DNA of 64,000 nt from Isurus oxyrinchus (lineage: Eukaryota), in NCBI GenBank assembly GCA_026770705.1, contig JANJGN010000009.1, forward strand, positions 164,238,001 through 164,302,000, in the 5' to 3' direction. The translations under genes and the position numbers were made by a program. Positions within the stretch are counted from its first letter, which is position 1. Each line of letters begins with the position of its first letter. The notes below the pieces were generated by a model. The model was not told where the DNA came from. It saw nothing but the letters and a program-made list of their open reading frames with translations, and did no database searches. Shown here piece after piece: positions 1 through 64,000 of this stretch.

Positions 1-289
1 GTGGTCTCTTGCCTCAGTCGTCAGGGAAGAAGGGTGGAATTTTACACCCCCATTGCGGCAGGGACTGGGCTGTAAAATGCAGCCAGCCATTCTAAACTCC
101 ATGCACTCCAGCAGGACCATAAAATCCCACTGTCACAAGGCTCAGACCAAAGGCTGTCAGCAGCAGGTAGAAATTACACCTGTAAACTGTGTTTGTACTG
201 GAGTTGTCAGCAGGGACTCAGTTGCACTCTGACCTTTGATGCCAGTCTTTTGTAGTTACAAGTTCCCCTTAAGAGTTAAAATTCGGGCT

Positions 290-710
290 GATACCATGAT
301 CCAGCTCTGAGGTAGTGCTATACTGGTGGTGGTGCTGCTGTGTAGATGAGGTATTAAACTGAGGATCCACATCCCCCTTAGGTAGATGTAAACAATTCCA
401 GGGTATTATTCACAGAATAGGGAAGTTCTCCTGGCGTCCTTGAAGCCTTTATTCCTCAACCAATACACACAAATAGGGAGCAGGAGCAGGCCATTTGGTC
501 TTTTGAGCCTGTTAATGTCACTACAAAACAGATCATCTAGTGAATGTTTTACTGATGTTTGTGGGGCTTTGCTGTGTACGAATTAACTTCCACGTTTCTT
601 GATATTAAAACTGTGGCTTTACTTCAAAAAAGTACTTCATAGGCTCTGAAGCACTTTGGAATATCCCAAGGTTGTGAAAGGTGATGAATCAACACAACTT
701 GTTTCTTACT
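290..710 (+). mobile_element. Deu-domain SINE (SacSINE1/AmnSINE-like); paralogous copy at 30430-30850
   Basis: ctgaggtagtgct...gatgaggtattaaactgagg core and gcactttggaatatcc..ggttgtgaaagg tail shared with about 10 copies in the window. Confidence 0.65.
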
Positions 711-1281
711 TTTTGAAACAAACCATTTATTAAAATACATCTGAACCAATTATCTGAGTGCAAACTGCAGGGGGGGGAGGGGGAGGGAGGAGCCAGTCCC
801 AGCAGCAAGGTGGTCATTATAATTAAATGGTCAGAAAATCACTGGCAGGTTTGAGACATTCATGGTCAGTGGGTGAAGGTTGTCATCTTTACTGCAAGCT
901 CAGAAAACTGCCCCCAAAGTGCAGAAAGTGACCATTGCCAGTATTAGGATGTGACTGTTTAATGTGTTCACATGAAATTCATGTCAAGAAAGTGTATCTC
1001 TGGATTGCAGTCCACCAACTTGAGCCCTTATCAGGCCCACTAGTAACTCTGTCCCACCAACTCTCAGATATAGGAAAGAAAGTGAAATTACCAGTAAAGA
1101 TAGACCACCAGGTATCAGCAACCTCTCCACTTGTGACCAGAGAGGGGTAAATTACACAGAAATCAATTCTACCAGCCAGGCTTTTCCTCAATTAATGAGG
1201 TTCCATTTGACAATGATGCTCTCTCAGTTGAATACAAGTGAAAATGAGGTGAATCTCAATGTTATTCCCTTGTGTCAACAG

Positions 1282-1399
1282 GACGTGAGTATTGTTGTGA
1301 AGCTTGTACAAGAGTATCACCAACTACATACTTGACAAGTACAGATATAATTTCCACTACCAATCGAGCCACAACTTCAGATCCCGAAAATGCTGAAAG
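1282..1399 (+). CDS. Stalk exon of upstream paralog (GREYCCEACTRVSPTTYLTSTDIISTTNRATTSDPENAE)
   Basis: Paralogous to 31421-31538; same 118-nt length, splice sites and phases; open frame. Confidence 0.82.
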
Positions 1400-2210
1400 G
1401 TACAATGTTCTCATGGATTGGCATTGCTTCCATATGTGAGAGATACAATTGGCCAAAGGAGTGAAAGTTGTTCATTAATTGTAAAGTAGCTCATCAGAAT
1501 GGAAATGGTGGCTGGGTTTATATCATGCTGTTGTGTTAGCTTCTTAATGAGGCTGCATTTTTCTGTTGGAAAATACAAGCAAGGAGTGAGCTTTTCCATT
1601 GTGTTGCCGCTCAGATGGTGTTTTTTGCCTTATTCACCTTGATTACTTCACCGCTAAGGTAATCTCACAGTGTGTGAGGAGTTGTACTTGTCAAACTTAC
1701 CTTGCTGCTGTCTACACTGACAGAGTACTTGTATTTGGGCTGATGAAAAGGAAGAATTAGCGTGATATATCTGCACATCCCTTGGTTTCACTAATGAGAG
1801 ACATCTTGCAACTCTGGTCCCATTTCCATATTATTAGCCTAAGCTGTTGACAATAAGTAGCAGAAATTGTAGTCCGATGTAAACACTCAGGAATCAGGTC
1901 TTTGAAGTTACAATGGTGATAAAGAGAAAATGCCAACTAAATGTCAAACAGAAAGAGGGACAGTTGGAAATGGACAGCAGGTATGTCCGCAGCTGTGGAG
2001 AAAATAAACACGTTCATGGTTTGGGTGCAGACACTTCTTCAGAATTCTAGTCCACACACGAAGCGAAGCAGGTCCACTCACCCCACAGATCCCAACTGAG
2101 CTGCTGAATGTTTCCAGAATCTTCTGTTTTCCATTCATATTTCTAGCACATGCAGTGCTCTTACTTTTATCCAGATTATTGTCAATGATTTAAAAAGGAT
2201 TGAAAGTCTA

Positions 2211-2500
2211 TGGTCTGAATTTTCCGCTCGGCGGGGGTGGGGGTGGGGTAGAGCGGGAGCGAGCACGGGCAGCTGTGGACCCCATCGCCATCCACCATCG
2301 GGTTTTTGACGCCATTTTGCGCGGGCGGCCAATTTAGGCCATCCCAGCGTATTTCCCGGCTCCCGAGGATAGCGGCAGTGGGCGAGAAGCGGGGAGTGTG
2401 CACAGACAACCGGGTCCAATGGTGACCCAGCGGCCTGTTTAAATGAAGGCCTGGCAGCCTGTTCCAGCTGCTCACAATGGCCAGTGCAAAGAATTTTCAC
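2211..2500. mobile_element. Harbinger-type MITE fragment at the duplication breakpoint
   Basis: Starts with GGTCTGAATTTTCC, matching the GGGCxGAATTTT TIR seen in other copies; GC-rich interior. Confidence 0.55.
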
Positions 2501-2743
2501 TTACAATTTAGCTTAATATTACAGTTAGACATTATGGACATGCTAAAGAAATTTGCTTCGTTTGATTTTTATCTAATGATCATGAAGTTGATAAGTAAAA
2601 CTTTAGCTGATTCTTTCAGCTAAAGTCCCTTGTCTACTTTATGTTGCTGCAAAAAATTACAGTGTAAAGCAGAGAGTCATGTTTCAAAAATGAAACAGTC
2701 TCATTTCATTTAAATGGTTTGATATTTCTTCTCTTTTGCTCAG

Positions 2744-2834
2744 TTACATTATCTGGGATGTGATACGCTGGGTGCTCTTTACTCTCCTGGTGATTTGTGC
2801 TGTTTCAGGCACATGGTGTACGAGAAAATCTAAG
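2744..2834 (+). CDS. TM exon of upstream paralog, activating type (SYIIWDVIRWVLFTLLVICAVSGTWCTRKSK)
   Basis: Acceptor cttttgctcag, phase 2 matches the stalk exon; donor AAG|gtgaga; hydrophobic helix with Asp/Arg near its N-terminus. Confidence 0.82.
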
Positions 2835-2879
2835 GTGAGAGTTATGGACTGTATAAGAATCATTATGGGCAGTTTGCAA

Positions 2880-3804
2880 TGTTATGATGTGGCAGATGAT
2901 GTGTGTCAGGCAGACCAAATCCACGAGTGAAACTTGGTCGAGCTGTCACAACGGTTTTGCAATTTATATTTATTATGAGATGCATGCACTGAATTCAGAC
3001 ACCATAAGTCTACCAAACTTTTAGAGATTTAAAAAATATATCGTTAAATATATTTATTAGCAAAAGATAGATTTCAATTACATACATAAGTCTACTAATT
3101 TCTTCTATAATAACTCGTAAAATTCCTAATTAGCCTCACTCCCAGTTACACCTCCTTTAAGGCAACTGTACAAAGAATAGATATTAGGTTTCAAGCAGAT
3201 CCAGCAAATTGACACAATGATCTGGACAGTGGAATTCCAAATGGCTTTCACCAGCTTCAGTTTCGTTAGACAGCAGGCTTATGCACAAATGCTGGAGGCT
3301 TCATTAAGGCTACTTCAAACACATCTGTTAGGTCTCATATGGACTTCTCCTGACACATAGCCTCATTCTCCTTTATATATGTTTCCCTCTATTTAACATG
3401 TAAACCCTATTGTTTCAGATACCTTTGAAACTGTGTCTTCCTCACAATGTAAAAACTTTCATGTCGATACTATATATTGTCAGTAACCTTTGAGATAAAG
3501 AAACACATTCCTTCATCTTGCTTAGCTGCCTAATTGTAAAGAGACTAAAATACTTTTGAAATCCAAATCTCCCTTCATTTATCTAAAAAGGCAAATTCCC
3601 TTTACACTTTACTTGCTAAACCAGTATCCATGTTTACTCATTAGCATGTCAAATACCTAGCTTCTTTTGTTGAGTTATATCATGCCATCTACCTGATCCC
3701 AAATGTAATTAAATCTCACACAGACAGACCCAAACACTTACCCCCATAAACCGACTCCACAATAAAGCAGAAAATATTATGAAAATTATTATACTTTCAT
3801 GACA
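2880..3804. mobile_element. Solo LTR (family also at 6989 and 62740)
   Basis: TGTTATGA...TCATGACA termini; imperfect flanks GCAA/GTAA; homologous to 6989-10647 and 62740-63355. Confidence 0.7.
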
Positions 3805-3914
3805 GTAAATTCTCCATCAATTATTTCAAAAACATTGATCACAGATATTGTCAAGAAAAACTTGCATTGATGTTAAGGTCCACAGATTGAAACAAGGTGT
3901 TTTACAGATTCTAT

Positions 3915-4860
3915 GGGCAGAATCATCTGAGATTTGCACAAAGTGCCGTAGTGAGTGGGAAAAAGGACATCCCGGGTGCGAAAAAACAGCACAGACCAAG
4001 ACCCTGATTTCCCAGTTTTTACTGGTGTTCCATGTTAAAGTATATGAGCCCCACTCAGGCCCGTATTCTTATTTCCCATTTTTTACTGTTTTTCCCTTCT
4101 GGGATATTATCCGCCGGCTGCAATGGCAGATTTTCACACCTTATTATCCTATTCCTGGCACGTCCCACCTCATTAATTATGCGTTCACTGGAAACACACC
4201 GGGTCGCTGGTGGGAAGGCCTCTGACGCGCCACCCCACCGTCACCTCAGGCCTTCATTTATCCAGACGCCCTATTTAAAGGCCGTTTCTGCAGAGAGATG
4301 GCTCTCTCTCTAGGCATCAGAAACTGCTAGGAATTCATAGCTGCCAAAGGGAGGAAACATGTTGCATCCAAAATTTAGCACTGCCTCCCTCAGCCTACTG
4401 GGCACTGTGAGAGCTGCCGTGAAGTCCTCTACCCCAATTCTAGGCGAAGACCAACAAGCATGGCAACAAATCTAGCATGGGAGATGGTGGCAGCAGTGGT
4501 CAGTGCCAATGCACTGCTAAAGAGGACAGCCACCCAGCGCTGAAAGAGGATGAATGGTCACCTTCTTTCTGCTAGGTTAAATCACTTTTCTCATCACTCA
4601 CAACTCAAAAACCCATCACACATTCACTGGGATCTCACTCAATACCAGTTCAAAGGACATCACCATTCTCCCTCTCACACACACCTTCCTCTGCCCTGCC
4701 GTTCCTGTCCTCATCCATGGCACCACTTACCACCCACACGTGCCGGGTGCCCTTCTCATGTGACCTGGCAGGCACCCTGCTTACGCTCTCTCCATCTGTA
4801 TTCCTGCAGAACAAGCTGGATGATGTCAGGGATCTGACACTTACTGAGAATATAGGAGTC
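3915..4860 (+). mobile_element. Truncated Harbinger element with decayed Myb/SANT exon
   Basis: GGGCAGAAT terminus; 4340-4575 homologous to the minus-strand Myb exon at 10058-10302. Confidence 0.65.
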
Positions 4861-4899
4861 ACGGACACTCCCTTGGAATCGCACGCAGACCCGTGGAAG

Positions 4900-6090
4900 C
4901 TCTTGCTGTTTGTTTAAATATTTCTTGCCATTCCATCTCATAATCATCTTTCTCCCTCTTTATTCGTTTTTTGGTCATCCGCTGCTGGTTCCTAAAAAGT
5001 TCCTAATCCTCAAGCATACCATTAGTTTTCCCCCCTTTTTATACTTTAGTTGTTGATTGGATACTCTCCTTGACTGCCGTCGTTAACCATGGGTGGTTCA
5101 TCCTTCTCATCAAGTCCTTCCTTTTGAGCGGGATAAATTTTTTCTGAGCGTTATGAAATATTTACTTAAATGTCTGCCACTGCTCACCCACTGACCTTCC
5201 TGTTAGTCTATTCTCCCAGCCAACTCTTCCTTCATAACTCTGTAATTGGCCTTATTTAGGTTGAGGACACTGGTTTTAGAGACGAGCTGCTCACCCTCAA
5301 ACAGAATTTCAAATTCTACAATGTTGTGTGATCGCTATCCCCTAGAGGATCCCTAACTACACGATCTCTTATGAATCCTACCTCATTACGCATTGCTAGA
5401 TGCAAAATAGCCTGTTCCCAAGTAGGTTATGCAACATATTGCTGAAAGAAACTATCCTTGGTACACTCTACAAATTTGTCTTCCAAGTTAGCCCTGCCTA
5501 TCTGATTTCTCCAGTCAATATGCAGATTAAAATAATCCATGACAATTGTAGAACCCTTCTTACATGCCTACATTATTTCCCAATTTATGCTTTGTCCTAC
5601 AGTGAGCAAACTCTTTGGAGGCCCATAGATGAGTCCAACGCATGGCTCGTTCCCCTTACTAATTGTTATTTCTACCCAAACTGATTCCACATCACGATCT
5701 CTGCCAGCTATATCACCACCGCACTGATACCTTCATTTATTAACAAAGCTACCCCACCTCCTTTTCCTTTTTGCCATTTTTTTCGGATTGTCGAATACCC
5801 TTGAATATTGAATTCCCAGTCTTGGTCACCCTGCAACCATGTCTCTGTCATGGCTATCAAGTCATATCCATATATTTCTATTTGTGCCGTCAACTCATCT
5901 GCGTGCATTCAGATAACAAGCCTTAAGCTTGGATTGTTTACCATTATTGCCCATTCTGGTTCTCATTTCTGCTGCACTCTTCTGCTCCTTGTTCTGCCCC
6001 TTCTCATCATACTTTGATTACCATTCGGCTCTTCACTACCCAGCACCTCTGCTCTCTCATTTCCTTTAGATGTTTTAAACTTCCCTTCAA
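4900..6090 (-). mobile_element. CR1-clade LINE fragment (APE endonuclease region)
   Basis: ORF 5708-5908 YDLIAMTETWL...GGGVALLI. Confidence 0.85.
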
Positions 6091-6613
6091 TTGTCCCTGT
6101 TACTATGATCCCATGTAACCCATCCATAATAGAAACATTCCATAGTTTAATCTAATCTTACAAAATAATCGATACAAGAAAAGGAAGCGAGGAAATGAAG
6201 GCAGAATCTAACAGAGCACCAGAGATGATTGTTTGTCAACAAGAACACAAGGAGACGTAAAATTATACAGACTGCAACAGGAGACTGAGATACAGACCCA
6301 AGAGAATTGTTACTGGAAGCAGCAATTGCACTGTATAAAATATATTTAATAAAGTAGCCACAGCAATCAATTTCTACCCATAACGCCAGTTGCAGGGGAA
6401 CATTAGTTACCCATGAGAAAATGGTGTTACATCTCTTCAAGAGGGGCACAACTGATAACTTTTCCCAGCACATATGCAATGGGTGAGGAGTGTGATGTTG
6501 CCACAGCTCCAGTTCATCACATGCTTTGCCTCGATTTGCTGGCATAGCCAGAATTCTGTTCACATGTAAAATAATGCATCGTTCTCAGTCTCAATTAATC
6601 TGGTGATTTTCAG

Positions 6614-6655
6614 TTCCAGACACTCAACGGATCAGATCCTCAGAGCTTGACCTAA
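6614..6655 (+). CDS. Candidate short terminal exon of upstream paralog (FQTLNGSDPQSLT*)
   Basis: Acceptor gattttcag, phase 0 fits the TM exon donor, AATAAA about 110 nt downstream; tentative, alternative acceptor at 10798. Confidence 0.3.
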   Translation, partial: FQTLNGSDPQSLT

Positions 6656-7774
6656 GAGGGAAAATGAAGATTCCGGGGTTACATCTACATTGATGGAATT
6701 TTTCATCCTGACAAAATATTCATTATTCGTCGAGCTTTGAATTTCTTTTAATAATTCTACAGAATAAAAATCGATTTTCTCATCAAATAATTTTGACCAT
6801 TAAATTAGTGGAGCAATCAAAAAGCAAAATGATGGCTGCGAACTTCAATTTGTATATCTACATCCTGACAATAATTTCTCTGTTTGCTGCCTTAGTGTCT
6901 ACACAATTTATTTCTTGTTTTAAGACTATCAAATTCTTTAAGAAATAAGCAACTTGAAAGGTTCATTTATTGGAAACCAATCGCTTCATATTATGATGCA
7001 GCTGAGCTAAATGCTGAGCGGTTCAAATCCAGGAGGGAAACTTGAACCAACTGTCATAACTAACTGTTGCAATTTGTATGATTGAAGATGCAGGCTTTAA
7101 ATTCAGTAGTAATAAGACGACTGAGTCTCAACAGGTTTTTATAAAACTAAATTAAACATTTATTAATACAAGAAAGATTGTGAGCACATGCATATGTTGA
7201 CAAAATTACTACTATAATGTCTACAAAAATCCCCTAATTAATCTGGCTCCAAGTTATACCTCCGTTAAGGCATCAGTAAAACACATGGATTTAAACAGAC
7301 CCTGGGCAAAGCTCACTCTGGACGGTCACATTCAAATTGAGTTTCTTTCAGCTCTGGCTCTTTGCAGACAGCGGCTTGAGGCTTACGGACTGGAGGCTTT
7401 AGTTCTTAGAATCGATCTCCTTTTTACCAACAGCCTTCTAATCCTTTTTACATATTTTTCTCTTTGAATGCAATTTTCATTCTACCACTATTTCTTTTGA
7501 AATTTTAACTCTTCAAATAATAAGACACTTTCATACGACCCACTTTATTAGTAATCCTTGGGAAAAATAAACAAACACACAGTTTCTGAGCTTCACCTGG
7601 TTAGGTGTAATATTTCACACCATCTCTGAACCCAAGGTAGGGGAGTTAGTTTAAAGAAAAAATGCAAATTGCCCCCATATTTACCTAATTAACATTTCAA
7701 ACCTATCCTTTTCTATACATCAAAGCCTCTAGACAAGCTGGCTTTAATCCAATTAGGACACACACACACACAGA

Positions 7775-10578
7775 GGGCAGGATTTTCCAAGCCCGCTGGC
7801 AGCAGGTGTAATAAGTGGCATGTGTGGATAATATGGTGTGAGCTGCTTCACAACGGCAGCATGAAGGCAGGTTGTGATCGTCCGCTCAGCCCACCTACAG
7901 CGGGTCGTGCTTCCCGCTATCGGTCAGCGGGGAGCTAATTGTTATACATCAGCATGTAATTAAAAGGCCATCCTGCCAGGCTCTTGGAACCCGGCCGTAT
8001 CCTCTGTCCACGTTAGCGGGAAAGCACGCCGACGTGATTCACAACAGCACACAGGCAATTTGTACCTGGTGGCCTTGACTCTGGGGGAAATGGGGTGAGT
8101 GAGCAGCAGCGTTCTCCACAGCTTGCCTGTTGTTTACAGGCTTCAGGGATGCCTGACCCCGGATGTGACTGCTGAGAGGGGGGTCTCCGGGGGGGGCACC
8201 TCAGCCCATTCAGGAGCTGGTGCGCAGTATCACTGGTCACAGATGCTGGTGTGATGGGGGTCAGCCCCACCTTAAAGATGCTGAGAGCTCACAGAGAGAA
8301 TGAGAGAACTCTGTGGGGCCTGCCCACTCCATTCTGGCAGCAATGCCCAGCACCGCCGAGGTGCGGGCATCAGTAATGTGTCCAGGGAGTGTGAGGCTGG
8401 ACCATCACTGTTATCTGAAGGTTGCACAGAGCACAGGGAAAAGGCCCTGGACTCATACACCTGCCCTTTATCTTGCACAGGAAGGTTTCACATCTGAGTG
8501 ACAAGAACACTGCTCATCAGAACAAGGAGCCACAGGCAGGGTGACGTTCTTAGGAGTTTACTGACAATAGTGAACAATATGTACATGTGACCAGCACCCG
8601 TACCCAGGCTGTGCAACTACTTTTCCCTAACTTTCCTAACCCTGCCACTACATCTTGCTGCTCCCCAGACATCCACAGCAGAGGTGGAGCTAACCCGCTG
8701 CATGTGACGCCCTGTCTGTGATGACACTGGTGGGCGTCCTCTGGAGGGCTGAGACTTGGTGGGCCCCGGCCTGCTTTCGGGGTCCTGCTGTGTGGTAGTG
8801 GCCCCCTCCTCGGCCTGGGGGGCTGGAGCTGCTGAGATCCTAGGAAGAGGGGAGTCGGGTTGGCCAGTCACTCCCAGAACCTCCTGAGTCGATGGCCCCG
8901 GAGTGTGTACCTGCTGCTCCTCCTCCCTATCGGTGTCTGAGGGCCCCTGGCTGACTCTGAGAGCGGAGGATGTAGCTGGAGTGAGACTTAGCTAATTGTA
9001 ACCCCTCTCTCATACACACTGTTGGAGGCTAAATATAGCATCAGCGATGGAGTTCACAGTGCACAGCAGCACAGGAGTGACGTCCTGGGCCAAGGTCTCC
9101 ATGGCAGCTGCCATCCTGCCATTGTTGACCTCAGTGTATTGCAGCGCCGGAGTTATCACATCAGCCTGAAGATAGACAGTCCCCTCCATCATGCCTTGCA
9201 ATCTGAGGAGTGCAGCGGGCATCCCTTCCTGATGTTCCCGAGCTTGCCTTTGCAATTCCAGTAACTGTGACATGACCGAGCCCAGAGGCTGTCATCTGAC
9301 TCGGACTCAGCAACATTGTGGCCTCCAGCAGTCCTCTGAGGGGCAGGGGACCTGGGAAGTCCCTGCCTCCACCTGCTGTAGATCAAACAGTGCGATGTGC
9401 TCCCAGATTGTGATCCTCAGGCTACTCTAAAGCTAGGTCCCACTGAGGTGTGTGTCTCTGCGCTGGCAGAGGCTGTGGGTGAGCTCTGTGACGGAACTTC
9501 AGGGAGAGTGCCTTCAGATTCCTCTTCAGAGGTTTCTTCAGGAGACCCTGGGTCATGGACTCTGTCGGCTGCTTCCCAGATGTGTCTGTGAAAGCAAGGG
9601 GAGATAATGAGTGCATGGCAGTGGCCTGTGATAAAGGACACATCACTCACAGCATGGTTATCTGATGGGTGTTGCACTGCTGGACCCTCACTTGATAGGG
9701 CAGTGCCAACCTTACCATCAGCACAGGACCGGCCCCGATCATTGCCGGTCAGCTGGATGGCTCTGCTTTCGAATTCTGTCAGAACTTTGATCTCCGGCAT
9801 CCCTCCACCTGTCTCTGACCTTTCCCCCCTGTTGTGTGCCAGTTTGTCCTGTGTGGATATGGATGGGGACAGTGTGTCAGGATGCCTGCAGGGGACAGAT
9901 GATAAGTATGCCTGGCCTGTGTGGGTGGGGAGTGGTCCCGTGGACAGGGTGAGAACAATGAAGGTGTATGTGAACAGGTGAATGGTGATGTCCCTTGCAC
10001 TGGCAGTGAGTGAGGGCCCTGTAGATGTGTGATGGGTTTGTGAAAAGAGTGACTTACCCTGGAGGAACGGAGGAGATCATTCATCCTTTTGCGGTACTGG
10101 GTGACTGTCCTCCTCTGCAGGACGTTCACACTGACCACTGCTGCCTCCACCTCCCAAGCCGGGTTGGGTACTTTGCTGCCCACCCTGCGGTCAGAGCGTG
10201 GGGTAGAGCACATGCCTGTGCCCCTCCACGGCATCCAGCAGTCGCTTGAGGGACCCATCAATGAAGCAGGGGTCTGCAGTCTTTTTTCCCTCTGTTGGCC
10301 ATGTCTCCCAGGCAGGGGTGGTGAGCTGGTGGCGATGAGCGCTTTGATGGTAGCTGCCTTTTAAAGATGGTGGTCAGCGTGATGTAACAGCGGGGTGATG
10401 GTGCGTGGGCGAATGAGAGCCCGCTTGCCATGGAAACGGTGTGGTTCACGGGGGTGAATAAATAATGAGCCGGGTTCGGGATGATATGGTGTGAAAACCC
10501 GTCATCTTCGTCGGCAGGTAGGACTCCATTTTACCCACCCGCTACCGCACTTAGTGCAATTCTGGGAAAATTCTGCCC
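7775..10578 (-). mobile_element. PIF/Harbinger DNA transposon (non-autonomous) carrying a decayed 3-exon Myb/SANT-like gene
   Basis: TIRs GGGCAGGATTTTCC / GGAAAATTCTGCCC; CAG on both flanks; peptides AWEVEAAVVSVN..RTVTQYRKRMNDL, KLAHNRGERSETGGG, LTEFESRAI. Confidence 0.85.
8617..10302 (-). pseudogene. Harbinger Myb/SANT-like (NAIF1/MSANTD-type) DNA-binding protein gene, frameshifted
   Basis: ATG at 10302; exon 1 ends 10058 (gtaagt), exon 2 starts 9848; coiled-coil-like MSQLLELQRQAREHQE; frameshifts. Confidence 0.7.
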
Positions 10579-11267
10579 ACAGGTACAGACACCACTAAAC
10601 TCTCATTTAAAATAATTTCCAATAACATTATAAACATTAATATAACGCTTCACACTTCAATAATATGTTTTACATGGGATGGAACCTTTATAACAGTAGA
10701 ATGGGAGACCCACAGGTATAATAAAGAAGGTGTTTTCCTTTTTGAAACCTGATATGATCTTAATGTTATTATGTTATGACTTTTATCCATATTTTAGCAA
10801 ATACAATCTACACTTTTGAGGAATTTCCTGTTTCCTAATGACCACAAGCGCAGTTTCAAGCACGAAGCCTGATTCCCTGTTTGACCACCTCCTCTCTTGC
10901 CCCCTCCATTGCCTCTGTGCTGTCAGACTGCCTGTCCAGCTGTTTGTCCAACAGCCAGTCCCAGATTACAACTGAACATTGTGAAGACTGAAGCCACTGT
11001 CTTTGTCCCCACTACAAACACTTTTCCTTATAGCCACTGATTCTATCCACCTCCCTGTCCAATTGAGTTTTCATCCAATGTTGTTCTTACCTACAAATTC
11101 GACTGCTCCAATACCATCCTAGTTGACCTTACATCTTCCACCCTGAACCAACTTAAGCTCATCAAAACCTTTGCTGCCAGTTTTACGATGAGTAAGGCTC
11201 TATATCAATGCAAGTTATTGTTCTTGTGCTCCACACTTCCCGGTAGGAAGTAACATGTTGGACCAGA

Positions 11268-11708
11268 AAGTGCAGGAGGGGTTTAGAGGAATGGTTCCAA
11301 GAATAAGCAACTTCAGTTACGAAGATAAAGTGGAGAGATTGGGACTGTTCTCCTTGGGGAGGAGAAGGCTAAGAGGAGATTTAATCGAGGTGTTCAGAAT
11401 CATGAGGGGGCTGGATAGAGTAGAGAAGGAGAAACTGTTCCCACTCGTAAAAGGGTTGAGAACAAGAGGGCACAGATTTAATGAGATTTGCAACAGAAGC
11501 AACTGTGATGTGAGAAATGAACATTTCCACATGAGTAGCTCGAGTTTGGAAAGCGCTGCCTAGAGTGTGGTGGATGCAAGTTTAATTGAGGCTTTCAACG
11601 CTTTCTATTATTTGAATAGAAACAATGTGCAAGGATACAGGGAAAAATCAGGAGAATGGCACAAAGTCATATTGCTCATTTGGAGAGCCGGTGCACACAC
11701 GATCGGCC
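11268..11708 (+). mobile_element. CR1 LINE 3' fragment
   Basis: ORF 11255-11563 LGLFSLGRRRLRGDLIEVFRIM...RTRGH (CR1 ORF2 C-terminus). Confidence 0.9.
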
Positions 11709-11864
11709 AGGTGGTCTCTACTGGATTCTACTGGACTCATCAGAAATCCAGTAGGGATTCCAGTTGCTTCAGCTAAATTCAGCTGGAACCACAGCACCTG
11801 TTCCCAATTGGACTAGGAGTCAGAGAGGGACAATGCAAGAACTGGGGCATAAACTCTCATTCAG

Positions 11865-13286
11865 TGGGTGGTGCAGTCTGAGGAGGACCTGAGAAGGCTT
11901 CGAGAGAAAGGTGGGAAAGTGGGAGAAAGGGAGACAGAGACAGAAGCATCCATTACATTGTCCCCAGAGTTGGTCACTCTGGCAGAATCAGCATCAGCCT
12001 CAGGGAAGGAGGCAACAGTGGAGGAGACGACAGTGGTGGAGGTGGAGGTGGCGATAGCAGCGGAACTGAAGGTTGCAGTGAAGTCGGCAAAAACAGTGGA
12101 GAAGGATGAGGTGGAGCTGGTGACTGAGGAGGCTGAGGTGGAGGTGGTGACTGAGGAGGTTGAGGTGGAGGCAGTGACTGAGGAGGCTGAGGTGGAGGCA
12201 GTGACTGAGGAGGTTGAGGTGGATGCTGAGGTGGAGACGGTGACTGAGGAGGCTGAGGTGGAGGTGGTGGCAGAGGAGGCTGAGGTGGAGGCAGTGACTG
12301 AGGAGGCTGAGGAAGAGGCAGTGACTGAGGAGGCTGAGGTGGAGGCAGTGACTGAGGAGGCAGAGGTGGAGGCAGTGACTGAGGAGGCTGAGGTGGAGGT
12401 GGTGGTTGAGGAGGCTGAGGTGGAGGCAGTGACTGAGGAGGCTGAGGTGGAGGTGGTGGTTGAGGAGGCTGAGGTGGAGGCAGTGACTGAGGAGGCTGAG
12501 GTGGAGGCAGTGACTGAGGAGGCTGAGGTGGAGGTGGTGGTTGAGGAGGCTGAGGTGGAGTTGGTGGTTGAGGAGGTTGAGGTGGAGGCAGTGACTGAGG
12601 AGGCTGAGGTGGAGGTGGTGGTTGAGGAGGCTGAGGTGGAGGCAGTGACTGAGGAGGCTGAGGTGGAGGTGGTGGTTGAGGAGGCTGAGGTGGAGGCAGT
12701 GACTGAGGAGGCTGAGGTGGAGGCAGTGACTGAGGAGGCTGAGGTGGAGGCAGTGGCTGAGGAGGCTGAGGTAGAGGTAGTGGTTGAGGAGGCTGAGGTG
12801 GAGTTGGTGGTTGAGGAGGTTGAGGTGGAGGCAGTGACTGAGGAGGCTGAGGTGGAGGCAGTGACTGAGGAGGCTGAGGTGGAGGCAGTGACTGAGGAGG
12901 TTGAGGAGGAGGCAGTGACTGAGGAGGTTGAGGTGGAGGCAGTGACTGAGGAGGTTGAGGTGGAGGCAGTGACTGAGGAGGCTGAGGTGGAGGTGGTTGC
13001 CGAGGCGATGGAGGTAGTGAATGTGGGGGTGGAGGAGGAGACATCAGCAGCGGCAGCAGCAGAGACAGTGACTGAGGCTGAGGAGGGGGAGGCAGCGGCT
13101 GTGACAGTGACAGAGGGAGAAGCAGCGAAGGCGGCAGCAGCAAAGGCTGAGGCCACAGTGAGGGAGGCTGTGGAGAGGGAGGTGGAGGTGGGGCAGAGGC
13201 AGCGAGGAGACGGTACGAGACCAGGAGCAGCAACAAAACCTGCCTTGTGGTTTGTGAGGCTCAGGGCAATGGCGACTGTGAGTTGA
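11865..13286 (+). other. Long Glu/Val/Ala-rich open frame, possible exon or captured gene fragment
   Basis: 472 codons without a stop; acceptor-like ctctcattcag just before 11865; non-repeat flanks are also Glu-rich in the same frame; no ATG start. Confidence 0.4.
12108..13010 (+). repeat. 27-bp minisatellite (GAGGCAGTGACTGAGGAGGCTGAGGTG), about 33 units
   Basis: Direct reading; unit translates EAVTEEAEV. Confidence 0.97.
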
Positions 13287-13928
13287 TATCTTCCATGTGC
13301 CATGTGTGTGTCTCCGAGTCAGCGCACCGGACCACACTGCTTCTGCCCGATTAGGGCGCTTCAGTGGAGTCCGACACCAGTCCAGTGCCACCCAGCTCCC
13401 ATTCCCGAGGACAGGTGATGGAACCTGCCCAGTGCCAGGATGAGCTGCTTGGTAAGATCGGGAGGTGGGAAGTAGAGAAGGCAGCCGACCAGGAAAAGCT
13501 GGAGGATATCTCCAGGATTACTGACTGTCTCCAAGAAGAAACTCTTGTAGCCTTCAGGCAGGGTATATATATGTTTATATAGCTGCAATTTACAGTTACC
13601 TGCCACATCCCTTTTAACACTTTCTAATGCAGCATCGCTCTGATCAGAATCAGATTTATTGGGGTTGTGCAAATGTCTCCCCAGACTCTGATATAACAAT
13701 AAAAAGCTGCTTTTTCCTTTCCAGTTGCAGTAAGAGGAATGTCCCAGCCTCTCAATGTGACAGGGCAGCCCAGGACTATGTCTCTCAGTGCAACACCCAG
13801 GAACACACACAGTGCAGCCCCCACATTGATTGTTCCAGTTGTGGGGGGAAAGCCTGCATGTGGAGTAAGTGTACAATTGGGAAGATATTGATTCTCACAA
13901 CATCTCCACGGCTTTAAATCAAATTGAG

Positions 13929-14035
13929 TTCTGTTGAAGGGTCATGAGGACTCGAAACTTCAACTTTGCTCTTCTCCGCCGATGCTGACAGACCTGCTGA
14001 GTTTTTCCACTTATTTCTGTTTTTGTTTTATTCTG
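13929..14035 (+). mobile_element. Penelope-type terminal fragment with hammerhead-like motif
   Basis: ctgttgaagggtcatgaggactcgaaac...gatgctgacagacctgctgagtttttcc shared with five other copies. Confidence 0.65.
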
Positions 14036-14210
14036 AATGTTTTGTCTGGAGTCAATTACAAGCAGCGTAGACAATGTCTGTGTTTTAATTGTGTCTGGCT
14101 GTCCTCGTTTTTCACAAGAAAATTTGCCAGGCTTTTACTCAACTTTTATTCTGAGTGTTTTTTCTGAGTTTATGGAGATATAACCTCATATTCTGCTGAA
14201 ATGCACTTTA

Positions 14211-14373
14211 NNNNNNNNNNNNNNNNNNNNNNNNNNNNNNNNNNNNNNNNNNNNNNNNNNNNNNNNNNNNNNNNNNNNNNNNNNNNNNNNNNNNNNNNNN
14301 NNNNNNNNNNNNNNNNNNNNNNNNNNNNNNNNNNNNNNNNNNNNNNNNNNNNNNNNNNNNNNNNNNNNNNNNN
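14211..14373. other. Assembly gap (163 N)
   Basis: Run of n. Confidence 1.
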
Positions 14374-15194
14374 CCTCAGTCACCCACACACACACCCACA
14401 CACAAATATCCTCAATCACCCACACACACACACACAAACGCAGTCAAACATATGCACACACACAAATATCCTCAATAACCCCACAAACACACATACGCAC
14501 AGACAGCAATATCGTCAATCACCCCACACACACACACACAAACCTAAGCACACACAGTAATATCCTCAATCACCCCCACACATACACACACATACACACA
14601 CACACAAACCTAAGCACACACAGTTATATCCTCAATCACCCCCACACACACACACACACATACACACACACACACAAACCTAAGCACACACAGTAATATC
14701 CTCAATCACCCCCACACACACACACACACATACACACACACACACAAACATAAGCACACACAGTAATATCCTCAATCACCCACACACACACACACATACA
14801 CACACACACACAAACATAAGCACACACAGTAATATCCTCAATCACCCCCACACACACACACACATACACACACACACAAACCTAAGCACACACAATAATA
14901 TCCTCAATCACCCCCCCACACACACACATACACACATACACACACACATACACACACACACACACAAACATAAGCACACATAGTAATATCCTCAATCACC
15001 CCCACACACACACACACATTCACACACACACACACATACACACACACACACACAAACATAAGCACACACAGTAATATCCTCAATCACCCACACACACACA
15101 CACACACACATTCACACACACACACACAAACATAAGCACACACAGTAATATCCTCAATTAACCCCCCCCACACACACACACATACACACACACA

Positions 15195-15235
<41 letters not shown>

Positions 15236-15310
15236 GCACACACACACACACAAACATAAGCACACACACTAATATCCTCAATCACCCACACACATACACA
15301 CACACACAAA
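14374..15310. repeat. Compound minisatellite of about 60-65 bp (AATATCCTCAATCACCC + (CA)n + AAACMTAAGCACACACAGT)
   Basis: Direct reading; about 14 units with variable CA tracts. Confidence 0.95.
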
Positions 15311-16099
15311 CATGGGAATGCGTGATTCAGTTCATTGTTGACTTTCTTGATCCTCATTTGGCCCTGCAATATATCAGTGCACCAGCAATAAACACCAACA
15401 GATAAACGGGAAAAGTAACCAGTTTGGACCAGTACTACTTACATCACCAGTATTTCTGGCTGTTCCTACTGGGCGACCGGTAATACAGCTGATTTTGACA
15501 GTTTTACTGGTCCTACCTAGTTCAGAACTGGTCTTGATTTACCAGTTTGGAATTGGGATCTACTGGTGCCGGTATTACAGGGACTTCCTTCGGGAATGAC
15601 AATAAATGAATGTGCTTCTCAACTCATTGCATTGTCAACCTGAGGTCCATTGCTTTAGACATGTAAGAGTGAAGACTTTACCCATGTGGAACAGATTGCC
15701 TTTAGAGGCCTGAGTTTCCTTCCGGTTTCAATGGTTGAAAACTTTTTGTTGTGTACAGAATGGTGAGGGTGGATGTTCAATCCTAAATGAACGTAGTTCA
15801 GTTTCAGCGCAGTTCATTAACTCCACAAATAATTTAACAATTGATGACCAACGTAAATAAAGAGTTGAACTCTGAAAAAAATGTTTTCAAAGCTGTTGCA
15901 CCTTGTCATGTAGATGGTGGCTTGAAACCACAAGAAAAATGTGCTGCTATTGTTAGGATTGAGGTGTGACAGAAAGCTGTGAATGTACAACAGGTGTTAG
16001 TCACAAAATGAAGGGTTGTGTTTGCAAATGGGAGAAGAAGAAGAATTGCATTGTTACAGGGCAAACACGTTGGCAGTAAGTGTTTGAAGGTTAAGCAGC

Positions 16100-19000
16100 T
16101 TCAGCTCAGAACAGACACTGAGACACACAAGGGAGAAGGAAAGTTACCTGGATTCTTTGTGCCAGGAGGCAATCACAGCTCTTAGGACAGGGTGAGTGTG
16201 ACTGCGAGTGCGGCAGGTAAAGGGACCCAGAGGGCAGGAGCGCAGGAGCCTCAGCCTTTACAATTGTTCTACAGGTCTGAACTTTTCTCAGCTTGTTTGG
16301 ACAAGAGCAGCGGGTGAGCAGGGGGGATGAGCGAACTGACCTTGGCACCATGGCACAGGAAACCATCCAAGTGGGGGGAGCAAACAGGAATGTAGCGGTA
16401 GTGAGGGATAGTATAGTCAGAGGGATTGACACCGTTCTCTGCAGCAAACAGCGTGAGTCCACACGAACATGTTGCCTGCCCGGTGCCAGGGTGTGGGATG
16501 TCGGCTCAGGGCTGGGGAGGAACTTGCATTGGGAGGGGGAGCACCCACTCATCGTGGTCCATGTAAGCACCAATGACATAGGCAGCACAGAGAAGGTGGT
16601 TCTGCACAATCAGTGTGAGGAATGAGGCACCAGATTAAGAAGCAGAACCACAAAGGTCATAACCGATGGATTATTACCTGAGCCATGTGCAAATTGCCAC
16701 AGGACAAATCAGACTCAGGAGGTGAATGTGCCTCAAAGGCTGGTGTGGAAGAAGTGGGTTCTGGTTTGTAGGGCACAAGAACCAGTACTGGGGAAAGTGG
16801 GATCTGTACCATTGGGATGGTCTACACCTGAACCGTGCTGGGACCAGTGTTCTTGCAAGCCACATAACTAGGGAAGTAGAGAGGGTTTTAAACTAAATAG
16901 TGGACAACAGATCATATTCGGGATAATGTTGTAATTCAATGGGCAGAGACAAGTCAAAAGATGAAGGTATTATTAGGAAAGATGAAAAACAGACACTGAC
17001 AAGGGGGTATAGTGAGAACAAATCTAATAGTAAATCAACCGATGAAACTAAAAGTTATAAAAGCATAAAAGGATAAAACTAAAAGCTCTGTATCTGAATG
17101 CACGTAGCATTCAAAACAAAACAGATGAACTGAGAGCGCACATAGAAATCAATAATTACAATTTGATAGCCATTACGGAGACATGGCTGCAGGAGGACAT
17201 GGATTGGGATGTGAATATTGAAGGGTACAGGGTACTTAGGAAAGACAGGAAGCGAGGAAAAGGTGTAGCGGTGGCTCTGTTAGTGAATGATGGTATTAGT
17301 ACAAGAGAGGAAGAAATAATTGGAGCTTGTCAGAAAGTCATGGTGATAATCATGGGAGACTTTAATTTACATATAGAATGGAAAAGTCAGATGGGCAAAG
17401 ATAGCCTAACAGAGGAGTACATTGAATGTTTTCAAGATAGTTTCTGAGAACGGCATGTTCTGGATTCAGCCAGACAGCAGGCTATACTAGACCTGCTATT
17501 GTGCAGTGAGATGGGAGGAATTAACGATCTCACCATGAAGATGCCCCTAGGAAACAGTGACCATAATAGGATGAATTTTACATTCAGTTTGAAGGAGAGA
17601 GGAGTGGGTCTGTGTCTAAGGCGGGGATTTTTGGGCCCTGCTGCTGGTGGGACTCGCTGTGGGGGAGGCAGTTCCCCAGTCAGAAGCCCCAGTGACTTGC
17701 GACAGGACAGGAAGGGCCGGCGAGCGGGTGTGGAAAATCCACACTGCAATTATAAGGACATGAAAGCTGGGATGGCTAAAGTGAATTGGCAAAATAGGTT
17801 AAGGGACAGGTCAATCGAGATGCAATGGCTCATATTTGAGGGGATATTTCAGAATGCACGTTCCAACGAGTAAGAAAAAGTCTAAGTGACGGACACACCA
17901 TCCGTGGTTAACTTGAATGTTTAAACATAGTATCAACCTCGAAGGAAAAGTATATAATTCTGCAAAGACAGGTGGCAGGTCAGAAGATTGGACAGAATAA
18001 AAGGAACAGAAAAGAATGACTAAAAGACTAATAAGAAGGGAAAATTTAGTTTATGAGAGAATATAACAGGAATATAACAACAGATAGGAAGTCTTTATAA
18101 GCACGTAAAAAAGAAAAGAGTGAACAAAGTGTGTGCTGGTCCTATAGAAGGTGAGCCTGGAGAATTGATAATGGAAAACAAGGAGATGGCAGATGAATTG
18201 AACAGGCATTTTGCACCAGTCATATTGAAAATGTTAGAAGCTATTATTAAAGAAATTATAGCAGGACACTTGGATAAGGTCATGGTCATCAGGCAGAATC
18301 AACATGGTTTTGTGAAAGGGAAATCTGTTCAACCAGTTTTTTGGAGTTCTTTGAGGAAGTAACATGTGCTGTGGAGAAAGGGGAACTGGTGGATGTACTG
18401 TACTGAGGTTTCTAGAAGGCATTTCATAAGTTATTGTGGAAAATAAAAGCTCATGGTATAGGGGGTCACATACTGGTATGGATAGAAAATTGTCTGGCTA
18501 ACAAGAAACAGAGAGTAGGCATGAATGAGTCTTTTTTAGTTTGGCAAGATATAAGAGTGTTGTGGCACAGGGATCATTGCTGGGACCTCAACAGTTTACA
18601 CTTAATATCAACGACTTGGATGAAGGGTTTGAAGGGATGGTTTCTGAATGTGCTGATGACACAAAGATAGGTAGAAAGTAAGTTGTGAAGAGGACATAAG
18701 GAGGCTACAAAAAGATATAGATAGGTTTAGACAGTGGGCAAAGATCTGGAAAATGGAGTATAATGTGGGAAAATGTAAAATTGTCCATTTTGGCAGGAAG
18801 AATAAAAGAGAAGCATGTTATCTTAATGGTGAGAGATTGCAGAGCTCTGAGGTGCAGAGGGATCTGGCTGTCCTAGTGCATGAATCACAAAAGGTTAGTA
18901 TGGAGATACCGCAAGTAATTAGGAAAGCTGATAGAATGATTTCATTTATTGTGAAGGAGATTGAATTCAAAAGTAGGGAAGTTATTCTTCATCTGCATAA

Positions 19001-19400
19001 GGCACGAGTGAGACTACATTTGGAGGACTCTGTACAGTATTGGTCACATTATTTAAGGAAGGATGAAATGCATTGGAAGCAGTTCAGAGAAGGTTTACCA
19101 GGCTAATACCAGGAATGGGTGGATTGTCTAATGAGGAAAGGTTGGACAGACTAGGCTTCTATCTGCTGGAGTTTAGAAGAGTAAGAAGCGAATTGATTGA
19201 AACATATAAGTTCCTGAGGGGTCTTGACAGGGTGAGTGCAGAGAGGATGTTTCCTCTTGTGGGAAAATGAGGGGTCACCAATTTAGAACAGAGATTAGGT
19301 GATTTTTTTGAACTCAGAGGCTCGTGAGTCTTTGGAAATCTCTTCCTGAAAAGGTGGTGAAGGGGAGGCTTCGAATATTTTTAAGGTAGAGGTGGATTGG
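16100..19400 (+). mobile_element. Decayed near-full-length CR1 LINE (ORF1 SGNH esterase, ORF2 endonuclease and RT), internally deleted
   Basis: DSIVRG..CLPGARV..VVHVSTND (esterase); LYLNARSI, IAITETWL, IMGDFN, SDH (APE); QHGFVKGKS, WIENCL, YNVGKCKIVHFG (RT); many stops and frameshifts. Confidence 0.92.
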
Positions 19401-19538
19401 TACAAATCAGCAGTAACTTGTGGCAATTCACGATTCATTGGCTTTTTTTTTCATCGTCAAAAGTTGCTGATGATTTTCACATTAAAAGAGGTGTTTGTTG
19501 TTCATACCCCATTATATTTTCAGTACGTTCTAGCCCAT

Positions 19539-20135
19539 TGTTATAGAAATGGTTTTCCAGGCAACTTTTCTGGGTGGAAACATTGAACTTTATTTACAAG
19601 ACAGCAGCAGCAGCTACATGTGTGTATCTAACTCTATAACTAAAGGACAATTCCCCGTGGAGGTTCCCCATGCTGCAAATTGGTTGGTTTACACAGATCA
19701 TGTTCTCTTACAACAAAGGATTATTCTTAATGTTACAGTCCTACATTGATCAAAACTATAATTATTACATTCCTCACCCTTTACCTTTTCTGTACATTTG
19801 TATTTACAAGGATGTTGATCTCATGACATTAAAATACTTCCACAGGTCATGAAATTATAAGCTTGGTCTTTCAAGTGGTTCCATGTGGAACGTTTTAGTT
19901 TCATGACCTCAGATTCTCTGACAGGAACCACAGTCTCTGCAATAACATCAGGTACCTCATTAGGCACAGGCTGATCAGTGTCGTCCACTCCGACAGAGAC
20001 ATCGGGCATGACTATCCTTGGCTGTACAATTTTAACAGGAACAACAGGTTCAACAATGGCTACAGGTGGAAAATTATTTTGTGCGGTATCTCCATTCTTT
20101 TTAAATCAATCAGGAGCTTACCGGTGATCTACAAA
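19539..20135 (-). mobile_element. Gypsy-like LTR retrotransposon 3' remnant: integrase tail, PPT (19770-19790), 3' LTR (19539-19769)
   Basis: Minus strand reads GAAAAGGTAAAGGGTGAGGAA|TGTAAT...ATAACA with an internal AATAAA; low-complexity V/P/E tail upstream. Confidence 0.55.
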
Positions 20136-20279
20136 GATTAGTAAATAAAACCAAAATATTAAGAAATCTCTGTATTCAATTTGACAACTAAATTTCAGAA
20201 ATGAAAAAAATACCTCTGTTCCTGTGGGGTTTGTGGAAATTGGGAGGGGGTTCCTGTTCTAAATCACTTCACAATTCAG

Positions 20280-20490
20280 TATAAATACTAGTTCAGCTCA
20301 TCGTTATCCATATGCTCTAACTTTTTAACATTCTTGTTTTCAGGATTTTATATCCTTTCAATTAAAATTAGTTTAGTTCTTTTGTTAAATATAACTGACA
20401 GAAGTTCAAGTTCTCAGGGGTCAGATTTCATCAGCTGCCTTAATGTGGTTTCATGACCTGGCTTCCTGCTATCTTCTTCCTCATTTAAAT
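20280..20490 (+). promoter_or_regulatory. Putative haematopoietic proximal promoter: TATAAATA (20280), E-box CAGCTG (20432), RUNX TGTGGTTT (20444), ETS CAGGAAGC (minus strand, 20461), PU.1-like AAATGAGGAAG (minus strand, 20476-20486)
   Basis: E-box/RUNX/ETS/PU.1 cluster 100-150 nt upstream of the ATG, TATA-like motif about 300 nt upstream; motif matches only. Confidence 0.45.
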
Positions 20491-20583
20491 TCCTTGTATC
20501 ATTTATATTAGACAATTATTTCAACGTGAGAAACAAGAGCTGAGTGTCTGGAAACAAGTTCTGTCCTGATCTTTGTGAACAAA

Positions 20584-20623
20584 ATGATGTGGATTTTGAT
20601 TCTCCTCATTAGTTCTCTGCCCG
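20584..20623 (+). CDS. Exon 1, signal peptide (MMWILILLISSLP)
   Basis: aaaATGATG start, hydrophobic stretch, donor G|gtgagt in phase 1; continues VSGALW in exon 2. Confidence 0.85.
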
Positions 20624-23600
20624 GTGAGTGACAGCCAGAGCTGGATGTTCCGATATTCTGAGTTGGTTTAACTCTCGTGCGCTGGTTATACAGGAGATGT
20701 TTAAATATTTGGAGACATGCAAAGGCACAAGAGAGGTCTTGGGCACAGTGGGTAGTGTCTCTGTATCTGAGCCAAAAGCTCTGTGTTTGAGTCCCACTTC
20801 TGTTCTTGTTGAGAATGGAAGGCGCGTTCTAACCAGGACCAACAGATTGATTATCAACCTGAAAATCTTCCAACAGACCGAAGGCTGGTGGTAAGAGGGT
20901 TTAAGATCCCAGTCCAACATGTTTGATGTGGAGTGGTGCCGCTCATTCTGTTGTCTCCGGAGGTTAGTGACCTGTTCCAGGGAAAACAAGCTTTGGAAAG
21001 CAAAAGTAAACATGTGCTTTGTCTGCCGCATCCGTCTCTAGATGTGGGAAGTCTCCTAAGTCTAAAGGCACAAAATAGTCAGCAAAACCAAATGAGTAAT
21101 AATTGTGAAGTATTTTATTACCCTGTGAATTAACTATCACACCATGGGAATAGTTAACAAATAAACTGAACTGCATTATTAATTATGAATGATAAGTAAA
21201 GGAGAATTAAATTTTCAGAATGCTATGCAAGCAACATTTTGAAAATGAAAACCTTTTTTAATTGGTAATTTTCAATATAATCTGATGTCCAGTATAGACT
21301 GAAGACTGCAGCGGTAATAATCCCACAAATAAAACATGTCCCAAGTTGGCGAATATTTCTGTTTTTTAAAGTACAGTTGATGAAATATTGTGTTATGAGG
21401 CTCTCTCAGTGACACTGTTCCTCACTGGTAGATGGTTGGTCTACATCACTCTTCTCATAAGTAGCCTTTTCTTGTTCATTCTTTAACTTTAAGAAACTAG
21501 ATTTTGCTCATCACTCAGTATTGCCACCTCTCCATCATTTCGATGAATCTATTTTATAACACACAATGTTAAACTCCCAGCCCCATCTGCTCTTAACCAC
21601 CTCCCCAAAATAGTTTGTGCCTCTAGCTGATCAATTTAATGCAGAATACTCGATGTACTTATGGACAGGAAACTGAATCATGTTTCTGTCTGTTTGGCAA
21701 TCTTCTTCTTTTCAATCCTTCCTCTTTCTGATCTGATCTCTTTCCCATTCCCTTTTCATCTGTAACTTTTCCTGTATCTTTTTCCTTTTCTTCACTTCTC
21801 TCTAGCCATTTAATTATTTTCAATCTCTCTTTTGTTATTTTAGTGCAAACTCTTTCCCCACAGCATGAGTTTCTCTCCCAGCAAGGCCATTGGTCTCATG
21901 AAAGTTCACGTCAAGGCATCCAAATCCCTACCTCAGGAATCCATCCATACTGTAAGGCCACCTATCACACAACCTCGCAAACCTTCAAGACCTTCAAATC
22001 CTACCTTTGGACATCCCTAACTCATTCAAGATCTGAACAACCCCTCCTGCAAGGACACAAACCTACCCCGCACCCCACCCATCTCAGATCAGAGCAGGGA
22101 ACTGTCGGATCCTGTGACCCCCTCCACACTGCTCCCCAGCCGACTGCAAATCAGGCCTGTCAATCAGGCTGGTTTCTGGCTGTGGAACCTCCTGATGATG
22201 TCAAACGCAGTCTAGGGTGAAACCCCAAAATATGAGGCAGAACCCCAATTTCCAGGTTCCCTCACTCTACCAGCCCCTGCCAATATGTCAAGAAAATGTC
22301 CCAATTATCTCACGAGTATATCATTGTCTGAGACGTGCTTTGGAACCACAGTGAGGCTCTGATAAGTGTCTATATGAATGATTACTCTCATCACAAACTT
22401 GATGGAATTTAACTCATTAAAATGCATCTGTTTGAATTAAGCAGTTATTTCCAGTTCAATTCCTGAAATGTTGTCTCCTCAGTTTCAGGTGCATTGTGGG
22501 CAAAAGAGAGAGTAACAGGAGTTGTGGGAAGAGCGATCACAATAGAATGTCACTATGATGCGTGGTACAAGTCACATATAAAATATTGGTGTCGCGGCTG
22601 GACTCGCCAGTGTAATGTTGTAGCATCAACAAATAGGCCAAATGGAAGAATATCGGTCACAGATAACAAGTCACAAGGAATATTTATTGTTACTATGAAG
22701 GATCTTCACTCAGGAGATACAGGATGGTACAGCTGTGGTATTGAAGCAACTGGCCACGATCCAATGTTTAATGTAAAGCTACAAATATCTTACGGTACAT
22801 TTCTTACTGTTTTTCTTTATTACTCTCGACTGAAATGTCTGCTCAATGTTTTATCTGGGAGGAAACATGACAGCTCCGATATCCCGAGGCTCCACAGCAA
22901 TGCAGAGTCTTAAAGGTAAAGGGCAGAGGTCGGGAAATCCGACTCATGTTACCCAAACCCAATTCATGGCCTGTCAAACATGTCAGAATTGAACGTTACA
23001 AGTGAACTAAACGGAAATTGAGAAGTTGTTTTGATGGTAAAAGAAGCCTCTTTATTAATTGTTGAGACATTGGGCTGGATATTCAGCCTCAAAGCTGGTA
23101 GGGGCAATTCAGAAAATTCCCCGCTCGGCCTTGGAAGAAAGTGCCCACAAAGGTGGGATTCCCATTGCTGGGAGCTGTGCCCGGGCTGCAGTCTGGCCAG
23201 CCACACCAGGAAGAAATGCAGAGGCAGCCACAGGGGCTGCCGGCTGCGGAGACGGGCTGTTTAAAAGGCCCCTCCTTAATGCCCTTGGACTTTGTAACAG
23301 CTAAACTCAAAACACAAAGGCCCTTCACCCCTCACCCCTCACAGCCCCCAAAGCGGGTGGATGTGAGGGGAAAATTTGTCATGAGGGGGCTTGGAGGTGG
23401 GTGGAAGTGTACAGCTTGAAGTCAGGAGCATGAGGGGGTATAAGGCGTGGGTATAGGGATAGAGGGGGAACGAAGGGCCAAGCGGGTTGGATGGGGGTGT
23501 GACTTGACATAGCGGGCATGAGATGCACCTTTTGAACTTAGCTGTTAAAAGATCCCCTCATGCAGACCAGTGTTTACAGCTCCTCTGAGGGGCTTTGGAC

Positions 23601-26600
23601 TACGACTCAATCAAAACCTGGCCCGAGTCCATGAAAATTGCAGAGGAGTCGGACGTCACTTTGGTCTGAAGGCTGCACAAAGCACAGGGTAGAGGCCCTG
23701 GACTAAGACACCTGCCTTTATCTTGTACAGAAAGTGTTCACATGTGAGTGACATGAACATTGCTCATCAAAACAAGGAGCGATAGGCAGGGAGACATTCT
23801 TTGGAGTTTATTGACAATAATGAACAGTATGTACAAGTGATTAACACCCGTGCCCAGGACGTGAAACTACTTCTCCTCAACCACGCGGTGTCTGGCAGCA
23901 CTGTTGAGACCTTCTGTGCTCGGTGGGTGACCACGGGGGTTGGGGTCCTTTATCCAGCCTCTTAATCACATTTTGGTTTGATGTTGTAAGTGTCCTTTAA
24001 ATCATGTCTTTGGTTTTGCAGTGACCCTAACTTAGGGGCTGCGTTTTATATTATCCCTCATTTTGTTAATTTAGTTTATTGGGTTGGCTTTAAAAGAGCT
24101 ACATCTTCTCAACTTTCCTAATCCTCCCGCTACATCTTGGTGCTCCGCAGACATCCACAGTGGAGGTAAAGACAGTCTGCTGACTGCTATGCTCTGTCTG
24201 TGATAACTTTGGCGGGCATCCTCTGGAGGCCTGAGGCCTGGAGGGCCCCGGCTTCCTTTCGAGGTCCTACTGTGTGGCATTAGCACCCTCCTTGTCCTGT
24301 GGACTGGGAGCTGTCAAGGTCACAGTAAGAGGGGAGTTACCAGGATGAATGGCCCCGGAGGGTACACATGTTGATCCTTCTCGCTATGGGTACCCAATGG
24401 CCATTGGCTGAATCCTTGAGGAGCAGGTGTAGCTGGAGTGAGATCGAGCTGCCTGCACCCCTCTCGCATACACACTGTCAGGGGCCAACTATACATCAGC
24501 AATGGAGTTCAGCCCCGCAGCAGTGTAGGAACAATGCCCTGGACCAACGTCTCCATGGCAGCTGCCATCCTACCAGTGTTGACCTCGGTGCAGTGACATG
24601 CCGGCGCTATCACCTCAGAGTGCAGGCGGATGGACTCCTCCATTGTGCCTTGCAATCTGAGGGGTGCAGCAGATATCCCTTCCTGATGTTCCCGCGTTGG
24701 CCTTTCCAGCTCCAGCAACTGTGACATGACCAAATCCAGAAACGCGTCACCTGACTCGAACTCAGCAAATTTATGGCCTCCAGCTGCCCACTGAGTGCCG
24801 GACACCTGGGAAGCCCCTGCCGCTGCCAGTTGTGGATCAAGCAGTGCAATTTGCTCACCAGCTGTGACCCTGAGTCTACTCTAAAGCTAGATCTCACCGA
24901 GGGGTGTGCCTCTGCACTGGTGGAGGGTGTGGGTGAGGGCAGTGATGGTACAGCAAGGAGGGTCCCTCCAGGTTCCTCTTCAGAGATTTCTTTGGGGATT
25001 ACTTGGTGTCCCTGGTTCTCCATCGGCTGTTTCCCAGATGTGCGTGTGGAAGCAAGTGGAAATATTTTGTGCATGGCAGTGGCCTGTGAAACAGGACACA
25101 TCACTCACAGCATGGTTGTCTGATGGATGTTGCACTGCTGGACCCTCACTTGGCTGAGCACCGCAGACCTCACCGTCAGAACAGGATTGGTCCAGGCCGT
25201 TGCCGGCCAGCTGGATGGCTCTGTTTACAAAGTACTAGTACTGTTCAGGAACATGATGTTCATATTTTCATACATGTCGCTGAATTTGTCAGTCACATTT
25301 ACGCCTCTATTATCAACCAAAGAGCGGGATTGTCCCCGATTTGCACTAAGTGCGTTAGTGGGCGGGGGAATTGATGTTTTACCCACCGGCCACAATGGGG
25401 GGTTTTCAGGCCGCATCGTCCCAAACCCAACGCATTAGTTATGCATTCCCGGGAAACATACCATTTCCATGGTGAGTGGGATCTCATTCACCCCAAACAC
25501 CATCATTTCACTGCTTCATCAGGCCCAGCACCATATGTAAAGTCCAGCCTCGTGCACACATCTCAGTGTTTCCAACCCAGGACCACTGCAGGGAAGATAT
25601 CCCCAAGAGGCAAAAGGACTGTAGCTCCCAGGTTTAGTGAGCTGTCACTGCAACACATTGTGTACACTGTGGGGGCCCTGCTGTGATGTCCTCTACTCCC
25701 ACTCTGGCTGCAGTATGGACAGCGCTGTGACCAACCAGGCCTGGGAGGCGGGGGCAGCGGTGGTATACCCACTGAATTTTATTAAGTTAACCCTCACTGT
25801 CAGATAATGTAGACAGTATGAAAAGTGTGGATGAGAAACCCTTAGAAACTGTCCTTGCTGGATGGAAACAAATACTGGAGAGATTGGAAATTTCTAAATG
25901 AAATGAGTGGATGCCTGATTGTTTTAGAGAATGAAATGCAGGTACAACAAATTTTTTAGGGATCTGAGGAGAGGGCTATCTTGCAATATGATGAAGTATA
26001 GAATATTGAGATTTTTAATTCAATTTGTTTCACACTTTTTGGTCACCATATTAACTGAAAATTTTATTTAAATGAGAGAAGGTCATCATCTAATCGTTTA
26101 TTAATTGTGTTTAATTGTATGCAGTGGTGGCATTAATTGGTGATTCACTTGTGCACCTATAATCAGATGCAGACTGAAACTGCGGGTGGTGGATTTGATT
26201 AGATTCACACAGTAAACAGCACTTTAAAACAGTTCCACAAGTCTTAACCTATCTAACCTCAGAGCTAATCTTTCTCTTTTCCGTTCAGCAACGAACACTG
26301 TAGATTTAAAAAGCTATAGAAGTCCAATAATTTTACCACACAGTGCTTTCACATTGGGGTGTCCACTGACAGCAACTGGGTCTTCAGATCTGGGCCTTGT
26401 TCACACTGTCTCCTGGGAATTCTGACCAGCTACCCTGCTGTCTTCAGGGAGATCTGGCCAACCATCCTGCTGTGTTCTGGGAGATCTAAGCAGCTACCCC
26501 CTCACATAGGCTTCAGTATTCCCTTAAATGTGTTTCTTCTCTTTCATCTCTCTTTGTCGTACCCAGTCTGTTCAGAAATGCTTTTTTCCCAGGATTGATT

Positions 26601-29600
26601 AAATCAATCTTTACTTTAATTCTTAGACTTGTAAAAACAAACTTACCCTATCTTTATGTCACTTCATGACACCTTTTTACAACCTGCATATATCCCCCTT
26701 TGAACTAAAACAACTCAATTCAAACTATTCCTGTTATTGCTTCATGTACAAATCTGTTGAAGTTCTTTTTTGTTTATTAACATATCAAAACCACATCTTA
26801 TTGTTGACTTTTGACCCTATCCACTGATGAGGCAGTCCACGTCATGGAACCATAACCTTAAATCTGGAGATAGGCTCGTCAGGGATGTCAGGAAGCACTT
26901 CTTCACGCAAAGTATAGTGGAAATCAGGAACACTCTCCTCAAAAAAGCTCTTTAGTTCAATTGAAAATTTCAAAACTGAATGACAGATTTTATCTGGTAG
27001 CAATATTCGGGTTATGGGACCCAGGTAGGTAAATGGACAGAAGATACTGGTCAGTTGGGATTTAATTGAATTGTGGAACAGGCTGAAGGGGCTGCATGTC
27101 CGAATCCCTTTTCCATGTTCTGGAGCCCCAGTTAATTTTTCAGTGGTCTGGGCCTTGTGAGTAACAATGTGCTGTGAAACAAGCTCACAAACAGTTAGCA
27201 TTTCAAAGAGACACTTTCCAATCACCAGGCAAACTGTGACCTGTGTTGTTTCAGAGGACAGTTTGTGACAGTGAAAGCAGTGAAGGCCTGCCAAACCTCA
27301 TTAAAAATGTTGGTGAAAGTGTCACTTTTCTCTGGCTAATCCCTTGACCAAAGATGGAATTTTAATTCCCCTCCCCCATCCTGCATCGGGTTGAGGCATG
27401 ATGGGATTTGCTGGATCCAGAACCTTCTCCAGCACGGCTTGTGATTCAGGAGACACACGAAAGCTTCACCCCCACCCCCAGGCAAATGTTTTATACAATT
27501 TCTCCCTCCCCATGATTGGCCAATCCTGCCCCAAGCAGCAAAGTCACCCTGACTCCCTCCTTGCTGCTGTGCTCCGAGGACACATTCCCACCAATTTCCA
27601 AACTTTTACCGTAACTTTCCTACTTGGAAACCAGCCAAACTTTCAATCAGTGTGCAAGAATTCTGGTGAGATTTTGCTGTTAAATTCGGTACAAACTCAA
27701 CATTCCTGGTATTTCCAGCTTTCTCACCACCCCACACACAGTCCCCCCTCTCGTCTCCACGTACCAGGGTTGAAGTGTTCTATCGCAGCATGCAGAGAAC
27801 CAGAGCCAATCACATTTACATTCTTATCCAAAGCTACAAAACATGTAACCGATATCTGACAACATTTTGCCCTCATTTTACCCTTTGCTTTTCTAAGATT
27901 CTCTCCAAATAATTCACATTTAACTCACAAACAATGAAACAGCATTGGAGGCTCACTACCAGCTACGAAGAGATATTGTTCACCATGATATTCATGTTAA
28001 CATACTCTCAGTATCAGAGCTGCTGTTCTGATCTGGAGACCTGATTTGTTCTGATATAATGGCTGAAAGGGTAACTCAGGCCTCTAAGAGGATGGAGAGA
28101 TATGGGGATGGATTTTTAAAAAGTATGGGGTCAGGATTAGAGATGGGTGGGTATGAAATTTGACACCGCTGGTCTCCATGCCAATTTACCATTACAATCT
28201 CAAGCCCGAAACATTTAGAAAGCGGGTGGCTTGCAGTCAAGTGGTGGGCAGCTAACTTAGGAAATAACATTTACCAAAGGGGCCAATTAAAGACCCATTC
28301 CTGCACCCACTGGGATTCCATTCAGCAATGCAAGCAGACCACATTGCCCCTTCAGGATCATGGCCCGGCAGCTGCCGGGTTTTGAAACATAAAATAAACT
28401 TACCTGGACTTTCCCCTTGCTGTCTCCATGCTCAGGTCAGCAACTCCCACCTCACCTGGTGAGGCCCTCTAGCATCAGGAGCCCGCCCTCTGTCCCTGAT
28501 TGGATGGTGAGCCCAGTTCCAGTCTTTTGATTGGCTAGAACATTGAAAATTGCAGTGGGCATGCCTAAAGAATGGTGAATGGTGTCAGGACCTGAAACTA
28601 TCTCCCATGTCCAGTTCCCAAACCCAAATTTAACATCCACCCCATAGAGTGGTAGATGTGTTGGTGAGATTCCAACATGGCAGAGCCTGGCTGAGATGAA
28701 GTGCAAAGTTTGAAGAGTATTTGATTATTAAATGTTCAGTATCTGAATGTTTCTTTCTTTCCAACAGAACCCGTGTCTGTTCCTGTGCTTAGATTTTCAT
28801 CACCGCTAAATGTCTCATGTTCTGGGAGTTCAGTGTCCGTCTCCTGTGAGTCTGTCCAGGGATCCCTTCCCATTCCGTACACATGGTATGAAAAGACCCT
28901 GTCTGAAGATTCAAAGATCTCTGACACCAATAAACTGGATCTACATTGTCAATCCTTCAAACAGCAACATCATCAATATTACTGCACAGCCTCAAATAAT
29001 CAGGGAGTAAAATCCAGTGATACTGTCACTGTTAACTTAACACTCATGAATGTAACAACGAAAAGCTGCAGTTATGTGATACAAATTGGAAACATTGGTA
29101 AGTGTTACTTTCTACAAACAATGTGGCGAATGAATGTTTTAAATTCATGTCTATCCAAACTGGTCACTGGTTCAGTTCCTTCAGTTTATCTGAGAAATTG
29201 CAACTGGCCAAATTCACTCTCTCTGGTTCCTCAAACATTCTGAACAAGGTCACTAAGTTGCATTTTTCATGAAAAATGGACAGGATCAGAAAATATCCCC
29301 AAAACATGCAAAAATATTGCCGAATCTCCAATAAACCCATCGAATCAAAATAGCATTTGATTGACAGAGCTTTCATAAAGCAATTTGTCTATTTCCAGCA
29401 GATGGAATTGTGAAATGCAACCTCCAACTGTTGTGTCCTAGTTTGGGAAGGATATCACTGATAGAATAGAGAAGAATTGAATTAAAATGAACCCTTGGAC
29501 GAGAGGTTTTAGTCATGAGGAAAGTATCATCACAACTGAGGTGAATGACCAGCTGGAGGACGTGGAAATTGTTAGAAATTTGGATAAGGTAACTCTAACT

Positions 29601-32600
29601 ATTTCCACTAGTCAGTGAGTCAGCAACAAGAGAGCATTAACTTTAAAATTATCACTAAAAGGACAAAGGGAGAAATTTGGAGAATTTTATTGATGCAAAC
29701 TGTTTTTAGGACATGAAATACCCAACTGAAATAAGTTTACAAACAAATTTAATAATAGATTTTAAAAGGGAAACAAATGTATGAGGGTGTGGGAAAAGGA
29801 CAATGAAATGGAATTAAATGAGGAGATCATTCAGAGAACCAGCATTCGAGTGATGGGCTGAATTCCCTCCCCTGTGTTGTAAAAATTCCATCACTCCAGA
29901 CAAAATCTCAACTTATCCTGTCTAAAAAATTAACTATTCCCTCCCCATAAAACAGTGACCCTGGTTCTGAAACAAGGATGACTTTAGCCTATTTGAATGT
30001 AACGGTTCAATTTTCTGCCGAGTGGGTGCAGCATGTTCACCGAGAAACACCAACATGGGCACAAAACAAAGAGAATCACATTTTCACCTGAGCAGCAGGA
30101 GACAGGAATTTACATATGCAAATATATTGACTCTGGTCATGTGGTCTCTTGCCTCAGTTGTCAGGGAAGAAGGGTGGAATTTTACACCCCCATTGCGCCA
30201 GGGACTGGGCTGTAAAATGCAGCCAGCCATTCTAAACTCCATGCACTCCAGCAGACCATAAAATCCCACTGTCACAAGCCTCAGACCAAAGGCTGTCAGC
30301 AGCAGGTAGAAATTACACCTGTAAACTGTGTTTGTACTGGAGTTGTCAGCAGGGACTCAGTTGCACTCTGACATTTGATGCCAGTCTTTTGTAGTTACAA
30401 GTTCCCCTTAAGAGTTAAAATTCGGGCTGATACCATGATCCAGCACTGAGGTAGTGCTATACTGGTGGTGGTGCTGCTACGTAGATGAGGTATTAAACTG
30501 AGGATCCACATCCCCCTTAGGTAGATGTAAACAATTCCAGGGTATTATTCACAGAATAGGAAAGTTCTCCTGGTGTCCTTGAAGCCTTTATTCCTCAACC
30601 AATACACACAAATAGGGAGCAGGAGCAGGCCATTTGGTCTTTTGAGCCTGTTAATGTCACTAGAAAACAGATCATCTAGTGAATGTTTTACTGATGTTTG
30701 TGGGGCTTTGCTGTGTACGAATTAACTTCCACGTTTCTTGATATTAAAACTGTGGCTTTACTTCAAAAAAGTACTTCATAGGCTCTGAAGCACTTTGGGA
30801 TATCCCAAGGTTGTGAAAGGTGATGAATCAACACACATTGTTTCTTACTTTTTGAAACAAACGATTTATTAAAATACATCTGAACCAATTATCTGAGTGC
30901 AAACGGCAGGGGGGAGGGGAGGGAGGAGCCAGTCCCAGCAGCAAGGTGGTCATTATAATTAAATGGTCAGAAAATCACTGGCAGGTTTGAGACATTCATG
31001 GTCTGTTGGTGAAGATTCTCATCTTTACTGCAAGCTCAGAAAACTGCCCCCAAAGGGCAGAAAGTGACCATTGCCAGTATTAGGATGTGACTGTTTAATG
31101 TGTTCACATGAAATTCATGTCAAGAAAGTGTATCTCTGGATTGTAGTCCACCAACCTGAGCCCTTAACTGGCCCACTTCTAACTCTGTCCCACCAACTCT
31201 CAGATATAGTAAAGAAAGTGGAATTACCAGTAAAGATAGATCACCACCAAGTATCTGCGACCTCTCCACTTGTGACCAGAGAGGGGTAAATTACACAGAA
31301 ATCAATTCTACCAGCCAGGCTTTTCCTCAATTAATGAGGTTCCATTTGACAATGATGCTCTCTCAGTTGACTACAAGTGAAAATGAGCTGAATCTGAGTG
31401 TTATTCTTTTGCTTCAACAGGACCTGAGTATTTTTGTAACATTTCTACAACAGTATCAACAACTACACATTTGACAAGTACAGATATAATTTCCACTACC
31501 ATTCGAACCACACCTTCAGATCCCGAAAATGCTGAAAGGTACAATGTTCTCATGGACTGGCACTGCTTCCATATGTGAGAGATACGACTGGCCAAAGGAG
31601 TGAAAGTTGTTCATTAATTGTAAAGTAGCTCATCAGAATGGAAATGGTGGCTGGGTTTATATCATGCTGTTGTGTTAGCTTTTTAATGAGGGTGCATTTT
31701 TCTGTTGGAAAATACAAGCAAGGAGTGAGCTTTTCCATTGTGTTGCCGCTCAGATGGTGTTTTTTGCCTTATTCACCTTGATTACTTCACCCCTAAGGTA
31801 ATCTCACAGTGTGTGAGGAGTTGTACTTGTCAAACTTACCTTGCTGCTGTCTACACTGACAGAGTACTTGTATTTGGGCTGATGAAAAGGAAGAATTAGC
31901 ATGATATATCTGCACATCCTTTGGTTTCACTAATGAGAGACATCTTGCAGCTCTGGTCCCGTTTCCATATTATAAACCTAAGCTGTTGACAATAAGTAGC
32001 AGAAATTGTAGTCCGATGTAAACACTCAGGAATCGGGTCTTTGAAGTTACAATGGTGATAATGAGAAAACGCCAGCTAAATGTCAAACAGAAAGAGGGAC
32101 AGTTGGAAATGGACAGCAGGTATGTCCGCAGCTGTGGAGAAAATAAACACGTTCATGGTTTGGGTGCAGACACTTCTTCAGAATTCTAGTCCACACACGA
32201 AATGAAACAGGTCCACTCACCCCACAGATCCCAACTGAGCTGCTGAATGTTTCCAGAATCTTCTGTTTTCCATTCATATTTCTAACACATACAGTGCTCT
32301 TACTTTTATCCAGATTATTGTCAATGATTTAAGAAGTATAGAAAGTATCTGATTTTTATTTTAAGACAAATCTCTATGTCTGCTCTGTTGTATAAAGTTG
32401 ACAACAAAGATCATTTGAATATGAAATCCATATATGTATGAAACAGTTATTACTTCCACTTTTTTCAGGGAACATCAGGTATTCTTGCATTTGGATTTTA
32501 ATAATTAAAACTGACCCAGTATTAAACAGGGCTCAGTGGTAACACACTCACCTTACATGTCAAAGGCTGTGGGTTCACTTCCGCTCCAGAGACCTCAGCA

Positions 32601-35600
32601 CATTATCTTGGCTGACACTCCAGTGCACTACTGAGGGAGTGCTGTGCTGTTAGAGGTGCCACCTCTCAGATGTGATACACCCAAGGCCCATCTGCTCTCT
32701 CAGGTGGGTGTATCAGATCCCATAGTGACATTCATAGGAGATCAGGGCAGTTCTTCCTCGAGACCTGGGCAACATCACTAAACAAAACAAATTATTTGTT
32801 CATCCAACTAATTGCTATTTGTGGGAGCATGCTGTGTGCAAATTGAATGCCACATTTGCCAAATTACCACAGTTACACTGCATTAAAAATATTCATTGCT
32901 TGTAAAGTGCTTTGGGATGTCCTGAGGTCGTGAAAGCCACTTTATAAATATCTACCTTTAAATATTTCTTTAAACAAATGGCCAATAATCAATTGTGAAC
33001 CAACACTGTCCCTTGTCTATTCTCTGTTTCACAGTCTGATTTACATTGTGCTCGGAGTGCTGGGGGGCATTCTTGTGGTGTTTGCTGTTTCTCTACTTCT
33101 GTACCTGAGGCAAATCAACAAGGGTGAGTTTTTATTTCTCTTTAATCATTTTATTACATGGCAATAATTTGCTGCAGAAGGATAGAATATACAGTTTGTT
33201 GGATCAATCAACAATCACCCATGACCCTAGTATTCTCATTCTGGTCTACACATATTGAACATGGGGCTGAATTTTTCTTTATTCGAGCGGGTGCACACCA
33301 GACCCAAACAAGAATAAAATAGTGCGCGATGAGGTCAGACGAGCGTCTGGACATTATCGTACACTCTGGCGATATTTCTCTCTGCAGGCACGTGCGAGAG
33401 GCGGCAGCACGCCCGCTGACAATGAAGCAACCTATTAAGGCCCTTAATCAATTAATAGAATTGAATTTTTTGCTGCCGGTCCAACTGTTCAGTTGGTTTG
33501 TGGTCGAATCGGCCAATCAGCCTTTGCACTTTTGGCGAAACCTCATCAATGGGCGGGATGGGGTTTTGACCAGTGATTAAAGCAAAAACTTTGAGAACTC
33601 GTATTTAAATGGCCATGGTCATGTGACAAAGTCACATGAGGGGACATGTTTTCATTAGTTTTCAATTCTTTATTTCAATTGTTCAAAATCTTCAGCTCCC
33701 TGAGGCAGCTCTGAGACTCAGGGAGCTTTCACTGTGAGCACGTGCACACATGCACAAACTTGCACGCTTGCCCTCCTCCTGCCCTCACGCCAGCAGTGCT
33801 GAGCGTTGCAGCACGTATTATGCACTGACTGGCCATTAATTGTCCAGCCCGTGTGAAATCGATGTTGGGGCCTGATCGGGGGCAGTGGTCGGCTTCACAA
33901 CCACTCCTGAGCCCACCTGCCATGCCCGCCCGACAAGGGCAAAATTCTGCCCATGGAATAATTAAGTTGAGTATTGCTGATAAAAAATACATTTGAACAG
34001 ATGAACAAGGAGCAGGAGTAGGCCATTCAGCCCCTCGAGCCTGCTCCGTTATTCAATAATGTCATGACTGATCTGATGGTAACCTGAAATCTGCATCCCA
34101 GCTACCCCCCACATAACCTATCACCCCCTTGTTTACCAAGAATCTATTCACCTTCCCCTTAAAAATATTCAAAGACTCTGCTTCCCCCACCTTTTCAGGA
34201 AGAGAGTTCCAAAGACTCATGACCCTAGGCGTGAAAAAATTTTGCCTCATCTCCATTTTAAATGGGGCGACCCCTTATTTTTAAATAATTACCCCTAGCT
34301 CTAGATTCTTCCACAAGAGGAAACATTCTCTCCACATCCAGCCCATCAAGACCCCTCAGGATTTTATTCTGTTGAAGCAATCAGCACTCTCTTCTCATGC
34401 ACTATAAATTGTTGCTCCCTTTATTGTTGGTATTGTTGCAAACTGTCCTGATGAGAACAAGGCAAAAAGCTTTGACAGCGCGTCTCTTTGAATGAGAAAA
34501 ATTGGGCCTCTGATTTCTCCCTGTGATGAATTGCTTGACCTTCCATCAATGACACAACATAACAGGTACTTGTATTCAGGATAGAATTGATCAGTTTTTG
34601 AAATGCTCAATCCTAAACACACGGGAGTTAATTTTCTCTTTCACATCACGGGTGTTAATCTGTCAGAGTGCTAAATAGAAATTAATGGAATGAAATTTGG
34701 GTGTGTTCTCTAATAGACAATCTGTTCTGTCAGACAGTAAACGTCATATGCTGGTAGTGTAGTTGCTGGTTTCTGGTGTGTGTGGCCTATATTACCGAGA
34801 GAAACTAGTGTTACTCTGTTACTTGCTTTAAACTGCTTTATTAACACTGTATTTAAGATAGGTTACAGAGTAGGTATGCCTCCCCTGAGTAGAGTGTTCC
34901 ATCCTCTCTCCCAGGTAAATAGCACATGACTGCCAATTTCATTGATACATCATGGTGTACATCACTCATCAGCATAGCTATTCTATTAACCCATTACACT
35001 ACAAACCCTTTTGTCATGCTATGTATAATTACCAGGCTGATTGTTCAATCCATGTTGGAAATCATTGGTGCAATGCAGATGAACACATTTCCATGAATGT
35101 GGATCAATGTCAGGTTTAGTTACTTGCAACTCATGTTTAGTTTAGAGATTTTAAACATATTAACCATTCCTTGTTACAGTTCTTTCAACAGTTACATTGT
35201 AATTTTTCAGGTCCAAGCTGCATTCCAAGTCAGTGGAGAGACAAGACTCTCCATGATAATCAGGTAAGGATATAAACATTACTTCTCTGAATACTGTTTG
35301 GAAATTTGCAAGCTGGTGGATATAGAATTTACTAAGAACTTACAGCCATTCGGCCCATCTGCACGAGGCTGGTTTTTATGCTCCACACGAACCTCCTCTC
35401 ACCCCTCTTCATCCCACCCTATCAGCATATCCTTCTGTCCTTTACTCTCTCATGTGCTTATCTAGCTTTCCTTTAAATGCAGAAATCCTATTGGACTCAA
35501 CTCCTCCCCAGGGAAGGAATAAGGAATTCAGAAGCAACTTCTTTACCCAGAGAGTGTCAGAATCTGAAATTCGTTACTTTAAGTTAAAGTTCAGGCAAAT

Positions 35601-36205
35601 ACCATAAATAAAGCTGGATAAAGCTGGATAAGCAGTTGAGGGAGAAGGTAATAGAAAGATATTTTGAAGAGGTTGGATGAAGAGGGGTGGGAGGAGGCTT
35701 GTGAGGAGAATGATACTGGTATAGACCCATTGGGCTGAATTGTTTGTTTCTGTGCTGTAAATAATTTTTAATATCTTGTAATCCTTTATAAACTGATTTA
35801 TAATAATGGATATATAGCTTTCTCCTCATAACAGCACAAGTCACTATTCAGGCTAATCAAAAATAAATGCAATCATTTTTTTAATATATTTAGGTATTGG
35901 CAGCAGAGGAAGTGAGCACTCTGTATGCAAATGTAAACCACACTCAAAGGAGCTCGGCAGGAACACACAGAGAGGGAACTGCCGAGTTGAATAATGAGGA
36001 AATCACGTATGCAGCAGTGCAGTTGCAAAAGAAATCGTCTACACAGAGAGGTGAAGGGACAAGTCACTCAGTTAACAACCCGGACAGTGTCATCTACAGT
36101 GGAGTCATGATTCACAACCAGCCCACAAAGAAAAACCCTAAAACTCTATTACATGATACTCCCCAGGAATCTGAAATGGCAATTTATGCTACCGTTACTC
36201 ATTAG
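20584..36205 (+). CDS. Complete inhibitory-type CD300/pIgR-like Ig receptor (MDIR-like), 7 coding exons: 20584-20623, 22483-22794, 28768-29097, 31421-31538, 33035-33123, 35211-35263, 35894-36205; 417 aa
   Basis: All six introns are GT..AG with matching phases (1,1,1,2,1,0). Exon lengths sum to 1254 nt with one open frame ending in TAG. Architecture is SP-V-C2-stalk-TM-ITIM tail. Confidence 0.9.
22483..22794 (+). CDS. Exon 2, Ig V domain of CD300/pIgR/TREM type
   Basis: GRAITIECHY...KYWCRGWTRQC...FIVTMKDLHSGDTGWYSC: canonical V-set Cys/Trp plus the family's extra C-x6-C pair; acceptor ctcctcag, donor G|gtacat. Confidence 0.95.
23680..25212 (-). mobile_element. Harbinger internal fragment (Myb gene exons 2-3) in intron 2
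   Basis: Homologous to 8430-9770; ORF 24509-24805 MSQLLELERPTREHQEG matches ORF 9010-9273. Confidence 0.85.
25323..25770 (+). mobile_element. Harbinger terminal fragment with start of decayed Myb exon
   Basis: gatttgcactaagtgcg subterminal motif as at 3930 and 10545; APRFSELSL peptide. Confidence 0.6.
28768..29097 (+). CDS. Exon 3, Ig C2 domain (FcR-like/PECAM-like)
   Basis: PVSVPVL...VSVSCESVQGSLPIPYTWY...YYCTASN; acceptor ttccaacag, donor G|gtaagt. Confidence 0.92.
30140..32346 (+). repeat. Segmental duplication / conversion tract, copy 2
   Basis: Direct repeat of 1-2207; homology ends after ...gtcaatgatttaa. Confidence 0.97.
31421..31538 (+). CDS. Exon 4, Thr/Ser-rich stalk (GPEYFCNISTTVSTTTHLTSTDIISTTIRTTPSDPENAE)
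   Basis: Acceptor ttcaacag, donor AG|gtacaa; phase 1 in and phase 2 out join exons 3 and 5 in frame. Confidence 0.85.
32525..32960 (+). mobile_element. Deu-domain SINE
   Basis: tRNA-like head (ctcagtggt...gggttc) followed by ccagtgcactactgagggagtgctg core. Confidence 0.7.
33035..33123 (+). CDS. Exon 5, uncharged transmembrane segment (LIYIVLGVLGGILVVFAVSLLLYL-RQINK)
   Basis: Acceptor tttcacag, donor G|gtgagt; 24 hydrophobic residues followed by basic residues. Confidence 0.9.
33264..33952. mobile_element. Harbinger-type MITE, complete
   Basis: TIRs GGGCTGAATTTT / AAAATTCTGCCC; 3-bp TSD ATG on both sides. Confidence 0.8.
33995..34395 (-). mobile_element. CR1 3' fragment
   Basis: ORF 34062-34256 RQNFFTPRVMSLWNSLP. 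Confidence 0.85.
35211..35263 (+). CDS. Exon 6, juxtamembrane cytoplasmic segment (GPSCIPSQWRDKTLHDNQ)
   Basis: Acceptor tttttcag, donor CAG|gtaagg; converts phase 1 to phase 0 as required by the last exon. Confidence 0.8.
35894..36205 (+). CDS. Exon 7, cytoplasmic tail with TLYANV, ITYAAV, VIYSGV and AIYATV motifs
   Basis: Acceptor atatttag, phase 0, ORF 35897-36205; ITSM/ITIM consensus matches. Confidence 0.9.
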   Translation, partial: VLAAEEVSTLYANVNHTQRSSAGTHREGTAELNNEEITYAAVQLQKKSSTQRGEGTSHSVNNPDSVIYSGVMIHNQPTKKNPKTLLHDTPQESEMAIYATVTH

Positions 36206-36514
36206 CAAAACCATTCGGGTGGCGCATGTCCTGCCCAGTGCACTTAACTTTGCATCTCAGTTGCATTGAATTTCTTCTGCCATGAGCTGTCCACATATTT
36301 ACTTTAGTCCAATTCTTCCTTTAACTTGGGAATTGTTTCCTCCATTCCCACTGCTCCTCCCAGTTTGGAAGCATCAGCAAATGTAATCAATTCACCTTGA
36401 GTTTCAGAGTCCAGGACATTAATGTAAATTAGAGTGGTCCCAATACCAGGCCTTATAGCACCGCACTCACCAGCCAGAACCCCCACCCCCCCAACACCCC
36501 CAGCATTGGTAGCT

Positions 36515-36960
36515 CTGTTGCTGCTGATTCACAAGTTCCAGGTTTGAGTTCCATGCCAGGGCTTGAGTGGAAAATTCAAATGTTGACACTCTGTTGTAGT
36601 ACTGAGGGAGTGCTGAACTGTTCGAGGTGCTGTTTTTTGGGTGAGATGTTAAACCGAGGTCCCATCTGCCTATTTGAGTGAATGTAATAGATCCCATGGC
36701 ATTATTTTGAAGAAGAATAAGGGAGTTATCCCCGGTGTCCGGACCATTATTTCTCCCTCAATCCACATCACAGAAACAAATAGCCTGATCATTATCACAT
36801 TGCTGTTAGTGGGGGTTTGCTGTGCACAAATCGGCTGCTGCATTTTCTACATCACAACAGTGACTACACTTCAAAAGTGCTCCATGGGCTGTAAAGCTCT
36901 TTGAGACATCCAGTGATTATAAAAAACATGATAAAAATCCACAGCTTTCTTTCTTTTCTT
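36515..36960 (+). mobile_element. Deu-domain SINE
   Basis: gtactgagggagtgctg...gagatgttaaaccgagg core. Confidence 0.72.
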
Positions 36961-37140
36961 TAACACAACCGGCCTAATGGGCCAAATTTGTCTCAGCGTC
37001 CAACTCTAGTCTCCAAGTCAGATCGTCATGGGTTACCTCCGGGACTTGATCATACAATCCAGGCAGATACTTCAGTGCAGTACTGAGAGAGTGCTGCACT
37101 GTTGGGACTGCCTTCTTTTAGGTGTGATAGTAAACTGAAG

Positions 37141-38116
37141 CCAAAACAGAAAGATGGGGGTGTTGAATGGCAAGCAACAGGAAGTTCTGGGTCATGCTTG
37201 CGTAGAGACCCCCTTTTTTTTTCCCCAATAAATTATATAGATTTTTCTTTTCCCACCCATTTCCATTATTTTTAAATATTTTAAAATCTTTTATGCTCCC
37301 CCCACCCCCACTAGAGCTGTACCTTGAGTGCCCTACCATCCATTCTTAATTAGCACATTCGTTTAGATAATATCACCAACTTTAACTTTAACACCTATGT
37401 GTTCTTTTGTACCATTGTCGCTGACATCTTTTGATGATCTGCTTCTATCACTGCTTGTTTGTCCACACAACCACCTCTCTCTCTCTCTCTCTCTCTGCCC
37501 CCCCCCACACACACCTTAAACCAGTTTATATTTCAATTCTTTCTTGGACTCGAAATCAAGTTCTGTCGAAGGGTCATGAGGACTTGAAACGTCAACTCTT
37601 TTCTTCTCCGCCGATGCTGCCAGACCTGCTGAGTTTTTCCAGGTAATTCTGTTTTTGTTTTAGAGACCAAAGTGGTCCTGCAAAGCGATCACCCCACCCT
37701 CACAAGGACCATCTCTCACTTGTTCATGTTGTTCTTTCCAGAGAGCTTACCCTTGTCCTGCCATTATCACATTCTGCTTTCTGATCTTAATGTCACCATT
37801 AGCACCTCCTTTAGCCAGTATCACTATCAAGAAGACCCCTTTGTCCTTTTGTCTATGACATCTCTGGCAATCTCTCCTTTGCCTCCACCTATCACTGATC
37901 TTCTATCCACCTTCACCTGCTCCACCTCCACTTAAACAGCATAAATTTCATTACATTTTTACTACTCTCTCGGTTCAAGAAGAGTCATTAGGATTCAAAA
38001 CGTTAACTCTTTTTTTTCCCTCCACAGATGCTGTTAGACCTGCTGAGTTTTTCCAGCATTTCCTGTTTTTGTTTCAGATTTCCAGCATCTGCAGTATTTT
38101 GTGTTTATCTTTGTAT
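37141..38116 (+). mobile_element. Penelope-like element (outer)
   Basis: TSD TAAACTGAAG; terminal gaagagtcattaggattcaaaacgttaac...gatgctgttagacctgctgag motif. Confidence 0.65.
37211..37660 (+). mobile_element. Penelope-like element (inner) with hammerhead-like motif at 37559-37598
   Basis: 8-bp TSD TAGAGACC at 37203-37210 and 37661-37668. Confidence 0.7.
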
Positions 38117-38679
38117 TAAACTGAAGACCCTCCTGTACCTTAGGTGGATGTAAAAGATCCCATGGCACTATTCAAACAGTTCTCCCAGTGTCCTGGTCAA
38201 TATTTATTCTGCACCCAGTATCAAGTAAAGAGATTACCTGCTTATTCATCTAGTTTTGGGCCCTTGCTGTATGATGATTTGTTGCCACATCTCTCTGTTT
38301 CAAAAATACTTCATTGGCTGTGAAAGGCATTGTATAAATTGTAAGTTCAACTCTTCTTTCTTTTCTAATGAGCATTAGTTTCATTTTGTCGTTCAAACAA
38401 TCTTTTTATCTCAGGGATTACCCTAAATACACAGAGTTTTGGGGATGCCCGGGTTGAGGCCTCTGACCCTCTACAAGGAACAGGCTGGAGGGAACAGTAC
38501 CATTCCTGTGTAAAGGGCAAGGTTGGTATCCCCCAACAAGCCAGTGAGGGTCTAATAAAATAAATGGTATCATAGCTGCAAGGCCACCTCTGTGGAGGGG
38601 TACAACTTCAAATGCAATTTGGCAAATGCATTTTGAAAATCAGAACACTTTCCAGACTAGCACTTGTGCTACACAAGTC

Positions 38680-39430
38680 TCAGGTAATGACCATCTCCAA
38701 CAAGAGAGAATCTAACCATCGCCCCTTGATGTTCAATGACATTACCATCACTGGATCCCCCACTATCAGTGTGAAGGCTTACCATTGACCAGAAACTGAA
38801 CTGGACTAGCCATAGAAATACTGTGGCTACAAGGGCAGGTCAAGGTCAGGGAATCCTGCAGCAAGTAACTCACCTCCTGACTCTCCAAAGCTTGTCCACC
38901 GTTTACAAGGCACAAGTCAGCAGTGTGATGGAATACTCTCCACTTACCTGGATGAGTGCAGCTCCCATTACACTGAAGAAGCTGGACTCCGTCCAGGACA
39001 AAGCAGTCCGCTTGATTGGCAGCACATCCACAAACATTCACTCCCTCCACCACCGACGCACAGCAGCAGCAGTGTGTACCATCTACAAGATGTACTGCAG
39101 GAATTCTCCAAGGCTCCTTAGAAAGCACCTTCCAAACCCACAGCCACTACCGTCTAGAAGGACAAGGGCAGCAGATAGATTGCAACATCACCACCTGGAA
39201 GTTCCCCTCTAAGTAACTCACCATCCTGACTTGGAAATATTTCACCGTTCCTTAACTGTCACTGGGTCAAAGTCCTGGAAGTCCCTTCCTAACAGCCCTG
39301 TGGGTGTAACCACACCACATGGACAGCAGCAGTTCAAGAAGGCAGCTCAGCACCACCTTCTCAAGGGCAATTATTGATGGGCAATAAATGTTGGCCCAGC
39401 CAGTGAAGTCCACATCCCATGAATGAATTT
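38680..39430 (+). mobile_element. Non-LTR retrotransposon family B (CR1/Jockey-group RT), 3' part
   Basis: ORF 38823-39212 YKAQVSSVMEYSPLTW..HSLHHRR; ends in atgaatgaa. Confidence 0.85.
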
Positions 39431-39847
39431 TTAAAAAAACCCAGTGGGGAGATGTTATTCCTCAAAGAGATCATGAAGGTTTTCGGCAATATCTTCCCAT
39501 ATCAAACCTATGTTAGTATTTATTTCTCAAGTTTATTCCTTTCAATAATTTCTATTACTTGTCATGAATGGAAGTGAAACTAAAGCTCGTGGGGCACCAA
39601 TGAAGCAGCTTCTGAAAACATCCCAGGCCTTGTCTGCAGGAGTCACACAGGGGAACTGCTGTAAACCCAATACCAATAAAGAAATGACAGAAATATTGGA
39701 TATCTCTGTCTCAGTTTTTACAAAGTTTTTCACTTGAGGGTGAAGTTAAAAATCATATTAAAGCAGTTGGGATAGAAGGGGAGAAAATAATTGACAAAGT
39801 AGCAAAGCGGAAGGCAGGATGACCCCAGTAGCAGACAGGACGCCCAC

Positions 39848-40200
39848 TAGGTTGCCAACCCTCCAGAATTGGCCTGGAGTCTCTAGGAATTGAAGATTAA
39901 TCTCCAGAACATTGCTGTGCGCAACCCTAGAGAAAAATCATTGGGGCTTTAGAAAAGATTGTTTTTTTTTTCATTTTCTTTGAACATTTCTCTTTATCAG
40001 ATATGAAAGTATTGAAAATGGAGGGAAACCATTGTTTGGCTAACAGTCAAGCATGATCCAATTGGGTACTGAGTCATTTTGCTTTCCTTTTGCCATAGGA
40101 AGGCAGTGCATTGTAAAGATAGATGTGTTGGCCAACTAATGGCCTGATCATGAGGGTGCGATGAAACCTCCCAGAATGCACTTAATCACTGGCAACCCTA
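39848..40200. mobile_element. hAT-type MITE
   Basis: TIRs TAGGTTGCCA / TGGCAACCCTA; 8-bp flanks ACGCCCAC/GCACCCAC (6/8 match). Confidence 0.7.
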
Positions 40201-40903
40201 GCACCCACTGAGAGCCAAGCCCAGCAGGCGTCTGGAGATGACCTGGGGCATCCGTGTGACCTCTTGTTTTAACTCGCAACTGGAGGTGCAGTCATCAGTG
40301 GGCAACACCTGGGGTCACAACTTTTAGAAAAGTGGATACCTCTCCAGAGGGCGCCTCAAAATGGGGGCACCCTTACGTTCCCCTTTCTGCAGCAGCAGTG
40401 CCCACCTCTGCCAGTGGAATTGCACCCCTGCCAAGGCTGCAGGCCCTCTAGCCTGCCCGCCTTCCTCAATTGGATGATAGGCCCGGGTGTTGATCCTTAA
40501 TTGGCTGCCTCCAGGAAGATCTCTCAGGCAGACACATGGGTCGAGACCCAAATATGGTCCCACCTTTTGATTATTTTGAAAGGACACAAGATTCTGCCCA
40601 AGGTGTGCAGCCCTCTGAGGGCAATTACTTCTGATGTAAAATACTGCCACTCACATCTTGTAAAGGAAATTCTTCATTTATCCTCTTACCTATGAGCAGG
40701 GAACATGAATTTTAGTCAGGGTTTGTTGTCCTGAATTTTGCAGTTACTTTGGAGTTCTGAGTGAGGTACATCTAGAAAAACTTGAAGTAAACTCATTAGC
40801 TTCATAATAAGCTCACCGTATGGACTGGTTCTCTGCCTGCTCAGAGGCCTGATTTGATGGTTCTTCAAGGGCTTACCAATGTCTGACTAAAGTATATATT
40901 ATT

Positions 40904-41100
40904 GATCCAGCTCTACCCCCCACCCCCTTAAACCAGCTTATATTTCACCTCTTTTCTATTTTTACTTACTTCTGCTGAAGAGTCATACGGACTCGAAACG
41001 TTAACTGTGTTCCTCTCTGCAGATGCTGCCAGACCTGCTGAGTTTTTCCAGGTATTTTTGCTTTTGTTTTGGATTTCCAGCATCCGCAGTTTTTTGATTT
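40904..41100 (+). mobile_element. Penelope-type terminal fragment with hammerhead-like motif
   Basis: 11-bp TSD TATATATTATT; ctgctgaagagtcatacggactcgaaacgtt. Confidence 0.75.
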
Positions 41101-41444
41101 TATATATTATTCCATGCCAAGTAAAAGAAACTATTTAAAAAGAATTTGTGTTTGGTGCTCTTGCATTGATATCAATGTGGTTTACATTTGTAGAAGGAAA
41201 ACAGAAATGACAAAATAACTTTGTAGAACAGAAAATTTAAATTTTCTGTCTAATTTCTTGCTTCTTGGAGGTTTTCTTTACATCTGTTGAAATCCCTACA
41301 GTCATTTCTGTTAAACAGCTGTGAAAATCACCTTAATGTGAACATTAGATTTAGATCTTTCATTCTCTATTTTTGTTTCAGTGACAATAAGCGAAAATCT
41401 TTGTTCCTCATTAATACTGGGAATACATATTATTCAACATTTTT

Positions 41445-42680
41445 ATTCATTCATGGGATGTGGGCATCGCTGGCTGGGCCAGCATTTATTGTCCATCCGT
41501 AATTGCCCTTGAGAAGGTGGTGGTGAGCTGTCTTCTTGAACCACTGCAGTAGCGTGGGTACACCCACAGGAGAGAGGTTCCAGGATTTTGACCCAGCGAC
41601 AGTGAAGGAATAGTGATATATTCCAAGTCAGGATGGTGAGTGGCTTGGAGGGAAGCTTCCAGGTGTTGGTGTTCCTATGTATCTGCTGCCCTCGTCATTC
41701 TATATGGTGATGGTCGAGGGTTTGGAAGGTGCTGTCTAAGGAACCTTGGTGAGTTCCTGCAGTGCATCTTGTAGATGGTACTCTGCATTGCTGATGGAGG
41801 GAATGGATGTTTTTGGATGGGGTGCTAATCAAGCGGAGCAGCTTTCTACTGGATGGTATTGAACTTCTTGAGTGTTGTTGGAGCTGCCCTCATCCAGGAA
41901 AGTGGAGATTATTCCATCACACTCCTGAATTGTGCCTTGTAGATGGTGGACAGGCTTTGGGGGAGTCAGGTGAGTTACTCACTGCAGGATTCCCTGTCTT
42001 TGACCTGCTCTTACAGCCACAGTATTTATATGGCTAGTCCAGTTCAGTTTCTAGTAACCCCCCCAGACTGATAGTGGGGGATTCAGTGATGGTAATGCTA
42101 TTAAATGTCAAGGGGCAATGGTAAGGATCTCTCTTGTTGGGGATGGCCATTGCCTGGTACTTGTGTGGTCCAAATTTACGTTTCACTTGTCAGCCCAAGC
42201 CTGGATATTGTCCAGGTCCTACTGCATTTGGACATGGACTGCTTCAGTACCTGAGAAGTCGTGAATGGTGCTGAATGTGCAATCATCAGCGAACATCCCC
42301 ACATCTGACCTTATTGCAGAAGGTAGGTCATTGTGAAGCAGCTAAAGGTGGTTGGGCCTAGGACACTATCCTGAGAAACTCCAGCAGTGATGCTCTGGAA
42401 CTGAGATGATTGACCTCCAACAACCACAAACATCTTCCTTTGTGCTCGGTATGACTCCAACCAGTGGAGAGTTTTACTCCTGATTCCCAATGACTTCAGT
42501 TTTGCTGGGGCTTCATGATGCCATGATTGGTCAAATGCTGCCTTGATGACAAGGGCAGTCACACTCGCTTTACCTCTGGAGTTCAGCTCTTTTGTCCATA
42601 TTTGAGGTCAGAGCTGAATGATCCTGGCGGAACCCAAACTAAGCGTCAATCACCTGGTTATTGCTAAGTGAGTGCCACTT
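41445..42680 (-). mobile_element. LINE family B fragment
   Basis: ORF 42311-42562 AAFDQSWH..WLESY..AGVSQDSVLGP. Confidence 0.85.
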
Positions 42681-42859
42681 GATAGTTGTATCTTCAAACA
42701 AATAAAGTGAGAACTTAGAGAGTGTCCAAATCATTAAAACTGAAAATAGGTTTTTGTTATAGGCCTGAGTATTAGCTGAATGCGAGTTTATTACATTGTA
42801 AATGGAGCTAGCCTTTGCCAATTTAAATGCTTTAAAAATAGTCTGAGGTAATAGCAACT

Positions 42860-43170
42860 CACCAAGGCTCCTTCGACAGCACCTTCCAAACACTTGAATT
42901 CTACCATCTAGTAGAATAAAGATAACAGATGTGTGGGAACACCACCATGTGCAAGTTTCTCTCCAAGTTACTCAGTATTCTGACCAGAAACCATAATGCT
43001 GTTCCTTCATTTTCACTGGGTCAGTAATCGACCTCTCTCCCCAACACCTAACACCCTAACAAGGACAGCAGCGGCTCAAGAAGGCAACTCACCACCATCT
43101 TCTCAAGGACAGTTAGGGATGGACACCAGGGTCTTGCCAATGGCCCCCACAACCCAAGAATGAATAAAAT
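42860..43170 (+). mobile_element. LINE family B 3' end
   Basis: Homology to 39100-39430. Confidence 0.7.
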
Positions 43171-43229
43171 AAGTTTTTGTCGGGTTGAATATTTACATGC
43201 TTTCTGTTTGATGCAAACTAAAAATTCCT

Positions 43230-43790
43230 AGGGGCAACATTTTCCTCCCGCCAGGTGGATGTGGGGGAGCGGGCACAGGTGGGCAGGTTCCTGATTGGCA
43301 CCCCTGGTCGGGGCTCGCTGCCATTTTACGTGGATGGGCCAATTAAGGCCCGCCCAGCGTGATGTCCGCCAGGAAGTGCAATGCGCTCCCTATGTGGGGG
43401 GGCGGGGGGGGGGGGTTTTGGTGAAGGGGGGAATTCCCTCAGCCAGGAGTGTGCGAAGGAGTGCACAGATCTCCCTGAGGAAAAGTGCTGCCTCAGGGAG
43501 ATCGGCTCAGATGTTAAACTTTAAATAAAGCTGAGAAATAAATTTCACTACAATGTCCCCCCATGTGACACCAACACAAGAGTTGGGACATGTCCATAAC
43601 TTTTATTTTGAAATATTCTTAGATTTTTAAATCCCTCATGAAACATCATCCCGCCCGAGGTTTCCTGGACGGGCAGGTTCATTAATAACCTCAATCAGTT
43701 TTTTAATGACATTAACAGGCCATTGACAGGTCATAGGAATGACATGTACAGGACAGTTATTAAGAATGATTTCGTCAATATGTCGGTCCG
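43230..43790. mobile_element. Harbinger-type MITE fragment
   Basis: Terminus and ggccaattaaggcccgcccagcgtga motif shared with 33264-33952 and 60523. Confidence 0.6.
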
Positions 43791-43794
43791 GAAG

Positions 43795-44040
43795 ACAATA
43801 AGACAAAGGAGCAGAAATTAGGCCATTTGGCCCATCGAGCCTGCTCCACCATTCAATCATGGATGATAAGTTTCTCAACCCCATTCGCCCGCCTTCTCCC
43901 TGTAACCTTTGATCCCCCTTACCAACCTATCTATCTCAGTCTTAAATACACTCAATGACCTGGCCTCCACAGCCTTCTGTGGCAATGAATTCCATAGATT
44001 CACCACTCTCTGGCTAAAGAAGTTTCTCCGCATCTCAGTC
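43795..44040 (-). mobile_element. CR1 3' end
   Basis: gacaataagaca tail; fragment homologous to other CR1 3' UTRs. Confidence 0.75.
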
Positions 44041-44044
44041 TTGG

Positions 44045-44400
44045 CTCAGTATGCAACACACTCACCTCTGACTCAAGACGTTTGTGAATTCAAGTCACAA
44101 TCCAGTAACTTGAGTGCGCAGTCCAGGCTGGCAGTATTGAGGGCATGCTGCACTGTCCGTAGGTGTCATCTTTTGATGAGATGAAGCCCTACTGCCTGCC
44201 TTCTAAGGTGGAGAGGAAAAGAAATCCCACCACACTTTTCAAAGGAGTTCTCCCGAAACCAATATCTAAAAATGCAGACGATCTGGTCATTTATTTCATA
44301 GCTTTTGATGGGAGCTTGCTATGTACAAACTGGCTGCTAAGTTTCCTCCATAACTTCACTGGCTGTAAAGTACTTTGGGACCTCCTGGGGTGGTGAAAGC
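44045..44400 (+). mobile_element. Deu-domain SINE
   Basis: Core and tail homology to other copies. Confidence 0.6.
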
Positions 44401-45114
44401 TATTTGTTTTGTTTAAAATGTAATACCAGCCCCATGATTAGTTTTGAATTGTGTTGCTAAAAATAAAGAGATATTTGATGAACAACTGACTTTTAAAATA
44501 TCTGTTATTAAATTACTGTGCTGACTGTAATGCCTATAAAAGGATTACAGGTGGCTTTGGGGAAAGGAACGTGAATAGTTCAGCATTACGGTGATGTAGT
44601 AAATTGGACCACGTGGTTGAACCACCAACTTCCCATTCAGAAGTGGTAAGAGGTTTAAAAATAGAAGCTGAAAGGGTTGAGTCAAGAGAAAACCTGTTTC
44701 AAAATCGCAGTTGTAAGATTTTTTTCTGTTCCTCTGGTTGTATTGAATGACTAATGAGCACATGACGACACCACAATGTATGGCTGTCTGTTTATATTTA
44801 AACATGTCTCAGAGGTGTGCTCTGTGCTATGCAATTTATACTGGAAAGGGAGAGTTAGGTCCTTGGAGTTTTGATACCGTTTCACTGGTGTATCTCTGTA
44901 GAAGTCAAAGCTCATGTACTGTTCTCTGCTCCTCGGTGCCAGGAAGTCCTTCAACCACTTCATTTATGCTTAAAAGCTTGCAGTGGCAGTGCAATAATCA
45001 GCATGCTTATGATCAGGGGCTTAATAGGAGTGAGACAGATGTGAGGCTGAATATAACCCAGGATTTTTTTAAATGGCTATCTATTAACAAGGAGTGCAAA
45101 CAGACATGCATATT

Positions 45115-45212
45115 CAGTTGAAGGGTCATGAGGACTCGAAACGTCAACTCTTTTCTTCTCCGCCGATGCTGCCAGATCTGCTGAGTTTTTCCAGCTAATT
45201 CTGTTTTTGTTT
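45115..45212 (+). mobile_element. 98-bp Penelope-type terminal insertion
   Basis: 8-bp TSD TGCATATT; hammerhead-like core. Confidence 0.75.
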
Positions 45213-45279
45213 TGCATATTTTATCTCCTATCAGTTATTTTCCAAATCTTGTATGAGAAATGCCAGCGGTATTGTTCAC

Positions 45280-46195
45280 CTGACCCACATCTCTACCTCA
45301 CCACCAGCTCTCTCAATCCCTCCACTGTCTCTAAACTGTCAGGCTGCATGTCCCAGTACGACCTGAGCAGAAATTTCCTCCAGCTAAATATCGAGACAGC
45401 CAAAGCTATTGCTGTTAGTCCCTGCCACATATTCCATTCCCTAGACACTGACTCCATCTCACTCCCTAGCATCTGTCTCAGGCTAAACCAGGCACTTCAC
45501 AAACTTGGTGTCATACTTCAACCCAAGATGAGCTTCTGACTATATATCCATGCTATCACTAAGATCGCCTTTTTCCAGCTCTGTAACATCGCCCGACTCT
45601 GCCCCTGTCTCAGCTCATCTGCTGCTAAAACCCTCATCTATGCCTTTTTTAATCTCTACACAACTATTCTAATGCCCTCCTGGTTGCCTCCCATGTTCAA
45701 TCTCCGTAAACTTGAGGTCATCCGAATCGCGGCTGACCTTATCATAATGTGCACAAAGTCCCATTTACCCCTGTGCTCGCTGATTTATATTGGCTCCCAT
45801 TTAAACAACACATCAATTTTAACATTCTCATCTTTGCCTTAAAATCCTACATGACTCCATCTCCCCCTATCTCTGCATTCTCCTCCAGCCCTCCAGCTCC
45901 TTTAAGTCTGTCCTCTTGCACATCTCAAATTGTAATCACTGCAGAATTGGTTGATGAACTTTTAACTGCAAGACCCTAAGTTCTTGAATTCCCTCCCTGA
46001 ACTTCTCTGCCCGTCTACCTCTCTCTCCTCCTTTAAAATGCTCCTTAAAACCTATCTCATTGGCAAAGCCTTTGGTCATGTGTCCTGATATCTCCTTATG
46101 TGTCCCAGTGTCAAATGTTATTTGATAATGCTCCTGTGATGTGCCATGGTCCCTCTTAACTACGTTAAAGATGCTACATAAAATCAAGTTGTTGC
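45280..46195 (+). mobile_element. L2-like LINE 3' fragment
   Basis: NFLQLNIE, LGVILQPKMSF, TPVLADLYWLP motifs typical of the L2 RT C-terminus. Confidence 0.75.
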
Positions 46196-46197
46196 TG

Positions 46198-47005
46198 GCA
46201 GCTTTTGACCGGGTGTGGCATCAAGGACCCCGAGTAAAACTGGAGTCAATGGGAATCAGGGGGAAAACTCTCTGCGGGCTGGATTCATACCCAGCACAAA
46301 GGAAGATGGTTGTGGTTGTTGGAGGCCAATCATCTCAGTTCCAGGATATCACTGCAGGAGATCCTCAAGGTAAAGCCCTTGGGCCCAACCATCTTCAGCT
46401 GCTTCATCAATGACTTTCACTCCAGCATAAGGTCAGAAGTGGGGATGTTCACTGACTATTGTACCATTTTCAGTACCATTCGCGACTCCACAGATGCTGA
46501 AGCAGTCTTTGCCTACATGCAGCAAGACCTGGACAATATTTAGGTTTGGCTGATAGTGGAAAATAACATTCCGACTACAAAGTACCAGGCAATGTCCATC
46601 CCCAACAAGAGAATCAAGCAATTTCCTCCTGATAATCAACATCAATTCCATCATTGAATCCCCAACCATCAATACCTGAAGGTTAGCATTGACCAGAAGC
46701 TTGACTGGACCAGCCATATAACAACTGTGGCTACATGAGCAGATCAAAGGCTGCGAATTCTACGGTGAGTAACTCACCTTCTTACTCCTCAAAATGTGTC
46801 CATCATCTGCAAGGCACAAGTCAGGAGTGTGGTGGAATACCCTCCGCTTGCCTGGATGAGTGTAGCTCACACTCAAGAAGCTCAACACCATCCAAGACAA
46901 AGCAATCCCCTTGATAGGCACCCCATCCACCACCTTAAATATTCTCCCCCACCCCACCACCCACCACTACCTCGCACGGTGGTAGCAGCATGTACCAACT
47001 ACAAG
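46198..47005 (+). mobile_element. LINE family B fragment
   Basis: AFDRVWHQG..GDPQG..LGP; FINDF. Confidence 0.85.
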
Positions 47006-47024
47006 ATTGAAAATGAATGAAAAA

Positions 47025-47400
47025 GAATTTGCATTTATATAGCACCTTTCATGACCTAAGGATGTCCAAAAGCACAAAACATTTGATGATTTACTTTTGC
47101 AACACAGTCTCTATTGCAATGTACAAATGCAGCAGCCAATTTGCACACACACTCTCAACAATTTGGTGATGAGCAGATTATTTGTTATTAGTGATAATGG
47201 TGGCAATATTGGTCAGGATACCAAGAGAATTCCCCTCCTCTTCTTCAAATAGTGTCATGGGATCCTCTACATCCACCTGAGAGGGCAGACAGGGCCTCGG
47301 TTCAACTTCCCATCTGATTGACTGTACCCCTGATCGTTTAGCACTCCCTCAGTACTTCACTGAAGAATGTGTGATTCACTAGATTGTGTGGTTTGAGTTG
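47025..47400 (-). mobile_element. Deu-domain SINE
   Basis: gcactccctcagtact (reverse core) and reverse tail. Confidence 0.65.
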
Positions 47401-48187
47401 TAGACTCAGAAGTGTGAATACAATATATAAACCACAATTGACACTTTATCTGAGTTATCTTTCACATCTGCTCATTTAGACTGCTGTTCTTTTTCTCTCA
47501 TTTTTTTGACTAATATTGTGAATTTTCCTTTTCACACATCACCCTAACCGGCTTAAATCTTCCCCCATTGCCCTTTCACACTTTTCACAAGGATGTGGGC
47601 GTTTCTCTGGTTTACATGAAAGCCATTACATTTCACAGCCATCCCTAGCTTTGAAAGTGGTTCTACTGTCCCAAGAATTTGAAACCCTGCTTGCTACATC
47701 ATCTTTCCAGACAGACATTGACAATTCTAATCTTGCCATTCCTGACTGGGCCAGTTTGTGAAAATGGGAGAAATTCCGAATTCCGATCGTGTTGGATTTT
47801 TTACTCCTTAACCTAGAATTCAGCTCGTTGAAACCCCTTTGCAGAACCTCAGTGTTCAAACTGACTGTGTGTGTTAACTGTTAACCCTACTTAGTTTCTT
47901 TGTGATGCAAAATCTACCCCAGCTAAGAGTCCAGCCCCATCTTAATAGCATTCAGAAAGTCAGCATCCACCAAACCATAGACACACTACTCTCTAGGAAA
48001 AGAATTATTGTCCAACATCTAGCGTGTCCTTACTGCAGAATAATTTAAACACATGTTTGATGCTCCAATCTATCAAACAGAAATAATTCTATCAATAAGC
48101 ACAGAATCCAGCCTTTCATTATTCTATACAGCTCTATCACATTACCTCTTACTCTAAACCGCCCTGAACTAAATTGGCCCAACCCTT

Positions 48188-48906
48188 TGGACTGAATTTT
48201 CCAGCCTTGTTATGATATTCTTGGAGGCCGAGGAGCCAGGAAAATAGGGAATGGCCCATCAGGGCAACACGCGATGCATTCCTGCTGCCAGGAAGTTTCC
48301 CCAGGGACAGACTGAGACAAGGGACAGCTGCCCACAGAGCCGAGGCAGGGAGGCAATTACATAGTTAAGGCCCCAATTACGGGTGATTTTGTGGCACTAC
48401 CAGCATTTTGTCGGTAACGGAGCGGACCCTCACCATGCGCAGGTGACCCCCAACTCGATGAGGCAGCCTCCCGGCTGACAAGATGGGGATTCATCCGAGC
48501 TGGAGGCCCAAGGAAAGACTGCACCCCCGGCCCAGACACTTCCACCAGAAGGGTCTCCCCTCCTCTCCAAGGAGCCCACCAGCTTAGTCCCTCTGAAATC
48601 ATCCTTTAAATTTTCACCTCCGAGGGTGCCTCCACATTGAGATACCCTCACGGGCCCGAAATGCCTCAGTAGCACCTCCCTCTCCCAGTCGAGTTACTGA
48701 GGCTCTAGAACTGGCAGCCCTTTGACTGAGCCTGGAGCACCAGGAGACGCCGACCACCCTTAATAGAACAGCAAACACAGAGGCAGCAAATCAGCAGGCT
48801 GCCTCTGGGAAGATTGCACCTCCATCTCACTCGGGATGAGTGCCAGCTTGGGAGCTCCATTTGATCCCGACATTGGGATGCTGAAGCCCACAGGAAAATC
48901 CTGCCC
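48188..48906. mobile_element. Harbinger-type MITE
   Basis: GGACTGAATTTTCC ... GGAAAATCCTGCCC inverted termini. Confidence 0.65.
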
Positions 48907-48999
48907 TTTTAGTTTATCTTAATAACTAAAGCTGCTTCAGCTGCAACATCAGGAAATATTCCACTTCAGTCAAAGTCATACTGGACATTATTTCTCTTT

Positions 49000-51170
49000 A
49001 ATTCATTCATGGGATGTGGGTGTCAGTGTTTAGGCCATCATTTATTGCCCATCCCTAATAACAGCCCTTGAGAAGGTGGTGGTGAACTGCCTTCTTGAAC
49101 CGCTGCAATCCATGTGTGTTGTTGGTGCACCCACAGTGCCGTTAGGAAGGGAGTTCCAGGATTTGGACACAGCAACAGTGAAGGAACAGCAATATATGTT
49201 GGTAAGTGCCTTGGAGGGGAATTTGGAGGAGGTGTTTTCCCATGCATCTGCTTTCCTTGTCCTTCTAGGTGGTAGAGGCTGCGGGCTTGGAAGGTACTGT
49301 CGAAGGAACCTTGGTGAGTTGCTGCTGTGCATCTTGTAGAAGATACACACTGTTGCCACTTGTGTGTCGGTGGTGGAAGGAGTGAATGGTTAAGTGGTGG
49401 ATGGGGTGCCAATCAAGTGGGCTGCTTTGTCCTGGATGATGTTGAGCTTCTTGAATGTTGTTGGAGCTGCACTCATCCAGGCAAGAGGAGAGTATTCCAT
49501 CACACTCCTGACATTTGCCTTGTAGATCACAGAACCACAGAACCACAGAATCACACAGTGCAGAAGAGGCCCTTCAGTCCATCGAGTCTGCACCGACACA
49601 TGAGGAACACCTGACCTACCTACCTAACCCCATTTACCAGCACTTGGTCCATAGCCTTAAATGTTCTGATGTGCCAAGTGCTCACCAGGTACTTTCTTAA
49701 GGATGTGAGGCAACCCCTTCCACCACCCTCCCAGGCAGTGTATTCTAGACCGTCACCACCCTCTGGGTAAAAAAGTTTTCCCTCACATCCCCCTAAACCT
49801 CCTACCCCTCACCTTGAACTTGTGTCCCCTTGTGACTGACCCTTCAACTAAGGGGAACAGCTCTCCCTATCCACTCTGTTCATGCCCCTCATAATCTTCT
49901 ACACCTCAATCAGGTCGCCCCTTCACTGCTCCAGCGAAAGCAACCCAAGTTTATCCAACCTCTCTTCATAACTTAAACGTTTCATCCCAGGCAACATCTC
50001 GGTGAATCTCCTCTGCACCCCCTCCAGTGCAATCACATCCTTCCTATAATGTGGCGACCAGAACTGCACACAGTACTCCAGCTGTGGCCTCACCAAGGTT
50101 CTATACAACTCCAACATGATCTCCCTACTTTTGTAATCTATGCCTCGATTGATAAAGACAAGTGCCCCATATGCCTTTTTCACCACCCCACTAACATGCC
50201 CTTCCGCCTTCAGAGATCTATGGACACACGTGCCAAAGTCCCTTTGTTCCTCAGAACTTCCTAGTGTCATGCCATTCATTGAATACTTCCTTGTCAAAGT
50301 ACTCTTTTCAAGTGTATCACCTCTCACTTTTCAGGGTTAAATTCCATCTGCCACTTATCTGCCTATTTGACCATCCCGTCTATATCTTCCTGTAGCCCAA
50401 GACACTCAACCTCGCTGTTAACCACCCGGCCAATCTTTGTGTCATCCGCAAACTTACTAATCCTACCCCCCACATAGTCATCTATGTCGTTTATATAAAT
50501 GACAAATAATAGGGACCCAGCACAGAAACCTGTGGTATGCCACTGGACACTGGCTTCCAGTCACTAGATGGTGGACAGGCTTTGGAGAGTCAGGAGGTGA
50601 GCTATTTTCTGACGTGCTCTTGTAGTCACAGTATTTATATGGCTAGTACAGTTCAGTTTCTGGGTGATGATAACCCCCAGGATGTTGATAATGGGGGATT
50701 CAGCAAAGGCAATGCCATTGACTGTTATGGGAGGTGGTTAGATTCTCTAGTCATTGCCTGGCATTTGTGTGGCACAGATGTTACTTGCCACTTGTCAGCC
50801 CAAGCCTGAATATTGTCCAGGTCTTGCCGCATTTGGACATGGAGTGCTTCAGTATCTGAGGAGTCGTGAACGGTGCTGAACATTGTGCATCCATCAACGA
50901 AAATCCCAATTCTGATCTCAGGATGGGGGGAAGGTCATTGATGAAACAGCTGAAGATAGTTGGGCCTAGGACACTACCCTGCAAAACTCCTGCAGTGATG
51001 CCCTCGAACTGAGTTGATTGATCTCCAACAACCACAAACATCTTCTTTTGTTTTAGGTATGACAGCAGAGAGTTTCCCCCCTGATTCCCATTGACTTCAG
51101 TTTTGCTAGGAGTCCTTGATGTCAAACTTGGTCAAATGCTTCCTTGATGTTAAGGGCAGTCACTCTCACC
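49000..51170 (-). mobile_element. LINE family B split by a CR1 insertion
   Basis: ORFs 49042-49599 and 50781-51125 (GVLQGSVLGP) are contiguous across the insert. Confidence 0.85.
49528..50564 (-). mobile_element. CR1 LINE 3' part, nested
   Basis: TSD TAGAT; (TTCTGTGG)n tail; ORF 49923-50327 LYRTLVRPQLEYCVQFWSP. Confidence 0.92.
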
Positions 51171-52109
51171 TCAATGTTATTATCGTCATAGTTCAAGTGA
51201 CAATTTCTTCAAGGTTACATCCATGGGAGCATATTTTTGAAGTACTTACATATGTTTTAAATCAAGCAGTTTGCAATTGCTTTGACTTTAATGTGATAGA
51301 ATATTCTAACAACAAAATACAAACTAAAAACCACCAATTAGTTGTGTTTCAATGAGTGAAGCTACATGTTAAATGTGTGGGAAGAAATAAAGCCACATGC
51401 ACTGACCTTCTGTTTTTCTGTTGTACATGAGTCATTGGTGAGAAGATGTTTTGAATCTTCTTGTGGTATCAGACCATATGTCTAGTTTTTGTTTTTGACA
51501 CGATATCAACTTTTAATGCAAACTCTTGTGGTCTGAGATATATATAGATGCCTTTGTGTTGCTAGGTTTCTGCAGTACTTGTTTGATTTAAAAGTGCTTT
51601 CTAAAGTTGACTCACCATCCTCCTCTCTTCCCAATATAATTACTTTGAAGCGCAAGTAACATTTCCATGGGCCCATGAAATCCATGGACTGTGATCCAGG
51701 CATTTTGTACAGGAATTTTTCCTTGCACTGGGAGCTCACCAGTAGCAACTAGGCATGTCAGGTCCTTCAGATGGTTAAAGGACAGGGCTGGGCCCTCTCT
51801 CTACCATTGCATTGGGAAATATGGTCACAGAGCGCCCATTTCTCTGATTGGCTGATCGAGATTGCTCCATTTTGTTTCTGCCGCCTCAGGAAATGACAGA
51901 TGGTTTGAGGTTGAGCTCGGAATTCCAGGCAATCTGCAGGAGCTGGTCTGAATGTTTCCTCTTAGAGCACTTCTGGGTTTTTTTTGTGCGTGTTGATGAA
52001 ATAATTTGGTCCCTTCTGAAACACAAAGGAAAACGAAACAGCTCAAGTCAGTGAGCTGCTATGGACAGGACTTGACCTTTATGAGGCAAATTGGGTAGAA
52101 AGCTAAAAA

Positions 52110-52480
52110 GATAGATCTGCATTTACACAGCTCCTTTCAAGAGCACTGCATGGTCCAAAGCACTTTACATCCAATGAAGTACTTTTTGAAAGTCACTGTT
52201 GTAATGTAGGGAATGCAACAGTCAGTTTTCACACTGAAAAGCTCTGTGATAATGACCAGGTTGGCTGCTTTTTTGATGTTGATTGAGGGGTAAATTATGG
52301 CCCGAATATTGGGGCTATCTGCCCTGCTCTTCTTCGAAATAGTACCATGGGGCTTTTTACGTCCACCTAACAGGAGAGGTGGGGCTTCAGTTTAACATCT
52401 CATCTGAAAGATTACTTGGGTGAGGCACTCCATCTGTACCGCACTGGAATGCCAAACTAGATTTTGTACTGAAGATCTCT
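52110..52480 (-). mobile_element. Deu-domain SINE
   Basis: Reverse core gtttaacatctcatctgaaag. Confidence 0.6.
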
Positions 52481-52904
52481 GGAGACAGAAATTAACAATG
52501 ACGGCTGCACAGGTTGTGGGGGGACCCTACCCCACTGTCGCCATTTAATACTCCGAGGGTGTTAATTGGCTAGAGACGGGCCTTCTGCCCTCATCTGGAG
52601 AGGAAACCCTGCCACCTGATTGGTCGGCAACTCCCTGGCCTGAGTCTTGCACTCGTCAGGCACACGCAATTGGCGGGGGCCCAGAAGCAGACGGGAAATG
52701 CACTCCCGGTCGCGATCAAACGCCCCCAAGCACAATTTCGGGCTGGCTGGCCGATTAACGGGCAGCCAGCGTGACACGCGCACTGAGGAAGGCTCGGTGC
52801 TGCCGGGGTCGGCAGGAAACGGGCGAGCACCAAGGAAAGTGAGGGCCCGGGCGGGCGCTCCAAGTGAGCCCCCTGGAGCTGCCTCAGAGAGCTGCATGCA
52901 AACA

Positions 52905-54092
52905 TGTAACATACGAACAAGGAGCAGGCGTAGGCCATTTGGCCCCTCCAGCCTGCTCTGCCATTCAATAAGATCATGGCTGCTCTGATAGTATCATCAA
53001 ATCTGCATCCCCCGATAATCTATCACCCCCTTGCTTACCGGGAATCTATCCCCTTCTGCCTTAAAAATATTCAAAGACTCTACTTCCAACCCCTTTTCAG
53101 GAAGAGAGTTCCAAAGGCTCACCACCCTCTGAGAGAAAGAATCTGGCCTCATCTCAGTTTTAAATGAGCGACCCCTTGTTTTTAAACAGTGACCCCTAGT
53201 TCTAGATTCTCACATAAGAGGAAACAGCCTCTCCACCTCCAAAACAAAAACAGAATTACCTGGAAAATCTCAGCAGGTCTGGCAGCATCGGCGGAGAAGA
53301 AAAGAGTTGACGTTTCGAGTCCCCTCAGGACCTTGTAGGTTTCAAACAAATCGCCTCTTACTCTTCTAAACTGCAGCAGATACAAGCCTAGTCTGTCCAA
53401 CCTTTCCTCATTAGAAAACCCGCCCATTCCAGGTATTAGTCTGGTAAACCACCTCCGAACTCCTTACAACACATTTACATCCTTCCTTAAATAAGGTGAC
53501 CAATACTGTACACAGTGTTACAGATGTGGTCTCACTAGTGCTCTGTATAACTGAAGCATAACCTTCCAACTCTTGTATTCAATTCCCCTCGCAATAAATG
53601 ATAACATTCTATTCGCTTTCCTAATTACTTGCTCTACCTGCATACTAGCCTTCTGTGATTCATGCACTAAGTCACCCAGATCCCTCTGCATCTCTGCAGT
53701 CTCTCACCATTTAAATAACATGCTTCTCTTTTATTCTTCCTGCCAAAATGGACAATTTCGCATTTTGCCACATTATACTCCAGTTGCTAGATCTTTACCC
53801 GCCCACTCAACCTATCTGTATCTTTTTGTAGCCTCCTTATGTCCTTTTCACAATTTACTTTCTACCTATCTTTGTGTCATCAGCAAATTTGGCAACGTCC
53901 CTTCAATCCCTTCATCCAAATCATTTCTATAAATTGTAAACAGTTGAGGTCCCTGTGACATGCCACTCGATACATCTTGCCAACCTGAAAAAGACCCATT
54001 TATGCCTACTCTCTGCTTCCTGTTAGCCAGCCAATCTTCTATCCATGCCAATGTGTTACCCCCTACACCATAGGGTTTTATTTTCTGTAATA
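52905..54092 (-). mobile_element. CR1 LINE 3' part, containing a Penelope-type fragment at 53240-53325
   Basis: ORFs 53182-53427 and 53866-54150 (WIEDWLANRKQRV). Confidence 0.9.
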
Positions 54093-55199
54093 ACGTGTAC
54101 AAATTAAATGAGAAGAAAATAATGCAGGAAACTGTGTCTATGCAACACATTCAAGCACCTGATAACAGCACTCAAAAAACATCAGTCACCAAATATCTTT
54201 TTTTTTATTATATTTCATCCTGGACATTTCAGCCCGCCGTGGATCGAGGTTGTAGCAAAAATGTGAAGCCCGCCAGGCCGATTGGCCTGTCCACCAATCA
54301 TAAACCTGGACAGGCAACATACAATCGCGGACAATAGGCTTTGTAATGACTTTAATTGGCCCTTTAATTGTTAGAGGATGTGGCTCTGATTCCCACATGC
54401 GACCATCGACTTCAATATTGCGCACGTGTGTCTAATGACATCAGGGCGCAGGCCCGATGTCCTTTCGCGCAATTTTACGTGCGTTCGGGGGGGGGGGGCG
54501 TGCGCCTGACCTTGGGACGCAAAATTCAGGCCTCTAATTGCAGGCCGCTAGGAGCAGAGGCCACCACTGAGACCAGTAAACCAAGAACCAGGAGCCCAAT
54601 GAAAGGGGAGCCTTGGTGGGGCTGGGACATGAGGCCCCAGGAGTGTGGGGAGAGAGGTGCTGGGGGAGCAGGGTGGGAGATGGGGGGGGACAAAGGCCCG
54701 GAGGGGGTGCGGTGGGGGCATCTGAGGTGGCTGGGATGTGAGGCAGACCTTGGGGACCTCCCCACCGCCCCATCAGAAAACAGGGCCCGTGAAGGATGTA
54801 GTGCCCAGCATGCCCACAAGTGGCCCAAACAGGCTAACCTACAGGGCTTCACCCCTTGCTCGCATCCCTCCCCTCCCTGCCCCATCACCAACCTCCTCCT
54901 GCTGACTGACAAATTGCGGTTTGGCAGGAACAGGCCTTTAAGTGGATATTAATTGGCTAGTCCTGCTCCTCCACTCTTTCCCCACTTGTACTGTCTCAGG
55001 GTAAGTAGGGATGGGTGAAACATCCCAGTGCCAATGATGTCCAGACATCAGAAAACCTCCACTTCAGCAGCGGACCTCATGGTCCTGATCTCCCGATCTG
55101 GGCCCGAATCCCTATTTCCAAGTTGCCTATTTACCTTCCTGTGATTTTTAGGGCCCATCTTCCATGGAAGATCCTTCCAAACACATGCAGTGCAGCAAT

Positions 55200-57530
55200 T
55201 ACAGAATCACAGAATCTTAGCGGCACAGAAGGAGGCCATTTGGCCCATCATGTCTTCACCAGCTCTCCAAATGAGCATTATGACCGAGTGCCATTGCCCT
55301 GCCTTTTCCCTGCACCCCTGCACATTGTTTCTATTTAAATAATCATCCAATGCCCTCTTGAATGCCTCGATTGAACCTGCCTCCACCACACTTCCAGGCC
55401 GTGCATTCCCGACCCGAACCACTCGTTGTGTGAAAAAGTTTTTTCTCGCATCACACTTGCTTCTTTTGCAAATCACTTTAAACCTGTGCCCTCTTGCTCT
55501 TGATCCTTTTACGAGTGGGAACAGCTTCTCCCTATCTACTCTGTCCAACCCGCTCATGATTTTGAACATCTCTATCAAATCTCCTCTCAGCCACCTTCTC
55601 TCCAGAAGAACAGCCCTATAGCTGAAGTGTCTCATCCCTGGAACCATTCTTGTAAACCTCTCCTGCACTCTCTCCAATGTGTTCACATCCTTCCCATAAT
55701 ATAGTGCCCAGAACTGTACACCATACTCCAGCTGAGGTCTAACAAGTGTTTCATAAATTCAGCATAACCTCCTTGCTCTTGTACTCTATTCCCCTGTTAA
55801 TAAAGCCCAGGATACTTTATGCTTTATTAACTGCTCTGTCCACCTGTCCTGCCACCTTCAATGATCTTTGCACATATACAGCCAGGTCTTTCTGCTCCTG
55901 CACACCCTTCAAAATTTCACCCCTTATTTTATATTGTCTGTCCATGTTCTTCTTCCCAAAATGCATCACCTCACACTTCCCCACATTGTCCTTCATCTGC
56001 CATCCATCTGCTCACTCCACCAACTTGCCTATGTCCCTTTGAAGTTCCACACCATCCTCCTCGCAGTTCACCGCTCTCTCAAGCTTCGTATCATCCACAA
56101 ACTTTGAAATCGTCCCCTGCAAATCAAGATCAATATCATTAATATATATCAGAAACATCAAGGGTCCCAATACCGACCCCTGGGGAACTCCACTACAAAC
56201 CTTCTTCCAACCTGAATAATGTCCATTGACCAATACTCTCTGTTTCTTATTACGCAGCCAATTTTGTATCCATGTTGCTACTGTCCCTTCTATTCCTTGG
56301 GCAATAACTTTCCTCAGAAGCCAATTATGTGGCACTGTGTCAAATACCTTTTCGAAGTCCATGTACACCACATCAATAGCATTACCCTCATCGACCCCTT
56401 CTGTCACCACTTCAAAAAAATCCAGCAAGTTAGTTAAACACAATTTCCCCAATAGAAATCCATGCTAACTCTTCCTTATCAGCCCATATTTTTCCATGTC
56501 ACTACTAATTCTATCCTGAATAATTGTTTTTAGAATCTTGCCCAGCACTGAAGTTAAACTGAATGGCCTATAATTGCTGGGCTTATCCTTACAATCATTT
56601 TTGAACAAGGGTATAATGTTTGCAATTCTCCAGTCCTGTGACACCTCCCTGAGTCTAGGGAAGACTGAAAGATTATGGCCAGTGCCCCTGCAATTTCTGC
56701 TCTCATTTCCTTCAATATCCTTGAATGCTTCTCACCCGGTCCCGGTGTCTTGTCAACTTTAAGTACCGACAGTCTATTCAACATTTCCTCCTTATCAATT
56801 TTGAACCCTTCTAGTGACAGAGTTTCCTCATCTGTCAACATGGCCTGGATAGCATCTACCTCCCTGGTAAAGACAGATGCACAGTGTTCATTTAATACCT
56901 CGTCCATTGGCCCTTCATCCATGTGTAAATTCCATTTTAGGCCCCTAATCAGCCTTGGTCTTCCTTTTACCACCCTTTCACTATTTATGTGCCTATAGAT
57001 GACTTTGGGATTCCCCTTTGTGTTGGCTGCCAGTTTTTTCTCATAATCCCTCTTTGCTTCTCCTACTTGCTTTTTCACCTCCACCCTGAACCTTCTGTAT
57101 TCCGCTTGGTTCTCAGTTGTGTTTTCTACCTGATACCTGTTATAAGTGCACTTTTTCTTCTTTATCCTAATTTCAATCTCCTTTTTCATCCAGGGAGCTC
57201 TGGATTATTTTGCCCTATCTTTCCCTTTCGATGGAATATACCTTGCCTGTGCCTGAACCAATTCTTTTTTGAAGGTAGCCCATTGTTCAGTTACAGTTTT
57301 TCCTGCCAATCTTTCATTCCAGTCTATCTGGCCCAGCTGTGTTCTTGCCCCATTGAAGTCGGCTCTTGTCCAGTTAATTATGCTTGCTCTGGATTACCTA
57401 TCTCCCTTTTCTATCATCATCCTAAAACATACAATGCAATGATCACTGTCTCCTAATGCTCCCCCACTGACACTTGATCTAGTAGGCCCACCTCATTTCC
57501 AAGAACCAAGTCCAACAGAGCTTCTTCCCT
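55200..57530 (-). mobile_element. CR1 LINE ORF2 (linker and RT to the 3' end), decayed
   Basis: VDEGNAIDVVYMDFEKVFD, GVPQGSVLGP, KFVDDTKL; (TTCTGTGA)n tail at 55200. Confidence 0.95.
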
Positions 57531-57604
57531 CGCAGGGAGCAGCAGAGAGAATCATCATATAAGCTACGCTCCCTTTTTACAGCATTAGCTGCTGTATATC
57601 TTTT

Positions 57605-58325
57605 ACCCTTTCAAGGGATGTGGACATTGCTGGCTAGGTCAGCACTTATTGCCCATACCCAATTTTCCTTGAGAAGGTGGTTGTTAGCTGCCTTCTTGAA
57701 CCACTGCAGTCCATGGGTGGGTGTAAGTGTACCCACAGCGCTGTTAGGGAGGGAGTTTCAGGATTTTGACCCAGCGACAGAGAAGGAACAACGATATATT
57801 TCCAAGTCAGGATGACACGTGGTTTGGAGGAGAACTTGCAGTTGGTGGTGTTTCCATGCATCTGCTGCCCTTGCCCTTCTAGATGGCCGAGTTCGCAGGT
57901 TCGAAGGTGCTGTTGAAGGAGCCTTGGTGAGTTGCTGCAGTGCAACTTGTAGATGGTATACACTGCTGCTACTGTGCGTCTGTGATGGTGGTGGAGGGAG
58001 TGAAAGGTTAATGTGGCGGTGGATGGGGTGACAGTCAAGCAGGTTATTTTGACCTGGATGGTGTCAAGCTTCTTGAGTGTTTTTGGAGTTACATTCATCC
58101 AGACCAGTTTCGCCACACACCATCTTGACTTGGAACTATATCAACATTCCTCCACCATCGCTGGGTCAAAAACCTGGAACTCTCTTCCTAACAGCGCTGT
58201 GGATGTACCTACACCAAATGGACTGCAGTGGTTCACGAAAGAGCTCACCACCACCTTCGCAAAGGCTATTAGGGACAATGCATGCGGGCCAAGTCAATGA
58301 TGCCCAATTCCCATGAACGAATGAT
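57605..58325. mobile_element. Two oppositely oriented LINE family B 3' ends (minus 57605-58105; plus 58110-58325)
   Basis: ORFs 57646-58116(-) and 58013-58316(+) encode the same terminal peptides. Confidence 0.75.
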
Positions 58326-60522
58326 TACAAAAATAGCAAAACTGTTTCAGTGCAGCTGCCCCAGGTCCTGCCAGGTTGCAATTGGTCAGCGTCAGAGAGT
58401 TCCCAATGGCTGCCCACCTCATGAAACACTCGGGATGTCAGGAGGCTAGCTCTCAATGAGCTCCCTAATGCCCTCAATCCACCCAATTGACAAGGTGCTT
58501 GGTTTTACTTTCCTGCCCTTTACTCTCTGCACACCGCCACCCCCACCACCCCTCTCCTCCCCACCCCATCCTCAGGAAAGTCAGCAGGAGACAGGGATGG
58601 TTTGCAGGCTCCCAGCACCATTTCTTTTTGCCATCCCACCTCTGCTCCATCCCAATTCCGGATGGGAAGATCTGGCCCGTGGCGTCTGCACATGCAATTT
58701 AATGCTGAGGTCTACAAGTAACTGCCACCTCAAGGTGTGCTACTGGAGTCTCTGCAGATGGCAAAGCTTCCCCTTTTACACCACAGTAACGCTATTCCAA
58801 AAAAATCCCAGGAAGTTACATCTTGTTAATGAGGCCTAACCAGGTTCTTAATGGCGTGTCAAATCTTAATTACTCCTGACATACCTCTCTGGCCTTGGAA
58901 ATCCAATTACATATTTGTGTAATGTCAGTTTTTTTTCTATTATGAGAGTCACGCAGTTTTTTTTAATTTAATTTTTTTTCAAGTTTGTTTACAATATTTC
59001 AACTTCTAACGTGCACGTCTCCATCTTTATGTCACTCTCTGTAAAACCTGCAAAAAAGTGAAGGAAAATCGTTTCCTTTTCCCTGGACTGAGAATTCTCC
59101 AAGTGATTGGCTGCTTACCCTGCGGGGTTGTATCACTGTGGCTGGACACCTGGGGACCCCCTTGATTCAAATGAACATCCAAAAAGGTTAAATTCATGCC
59201 AGAGAGATCATTGGACAGCTTTTCCCTCTGGCCAGCAACGAGTGCCGTCACTTTGCACTGACTGCAAACTCTAGGCAATGACCTTTGCAGACCGTACCTA
59301 AGATCGAATAAATCCTTAACAAACACAGTGTAATGAGGCATTCAGCATCAACTCACAGCCGGCTGTAGCGACACCCAGCAGCTCAAGTTATGAACTACAC
59401 ATAATAGTGTGACAAGAAGCACAGAAATAGAGCTGGCTAGAACCTCTCAGCAGGTCTGATCATTATGCTTCCAGAAATTAATGGGACATGTCCTACGTTA
59501 TGTTGACAGTACCCTATGCCAGGATGTTTACTTTTATTTAAACTTCAACCTGCCCAGTTCTTTAAAATTTAAATAAGTTCAGACTATCGATGCACATTCC
59601 CCATGCCCGACTCAATTTCTCAACCAATCCAGTGCCCCCTGCCCTCCTCCCACTATCCTTCTCACACCCTGCTGGAGTAGAGCAAGCACCTTTAAACTAG
59701 CCTGGCATTCCCATGCAGTATTGAGGAACTGCTGCACTGTTGGACAGGCAATCTTTCAGATAAGGTGTCAAACTGAGGCCTATAGTCTGCTGTCACAAGT
59801 GGACATAAAAGATCCCACGGCGCTATTTCAAGGGAAAGCAGGGGAGTTCTTACTGCTGTTCTGGCCAATTTTCATCCCCCAACCAACTAGACTTTGATTA
59901 TATTTCATTGCCTGTAAAGTGCTTTGAGACATCCCCATGTCAGACCCTGTGTGCAATGAAACTATAAGCTTGGTGCATGTAGCACCGCACCAGGATAGGG
60001 AGAGAGGTGACATAGCCAGGGTAACTTAAGAGCAACACTCAGTCCAACCCAGCAAGCTACCCAATTATATCTAACAGTGACTCAAGAAGGAATAGAATGG
60101 TTACAGCATGGAAAGAGACAATTCGGAACTGAGCAGCTGCTGCATTGTTGGAGTTGCAATCTTTCAGATCAAGCCTCAAACTGAGGCCCAGTTTGCCCTC
60201 TTGGAGGAACATAAACGACTTCATGGCACTATATCAAGGAAGGGCGGGGAGGGAGGGTCCTTCCTGCTGTACGCCATGGGAAGTTTTGTATTTTTAAAGT
60301 ACATGCGCAGAACAGTTTCCCATTTTTGCAGATACACACAAATCGGTAATTCAGAGTGAAAATAATGCAGAATTGCCAAAGATAAGTAGCACAGCCAGTG
60401 TGAGAGGAAGATCATTGTGCCCTCTAGAGGCGTAGCAAAGGGACTGCACGTTGTGATTGGTGCGGGCAGATTCAGTGCAGGTTCATGAGAGTTCCTATAT
60501 CACCCCACCACTCACACCAAGG

Positions 60523-62183
60523 AGAAGGAATTTTCCCTCGTCAGCCGGCCGGGGGTGGTCAGGGCCAATTGAGGCCTGCCCAGCGTGAAAGGCGCGCTGC
60601 AGCGCTCAGCGCTGCCTGTGGGGATGGGGAGGAGGAGGGCGAGTGTGAACTTTGCGCTAGTGCGTGAGATTTTCATTTGAGCGCAAAAATCTCCCTGAGG
60701 CACCGAGGAGATGGATACTTCTCAAAATAAAAAAATAAAGGTTTCCAAACTGTTACAAAGCATGTCCCCTCATGTCACATGAGCAGGGACATATTATTAA
60801 TTAAAGTTTAAATTTTTTACTTTATTTTTATTTGCTGTTGGAAATCTCGTCCTACCTGTGGATGAGGTTTCCTAAAAAAATACAAAGGCCGCTTGGACTT
60901 TTTGGTGCTGCCACCTGTAACGAGTCAATGGGAATCAGGGGGAAAACTCTCCACTGGTTGGAGTCATACCTAGCACAAAGGAAGATGGTTGTGGTTGTTG
61001 GAGGTCAGTCATCTCAGCTCCAGGACATCACTGCAGGAGGTCCTCAGGGTAGTGTCCTAGGCCCAACCATCTTCAGCTGCTTCATCAATGACTTTCCTTC
61101 CGTCATAAGGTCAAGAGTGGGGATGTTCGCTGATGATTGCACAATGTCCAGCATCATTCACAACTCCTCAGATACTGAAGCAGTCCATGTCCAAATGCAG
61201 AAAGACCTGGACAATATCCAGGCTTGGGCTGACAAGTGGCAATTAACATTTGCGCTACACAAGTGCCAGGCAATGACCATCTTCAACAAGCGAGAATCCA
61301 ACCATTGCCCCTTGATGTTCAATGGCGTTACCATCACTGAATCCCCCACTATCCAACACTCTGGAGGTTACCATTGACCAGAAACTGAACTGGACTAGCC
61401 ATATAAATACTGTGGCTACAAGAGCAGGTTAGTGGTTAGGAATTGTGTGGTGAGTAACTCACCTCCTGACTCTCCAAAGTCTGTCCACCATCTATAAGGC
61501 ACAAGTCAGGAGTGTGATGGAGTACTCCCCACATGCCGGGATGAGTGCAGCTCCCACAACACTCAAGAAGCTTGACACCATCCAGGACAAAGCAGCCCGC
61601 TTGATTGGCACCACATCCACAAACATTCACTCCCTCCACCACCGACGCACAGCAGCAGCAGTGTGTACCATCTACAAGATGCACTGCAGGAATTCACCAA
61701 AGCTCCTTAGACAGCACCTTCCAAACCCACAACCACTCCCACCTAGAAGGACAAGGGCAGCAGATAGATGGGAACACCACCACCTGGAAGTTCCCCTCCA
61801 AGTCACTCACCATCCTAACTTGGAAATATATCTCCGTTCCTTCACTGTCGCTGGGTCAAAGTCCTGGAACTCCCTCCCTAACAGCACTGTGGCTGTACCT
61901 ACACCACAGGAGCTGCAGCGGTTCAAGAAGGCAGCTCACCACCACCTTCTCAAGGGCAACTAGGGATGGGCAATAAATGCTGGCCCAGCCAGCGCAGCCC
62001 ACATCCCCCGAATGAATTTTTTAAAAACATTTAATTACATTGTTAATGGCCTTAATAGGACTTTTAATTGTTGGTGGGCACGTTGCTGACTCCGATGTGC
62101 ACCCACTGACGGAACTATCGCTCTTCATTTAATGCTGGAGCGGGTCAGACAGGCACCCACCCACTCAGTGAAAAATTCAGCCC
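60523..62183. mobile_element. Harbinger-type MITE interrupted by LINE family B
   Basis: Left aggaattttcc, right aaaattcagccc; interior homologous to 33264-33952 in reverse. Confidence 0.6.
60920..62025 (+). mobile_element. LINE family B, RT to 3' end (least decayed copy)
   Basis: GPQGSVLGP, MFADD, IQAWADKWQLTF..KCQ; ORF 61514-61963. Confidence 0.92.
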
Positions 62184-62204
62184 AAGAACTGAAGAAGGCG
62201 AGAC

Positions 62205-62600
62205 TTGTATATACATACCACCTTACACAGCCACAGGATGGTCCAAAGTGTTTTACAGCCAATGAAGTATATTTGAAGGATTGTCACTGTTGGAATTCAG
62301 GAGACACAGCAATCAATTTACGCACAGCAAGCTCCCAAAAACAGCAAAGTGATAAGCAGATGATCTGTTTTGCTGATATTGATTGAAGGATAAATATTGA
62401 ACAGGATGCTTGCGAAAGCTTCCCGGCTCTTCTTCGAAATAAGACATTTTTACATCCACCTGAAAGGTTAGACTTGGCCTCAGTTTATCGCCTCATCTGA
62501 AAGAGGGCACATCCAACAGTGCAGCACTCTCTCAGCATTGCATCGGTGTGTCAGCTTAGCTTATTGTGCTCAGGTCCTGGAATGGGACTTGATCCCACAA
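62205..62600 (-). mobile_element. Deu-domain SINE
   Basis: Reverse core cagtgcagcactctctcag. Confidence 0.65.
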
Positions 62601-62739
62601 GTCTCTGATAGAAAACATTTCATGGTCTAGATTTTCCACCTCCGTAACCACACAATAAATAGCCCATTTCAAGACATAACTAGGGTTTCTCGGTGGAATT
62701 GTGGTGATGCACAAAGAACAACTCAGGAAATGTCACTTA

Positions 62740-63355
62740 TGTTATGACGTGGCAGATGGCGTGTGCCAGGCAGATTAAATCCACCAGGGAAACTTGATCC
62801 CGCTATCACAACAGTTTTCCAATTAGTATTTATTTCTCGATGTGTGCCCTGAATTCAGAAGTAATAAGTCCACCAAGACTTCAGATTTTTTTTTAATCTA
62901 AATTAAGCATTTATTAACAAAAGAAAAGATCTCAAGCACATATATGGGTCTACAAGTTACTACTATAATACTTCCTAAAACCCCTAATTAATCTGGCTTC
63001 TAGTTACGCCCCCGTTAATGCAACAGTAAAAAAGAACTAGATTTTAAACAGATCCAGCAAGCTAAACACAATACCCCGTACAGTAGCTTTTCCTAGTTTC
63101 AGTTTCTGTAGACAGCAGGTTTAATGTACAAATACTGGAGACTTCTCACACTTCTGGTAGATCTTATAATGGCTTCCTTCTGACACATATCATCATTCTC
63201 CTTTATACATGTTTCTCCCTTTAATGTATAAATTCCATTGTCCATCTGCCTTTGGAACTTTACCTTTTTCATAATATAAATCTTTTCACTATATTGTCAA
63301 TAACCCTTGAGAAAAATAAACATTCTTTAAGTTGCTTATCTGGCTATTTGTAAAC
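62740..63355. mobile_element. Truncated solo LTR, ending at a (TA)n microsatellite
   Basis: TGTTATGA start; homologous to 2880-3540. Confidence 0.7.
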
Positions 63356-63449
63356 ATATATATATATATATATACATATATAGTCTACCCACCTTATCAT
63401 AGTACTTACTGAACATTAAATGACCAAGACATTGAATACTTTGAACCAT

Positions 63450-64000
63450 AAAATTATACAGCACAGGGAAAGGTGATTCAACATATTACACCTACACGTG
63501 ACAGGAAAATTCCTCTTGTTACCTCTGGTTCTTTTGTTAATTACTTTAAATCAGTGTCTTCATACTGACACTTTTGCCACTGGAAACAGTTTCTCCTTCT
63601 TTGTATAAAGGTTTAGCATAACTTCCTTGTTTTTGTACTTTCTGGCTCTGTCTCTGAAGCCAAGGATCTTGTATGCTTTTAAACAGTTTTTTTCAACTTG
63701 TCCTGTCACCTTCAAAGATGTGTGTGTATATGCCCTGAATGTCTCTGTCCTGCACCTCCTCTAAAGTTCTACAGTATAGCTTATACTGTCTCCCTTCATT
63801 CTTCCTTCAAGTGTATCACTTCACACTTCAAGGTGCTAAATTTCATCTCCAGTGTGTCTGCCCATTTCACCAATCTCACTATGTCCCCATGAGGTCTGTT
63901 ACTATCCTCCTCACTACATTTCTTAGGTTTGTGTCATCTACAAATTTTGAAACTTTTCCTATATGCCCAAGTCCATTTCATTAATATATAAAAAAGAGCA
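63450..64000 (-). mobile_element. Decayed CR1 3' fragment
   Basis: Homology to 55480-56160. Confidence 0.7.

Follow-up and report, generated by a model that had tools for sequence, protein, structure and literature searches.

Two copies of a 118-nt exon lie in a 64,000-nt stretch of the Isurus oxyrinchus genome (referred to here as the window), and an initial annotation had described them as diverging much faster than their own flanking introns. The question raised by this locus is what keeps a short stalk exon different when the DNA on either side of it is exchanged between copies.

Divergence of the two copies in the window

A single long duplicate was detected in the window by blastn (1-2223 vs 30141-32362, 95.9% identity), and a formal global alignment of 1-2210 with 30141-32350 was used for the comparison of the pair. 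The alignment returned the 14 substitutions in 118 nt that had been counted by eye (1282-1399 vs 31421-31538), and the 11 changed codons with all 11 amino-acid pairs were as first listed. Not every change altered the protein, as had been claimed, since 13 substitutions were non-synonymous and one was silent. Most of the exon changes (11/14) were located within the 5' half (1282-1340). The 160 nt of downstream intron carried the expected 6 differences, and the first 600 nt, thought to differ at about 1%, differed at 10 of 599 sites (1.7%).

Over their full length the introns of the pair differed at 40/1277 upstream and 25/808 downstream sites, and the stalk exon stood apart from both of them (Fisher P 5e-5). 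By shuffling, the chance of any 118-nt window of the pair reaching 14 changes was 0.007. The exon was thus faster than the downstream and the distal upstream intron, but not than the adjacent upstream intron, the last 50 nt of which (1232-1281) differed at 8 sites (16%). The most diverged 118-nt window of the pair, with 20 changes, began at position 1257. One pair alone was weak evidence: with the silent change left uncounted, 14 of 14 non-synonymous corresponded to P about 0.02.

The silent change was a third-position C at 1331, private to copy 1 among the 26 genes described below; T was found there in the other 11 genes with Tyr at this codon and in reads and contigs of other samples. This C could be genuine or could stem from a polishing error. 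Separately, four clustered changes in the polypyrimidine tract (1268-1274 / 31407-31413) were common to 9 of the 12 inhibitory genes and, judged against older paralogues, were derived. They could change the strength of the acceptor or represent one multi-base event. One inhibitory gene, g15I, had the activating-type tract ahead of an inhibitory-type exon.

Two receptor genes of opposite signalling class

Copy 1 was found to be part of g25A, an activating-type gene with a charged transmembrane (TM) segment, and copy 2 part of g26I, an inhibitory gene with an ITIM (Table 1). As they belong to opposite signalling classes, the two copies are not equivalent paralogues. The g25A exon runs from phase 1 to phase 2 and encodes three cysteines at codons 4, 5 and 8 (1293-1295, 1296-1298 and 1305-1307), followed by an S/T-rich stalk. 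Homology between the copies stopped near 2207, the next 100-nt bin held 24 fixed class differences, and the TM exons of the two classes gave no alignment to each other.

Table 1. Features of the two receptor genes in window coordinates.
Feature	Position	Strand	Basis
Duplicated segment (C2-stalk intron, stalk exon and shared downstream intron), counterpart 30141-32346	1..2207	+	blastn 95.9% over 2226 nt
Intronic upstream flank of the divergence island, most marked at 1232-1281 (polypyrimidine tract)	1001..1281	+	Net class divergence
Stalk exon, activating-type gene g25A	1282..1399	+	AG/GT sites, open frame, both ends spliced in contigs X19 and X20
Downstream intron part common to both classes	1400..2207	+	25/808 pair differences; 9 shared, 2 fixed variants
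Activating-type transmembrane exon	2744..2834	+	Joined to the stalk exon in X19 and X20
Predicted last exon, activating gene: 11 residues, without tyrosine motif	6620..6655	+	Conserved open copy after 14/14 activating genes
Leader exon, inhibitory gene g26I	20584..20623	+	Matches the N-terminus of homologues
V-type Ig exon, CD300/pIgR-like (g26I)	22483..22794	+	PDB matches to pIgR and CMRF35-like molecule 1
C2-type Ig exon (g26I)	28768..29097	+	Within the 1211-nt tract identical to activating gene g24A
Stalk exon, inhibitory gene g26I, with a single cysteine and an N-glycan sequon (codon 6, 31438-31446)	31421..31538	+	Alignment
Uncharged transmembrane exon, inhibitory gene	33035..33123	+	Exon mapping
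First cytoplasmic exon, inhibitory gene	35211..35263	+	Exon mapping
Last exon, inhibitory gene: four tyrosine motifs	35894..36205	+	13 close copies in the genome

In the activating TM exon, the encoded helix bears Asp and Arg near its N-terminus; the usual partners of such TM Arg residues are FcR-gamma-type adaptors. Two of the four tyrosine motifs of the inhibitory last exon (ITYAAV and VIYSGV) fit the ITIM consensus. A basking-shark gene model places a putative cytoplasmic exon at 4811, within a repeat; the predicted exon at 6620-6655 was preferred, and no splicing of either was seen in RNA. Between the two genes, a 485-codon open S/T/A-rich tandem repeat (11861-13318, minus strand), mucin-like in one frame, was noted; it is probably a minisatellite.

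Family membership

Judged by their sequences, the genes are likely MDIR-like, that is, MDIR/CD300-like paired receptors of Isurus oxyrinchus. The V domain matched structures of pIgR (best) and CMRF35-like molecule 1 (E 2e-18) in the PDB and was 57% identical to skate MDIR5 V domains, as expected of a V domain related to CD300/pIgR/TREM. Database homologues were chondrichthyan, the nearest in basking and white shark (V identity 83-88%). The inhibitory gene reached 88.5% identity over 383 residues, and skate MDIR2, MDIR3 and MDIR5 shared 44-61% identity with the array genes. Both TM types were also found in skates and other sharks, a correspondence at the level of classes.

MDIRs combine V and C2 domains in modular fashion in a type I membrane protein, and this layout was present in the array genes as well as in the MDIR2/3/5 sequences. 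The array also proved to be a multigene family with activating and inhibitory forms (14 charged-TM and 12 ITIM genes). The same paired activating/inhibitory logic is seen in CD300. Homology of the array with mammalian CD300/CMRF35 and pIgR is known by the V matches, and the array adds a C2 domain. A C-type or antibody hinge identity was ruled out, the gene being a V-C2-stalk-TM receptor.

MDIRs have been described as multigenic activating/inhibitory receptors (PMC3031540). The clearnose skate receptors resemble the shark genes in having a CD300/pIgR-like V and C2 module, a conserved Cys near the beginning of the stalk exon, a TM-Arg activating form and a tyrosine-motif inhibitory form in a multigene family. 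They differ in having up to three V domains, whereas the shark array has one V-C2 module per gene (two copies with a second C2), and the shark array is set apart by a stalk that was homogenised across classes and then re-diverged, and by its CCxxC motif.

The 26-gene array

A genome search detected 27 full copies of the stalk exon within 0.9 Mb of contig C9. Exons were mapped in the window and in the 1 Mb upstream of it, and 26 complete genes were obtained, 14 with a charged TM (suffix A) and 12 with ITIM tails (suffix I). Every one of them had an open frame and AG/GT splice sites. The statistics exclude four genes at the 5' edge of the array that are older and more diverged. Older family members flanked the array at C9 163.13-163.37 Mb and 164.32-164.45 Mb (V 36-81% identical) and included one activating gene that lacks C2, as well as a pair of broken ITIM exons.

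The array also contained one V-less inhibitory copy beside an inversion (L013, C9 163456514-163468000, minus strand, at the inversion edge). Its stalk had C4 and C8 and had lost the conserved C5, and an activating-type last exon was located by it at 163467858. Two activating genes, g10A and g22A (L029 and L028; C9 163703290-163706004 and 164129332-164132050), carried an extra open C2 segment with a truncated stalk exon (C4, Y5, C8), located about 5 kb ahead of the second C2, so that they could encode V-C2-C2 forms. They were the only two activating genes with inhibitory-like stalks.

Tests for selection on the stalk exon

The variants of the 26 genes were then counted by exon. The stalk had 25 non-synonymous and 3 silent variants (ratio 2.9-3.2, binomial P 0.03-0.045), the V exon 51.5 and 9.5 (1.6-1.8, P 0.04-0.09), the C2 exon 28 and 13 (0.7-0.8) and the activating TM exon 1 and 3. 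A GY94 model fitted to 15 distinct stalk alleles gave an omega of 3.17 (LRT vs omega 1, P 0.028, from the best of five kappa values), as compared with 1.55 for the V exon and 0.64 for the C2 exon. The stalk value is based on 28 variants in a region picked post hoc, with a tree violated by recombination. The dN/dS analysis with paralogs thus lent moderate support to the positive selection that had been suggested for the exon. The protein-change excess of the V exon (22483-22794 and its paralogues) was accompanied by mosaic alleles (g02I, g09A); such an excess is the expected ligand-driven signal.

The silent density of the stalk (0.10 per site) equalled the intron mean (0.11-0.12), and hence the exon is not a mutation hotspot; this candidate was rejected, the share of CpG-type variants being 6/28 in the exon vs 31/265 and 7/45 in the introns. 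The non-synonymous density was 0.31, i.e. 2.6-2.8 times the intron mean (P 7e-6) and 1.6 times that of the adjacent upstream intron (P 0.012), and the 25 non-synonymous variants compared with a maximum of 23 in any 80-site intron window. Between the classes, stalk exons differed on average by 10.25 non-synonymous and 0.17 silent changes (pN 0.129 vs pS 0.006).

Cysteines, glycans and predicted structure of the stalk

In addition to the conserved Cys5, which is widespread in homologues, 12 of the 14 activating genes and none of the 12 inhibitory genes encoded cysteines at both codon 4 and codon 8. White shark P0011, basking shark P0002 and an older paralogue (C9:163.16 Mb) carry F/Y4 and S8, so the two-cysteine allele is derived. 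An activating model from basking shark (P0002) is without the extra cysteines, so membership of the activating class does not depend on them. The CCxxC motif was found in none of 108 distinct homologous junction segments (135 proteins), 8 of which had a second Cys elsewhere. In white shark P0072, inspected by eye, C4 is combined with S5, and C4 may therefore predate Isurus oxyrinchus. Three older paralogous stalk exons, considered as diverged donors of the two-cysteine allele, lacked it and were about equally far from both alleles.

The 12 two-cysteine stalks were nearly uniform (pi 0.007) and represented one recent expansion. An N-glycan sequon was present in the stalk of 9/12 inhibitory and 0/14 activating genes, and its position shifted between codons 27 and 6. 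Because the copies arose by recent duplication, neither the cysteine nor the sequon counts are independent events. For the 11 codons changed in the window pair, outgroups were read as placing the derived state on the copy-1 side at codons 1, 4, 8, 10, 16 and 31, on the copy-2 side at 6 and 13, and on both at 7 and 29, with codon 27 ambiguous.

The total of ectodomain cysteines was even in 25/26 genes. A further cysteine was gained by a second V class (g04I, g05I, g07I, g12I, g15I, g16A, g17I, g20I, g23A and g25A; C9 163.48-164.24 Mb), and nine of these ten genes lost one at the C2 end, about 11.5 kb away, the ectodomain count staying even. A compensating disulfide swap may lie behind this, or else simple linkage.

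In the AlphaFold model of the homologue P0074, stalk codons 2-6 were predicted to form a beta-strand paired into the C2 end (pLDDT by block 67, then 46, and below 50 from codon 9 on); the model is of a homologue with the one-cysteine stalk. With a predicted strand at codons 2-6 and disorder from codon 9, the exon would comprise the end of the C2 domain and a mucin-like stalk. The label "hinge" used in the initial annotation is hence too narrow, as the first codons are predicted to complete the C2 domain. A Foldseek search with the P0074 model returned teleost pIgR and Fabs, with no match on the stalk.

Exchange between classes and the divergence island

An exon identical to one in the opposite class was found for V in 9/26 genes, for C2 in 3/26 and for the stalk in 0/26. 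Association with the signalling class gave P 0.054 for V, P 0.18 for C2 and 0/3000 permutations for the stalk. Recombination was extensive, with a minimum of 57 intervals (Rm) over 3.5 kb, and the longest cross-class tract made g24A and g26I identical over 1211 nt. Exchange took place on both flanks of the stalk exon: variants shared between the classes numbered 46 + 10 + 5 upstream and 9 downstream (single sites may be recurrent mutation), and four-gamete intervals lay on both sides. The ligand-binding exons and introns were more alike across classes than the signalling exons, which is the pattern by which merohomogenization is recognized.

With the classes set by TM type alone (14 vs 12), net class divergence was 0.001 in C2, 0.003 in the distal intron, 0.017 at 600-1000, 0.028 at 1001-1231, 0.062 at 1232-1281, 0.049 in the stalk exon and 0.011 in the downstream intron. 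A divergence island between the classes thus takes in the stalk exon together with about 280 nt of the upstream intron. It is not centred on the exon, the best window starting at 1257, and its upstream part had gone unnoticed in the initial annotation. Sites with a class frequency difference of at least 0.75 made up 8/118 of the exon vs 8/791 of the downstream intron (P 3e-4), and the downstream intron is closer to the class-defining TM breakpoint, yet less differentiated. Two-cysteine activating and inhibitory genes differed by 6 fixed and 0 shared variants in the exon vs 2 fixed and 9 shared in the downstream intron (P 0.002). This count excludes g10A, g22A and the V-less orphan, and the exclusion is partly circular because g10A and g22A are activating genes with inhibitory-like stalks; between all 14 activating and 13 inhibitory genes (orphan included) the exon had 0 fixed variants.

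With moderate confidence, we proposed that selection keeps class-specific stalks against gene conversion in the paired-receptor array. The suggestion that conversion homogenises the introns while selection protects the exon was the best-supported reading, given the fixed and shared variants above, and it has to be widened, as the island also includes upstream intron.

The strongest competing account, though an unlikely one, is that an S/T-rich stalk under little constraint (omega near 1) underwent patchy conversion that spared 1001-1399 (about 400 nt) by chance, divergence then suppressing conversion and the two-cysteine haplotype hitchhiking with the recent expansion of activating genes. Relaxed constraint with patchy conversion stays in play because the exon fails the scan-corrected test of class divergence (P 0.14 for 26 genes, 0.17 with the V-less orphan): the best purely intronic window reached 0.055, above the 0.049 of the exon window. 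The upstream intron as diverged as the exon, an omega above 1 supported at P about 0.03 only, the single expansion of the two-cysteine allele and the disorder predicted from codon 9 onward in the homologue are all compatible with it. It has more difficulty with the scarcity of silent differences between the classes, about 3 of which would be expected in an old unconverted tract, with the joint gain of two cysteines at an even parity, and with the clustering of changes in the 5' half, where the predicted strand lies.

We regarded as improbable a diversifying selection that acts on the membrane-proximal region in every copy, irrespective of class, for example by escape from pathogen binding or protease shedding or by tuning of glycosylation, with a class link arising only from the 800-nt distance to the TM breakpoint. 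Inhibitory stalks do diversify too (4.0 non-synonymous vs 0.5 silent differences per pair), the sequon moves between codons, the V exon has an omega of 1.5 and the changes of the window pair fall on both lineages. However, activating stalks are nearly uniform, and the downstream intron, the nearer of the two to the breakpoint, retains shared variants when the exon has none.

Transcripts and assembly

Contigs X19 and X20 (two runs, one other sample), which were taken as RNA by guess, joined the C2, stalk and activating TM exons at GT..AG. They skipped exactly the two predicted introns and had, relative to copy 1, 2 and 1 exon differences respectively, among them the silent position 1331. Since X19 and X20 splice them together, the exon, its allele and the link to the activating TM are supported. 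The alleles of the window are not an assembly mix, because stalk alleles recur in several array copies and the copy-1 type occurs in the other sample.

Raw reads of another individual gave a depth of about 8 copies vs 27 (a weak estimate from 4% of the filtered run), and copy number may be variable between individuals or inflated in the assembly. That collapsed or mis-polished paralogues generated the differences is very improbable: the array does hold near-identical duplication blocks (up to 75 kb at 99%), the read depth was low and 1331 C is private, but both alleles were found in separate genes, no block of at least 9 kb exceeded 99.43% identity and the spliced contigs that carry the copy-1 allele come from a different sample. 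This doubt extends no further than the copy number and 1331 C.

Proposed mechanism

If selection maintains the class-specific stalks, gene conversion and unequal crossing-over would keep the ligand-binding domains matched between the classes, and conversion tracts crossing the stalk would mostly be removed by selection. The removal of such tracts would drag the adjacent upstream intron into the island. A shared ligand with opposite signalling would follow from the identical V exons, the TM Arg/Asp and the ITIM motifs, which are the features it is read from.

The selected property is likely the cysteine pair and perhaps the placement of the glycan. The two extra cysteines may form putative inter-chain disulfides, by which activating receptors would become covalent dimers that recruit the signalling adaptor via the transmembrane Arg, with inhibitory receptors being glycosylated monomers. 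Even if selection holds, this dimer step was proposed tentatively, at somewhat less than an even chance; an intrachain loop or a disulfide reshuffle is the alternative. A longer history was considered rather doubtful: in this shark lineage, activating receptors would first have acquired ectodomain and stalk from inhibitory genes through recombination, and a CCxxC resembling an antibody hinge would have arisen afterwards and made them covalent dimers.

Relation to known systems and significance

The divergence of the stalk is a new case of processes known from mammalian paired receptors and opsins. In the mammalian paired receptors KLRC/NKG2, KLRI, Ly49, PIR and DCIR/DCAR, homogenisation is limited to the ligand-binding exons, and the unhomogenised stalk was stated in 2011 to be unexplained (PMC3210942). 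The two situations are alike in their homogenised ligand-binding exons, distinct signalling exons and a stalk exon that is not homogenised. The shark case differs in being an Ig-superfamily array, in having homologous, exchanged intron on both sides of the stalk, so that its own flanks serve as the comparison, and in stalk differences that change the protein and add cysteines.

An exon more diverged than its introns had been regarded as the reverse of the usual pattern; it matches the signature of divergence peaks under gene conversion described for human red/green opsin exon 5 and RHCE/RHD in PMC3924837. An exon peak among low-divergence introns was read there as selection restricting conversion. 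Unlike those pairs, the shark case is a many-copy, two-class array, its peak straddles an acceptor site and its target residues are candidates. A literature search covering few subscription journals returned no account of this array or stalk.

With its 26 copies, in which homologous intron flanks the stalk at either end, the array carries its own internal control. It also offers two specific differences as candidates, the two cysteines and the N-glycan sequon, which are mutable in receptors with identical V domains. The concerted evolution of paired receptors is thereby extended to cartilaginous fish. If the rather doubtful longer history ending in covalent dimers is true, the stalk would be a class-specific oligomerisation switch that sets different avidity thresholds for signalling by the same ligand-binding domains, and such a switch would explain why the stalks of paired receptors resist homogenisation.

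Follow-up and report, generated by a model that had tools for sequence, protein, structure and literature searches.

Two receptor genes in the window

The window, that is, the whole 64,000-nt stretch of shark DNA analysed here, contained two adjacent genes on the same strand, designated A and B, whose features are listed in Table 1. Gene B (20584–36205) was complete and intact, with 417 codons in seven exons; its frame is open, and at every exon the phases agree and AG/GT borders are present. Its exons encode, in order, a leader, a V domain of the pIgR/CD300 type, a C2 domain of the FCRL type, a stalk, an uncharged transmembrane (TM) segment, and a tail with four tyrosine motifs. Gene A was represented by its 3′ part only, comprising the stalk, TM, and terminal exons, with the Ig exons beyond the left edge of the window. 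A search of 36206–64000 found no further exons of the family.

The stalk exons of the two genes were 30,139 nt apart, and 13.8 kb separated the gene A poly(A) signal from the gene B leader, including an assembly gap of estimated length. The gap sits between the poly(A) signal (6763) and the leader exon (20584), flanked to the left by the terminus of a TE and to the right by a CA-rich 66-nt satellite (14374–15312). Since no exon of either model touches the gap, the reading frames are unaffected; the gap does turn the 30,139-nt spacing into an estimate, and it may hide sequence.

Table 1. Position, strand, and supporting evidence of the features of genes A and B and of the DNA around them
Feature	Position	Strand	Evidence
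Duplicated block, copy 1 (intron, stalk exon, intron), gene A	1..2223	+	BLASTN
Gene A stalk exon, (G)REYCCEACTRVSPTTYLTSTDIISTTNRATTSDPENAE, phase 1 to 2, three Cys	1282..1399	+	X1 contig, 2 mismatches
GC-rich repeat element, site where A/B homology stops	2210..2500	.	Alignment decay and DNA depth
Gene A TM exon, (S)YIIWDVIRWVLFTLLVICAVSGTWCTRKSK, phase 2 to 0, Arg-bearing, activating-type	2744..2834	+	Homology, X1 junction
Gene A terminal exon	6620..~6780	+	X1 contig 6636–6780, match to P0182 C-terminus
Assembly gap, intergenic repeat-rich DNA	14211..14373	.	No exon abuts
Gene B leader exon, MMWILILLISSLP, phase 0 to 1, donor GTGAGT	20584..20623	+	N-termini of P0014, P0182, P0004
Gene B V exon, pIgR/CD300-type V-set, four Cys	22483..22794	+	Pfam, PDB, homology
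Gene B C2 exon, FCRL-like	28768..29097	+	PDB, Pfam, homology
Duplicated block, copy 2, gene B	30141..32362	+	BLASTN
Gene B stalk exon, (G)PEYFCNISTTVSTTTHLTSTDIISTTIRTTPSDPENAE, one Cys	31421..31538	+	Duplicated block
Gene B TM exon, (S)LIYIVLGVLGGILVVFAVSLLLYLRQINK, no charge inside helix	33035..33123	+	White shark P0014, identity 27/29
Gene B cytoplasmic exon 1, (G)PSCIPSQWRDKTLHDNQ, phase 1 to 0, AG/GT	35211..35263	+	Resembles NKSLNDNEQ of P0014
Gene B last coding exon, four Tyr motifs, ends at stop codon	35894..36205	+	Homology, motifs

The V exon of gene B matched the Pfam V-set family (1.1e-10) and, in PDB, pIgR (3e-42, summed over domains) and CLM-1/CD300F (2.5e-18), with CMRF35-H, NKp44, TREM2, and TLT-1 also among the matches. 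The acceptor that an earlier note on this DNA had assigned to the V exon was revised to the better-fitting 22483 (VSGALWAK, in agreement with the homologues), with the leader exon at the position given in Table 1. The best PDB match of the C2 exon was FCRL5 (2.9e-47, summed over domains), and its Pfam matches were Ig_C17orf99, Ig_3, and Ig_2, with the cutoff passed by Ig_C17orf99 only. The stalk is rich in Ser/Thr. The 121-residue tail carries TLYANV (ITSM-like), ITYAAV and VIYSGV (both ITIM), and AIYATV (ITIM-like), and its last coding exon was 52%–60% identical to the tails of P0181, P0177, and P0025. Judged by these motifs, the tail would recruit SH2 phosphatases when phosphorylated.

The TM exon of gene A, 91 nt long, contains the motif D-x-x-R (WDVIRW), with the Arg as the eighth residue of the exon peptide, followed by about 18 hydrophobic residues. 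This Arg, invariant in the family, would sit close to the outer membrane face. The encoded peptide was identical to that of the S. canicula (catshark) protein P0036 at 26/30 residues, to a Heptranchias model at 22/30, and to the Arg-bearing TM of skate MDIR5 at 17/30 (57%). The charged upstream TM and the uncharged downstream TM with its four tyrosine motifs, as described in the earlier note, were both recovered, and every element of that description stood at the coordinates it gave.

Extent of the duplicated block

The earlier note had also claimed that the two same-strand genes share a stalk exon with its flanking introns and have unrelated TM exons, and both statements held. The two copies of the block were 95.9% identical over 2226 columns in BLASTN, with both stalk exons inside. 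Its intron columns held 71 substitutions in 2108, a difference of 3.4% (96.6% identity), which indicates that the pair recently arose or was re-homogenised in these 5′ parts. Because copy 1 begins at the first base of the window, the block may extend further left. On the other side, the alignment ended at about 2212–2223 and never resumed downstream, which fixes the point where the copies stop matching, some 810 nt beyond the stalk exon, to about ten bases. The depth of the DNA runs at 2400–2599 was 30–100x that of neighbouring bins, which marks this DNA as a repeat. The TM exons of A and B and their flanks gave no alignment, with a best local score of 20 vs 17.2 ± 2.6 for shuffles.

Both stalk exons are 118 nt long, with AG/GT borders, and enter in phase 1 and leave in phase 2. 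The two stalk peptides were identical at 27/38 residues, with a pN of 0.15 vs a pS of 0.036, and gene A has two extra Cys (CC..C).

Transcripts and the 3′ end of gene A

Run X1 provided RNA-type contigs from the organism of the window itself, with no intron cover. One contig of 484 nt covered 1281–1397 and 2742–2834 contiguously, so that the stalk and TM exons were joined at the predicted GT-AG sites; the splice from 1399 to 2744 expected in the earlier note was thereby observed. Its other 274 nt preceded the stalk acceptor and differed from the adjacent intron, and exons upstream of the gene A stalk, which that note had placed outside the window, consequently exist. A further contig (6636–6780) ended 12 nt past the AATAAA hexamer at 6763, and an alternative acceptor of the terminal exon was seen at 6614. 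The junction of 2834 to 6620 was not found among the X1 joints listed. Two low-depth contigs (2808–2910 and 2881–2999) ran through the 2834 donor, and such read-through would instead give a 31-residue tail without motifs. The A/B pair is judged to be real and at least partly transcribed, the RNA support being for gene A exons.

The spliced contig mismatched the window at 3 of 210 nt, so that it may represent an allele or a paralogue at least 98.6% identical. These mismatches, together with the fact that the window begins inside the duplicated block, would fit gene A being a 3′ relic, in which the stalk was duplicated onto an old TM/terminal remnant that has no working Ig exons before it, and the RNA came from a near-identical paralogue further upstream. 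We give this reading little credence and consider it the least probable of those weighed here, as all three gene A exons in the window are open with intact splice sites, the contigs 2808–2910, 2881–2999, and 6636–6780 fit the locus with 0 mismatches, the spliced contig has the 274 nt upstream of the acceptor, and in white shark an A-type terminal exon belongs to a complete V-C2 gene (P0182).

Following the TM exon, the terminal exon reads TLNGSDPQSLT and then a stop (6653–6655), adding 11 residues without a Tyr; no ITIM tail is predicted after 2834, in line with the activating type proposed earlier. This frame resembles the xLN/DxxD plus SDP tails of homologues, and the predicted cytoplasmic tail comprises 17 residues, CTRKSKTLNGSDPQSLT, again without tyrosine, so that signalling would need the pairing of an ITAM adaptor with the TM Arg.

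Skipping of the 91-nt TM exon would shift the frame and yield a secreted form, as in the white shark annotation. The terminal exon then reads R-HSTDQILRA and a stop, which matched the C-terminus of P0182 at 8/10 residues with the same stop position. Gene A might thus be mainly a secreted decoy ending in ENAERHSTDQILRA, which would compete with gene B for ligand and not signal. In keeping with this, both frames of the terminal exon run open to stops that differ in position by 3 nt, P0182 (275 aa), the one close relative with an annotation, has exactly this TM-less form, and secreted Xenopus FcR-like forms have been cloned (PMC2413239). However, the sole junction observed was that of the stalk to the TM exon, the conservation of the TM exon in catshark and Heptranchias argues for its use as a membrane anchor, and secreted and membrane forms can coexist; a mainly secreted gene A is hence very unlikely.

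Membership of the MDIR family

The window exons were 55%–64% (Ig exons) and 56%–57% (TM exons) identical to those of skate (Rostroraja eglanteria) MDIR2 and MDIR5, and the MDIR-like identity suggested in the earlier note was borne out. In gene B, the V exon was 61% identical to that of MDIR2, the C2 exon 59% to that of MDIR2 and 64% to that of MDIR5, and the TM 56% to that of MDIR2. In gene B, a CD300/pIgR/TREM-type V domain that has a second Cys pair is followed by a C2/I-type domain, and a short-tail form with a charged TM (A) stands alongside a form with an ITIM tail (B). The catshark relative P0036 matched both MDIR5 (E 5e-139) and MDIR2 (E 1e-71). Homologues also included numerous RefSeq models from sharks and rays, which are auto-named, many of them as "pIgR-like," and homologues carried one to six V-C2 units. 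By sequence, A and B are new members of the elasmobranch MDIR family and not a new kind of system.

The shark and ray sequences fetched comprised 28 short-tail forms with an Arg-bearing TM vs 31 multi-Tyr forms with an uncharged TM. The former were selected by an Arg-containing pattern that left position −3 free, and this position was D, S, N, K, or T, with NVGR/NMGR in some ray forms only. Since both TM types were found in sharks and rays, both are ancient. P0182, the white shark A-type protein that shares the terminal exon of gene A, matched gene B in its V and C2 domains at about 82% identity, which lends indirect support to a predicted resemblance between the ectodomains of A and B.

In a tree of C2 domains, the signalling type switched at least 13 times, and activating and inhibitory sister pairs occurred within species, as with the Heptranchias proteins P0157/P0025 with near-identical C2 domains (support 100). 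The recurrence of such pairs bears on whether A and B are a functional pair at all, as they might instead be members of a large, fast-turnover tandem array with a recent unequal crossover and no common ligand. Their comparison within the window covers the stalk region only, and 11 of the 38 stalk residues differ, both of which would suit such an array, but the introns around the stalk differ by 3.4% only; together with the sister pairs, this makes an array without a common ligand distinctly unlikely.

Interpretation and significance

In our judgement, the locus most probably holds adjacent MDIR genes, with B as a complete inhibitory-type gene and A as its activating-type partner, whose 5′ parts were recently duplicated or re-homogenised. 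The route would have been a tandem duplication or an unequal exchange ending at the repeat element beyond the stalk exon.

A broader proposal, which is tentative and rather unlikely, is that such pairs are repeatedly born by swapping TM and tail exons at repeats close behind the stalk exon, after which the membrane-distal half of the stalk diverges under selection. Under that proposal, the two Cys gained by gene A would alter disulphide pairing and so prevent mixed A/B dimers. If true, it would offer a testable mechanism for the birth and mutual insulation of paired receptors.

The adjacent genes provide a genomic example of shark MDIRs, with the complete exon structure of gene B, an RNA-supported 3′ end of gene A, and a mapped break point. 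The pIgR/CD300-type V, the FCRL-type C2, and the Arg-bearing short-tail class all occur, in conserved form, in both sharks and rays, which qualifies an older claim of first appearance in bony fish (PMC4016189). A practical question is raised as to which ITAM adaptor serves the Arg-TM receptors of cartilaginous fish. The pair adds no new category, since the MDIR family and its duality have been known since 2006 and homologues are already listed in RefSeq.

Comparison with known systems

Skate MDIR1–5 and their activating/inhibitory duality were reportedly described by Cannon et al. in 2006 (Immunogenetics 58:362, as cited in PMC3031540). Like gene B, MDIR2 has a V, a C2, an uncharged TM, and a multi-Tyr tail, and like gene A, MDIR5 has a short tail and a W-x-V-G-R-W TM, although the motif itself is KVGR in MDIR5 and DVIR in gene A. 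Unlike the skate MDIRs, the present genes are from a shark, that is, another species and order, and the two forms are tandem neighbours whose stalk regions are 96% identical. In skate and zebrafish alike, MDIRs make up multigene families with activating as well as inhibitory members (PMC3031540).

The mammalian CD300/CMRF35 receptors have a V of the same type with an extra Cys pair, and their cluster likewise pairs ITIM forms (CD300A/F, inhibitory) with charged-TM forms (CD300B/C/D/E, activating). However, CD300 molecules have a single V and no FCRL-like C2, whereas gene B adds a C2 exon and so departs from the single-V architecture. The charged TM residue of CD300 is a Lys or Glu in mid-helix, as opposed to the N-terminal Arg of gene A. 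The V exon of gene B matched all five domains of pIgR, best D5, but pIgR has two to five V domains and a transcytosis tail, whereas gene B has one V and one C2 and no transcytosis tail of the pIgR type; pIgR is a domain relative of gene B and not its orthologue.

The Xenopus XFL family resembles A and B in having forms with an N-terminal Arg TM (TM1) and a short tail vs forms with an uncharged TM (TM2) and Tyr motifs, and its ectodomain modules have been shuffled (PMC2413239). In contrast, XFL ectodomains are C2-only and the motif is NxxR, while that of gene A is DxxR. Binding of N-terminal NxxR TMs to FcR-gamma is experimental in Xenopus (PMC2413239, PMC4536121), and a survey of 2014 did not find FcR-gamma in sharks (PMC4016189). 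Gene A shares the N-terminal Arg with the FcR-gamma-coupled NxxR receptors (LILRA, FcalphaR, GPVI, NKp46, OSCAR, XFL TM1), but the Asn at −3 of those receptors is replaced by Asp (DVIR); its Arg-bearing TM may nevertheless couple to FcR-gamma, through DxxR in place of NxxR.

Shared block and gene models

Comparison of the window with itself yielded a single long direct repeat, in which positions 1-2223 matched 30141-32362 with 95.9% identity over 2226 columns, and the repeat families D5, D6, D8, and D19 of the window also reflected this copy. Both copies contained a 118-nt stalk exon with AG/GT borders and equal phases, one belonging to an upstream gene (gene A, of which only the 3′ part lies within the window) and the other to a downstream gene (gene B). 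The alignment decayed at around 2212-2223, at the start of a GC-rich repeat in the first copy, and did not resume beyond it. The transmembrane (TM) exons of genes A and B (TM-A and TM-B) and their flanks were unalignable, with a score of 20 compared with 17.2 ± 2.6 for shuffled sequences. The block and the shuffle-level TM score thus bear out the earlier note, which had described two genes on the same strand with a common stalk exon and introns but unrelated TM exons. The coordinates of the features are collected in the table.

Features of genes A and B and of the interval between them
Feature	Position	Sequence or remark
Gene A stalk	1282-1399	
Gene A TM	2744-2834	(S)YIIWDVIRWVLFTLLVICAVSGTWCTRKSK; keeps the frame from the stalk, ends in phase 0
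Gene A terminal exon, frame without TM exon	6620-6652	RHSTDQILRA*; acceptor ttttcagttccag
Assembly gap (N)	14211-14373	between a transposon terminus and a CA-rich satellite
Gene B leader	20584-20623	MMWILILLISSLP
Gene B V	22483-22794	acceptor shifted 6 nt upstream from the obvious site, giving VSGALWAK, as in all homologues
Gene B C2	28768-29097	
Gene B stalk	31421-31538	
Gene B TM	33035-33123	(S)LIYIVLGVLGGILVVFAVSLLLYLRQINK
Gene B cytoplasmic 1	35211-35263	
Gene B cytoplasmic 2 (last exon)	35894-36205	TLYANV, ITYAAV, VIYSGV, AIYATV; ends with stop codon

The GC-rich element at 2210-2500 was present in high copy, the depth of the DNA runs at 2400-2599 being 30-100 times that of its neighbors. 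It had been labeled a Harbinger MITE, which was not confirmed; since neither inverted termini nor a second copy in the window was found, it is named here only as a repeat.

The stalk exons of the two genes differed at 14 of 118 nt, compared with 71 of 2108 nt in the flanking intron (Fisher P = 1e-4), with a pN of 0.151, a pS of 0.036, and an intron rate of 0.034. At the peptide level, 11 of 38 residues differed, mostly in the 5′ half, and gene A had three stalk cysteines (CC..C) versus one in gene B. Two processes could account for this excess divergence, namely diversifying selection or the patchy conversion of the exon by a third copy.

The gene B model comprised seven exons and 417 codons, with AG/GT borders throughout and consistent phases, and its uncharged TM was followed by four tyrosine motifs, as had been claimed. 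The V exon encoded a V-set domain (Pfam 1.1e-10), whose best solved relatives were pIgR (3e-42 summed, D5 best) and CLM-1/CD300F (2.5e-18), with CMRF35-H, NKp44, TLT-1, and TREM2 as further ones. The C2 exon matched FCRL5 (2.9e-47, summed over repeated domains) and FCRL4. The searches with sequence from the window took single exons as queries, and counterparts of each gene B exon were present in annotated shark proteins; TM-B was identical to the white shark model P0014 at 27 of 29 residues, and the tail was 52-60% identical to models of Heterodontus, Scyliorhinus, and Heptranchias.

The assembly gap is separated by 7.4 kb from the poly(A) signal of gene A on its upstream side and by 6.2 kb from the first exon of gene B on its downstream side, and no exon or frame relies on it. 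It makes the A-B spacing of 30,139 nt an estimate and may conceal sequence. The transposon terminus on its left (13921-14030) occurred four times in the window, and the satellite adjoining the right side of the gap (66-nt unit, 14374-15312) is probably the reason for the assembly break. A 27-nt minisatellite, GAGGAGGCTGAGGTGGAGGCAGTGACT, was present in about 33 copies at 12099-12993 and gives rise to open reading frames (ORFs) 420-480 aa long on either strand (11861-13303), which are repeat artefacts rather than genes. Fragments of reverse-transcriptase-like ORFs (LINE and Penelope-type debris) were scattered between and after the genes, at 16293-19106, 49923-57189, and 60832-61963. No further exons of the receptor family were found in 36206-64000.

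Terminal exon and transcripts of gene A

The gene A stalk exon leaves in phase 2. Searches of 2835-20583 with homologue tails (tblastn, two regular expressions, and Smith-Waterman alignment of AG-preceded short ORFs) found no terminal exon; the patterns required E/D/N/Q or H at positions that are G and P in gene A. Only the C-terminal sequence of its closest relative in the databases led to the exon, this relative being the white shark RefSeq model P0182 ("Fc receptor-like protein 6"), in which ...SDPENPE-RHSRNQILRA* directly follows its own stalk. Within 6614-6655, two reading frames of this exon were open, their stop codons lying 3 nt from each other, and an AATAAA hexamer was located at 6763. 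In phase 0, following the TM exon, the exon reads TLNGSDPQSLT*, resembling the short tails of shark homologues (KSK-TLDEADGH, KSK-ALNEADGH, and KTK-LLNESDHH) and ray homologues (...ESDPPRVV and ...QSDPHRLV). Gene A with its TM exon would therefore have a tyrosine-free tail of 17 residues, CTRKSKTLNGSDPQSLT; the earlier note had raised the case of an ITIM-bearing tail spliced after 2834, and the exon predicted to be spliced next, at 6620, has no tyrosine. Judging from the frames, skipping of the 91-nt TM exon would shift the reading and result in a secreted form of gene A, as annotated in P0182. A second acceptor at 6614, 6 nt upstream of 6620, would add FQ, and a two-residue insert like that of these tandem acceptors distinguishes the isoforms X1 and X2 of Stegostoma.

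Four sequencing runs were aligned to 1200-7199, comprising an RNA-type run of the same organism as the window (run X1) and three runs labeled as two other organisms (X6, X7, and X8); of the runs listed for 2700-2900, those of "organism A" were small, and those of two other organisms were larger. The RNA evidence consisted of contigs from run X1 and thus does not bear on expression level or tissue. Their depth was zero over the introns (1400-1999 and 2200-2599). In a 484-nt contig, letters 275-391 aligned to 1281-1397 and letters 392-484 to 2742-2834; the joint was offset by two letters because AG ends both the exon and the intron, and with this resolved, the contig holds exactly the GT-AG junction 1399>2744 that had been predicted. 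Its first 274 letters did not match the intron directly upstream of the stalk exon and thus must come from one or more additional exons upstream, in agreement with the expectation that gene A extends upstream of its stalk; for comparison, the C2 exon of gene B has 330 nt. The spliced contig had 3 mismatches in 210 nt, one of them synonymous (TAC>TAT at 1331), and is clearly A-like, because 14 positions of the stalk are different in gene B. It may stem from another allele or from a paralogue very close to gene A.

A second contig matched 6636-6780 without mismatches and stopped 12 nt beyond the last base of the AATAAA hexamer, in keeping with a 3′ end. The donor at 2834 was read through by two contigs of low depth (2808-2910 and 2881-2999), also without mismatches. 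They represent either precursor RNA before splicing or a minor form with read-through, and this form would append 31 motif-less residues. The junction 2834>6620 was absent among the joints listed for the X1 contigs. To find the ORF of the X1 contig, proteins were searched with the C2 exon as query; this gave only four partial relatives, none from the species of the window. The collections searched contained no proteins of this species, the best match being 82.6%.

Runs X6-X8 covered the introns at 90-95% identity, and thus represent DNA of related species that is uninformative on expression. Since they cover 1200-7199 including the introns, the locus is common to close relatives of the window's species. 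At 1329-1331, these runs share the CAT (His) of gene B and not the TAC (Tyr) of gene A.

Family assignment

When 1.84 billion representative sequences were scanned by HMMER with the C2 exon, 616 hits were obtained, and among the best 150 of these, about 35 exceeded 50% identity; those looked up were elasmobranch proteins. A search with one of these proteins, of activating type and from catshark (P0036, 304 aa), gave 76 related proteins of 20-odd species of sharks and rays, with automatic names such as "pIgR-like," "Fc receptor-like 5," and "CMRF35-like molecule 8." Two of them, from the clearnose skate, were named "Modular domain immune-type receptor 5" and "Modular domain immune-type receptor 2" (MDIR5 and MDIR2). 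MDIR2 has V and C2 domains, an uncharged TM, and a multi-tyrosine tail, while MDIR5 has a V-C2-V-C2 ectodomain, a TM with WKVGRW, and a short tail. The identities to MDIR2 and MDIR5 were 61% and 55% for the V exon and 59% and 64% for the C2 exon; TM-B was 56% identical to the MDIR2 TM and TM-A 57% to the MDIR5 TM. These values sustain the proposed MDIR-like identity, and both genes, in which the testable defining features were found, were filed as MDIR members. They are further members of an already known group of multigene families, activating and inhibitory, with CD300, TREM, FCAR, and pIgR-like features (PMC3031540). Orthology to CD300 was rejected on account of the extra C2 domain. An identity as pIgR was also rejected.

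Two signaling types and the origin of the pair

Among the fetched proteins, 31 had an uncharged TM with two to five [SIVLT]xYxx[ILV] motifs, and 28 combined an arginine-bearing TM with a short tail that lacks tyrosine motifs. The arginine in 28 of 28 is a selection effect, because the search pattern, [WY]-x-[VMLI]-x-R-[WL], required it; the residue three positions before it varied (D, S, N, K, or T). The family was thus shown to have two conserved signaling ends, and both TM types are older than the shark-ray split.

In a phylogeny based on the membrane-proximal C2 domain (49 rows, quick IQ-TREE search), the signaling type changed at least 13 times, with at least 6 changes forced by starred branches. 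Activating and inhibitory sisters within one species were also observed, for example P0157 and P0025 of Heptranchias, with a support of 100, although values from this search are to be read cautiously. These repeated changes and within-species sisters indicate that ectodomains were repeatedly exchanged or homogenized between the two classes. The C2 domain of gene B clustered with inhibitory forms of the basking shark, white shark, and Mustelus, and the highest identity overall (82.6%) was to P0182, a model with an A-type terminal exon, which indirectly supports the view that A-type genes may have the same V-C2 ectodomain. Despite the age of the two TM types, the introns around the stalk exon differ by only 3.4% between genes A and B. 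The pair is a fresh instance of such exchange or homogenization, which ends on the 3′ side at the repeat near 2212.

Proposed function and comparison with known receptors

Gene B is of the inhibitory type and gene A of the activating type: the ITIM and ITSM motifs of gene B would be expected to recruit SH2 phosphatases, and the arginine of gene A may pair with the aspartate of an ITAM adaptor. A 2014 survey described sharks as having no homologues of pIgR, FcRL, or FcR-gamma (PMC4016189). At the domain level, its claim on pIgR and FcRL no longer holds, because the V and C2 exons of gene B match pIgR and FCRL5 strongly. The part of its claim that concerns FcR-gamma matters for the mechanism of gene A. 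The gene A motif is DxxR and thus differs from NxxR, but its arginine sits at the outer helix end, a position like that in the NxxR TMs binding FcR-gamma, which are known from LILRA2, FcalphaR, GPVI, NKp46, and OSCAR and were demonstrated experimentally for Xenopus XFL (PMC2413239, PMC4536121).
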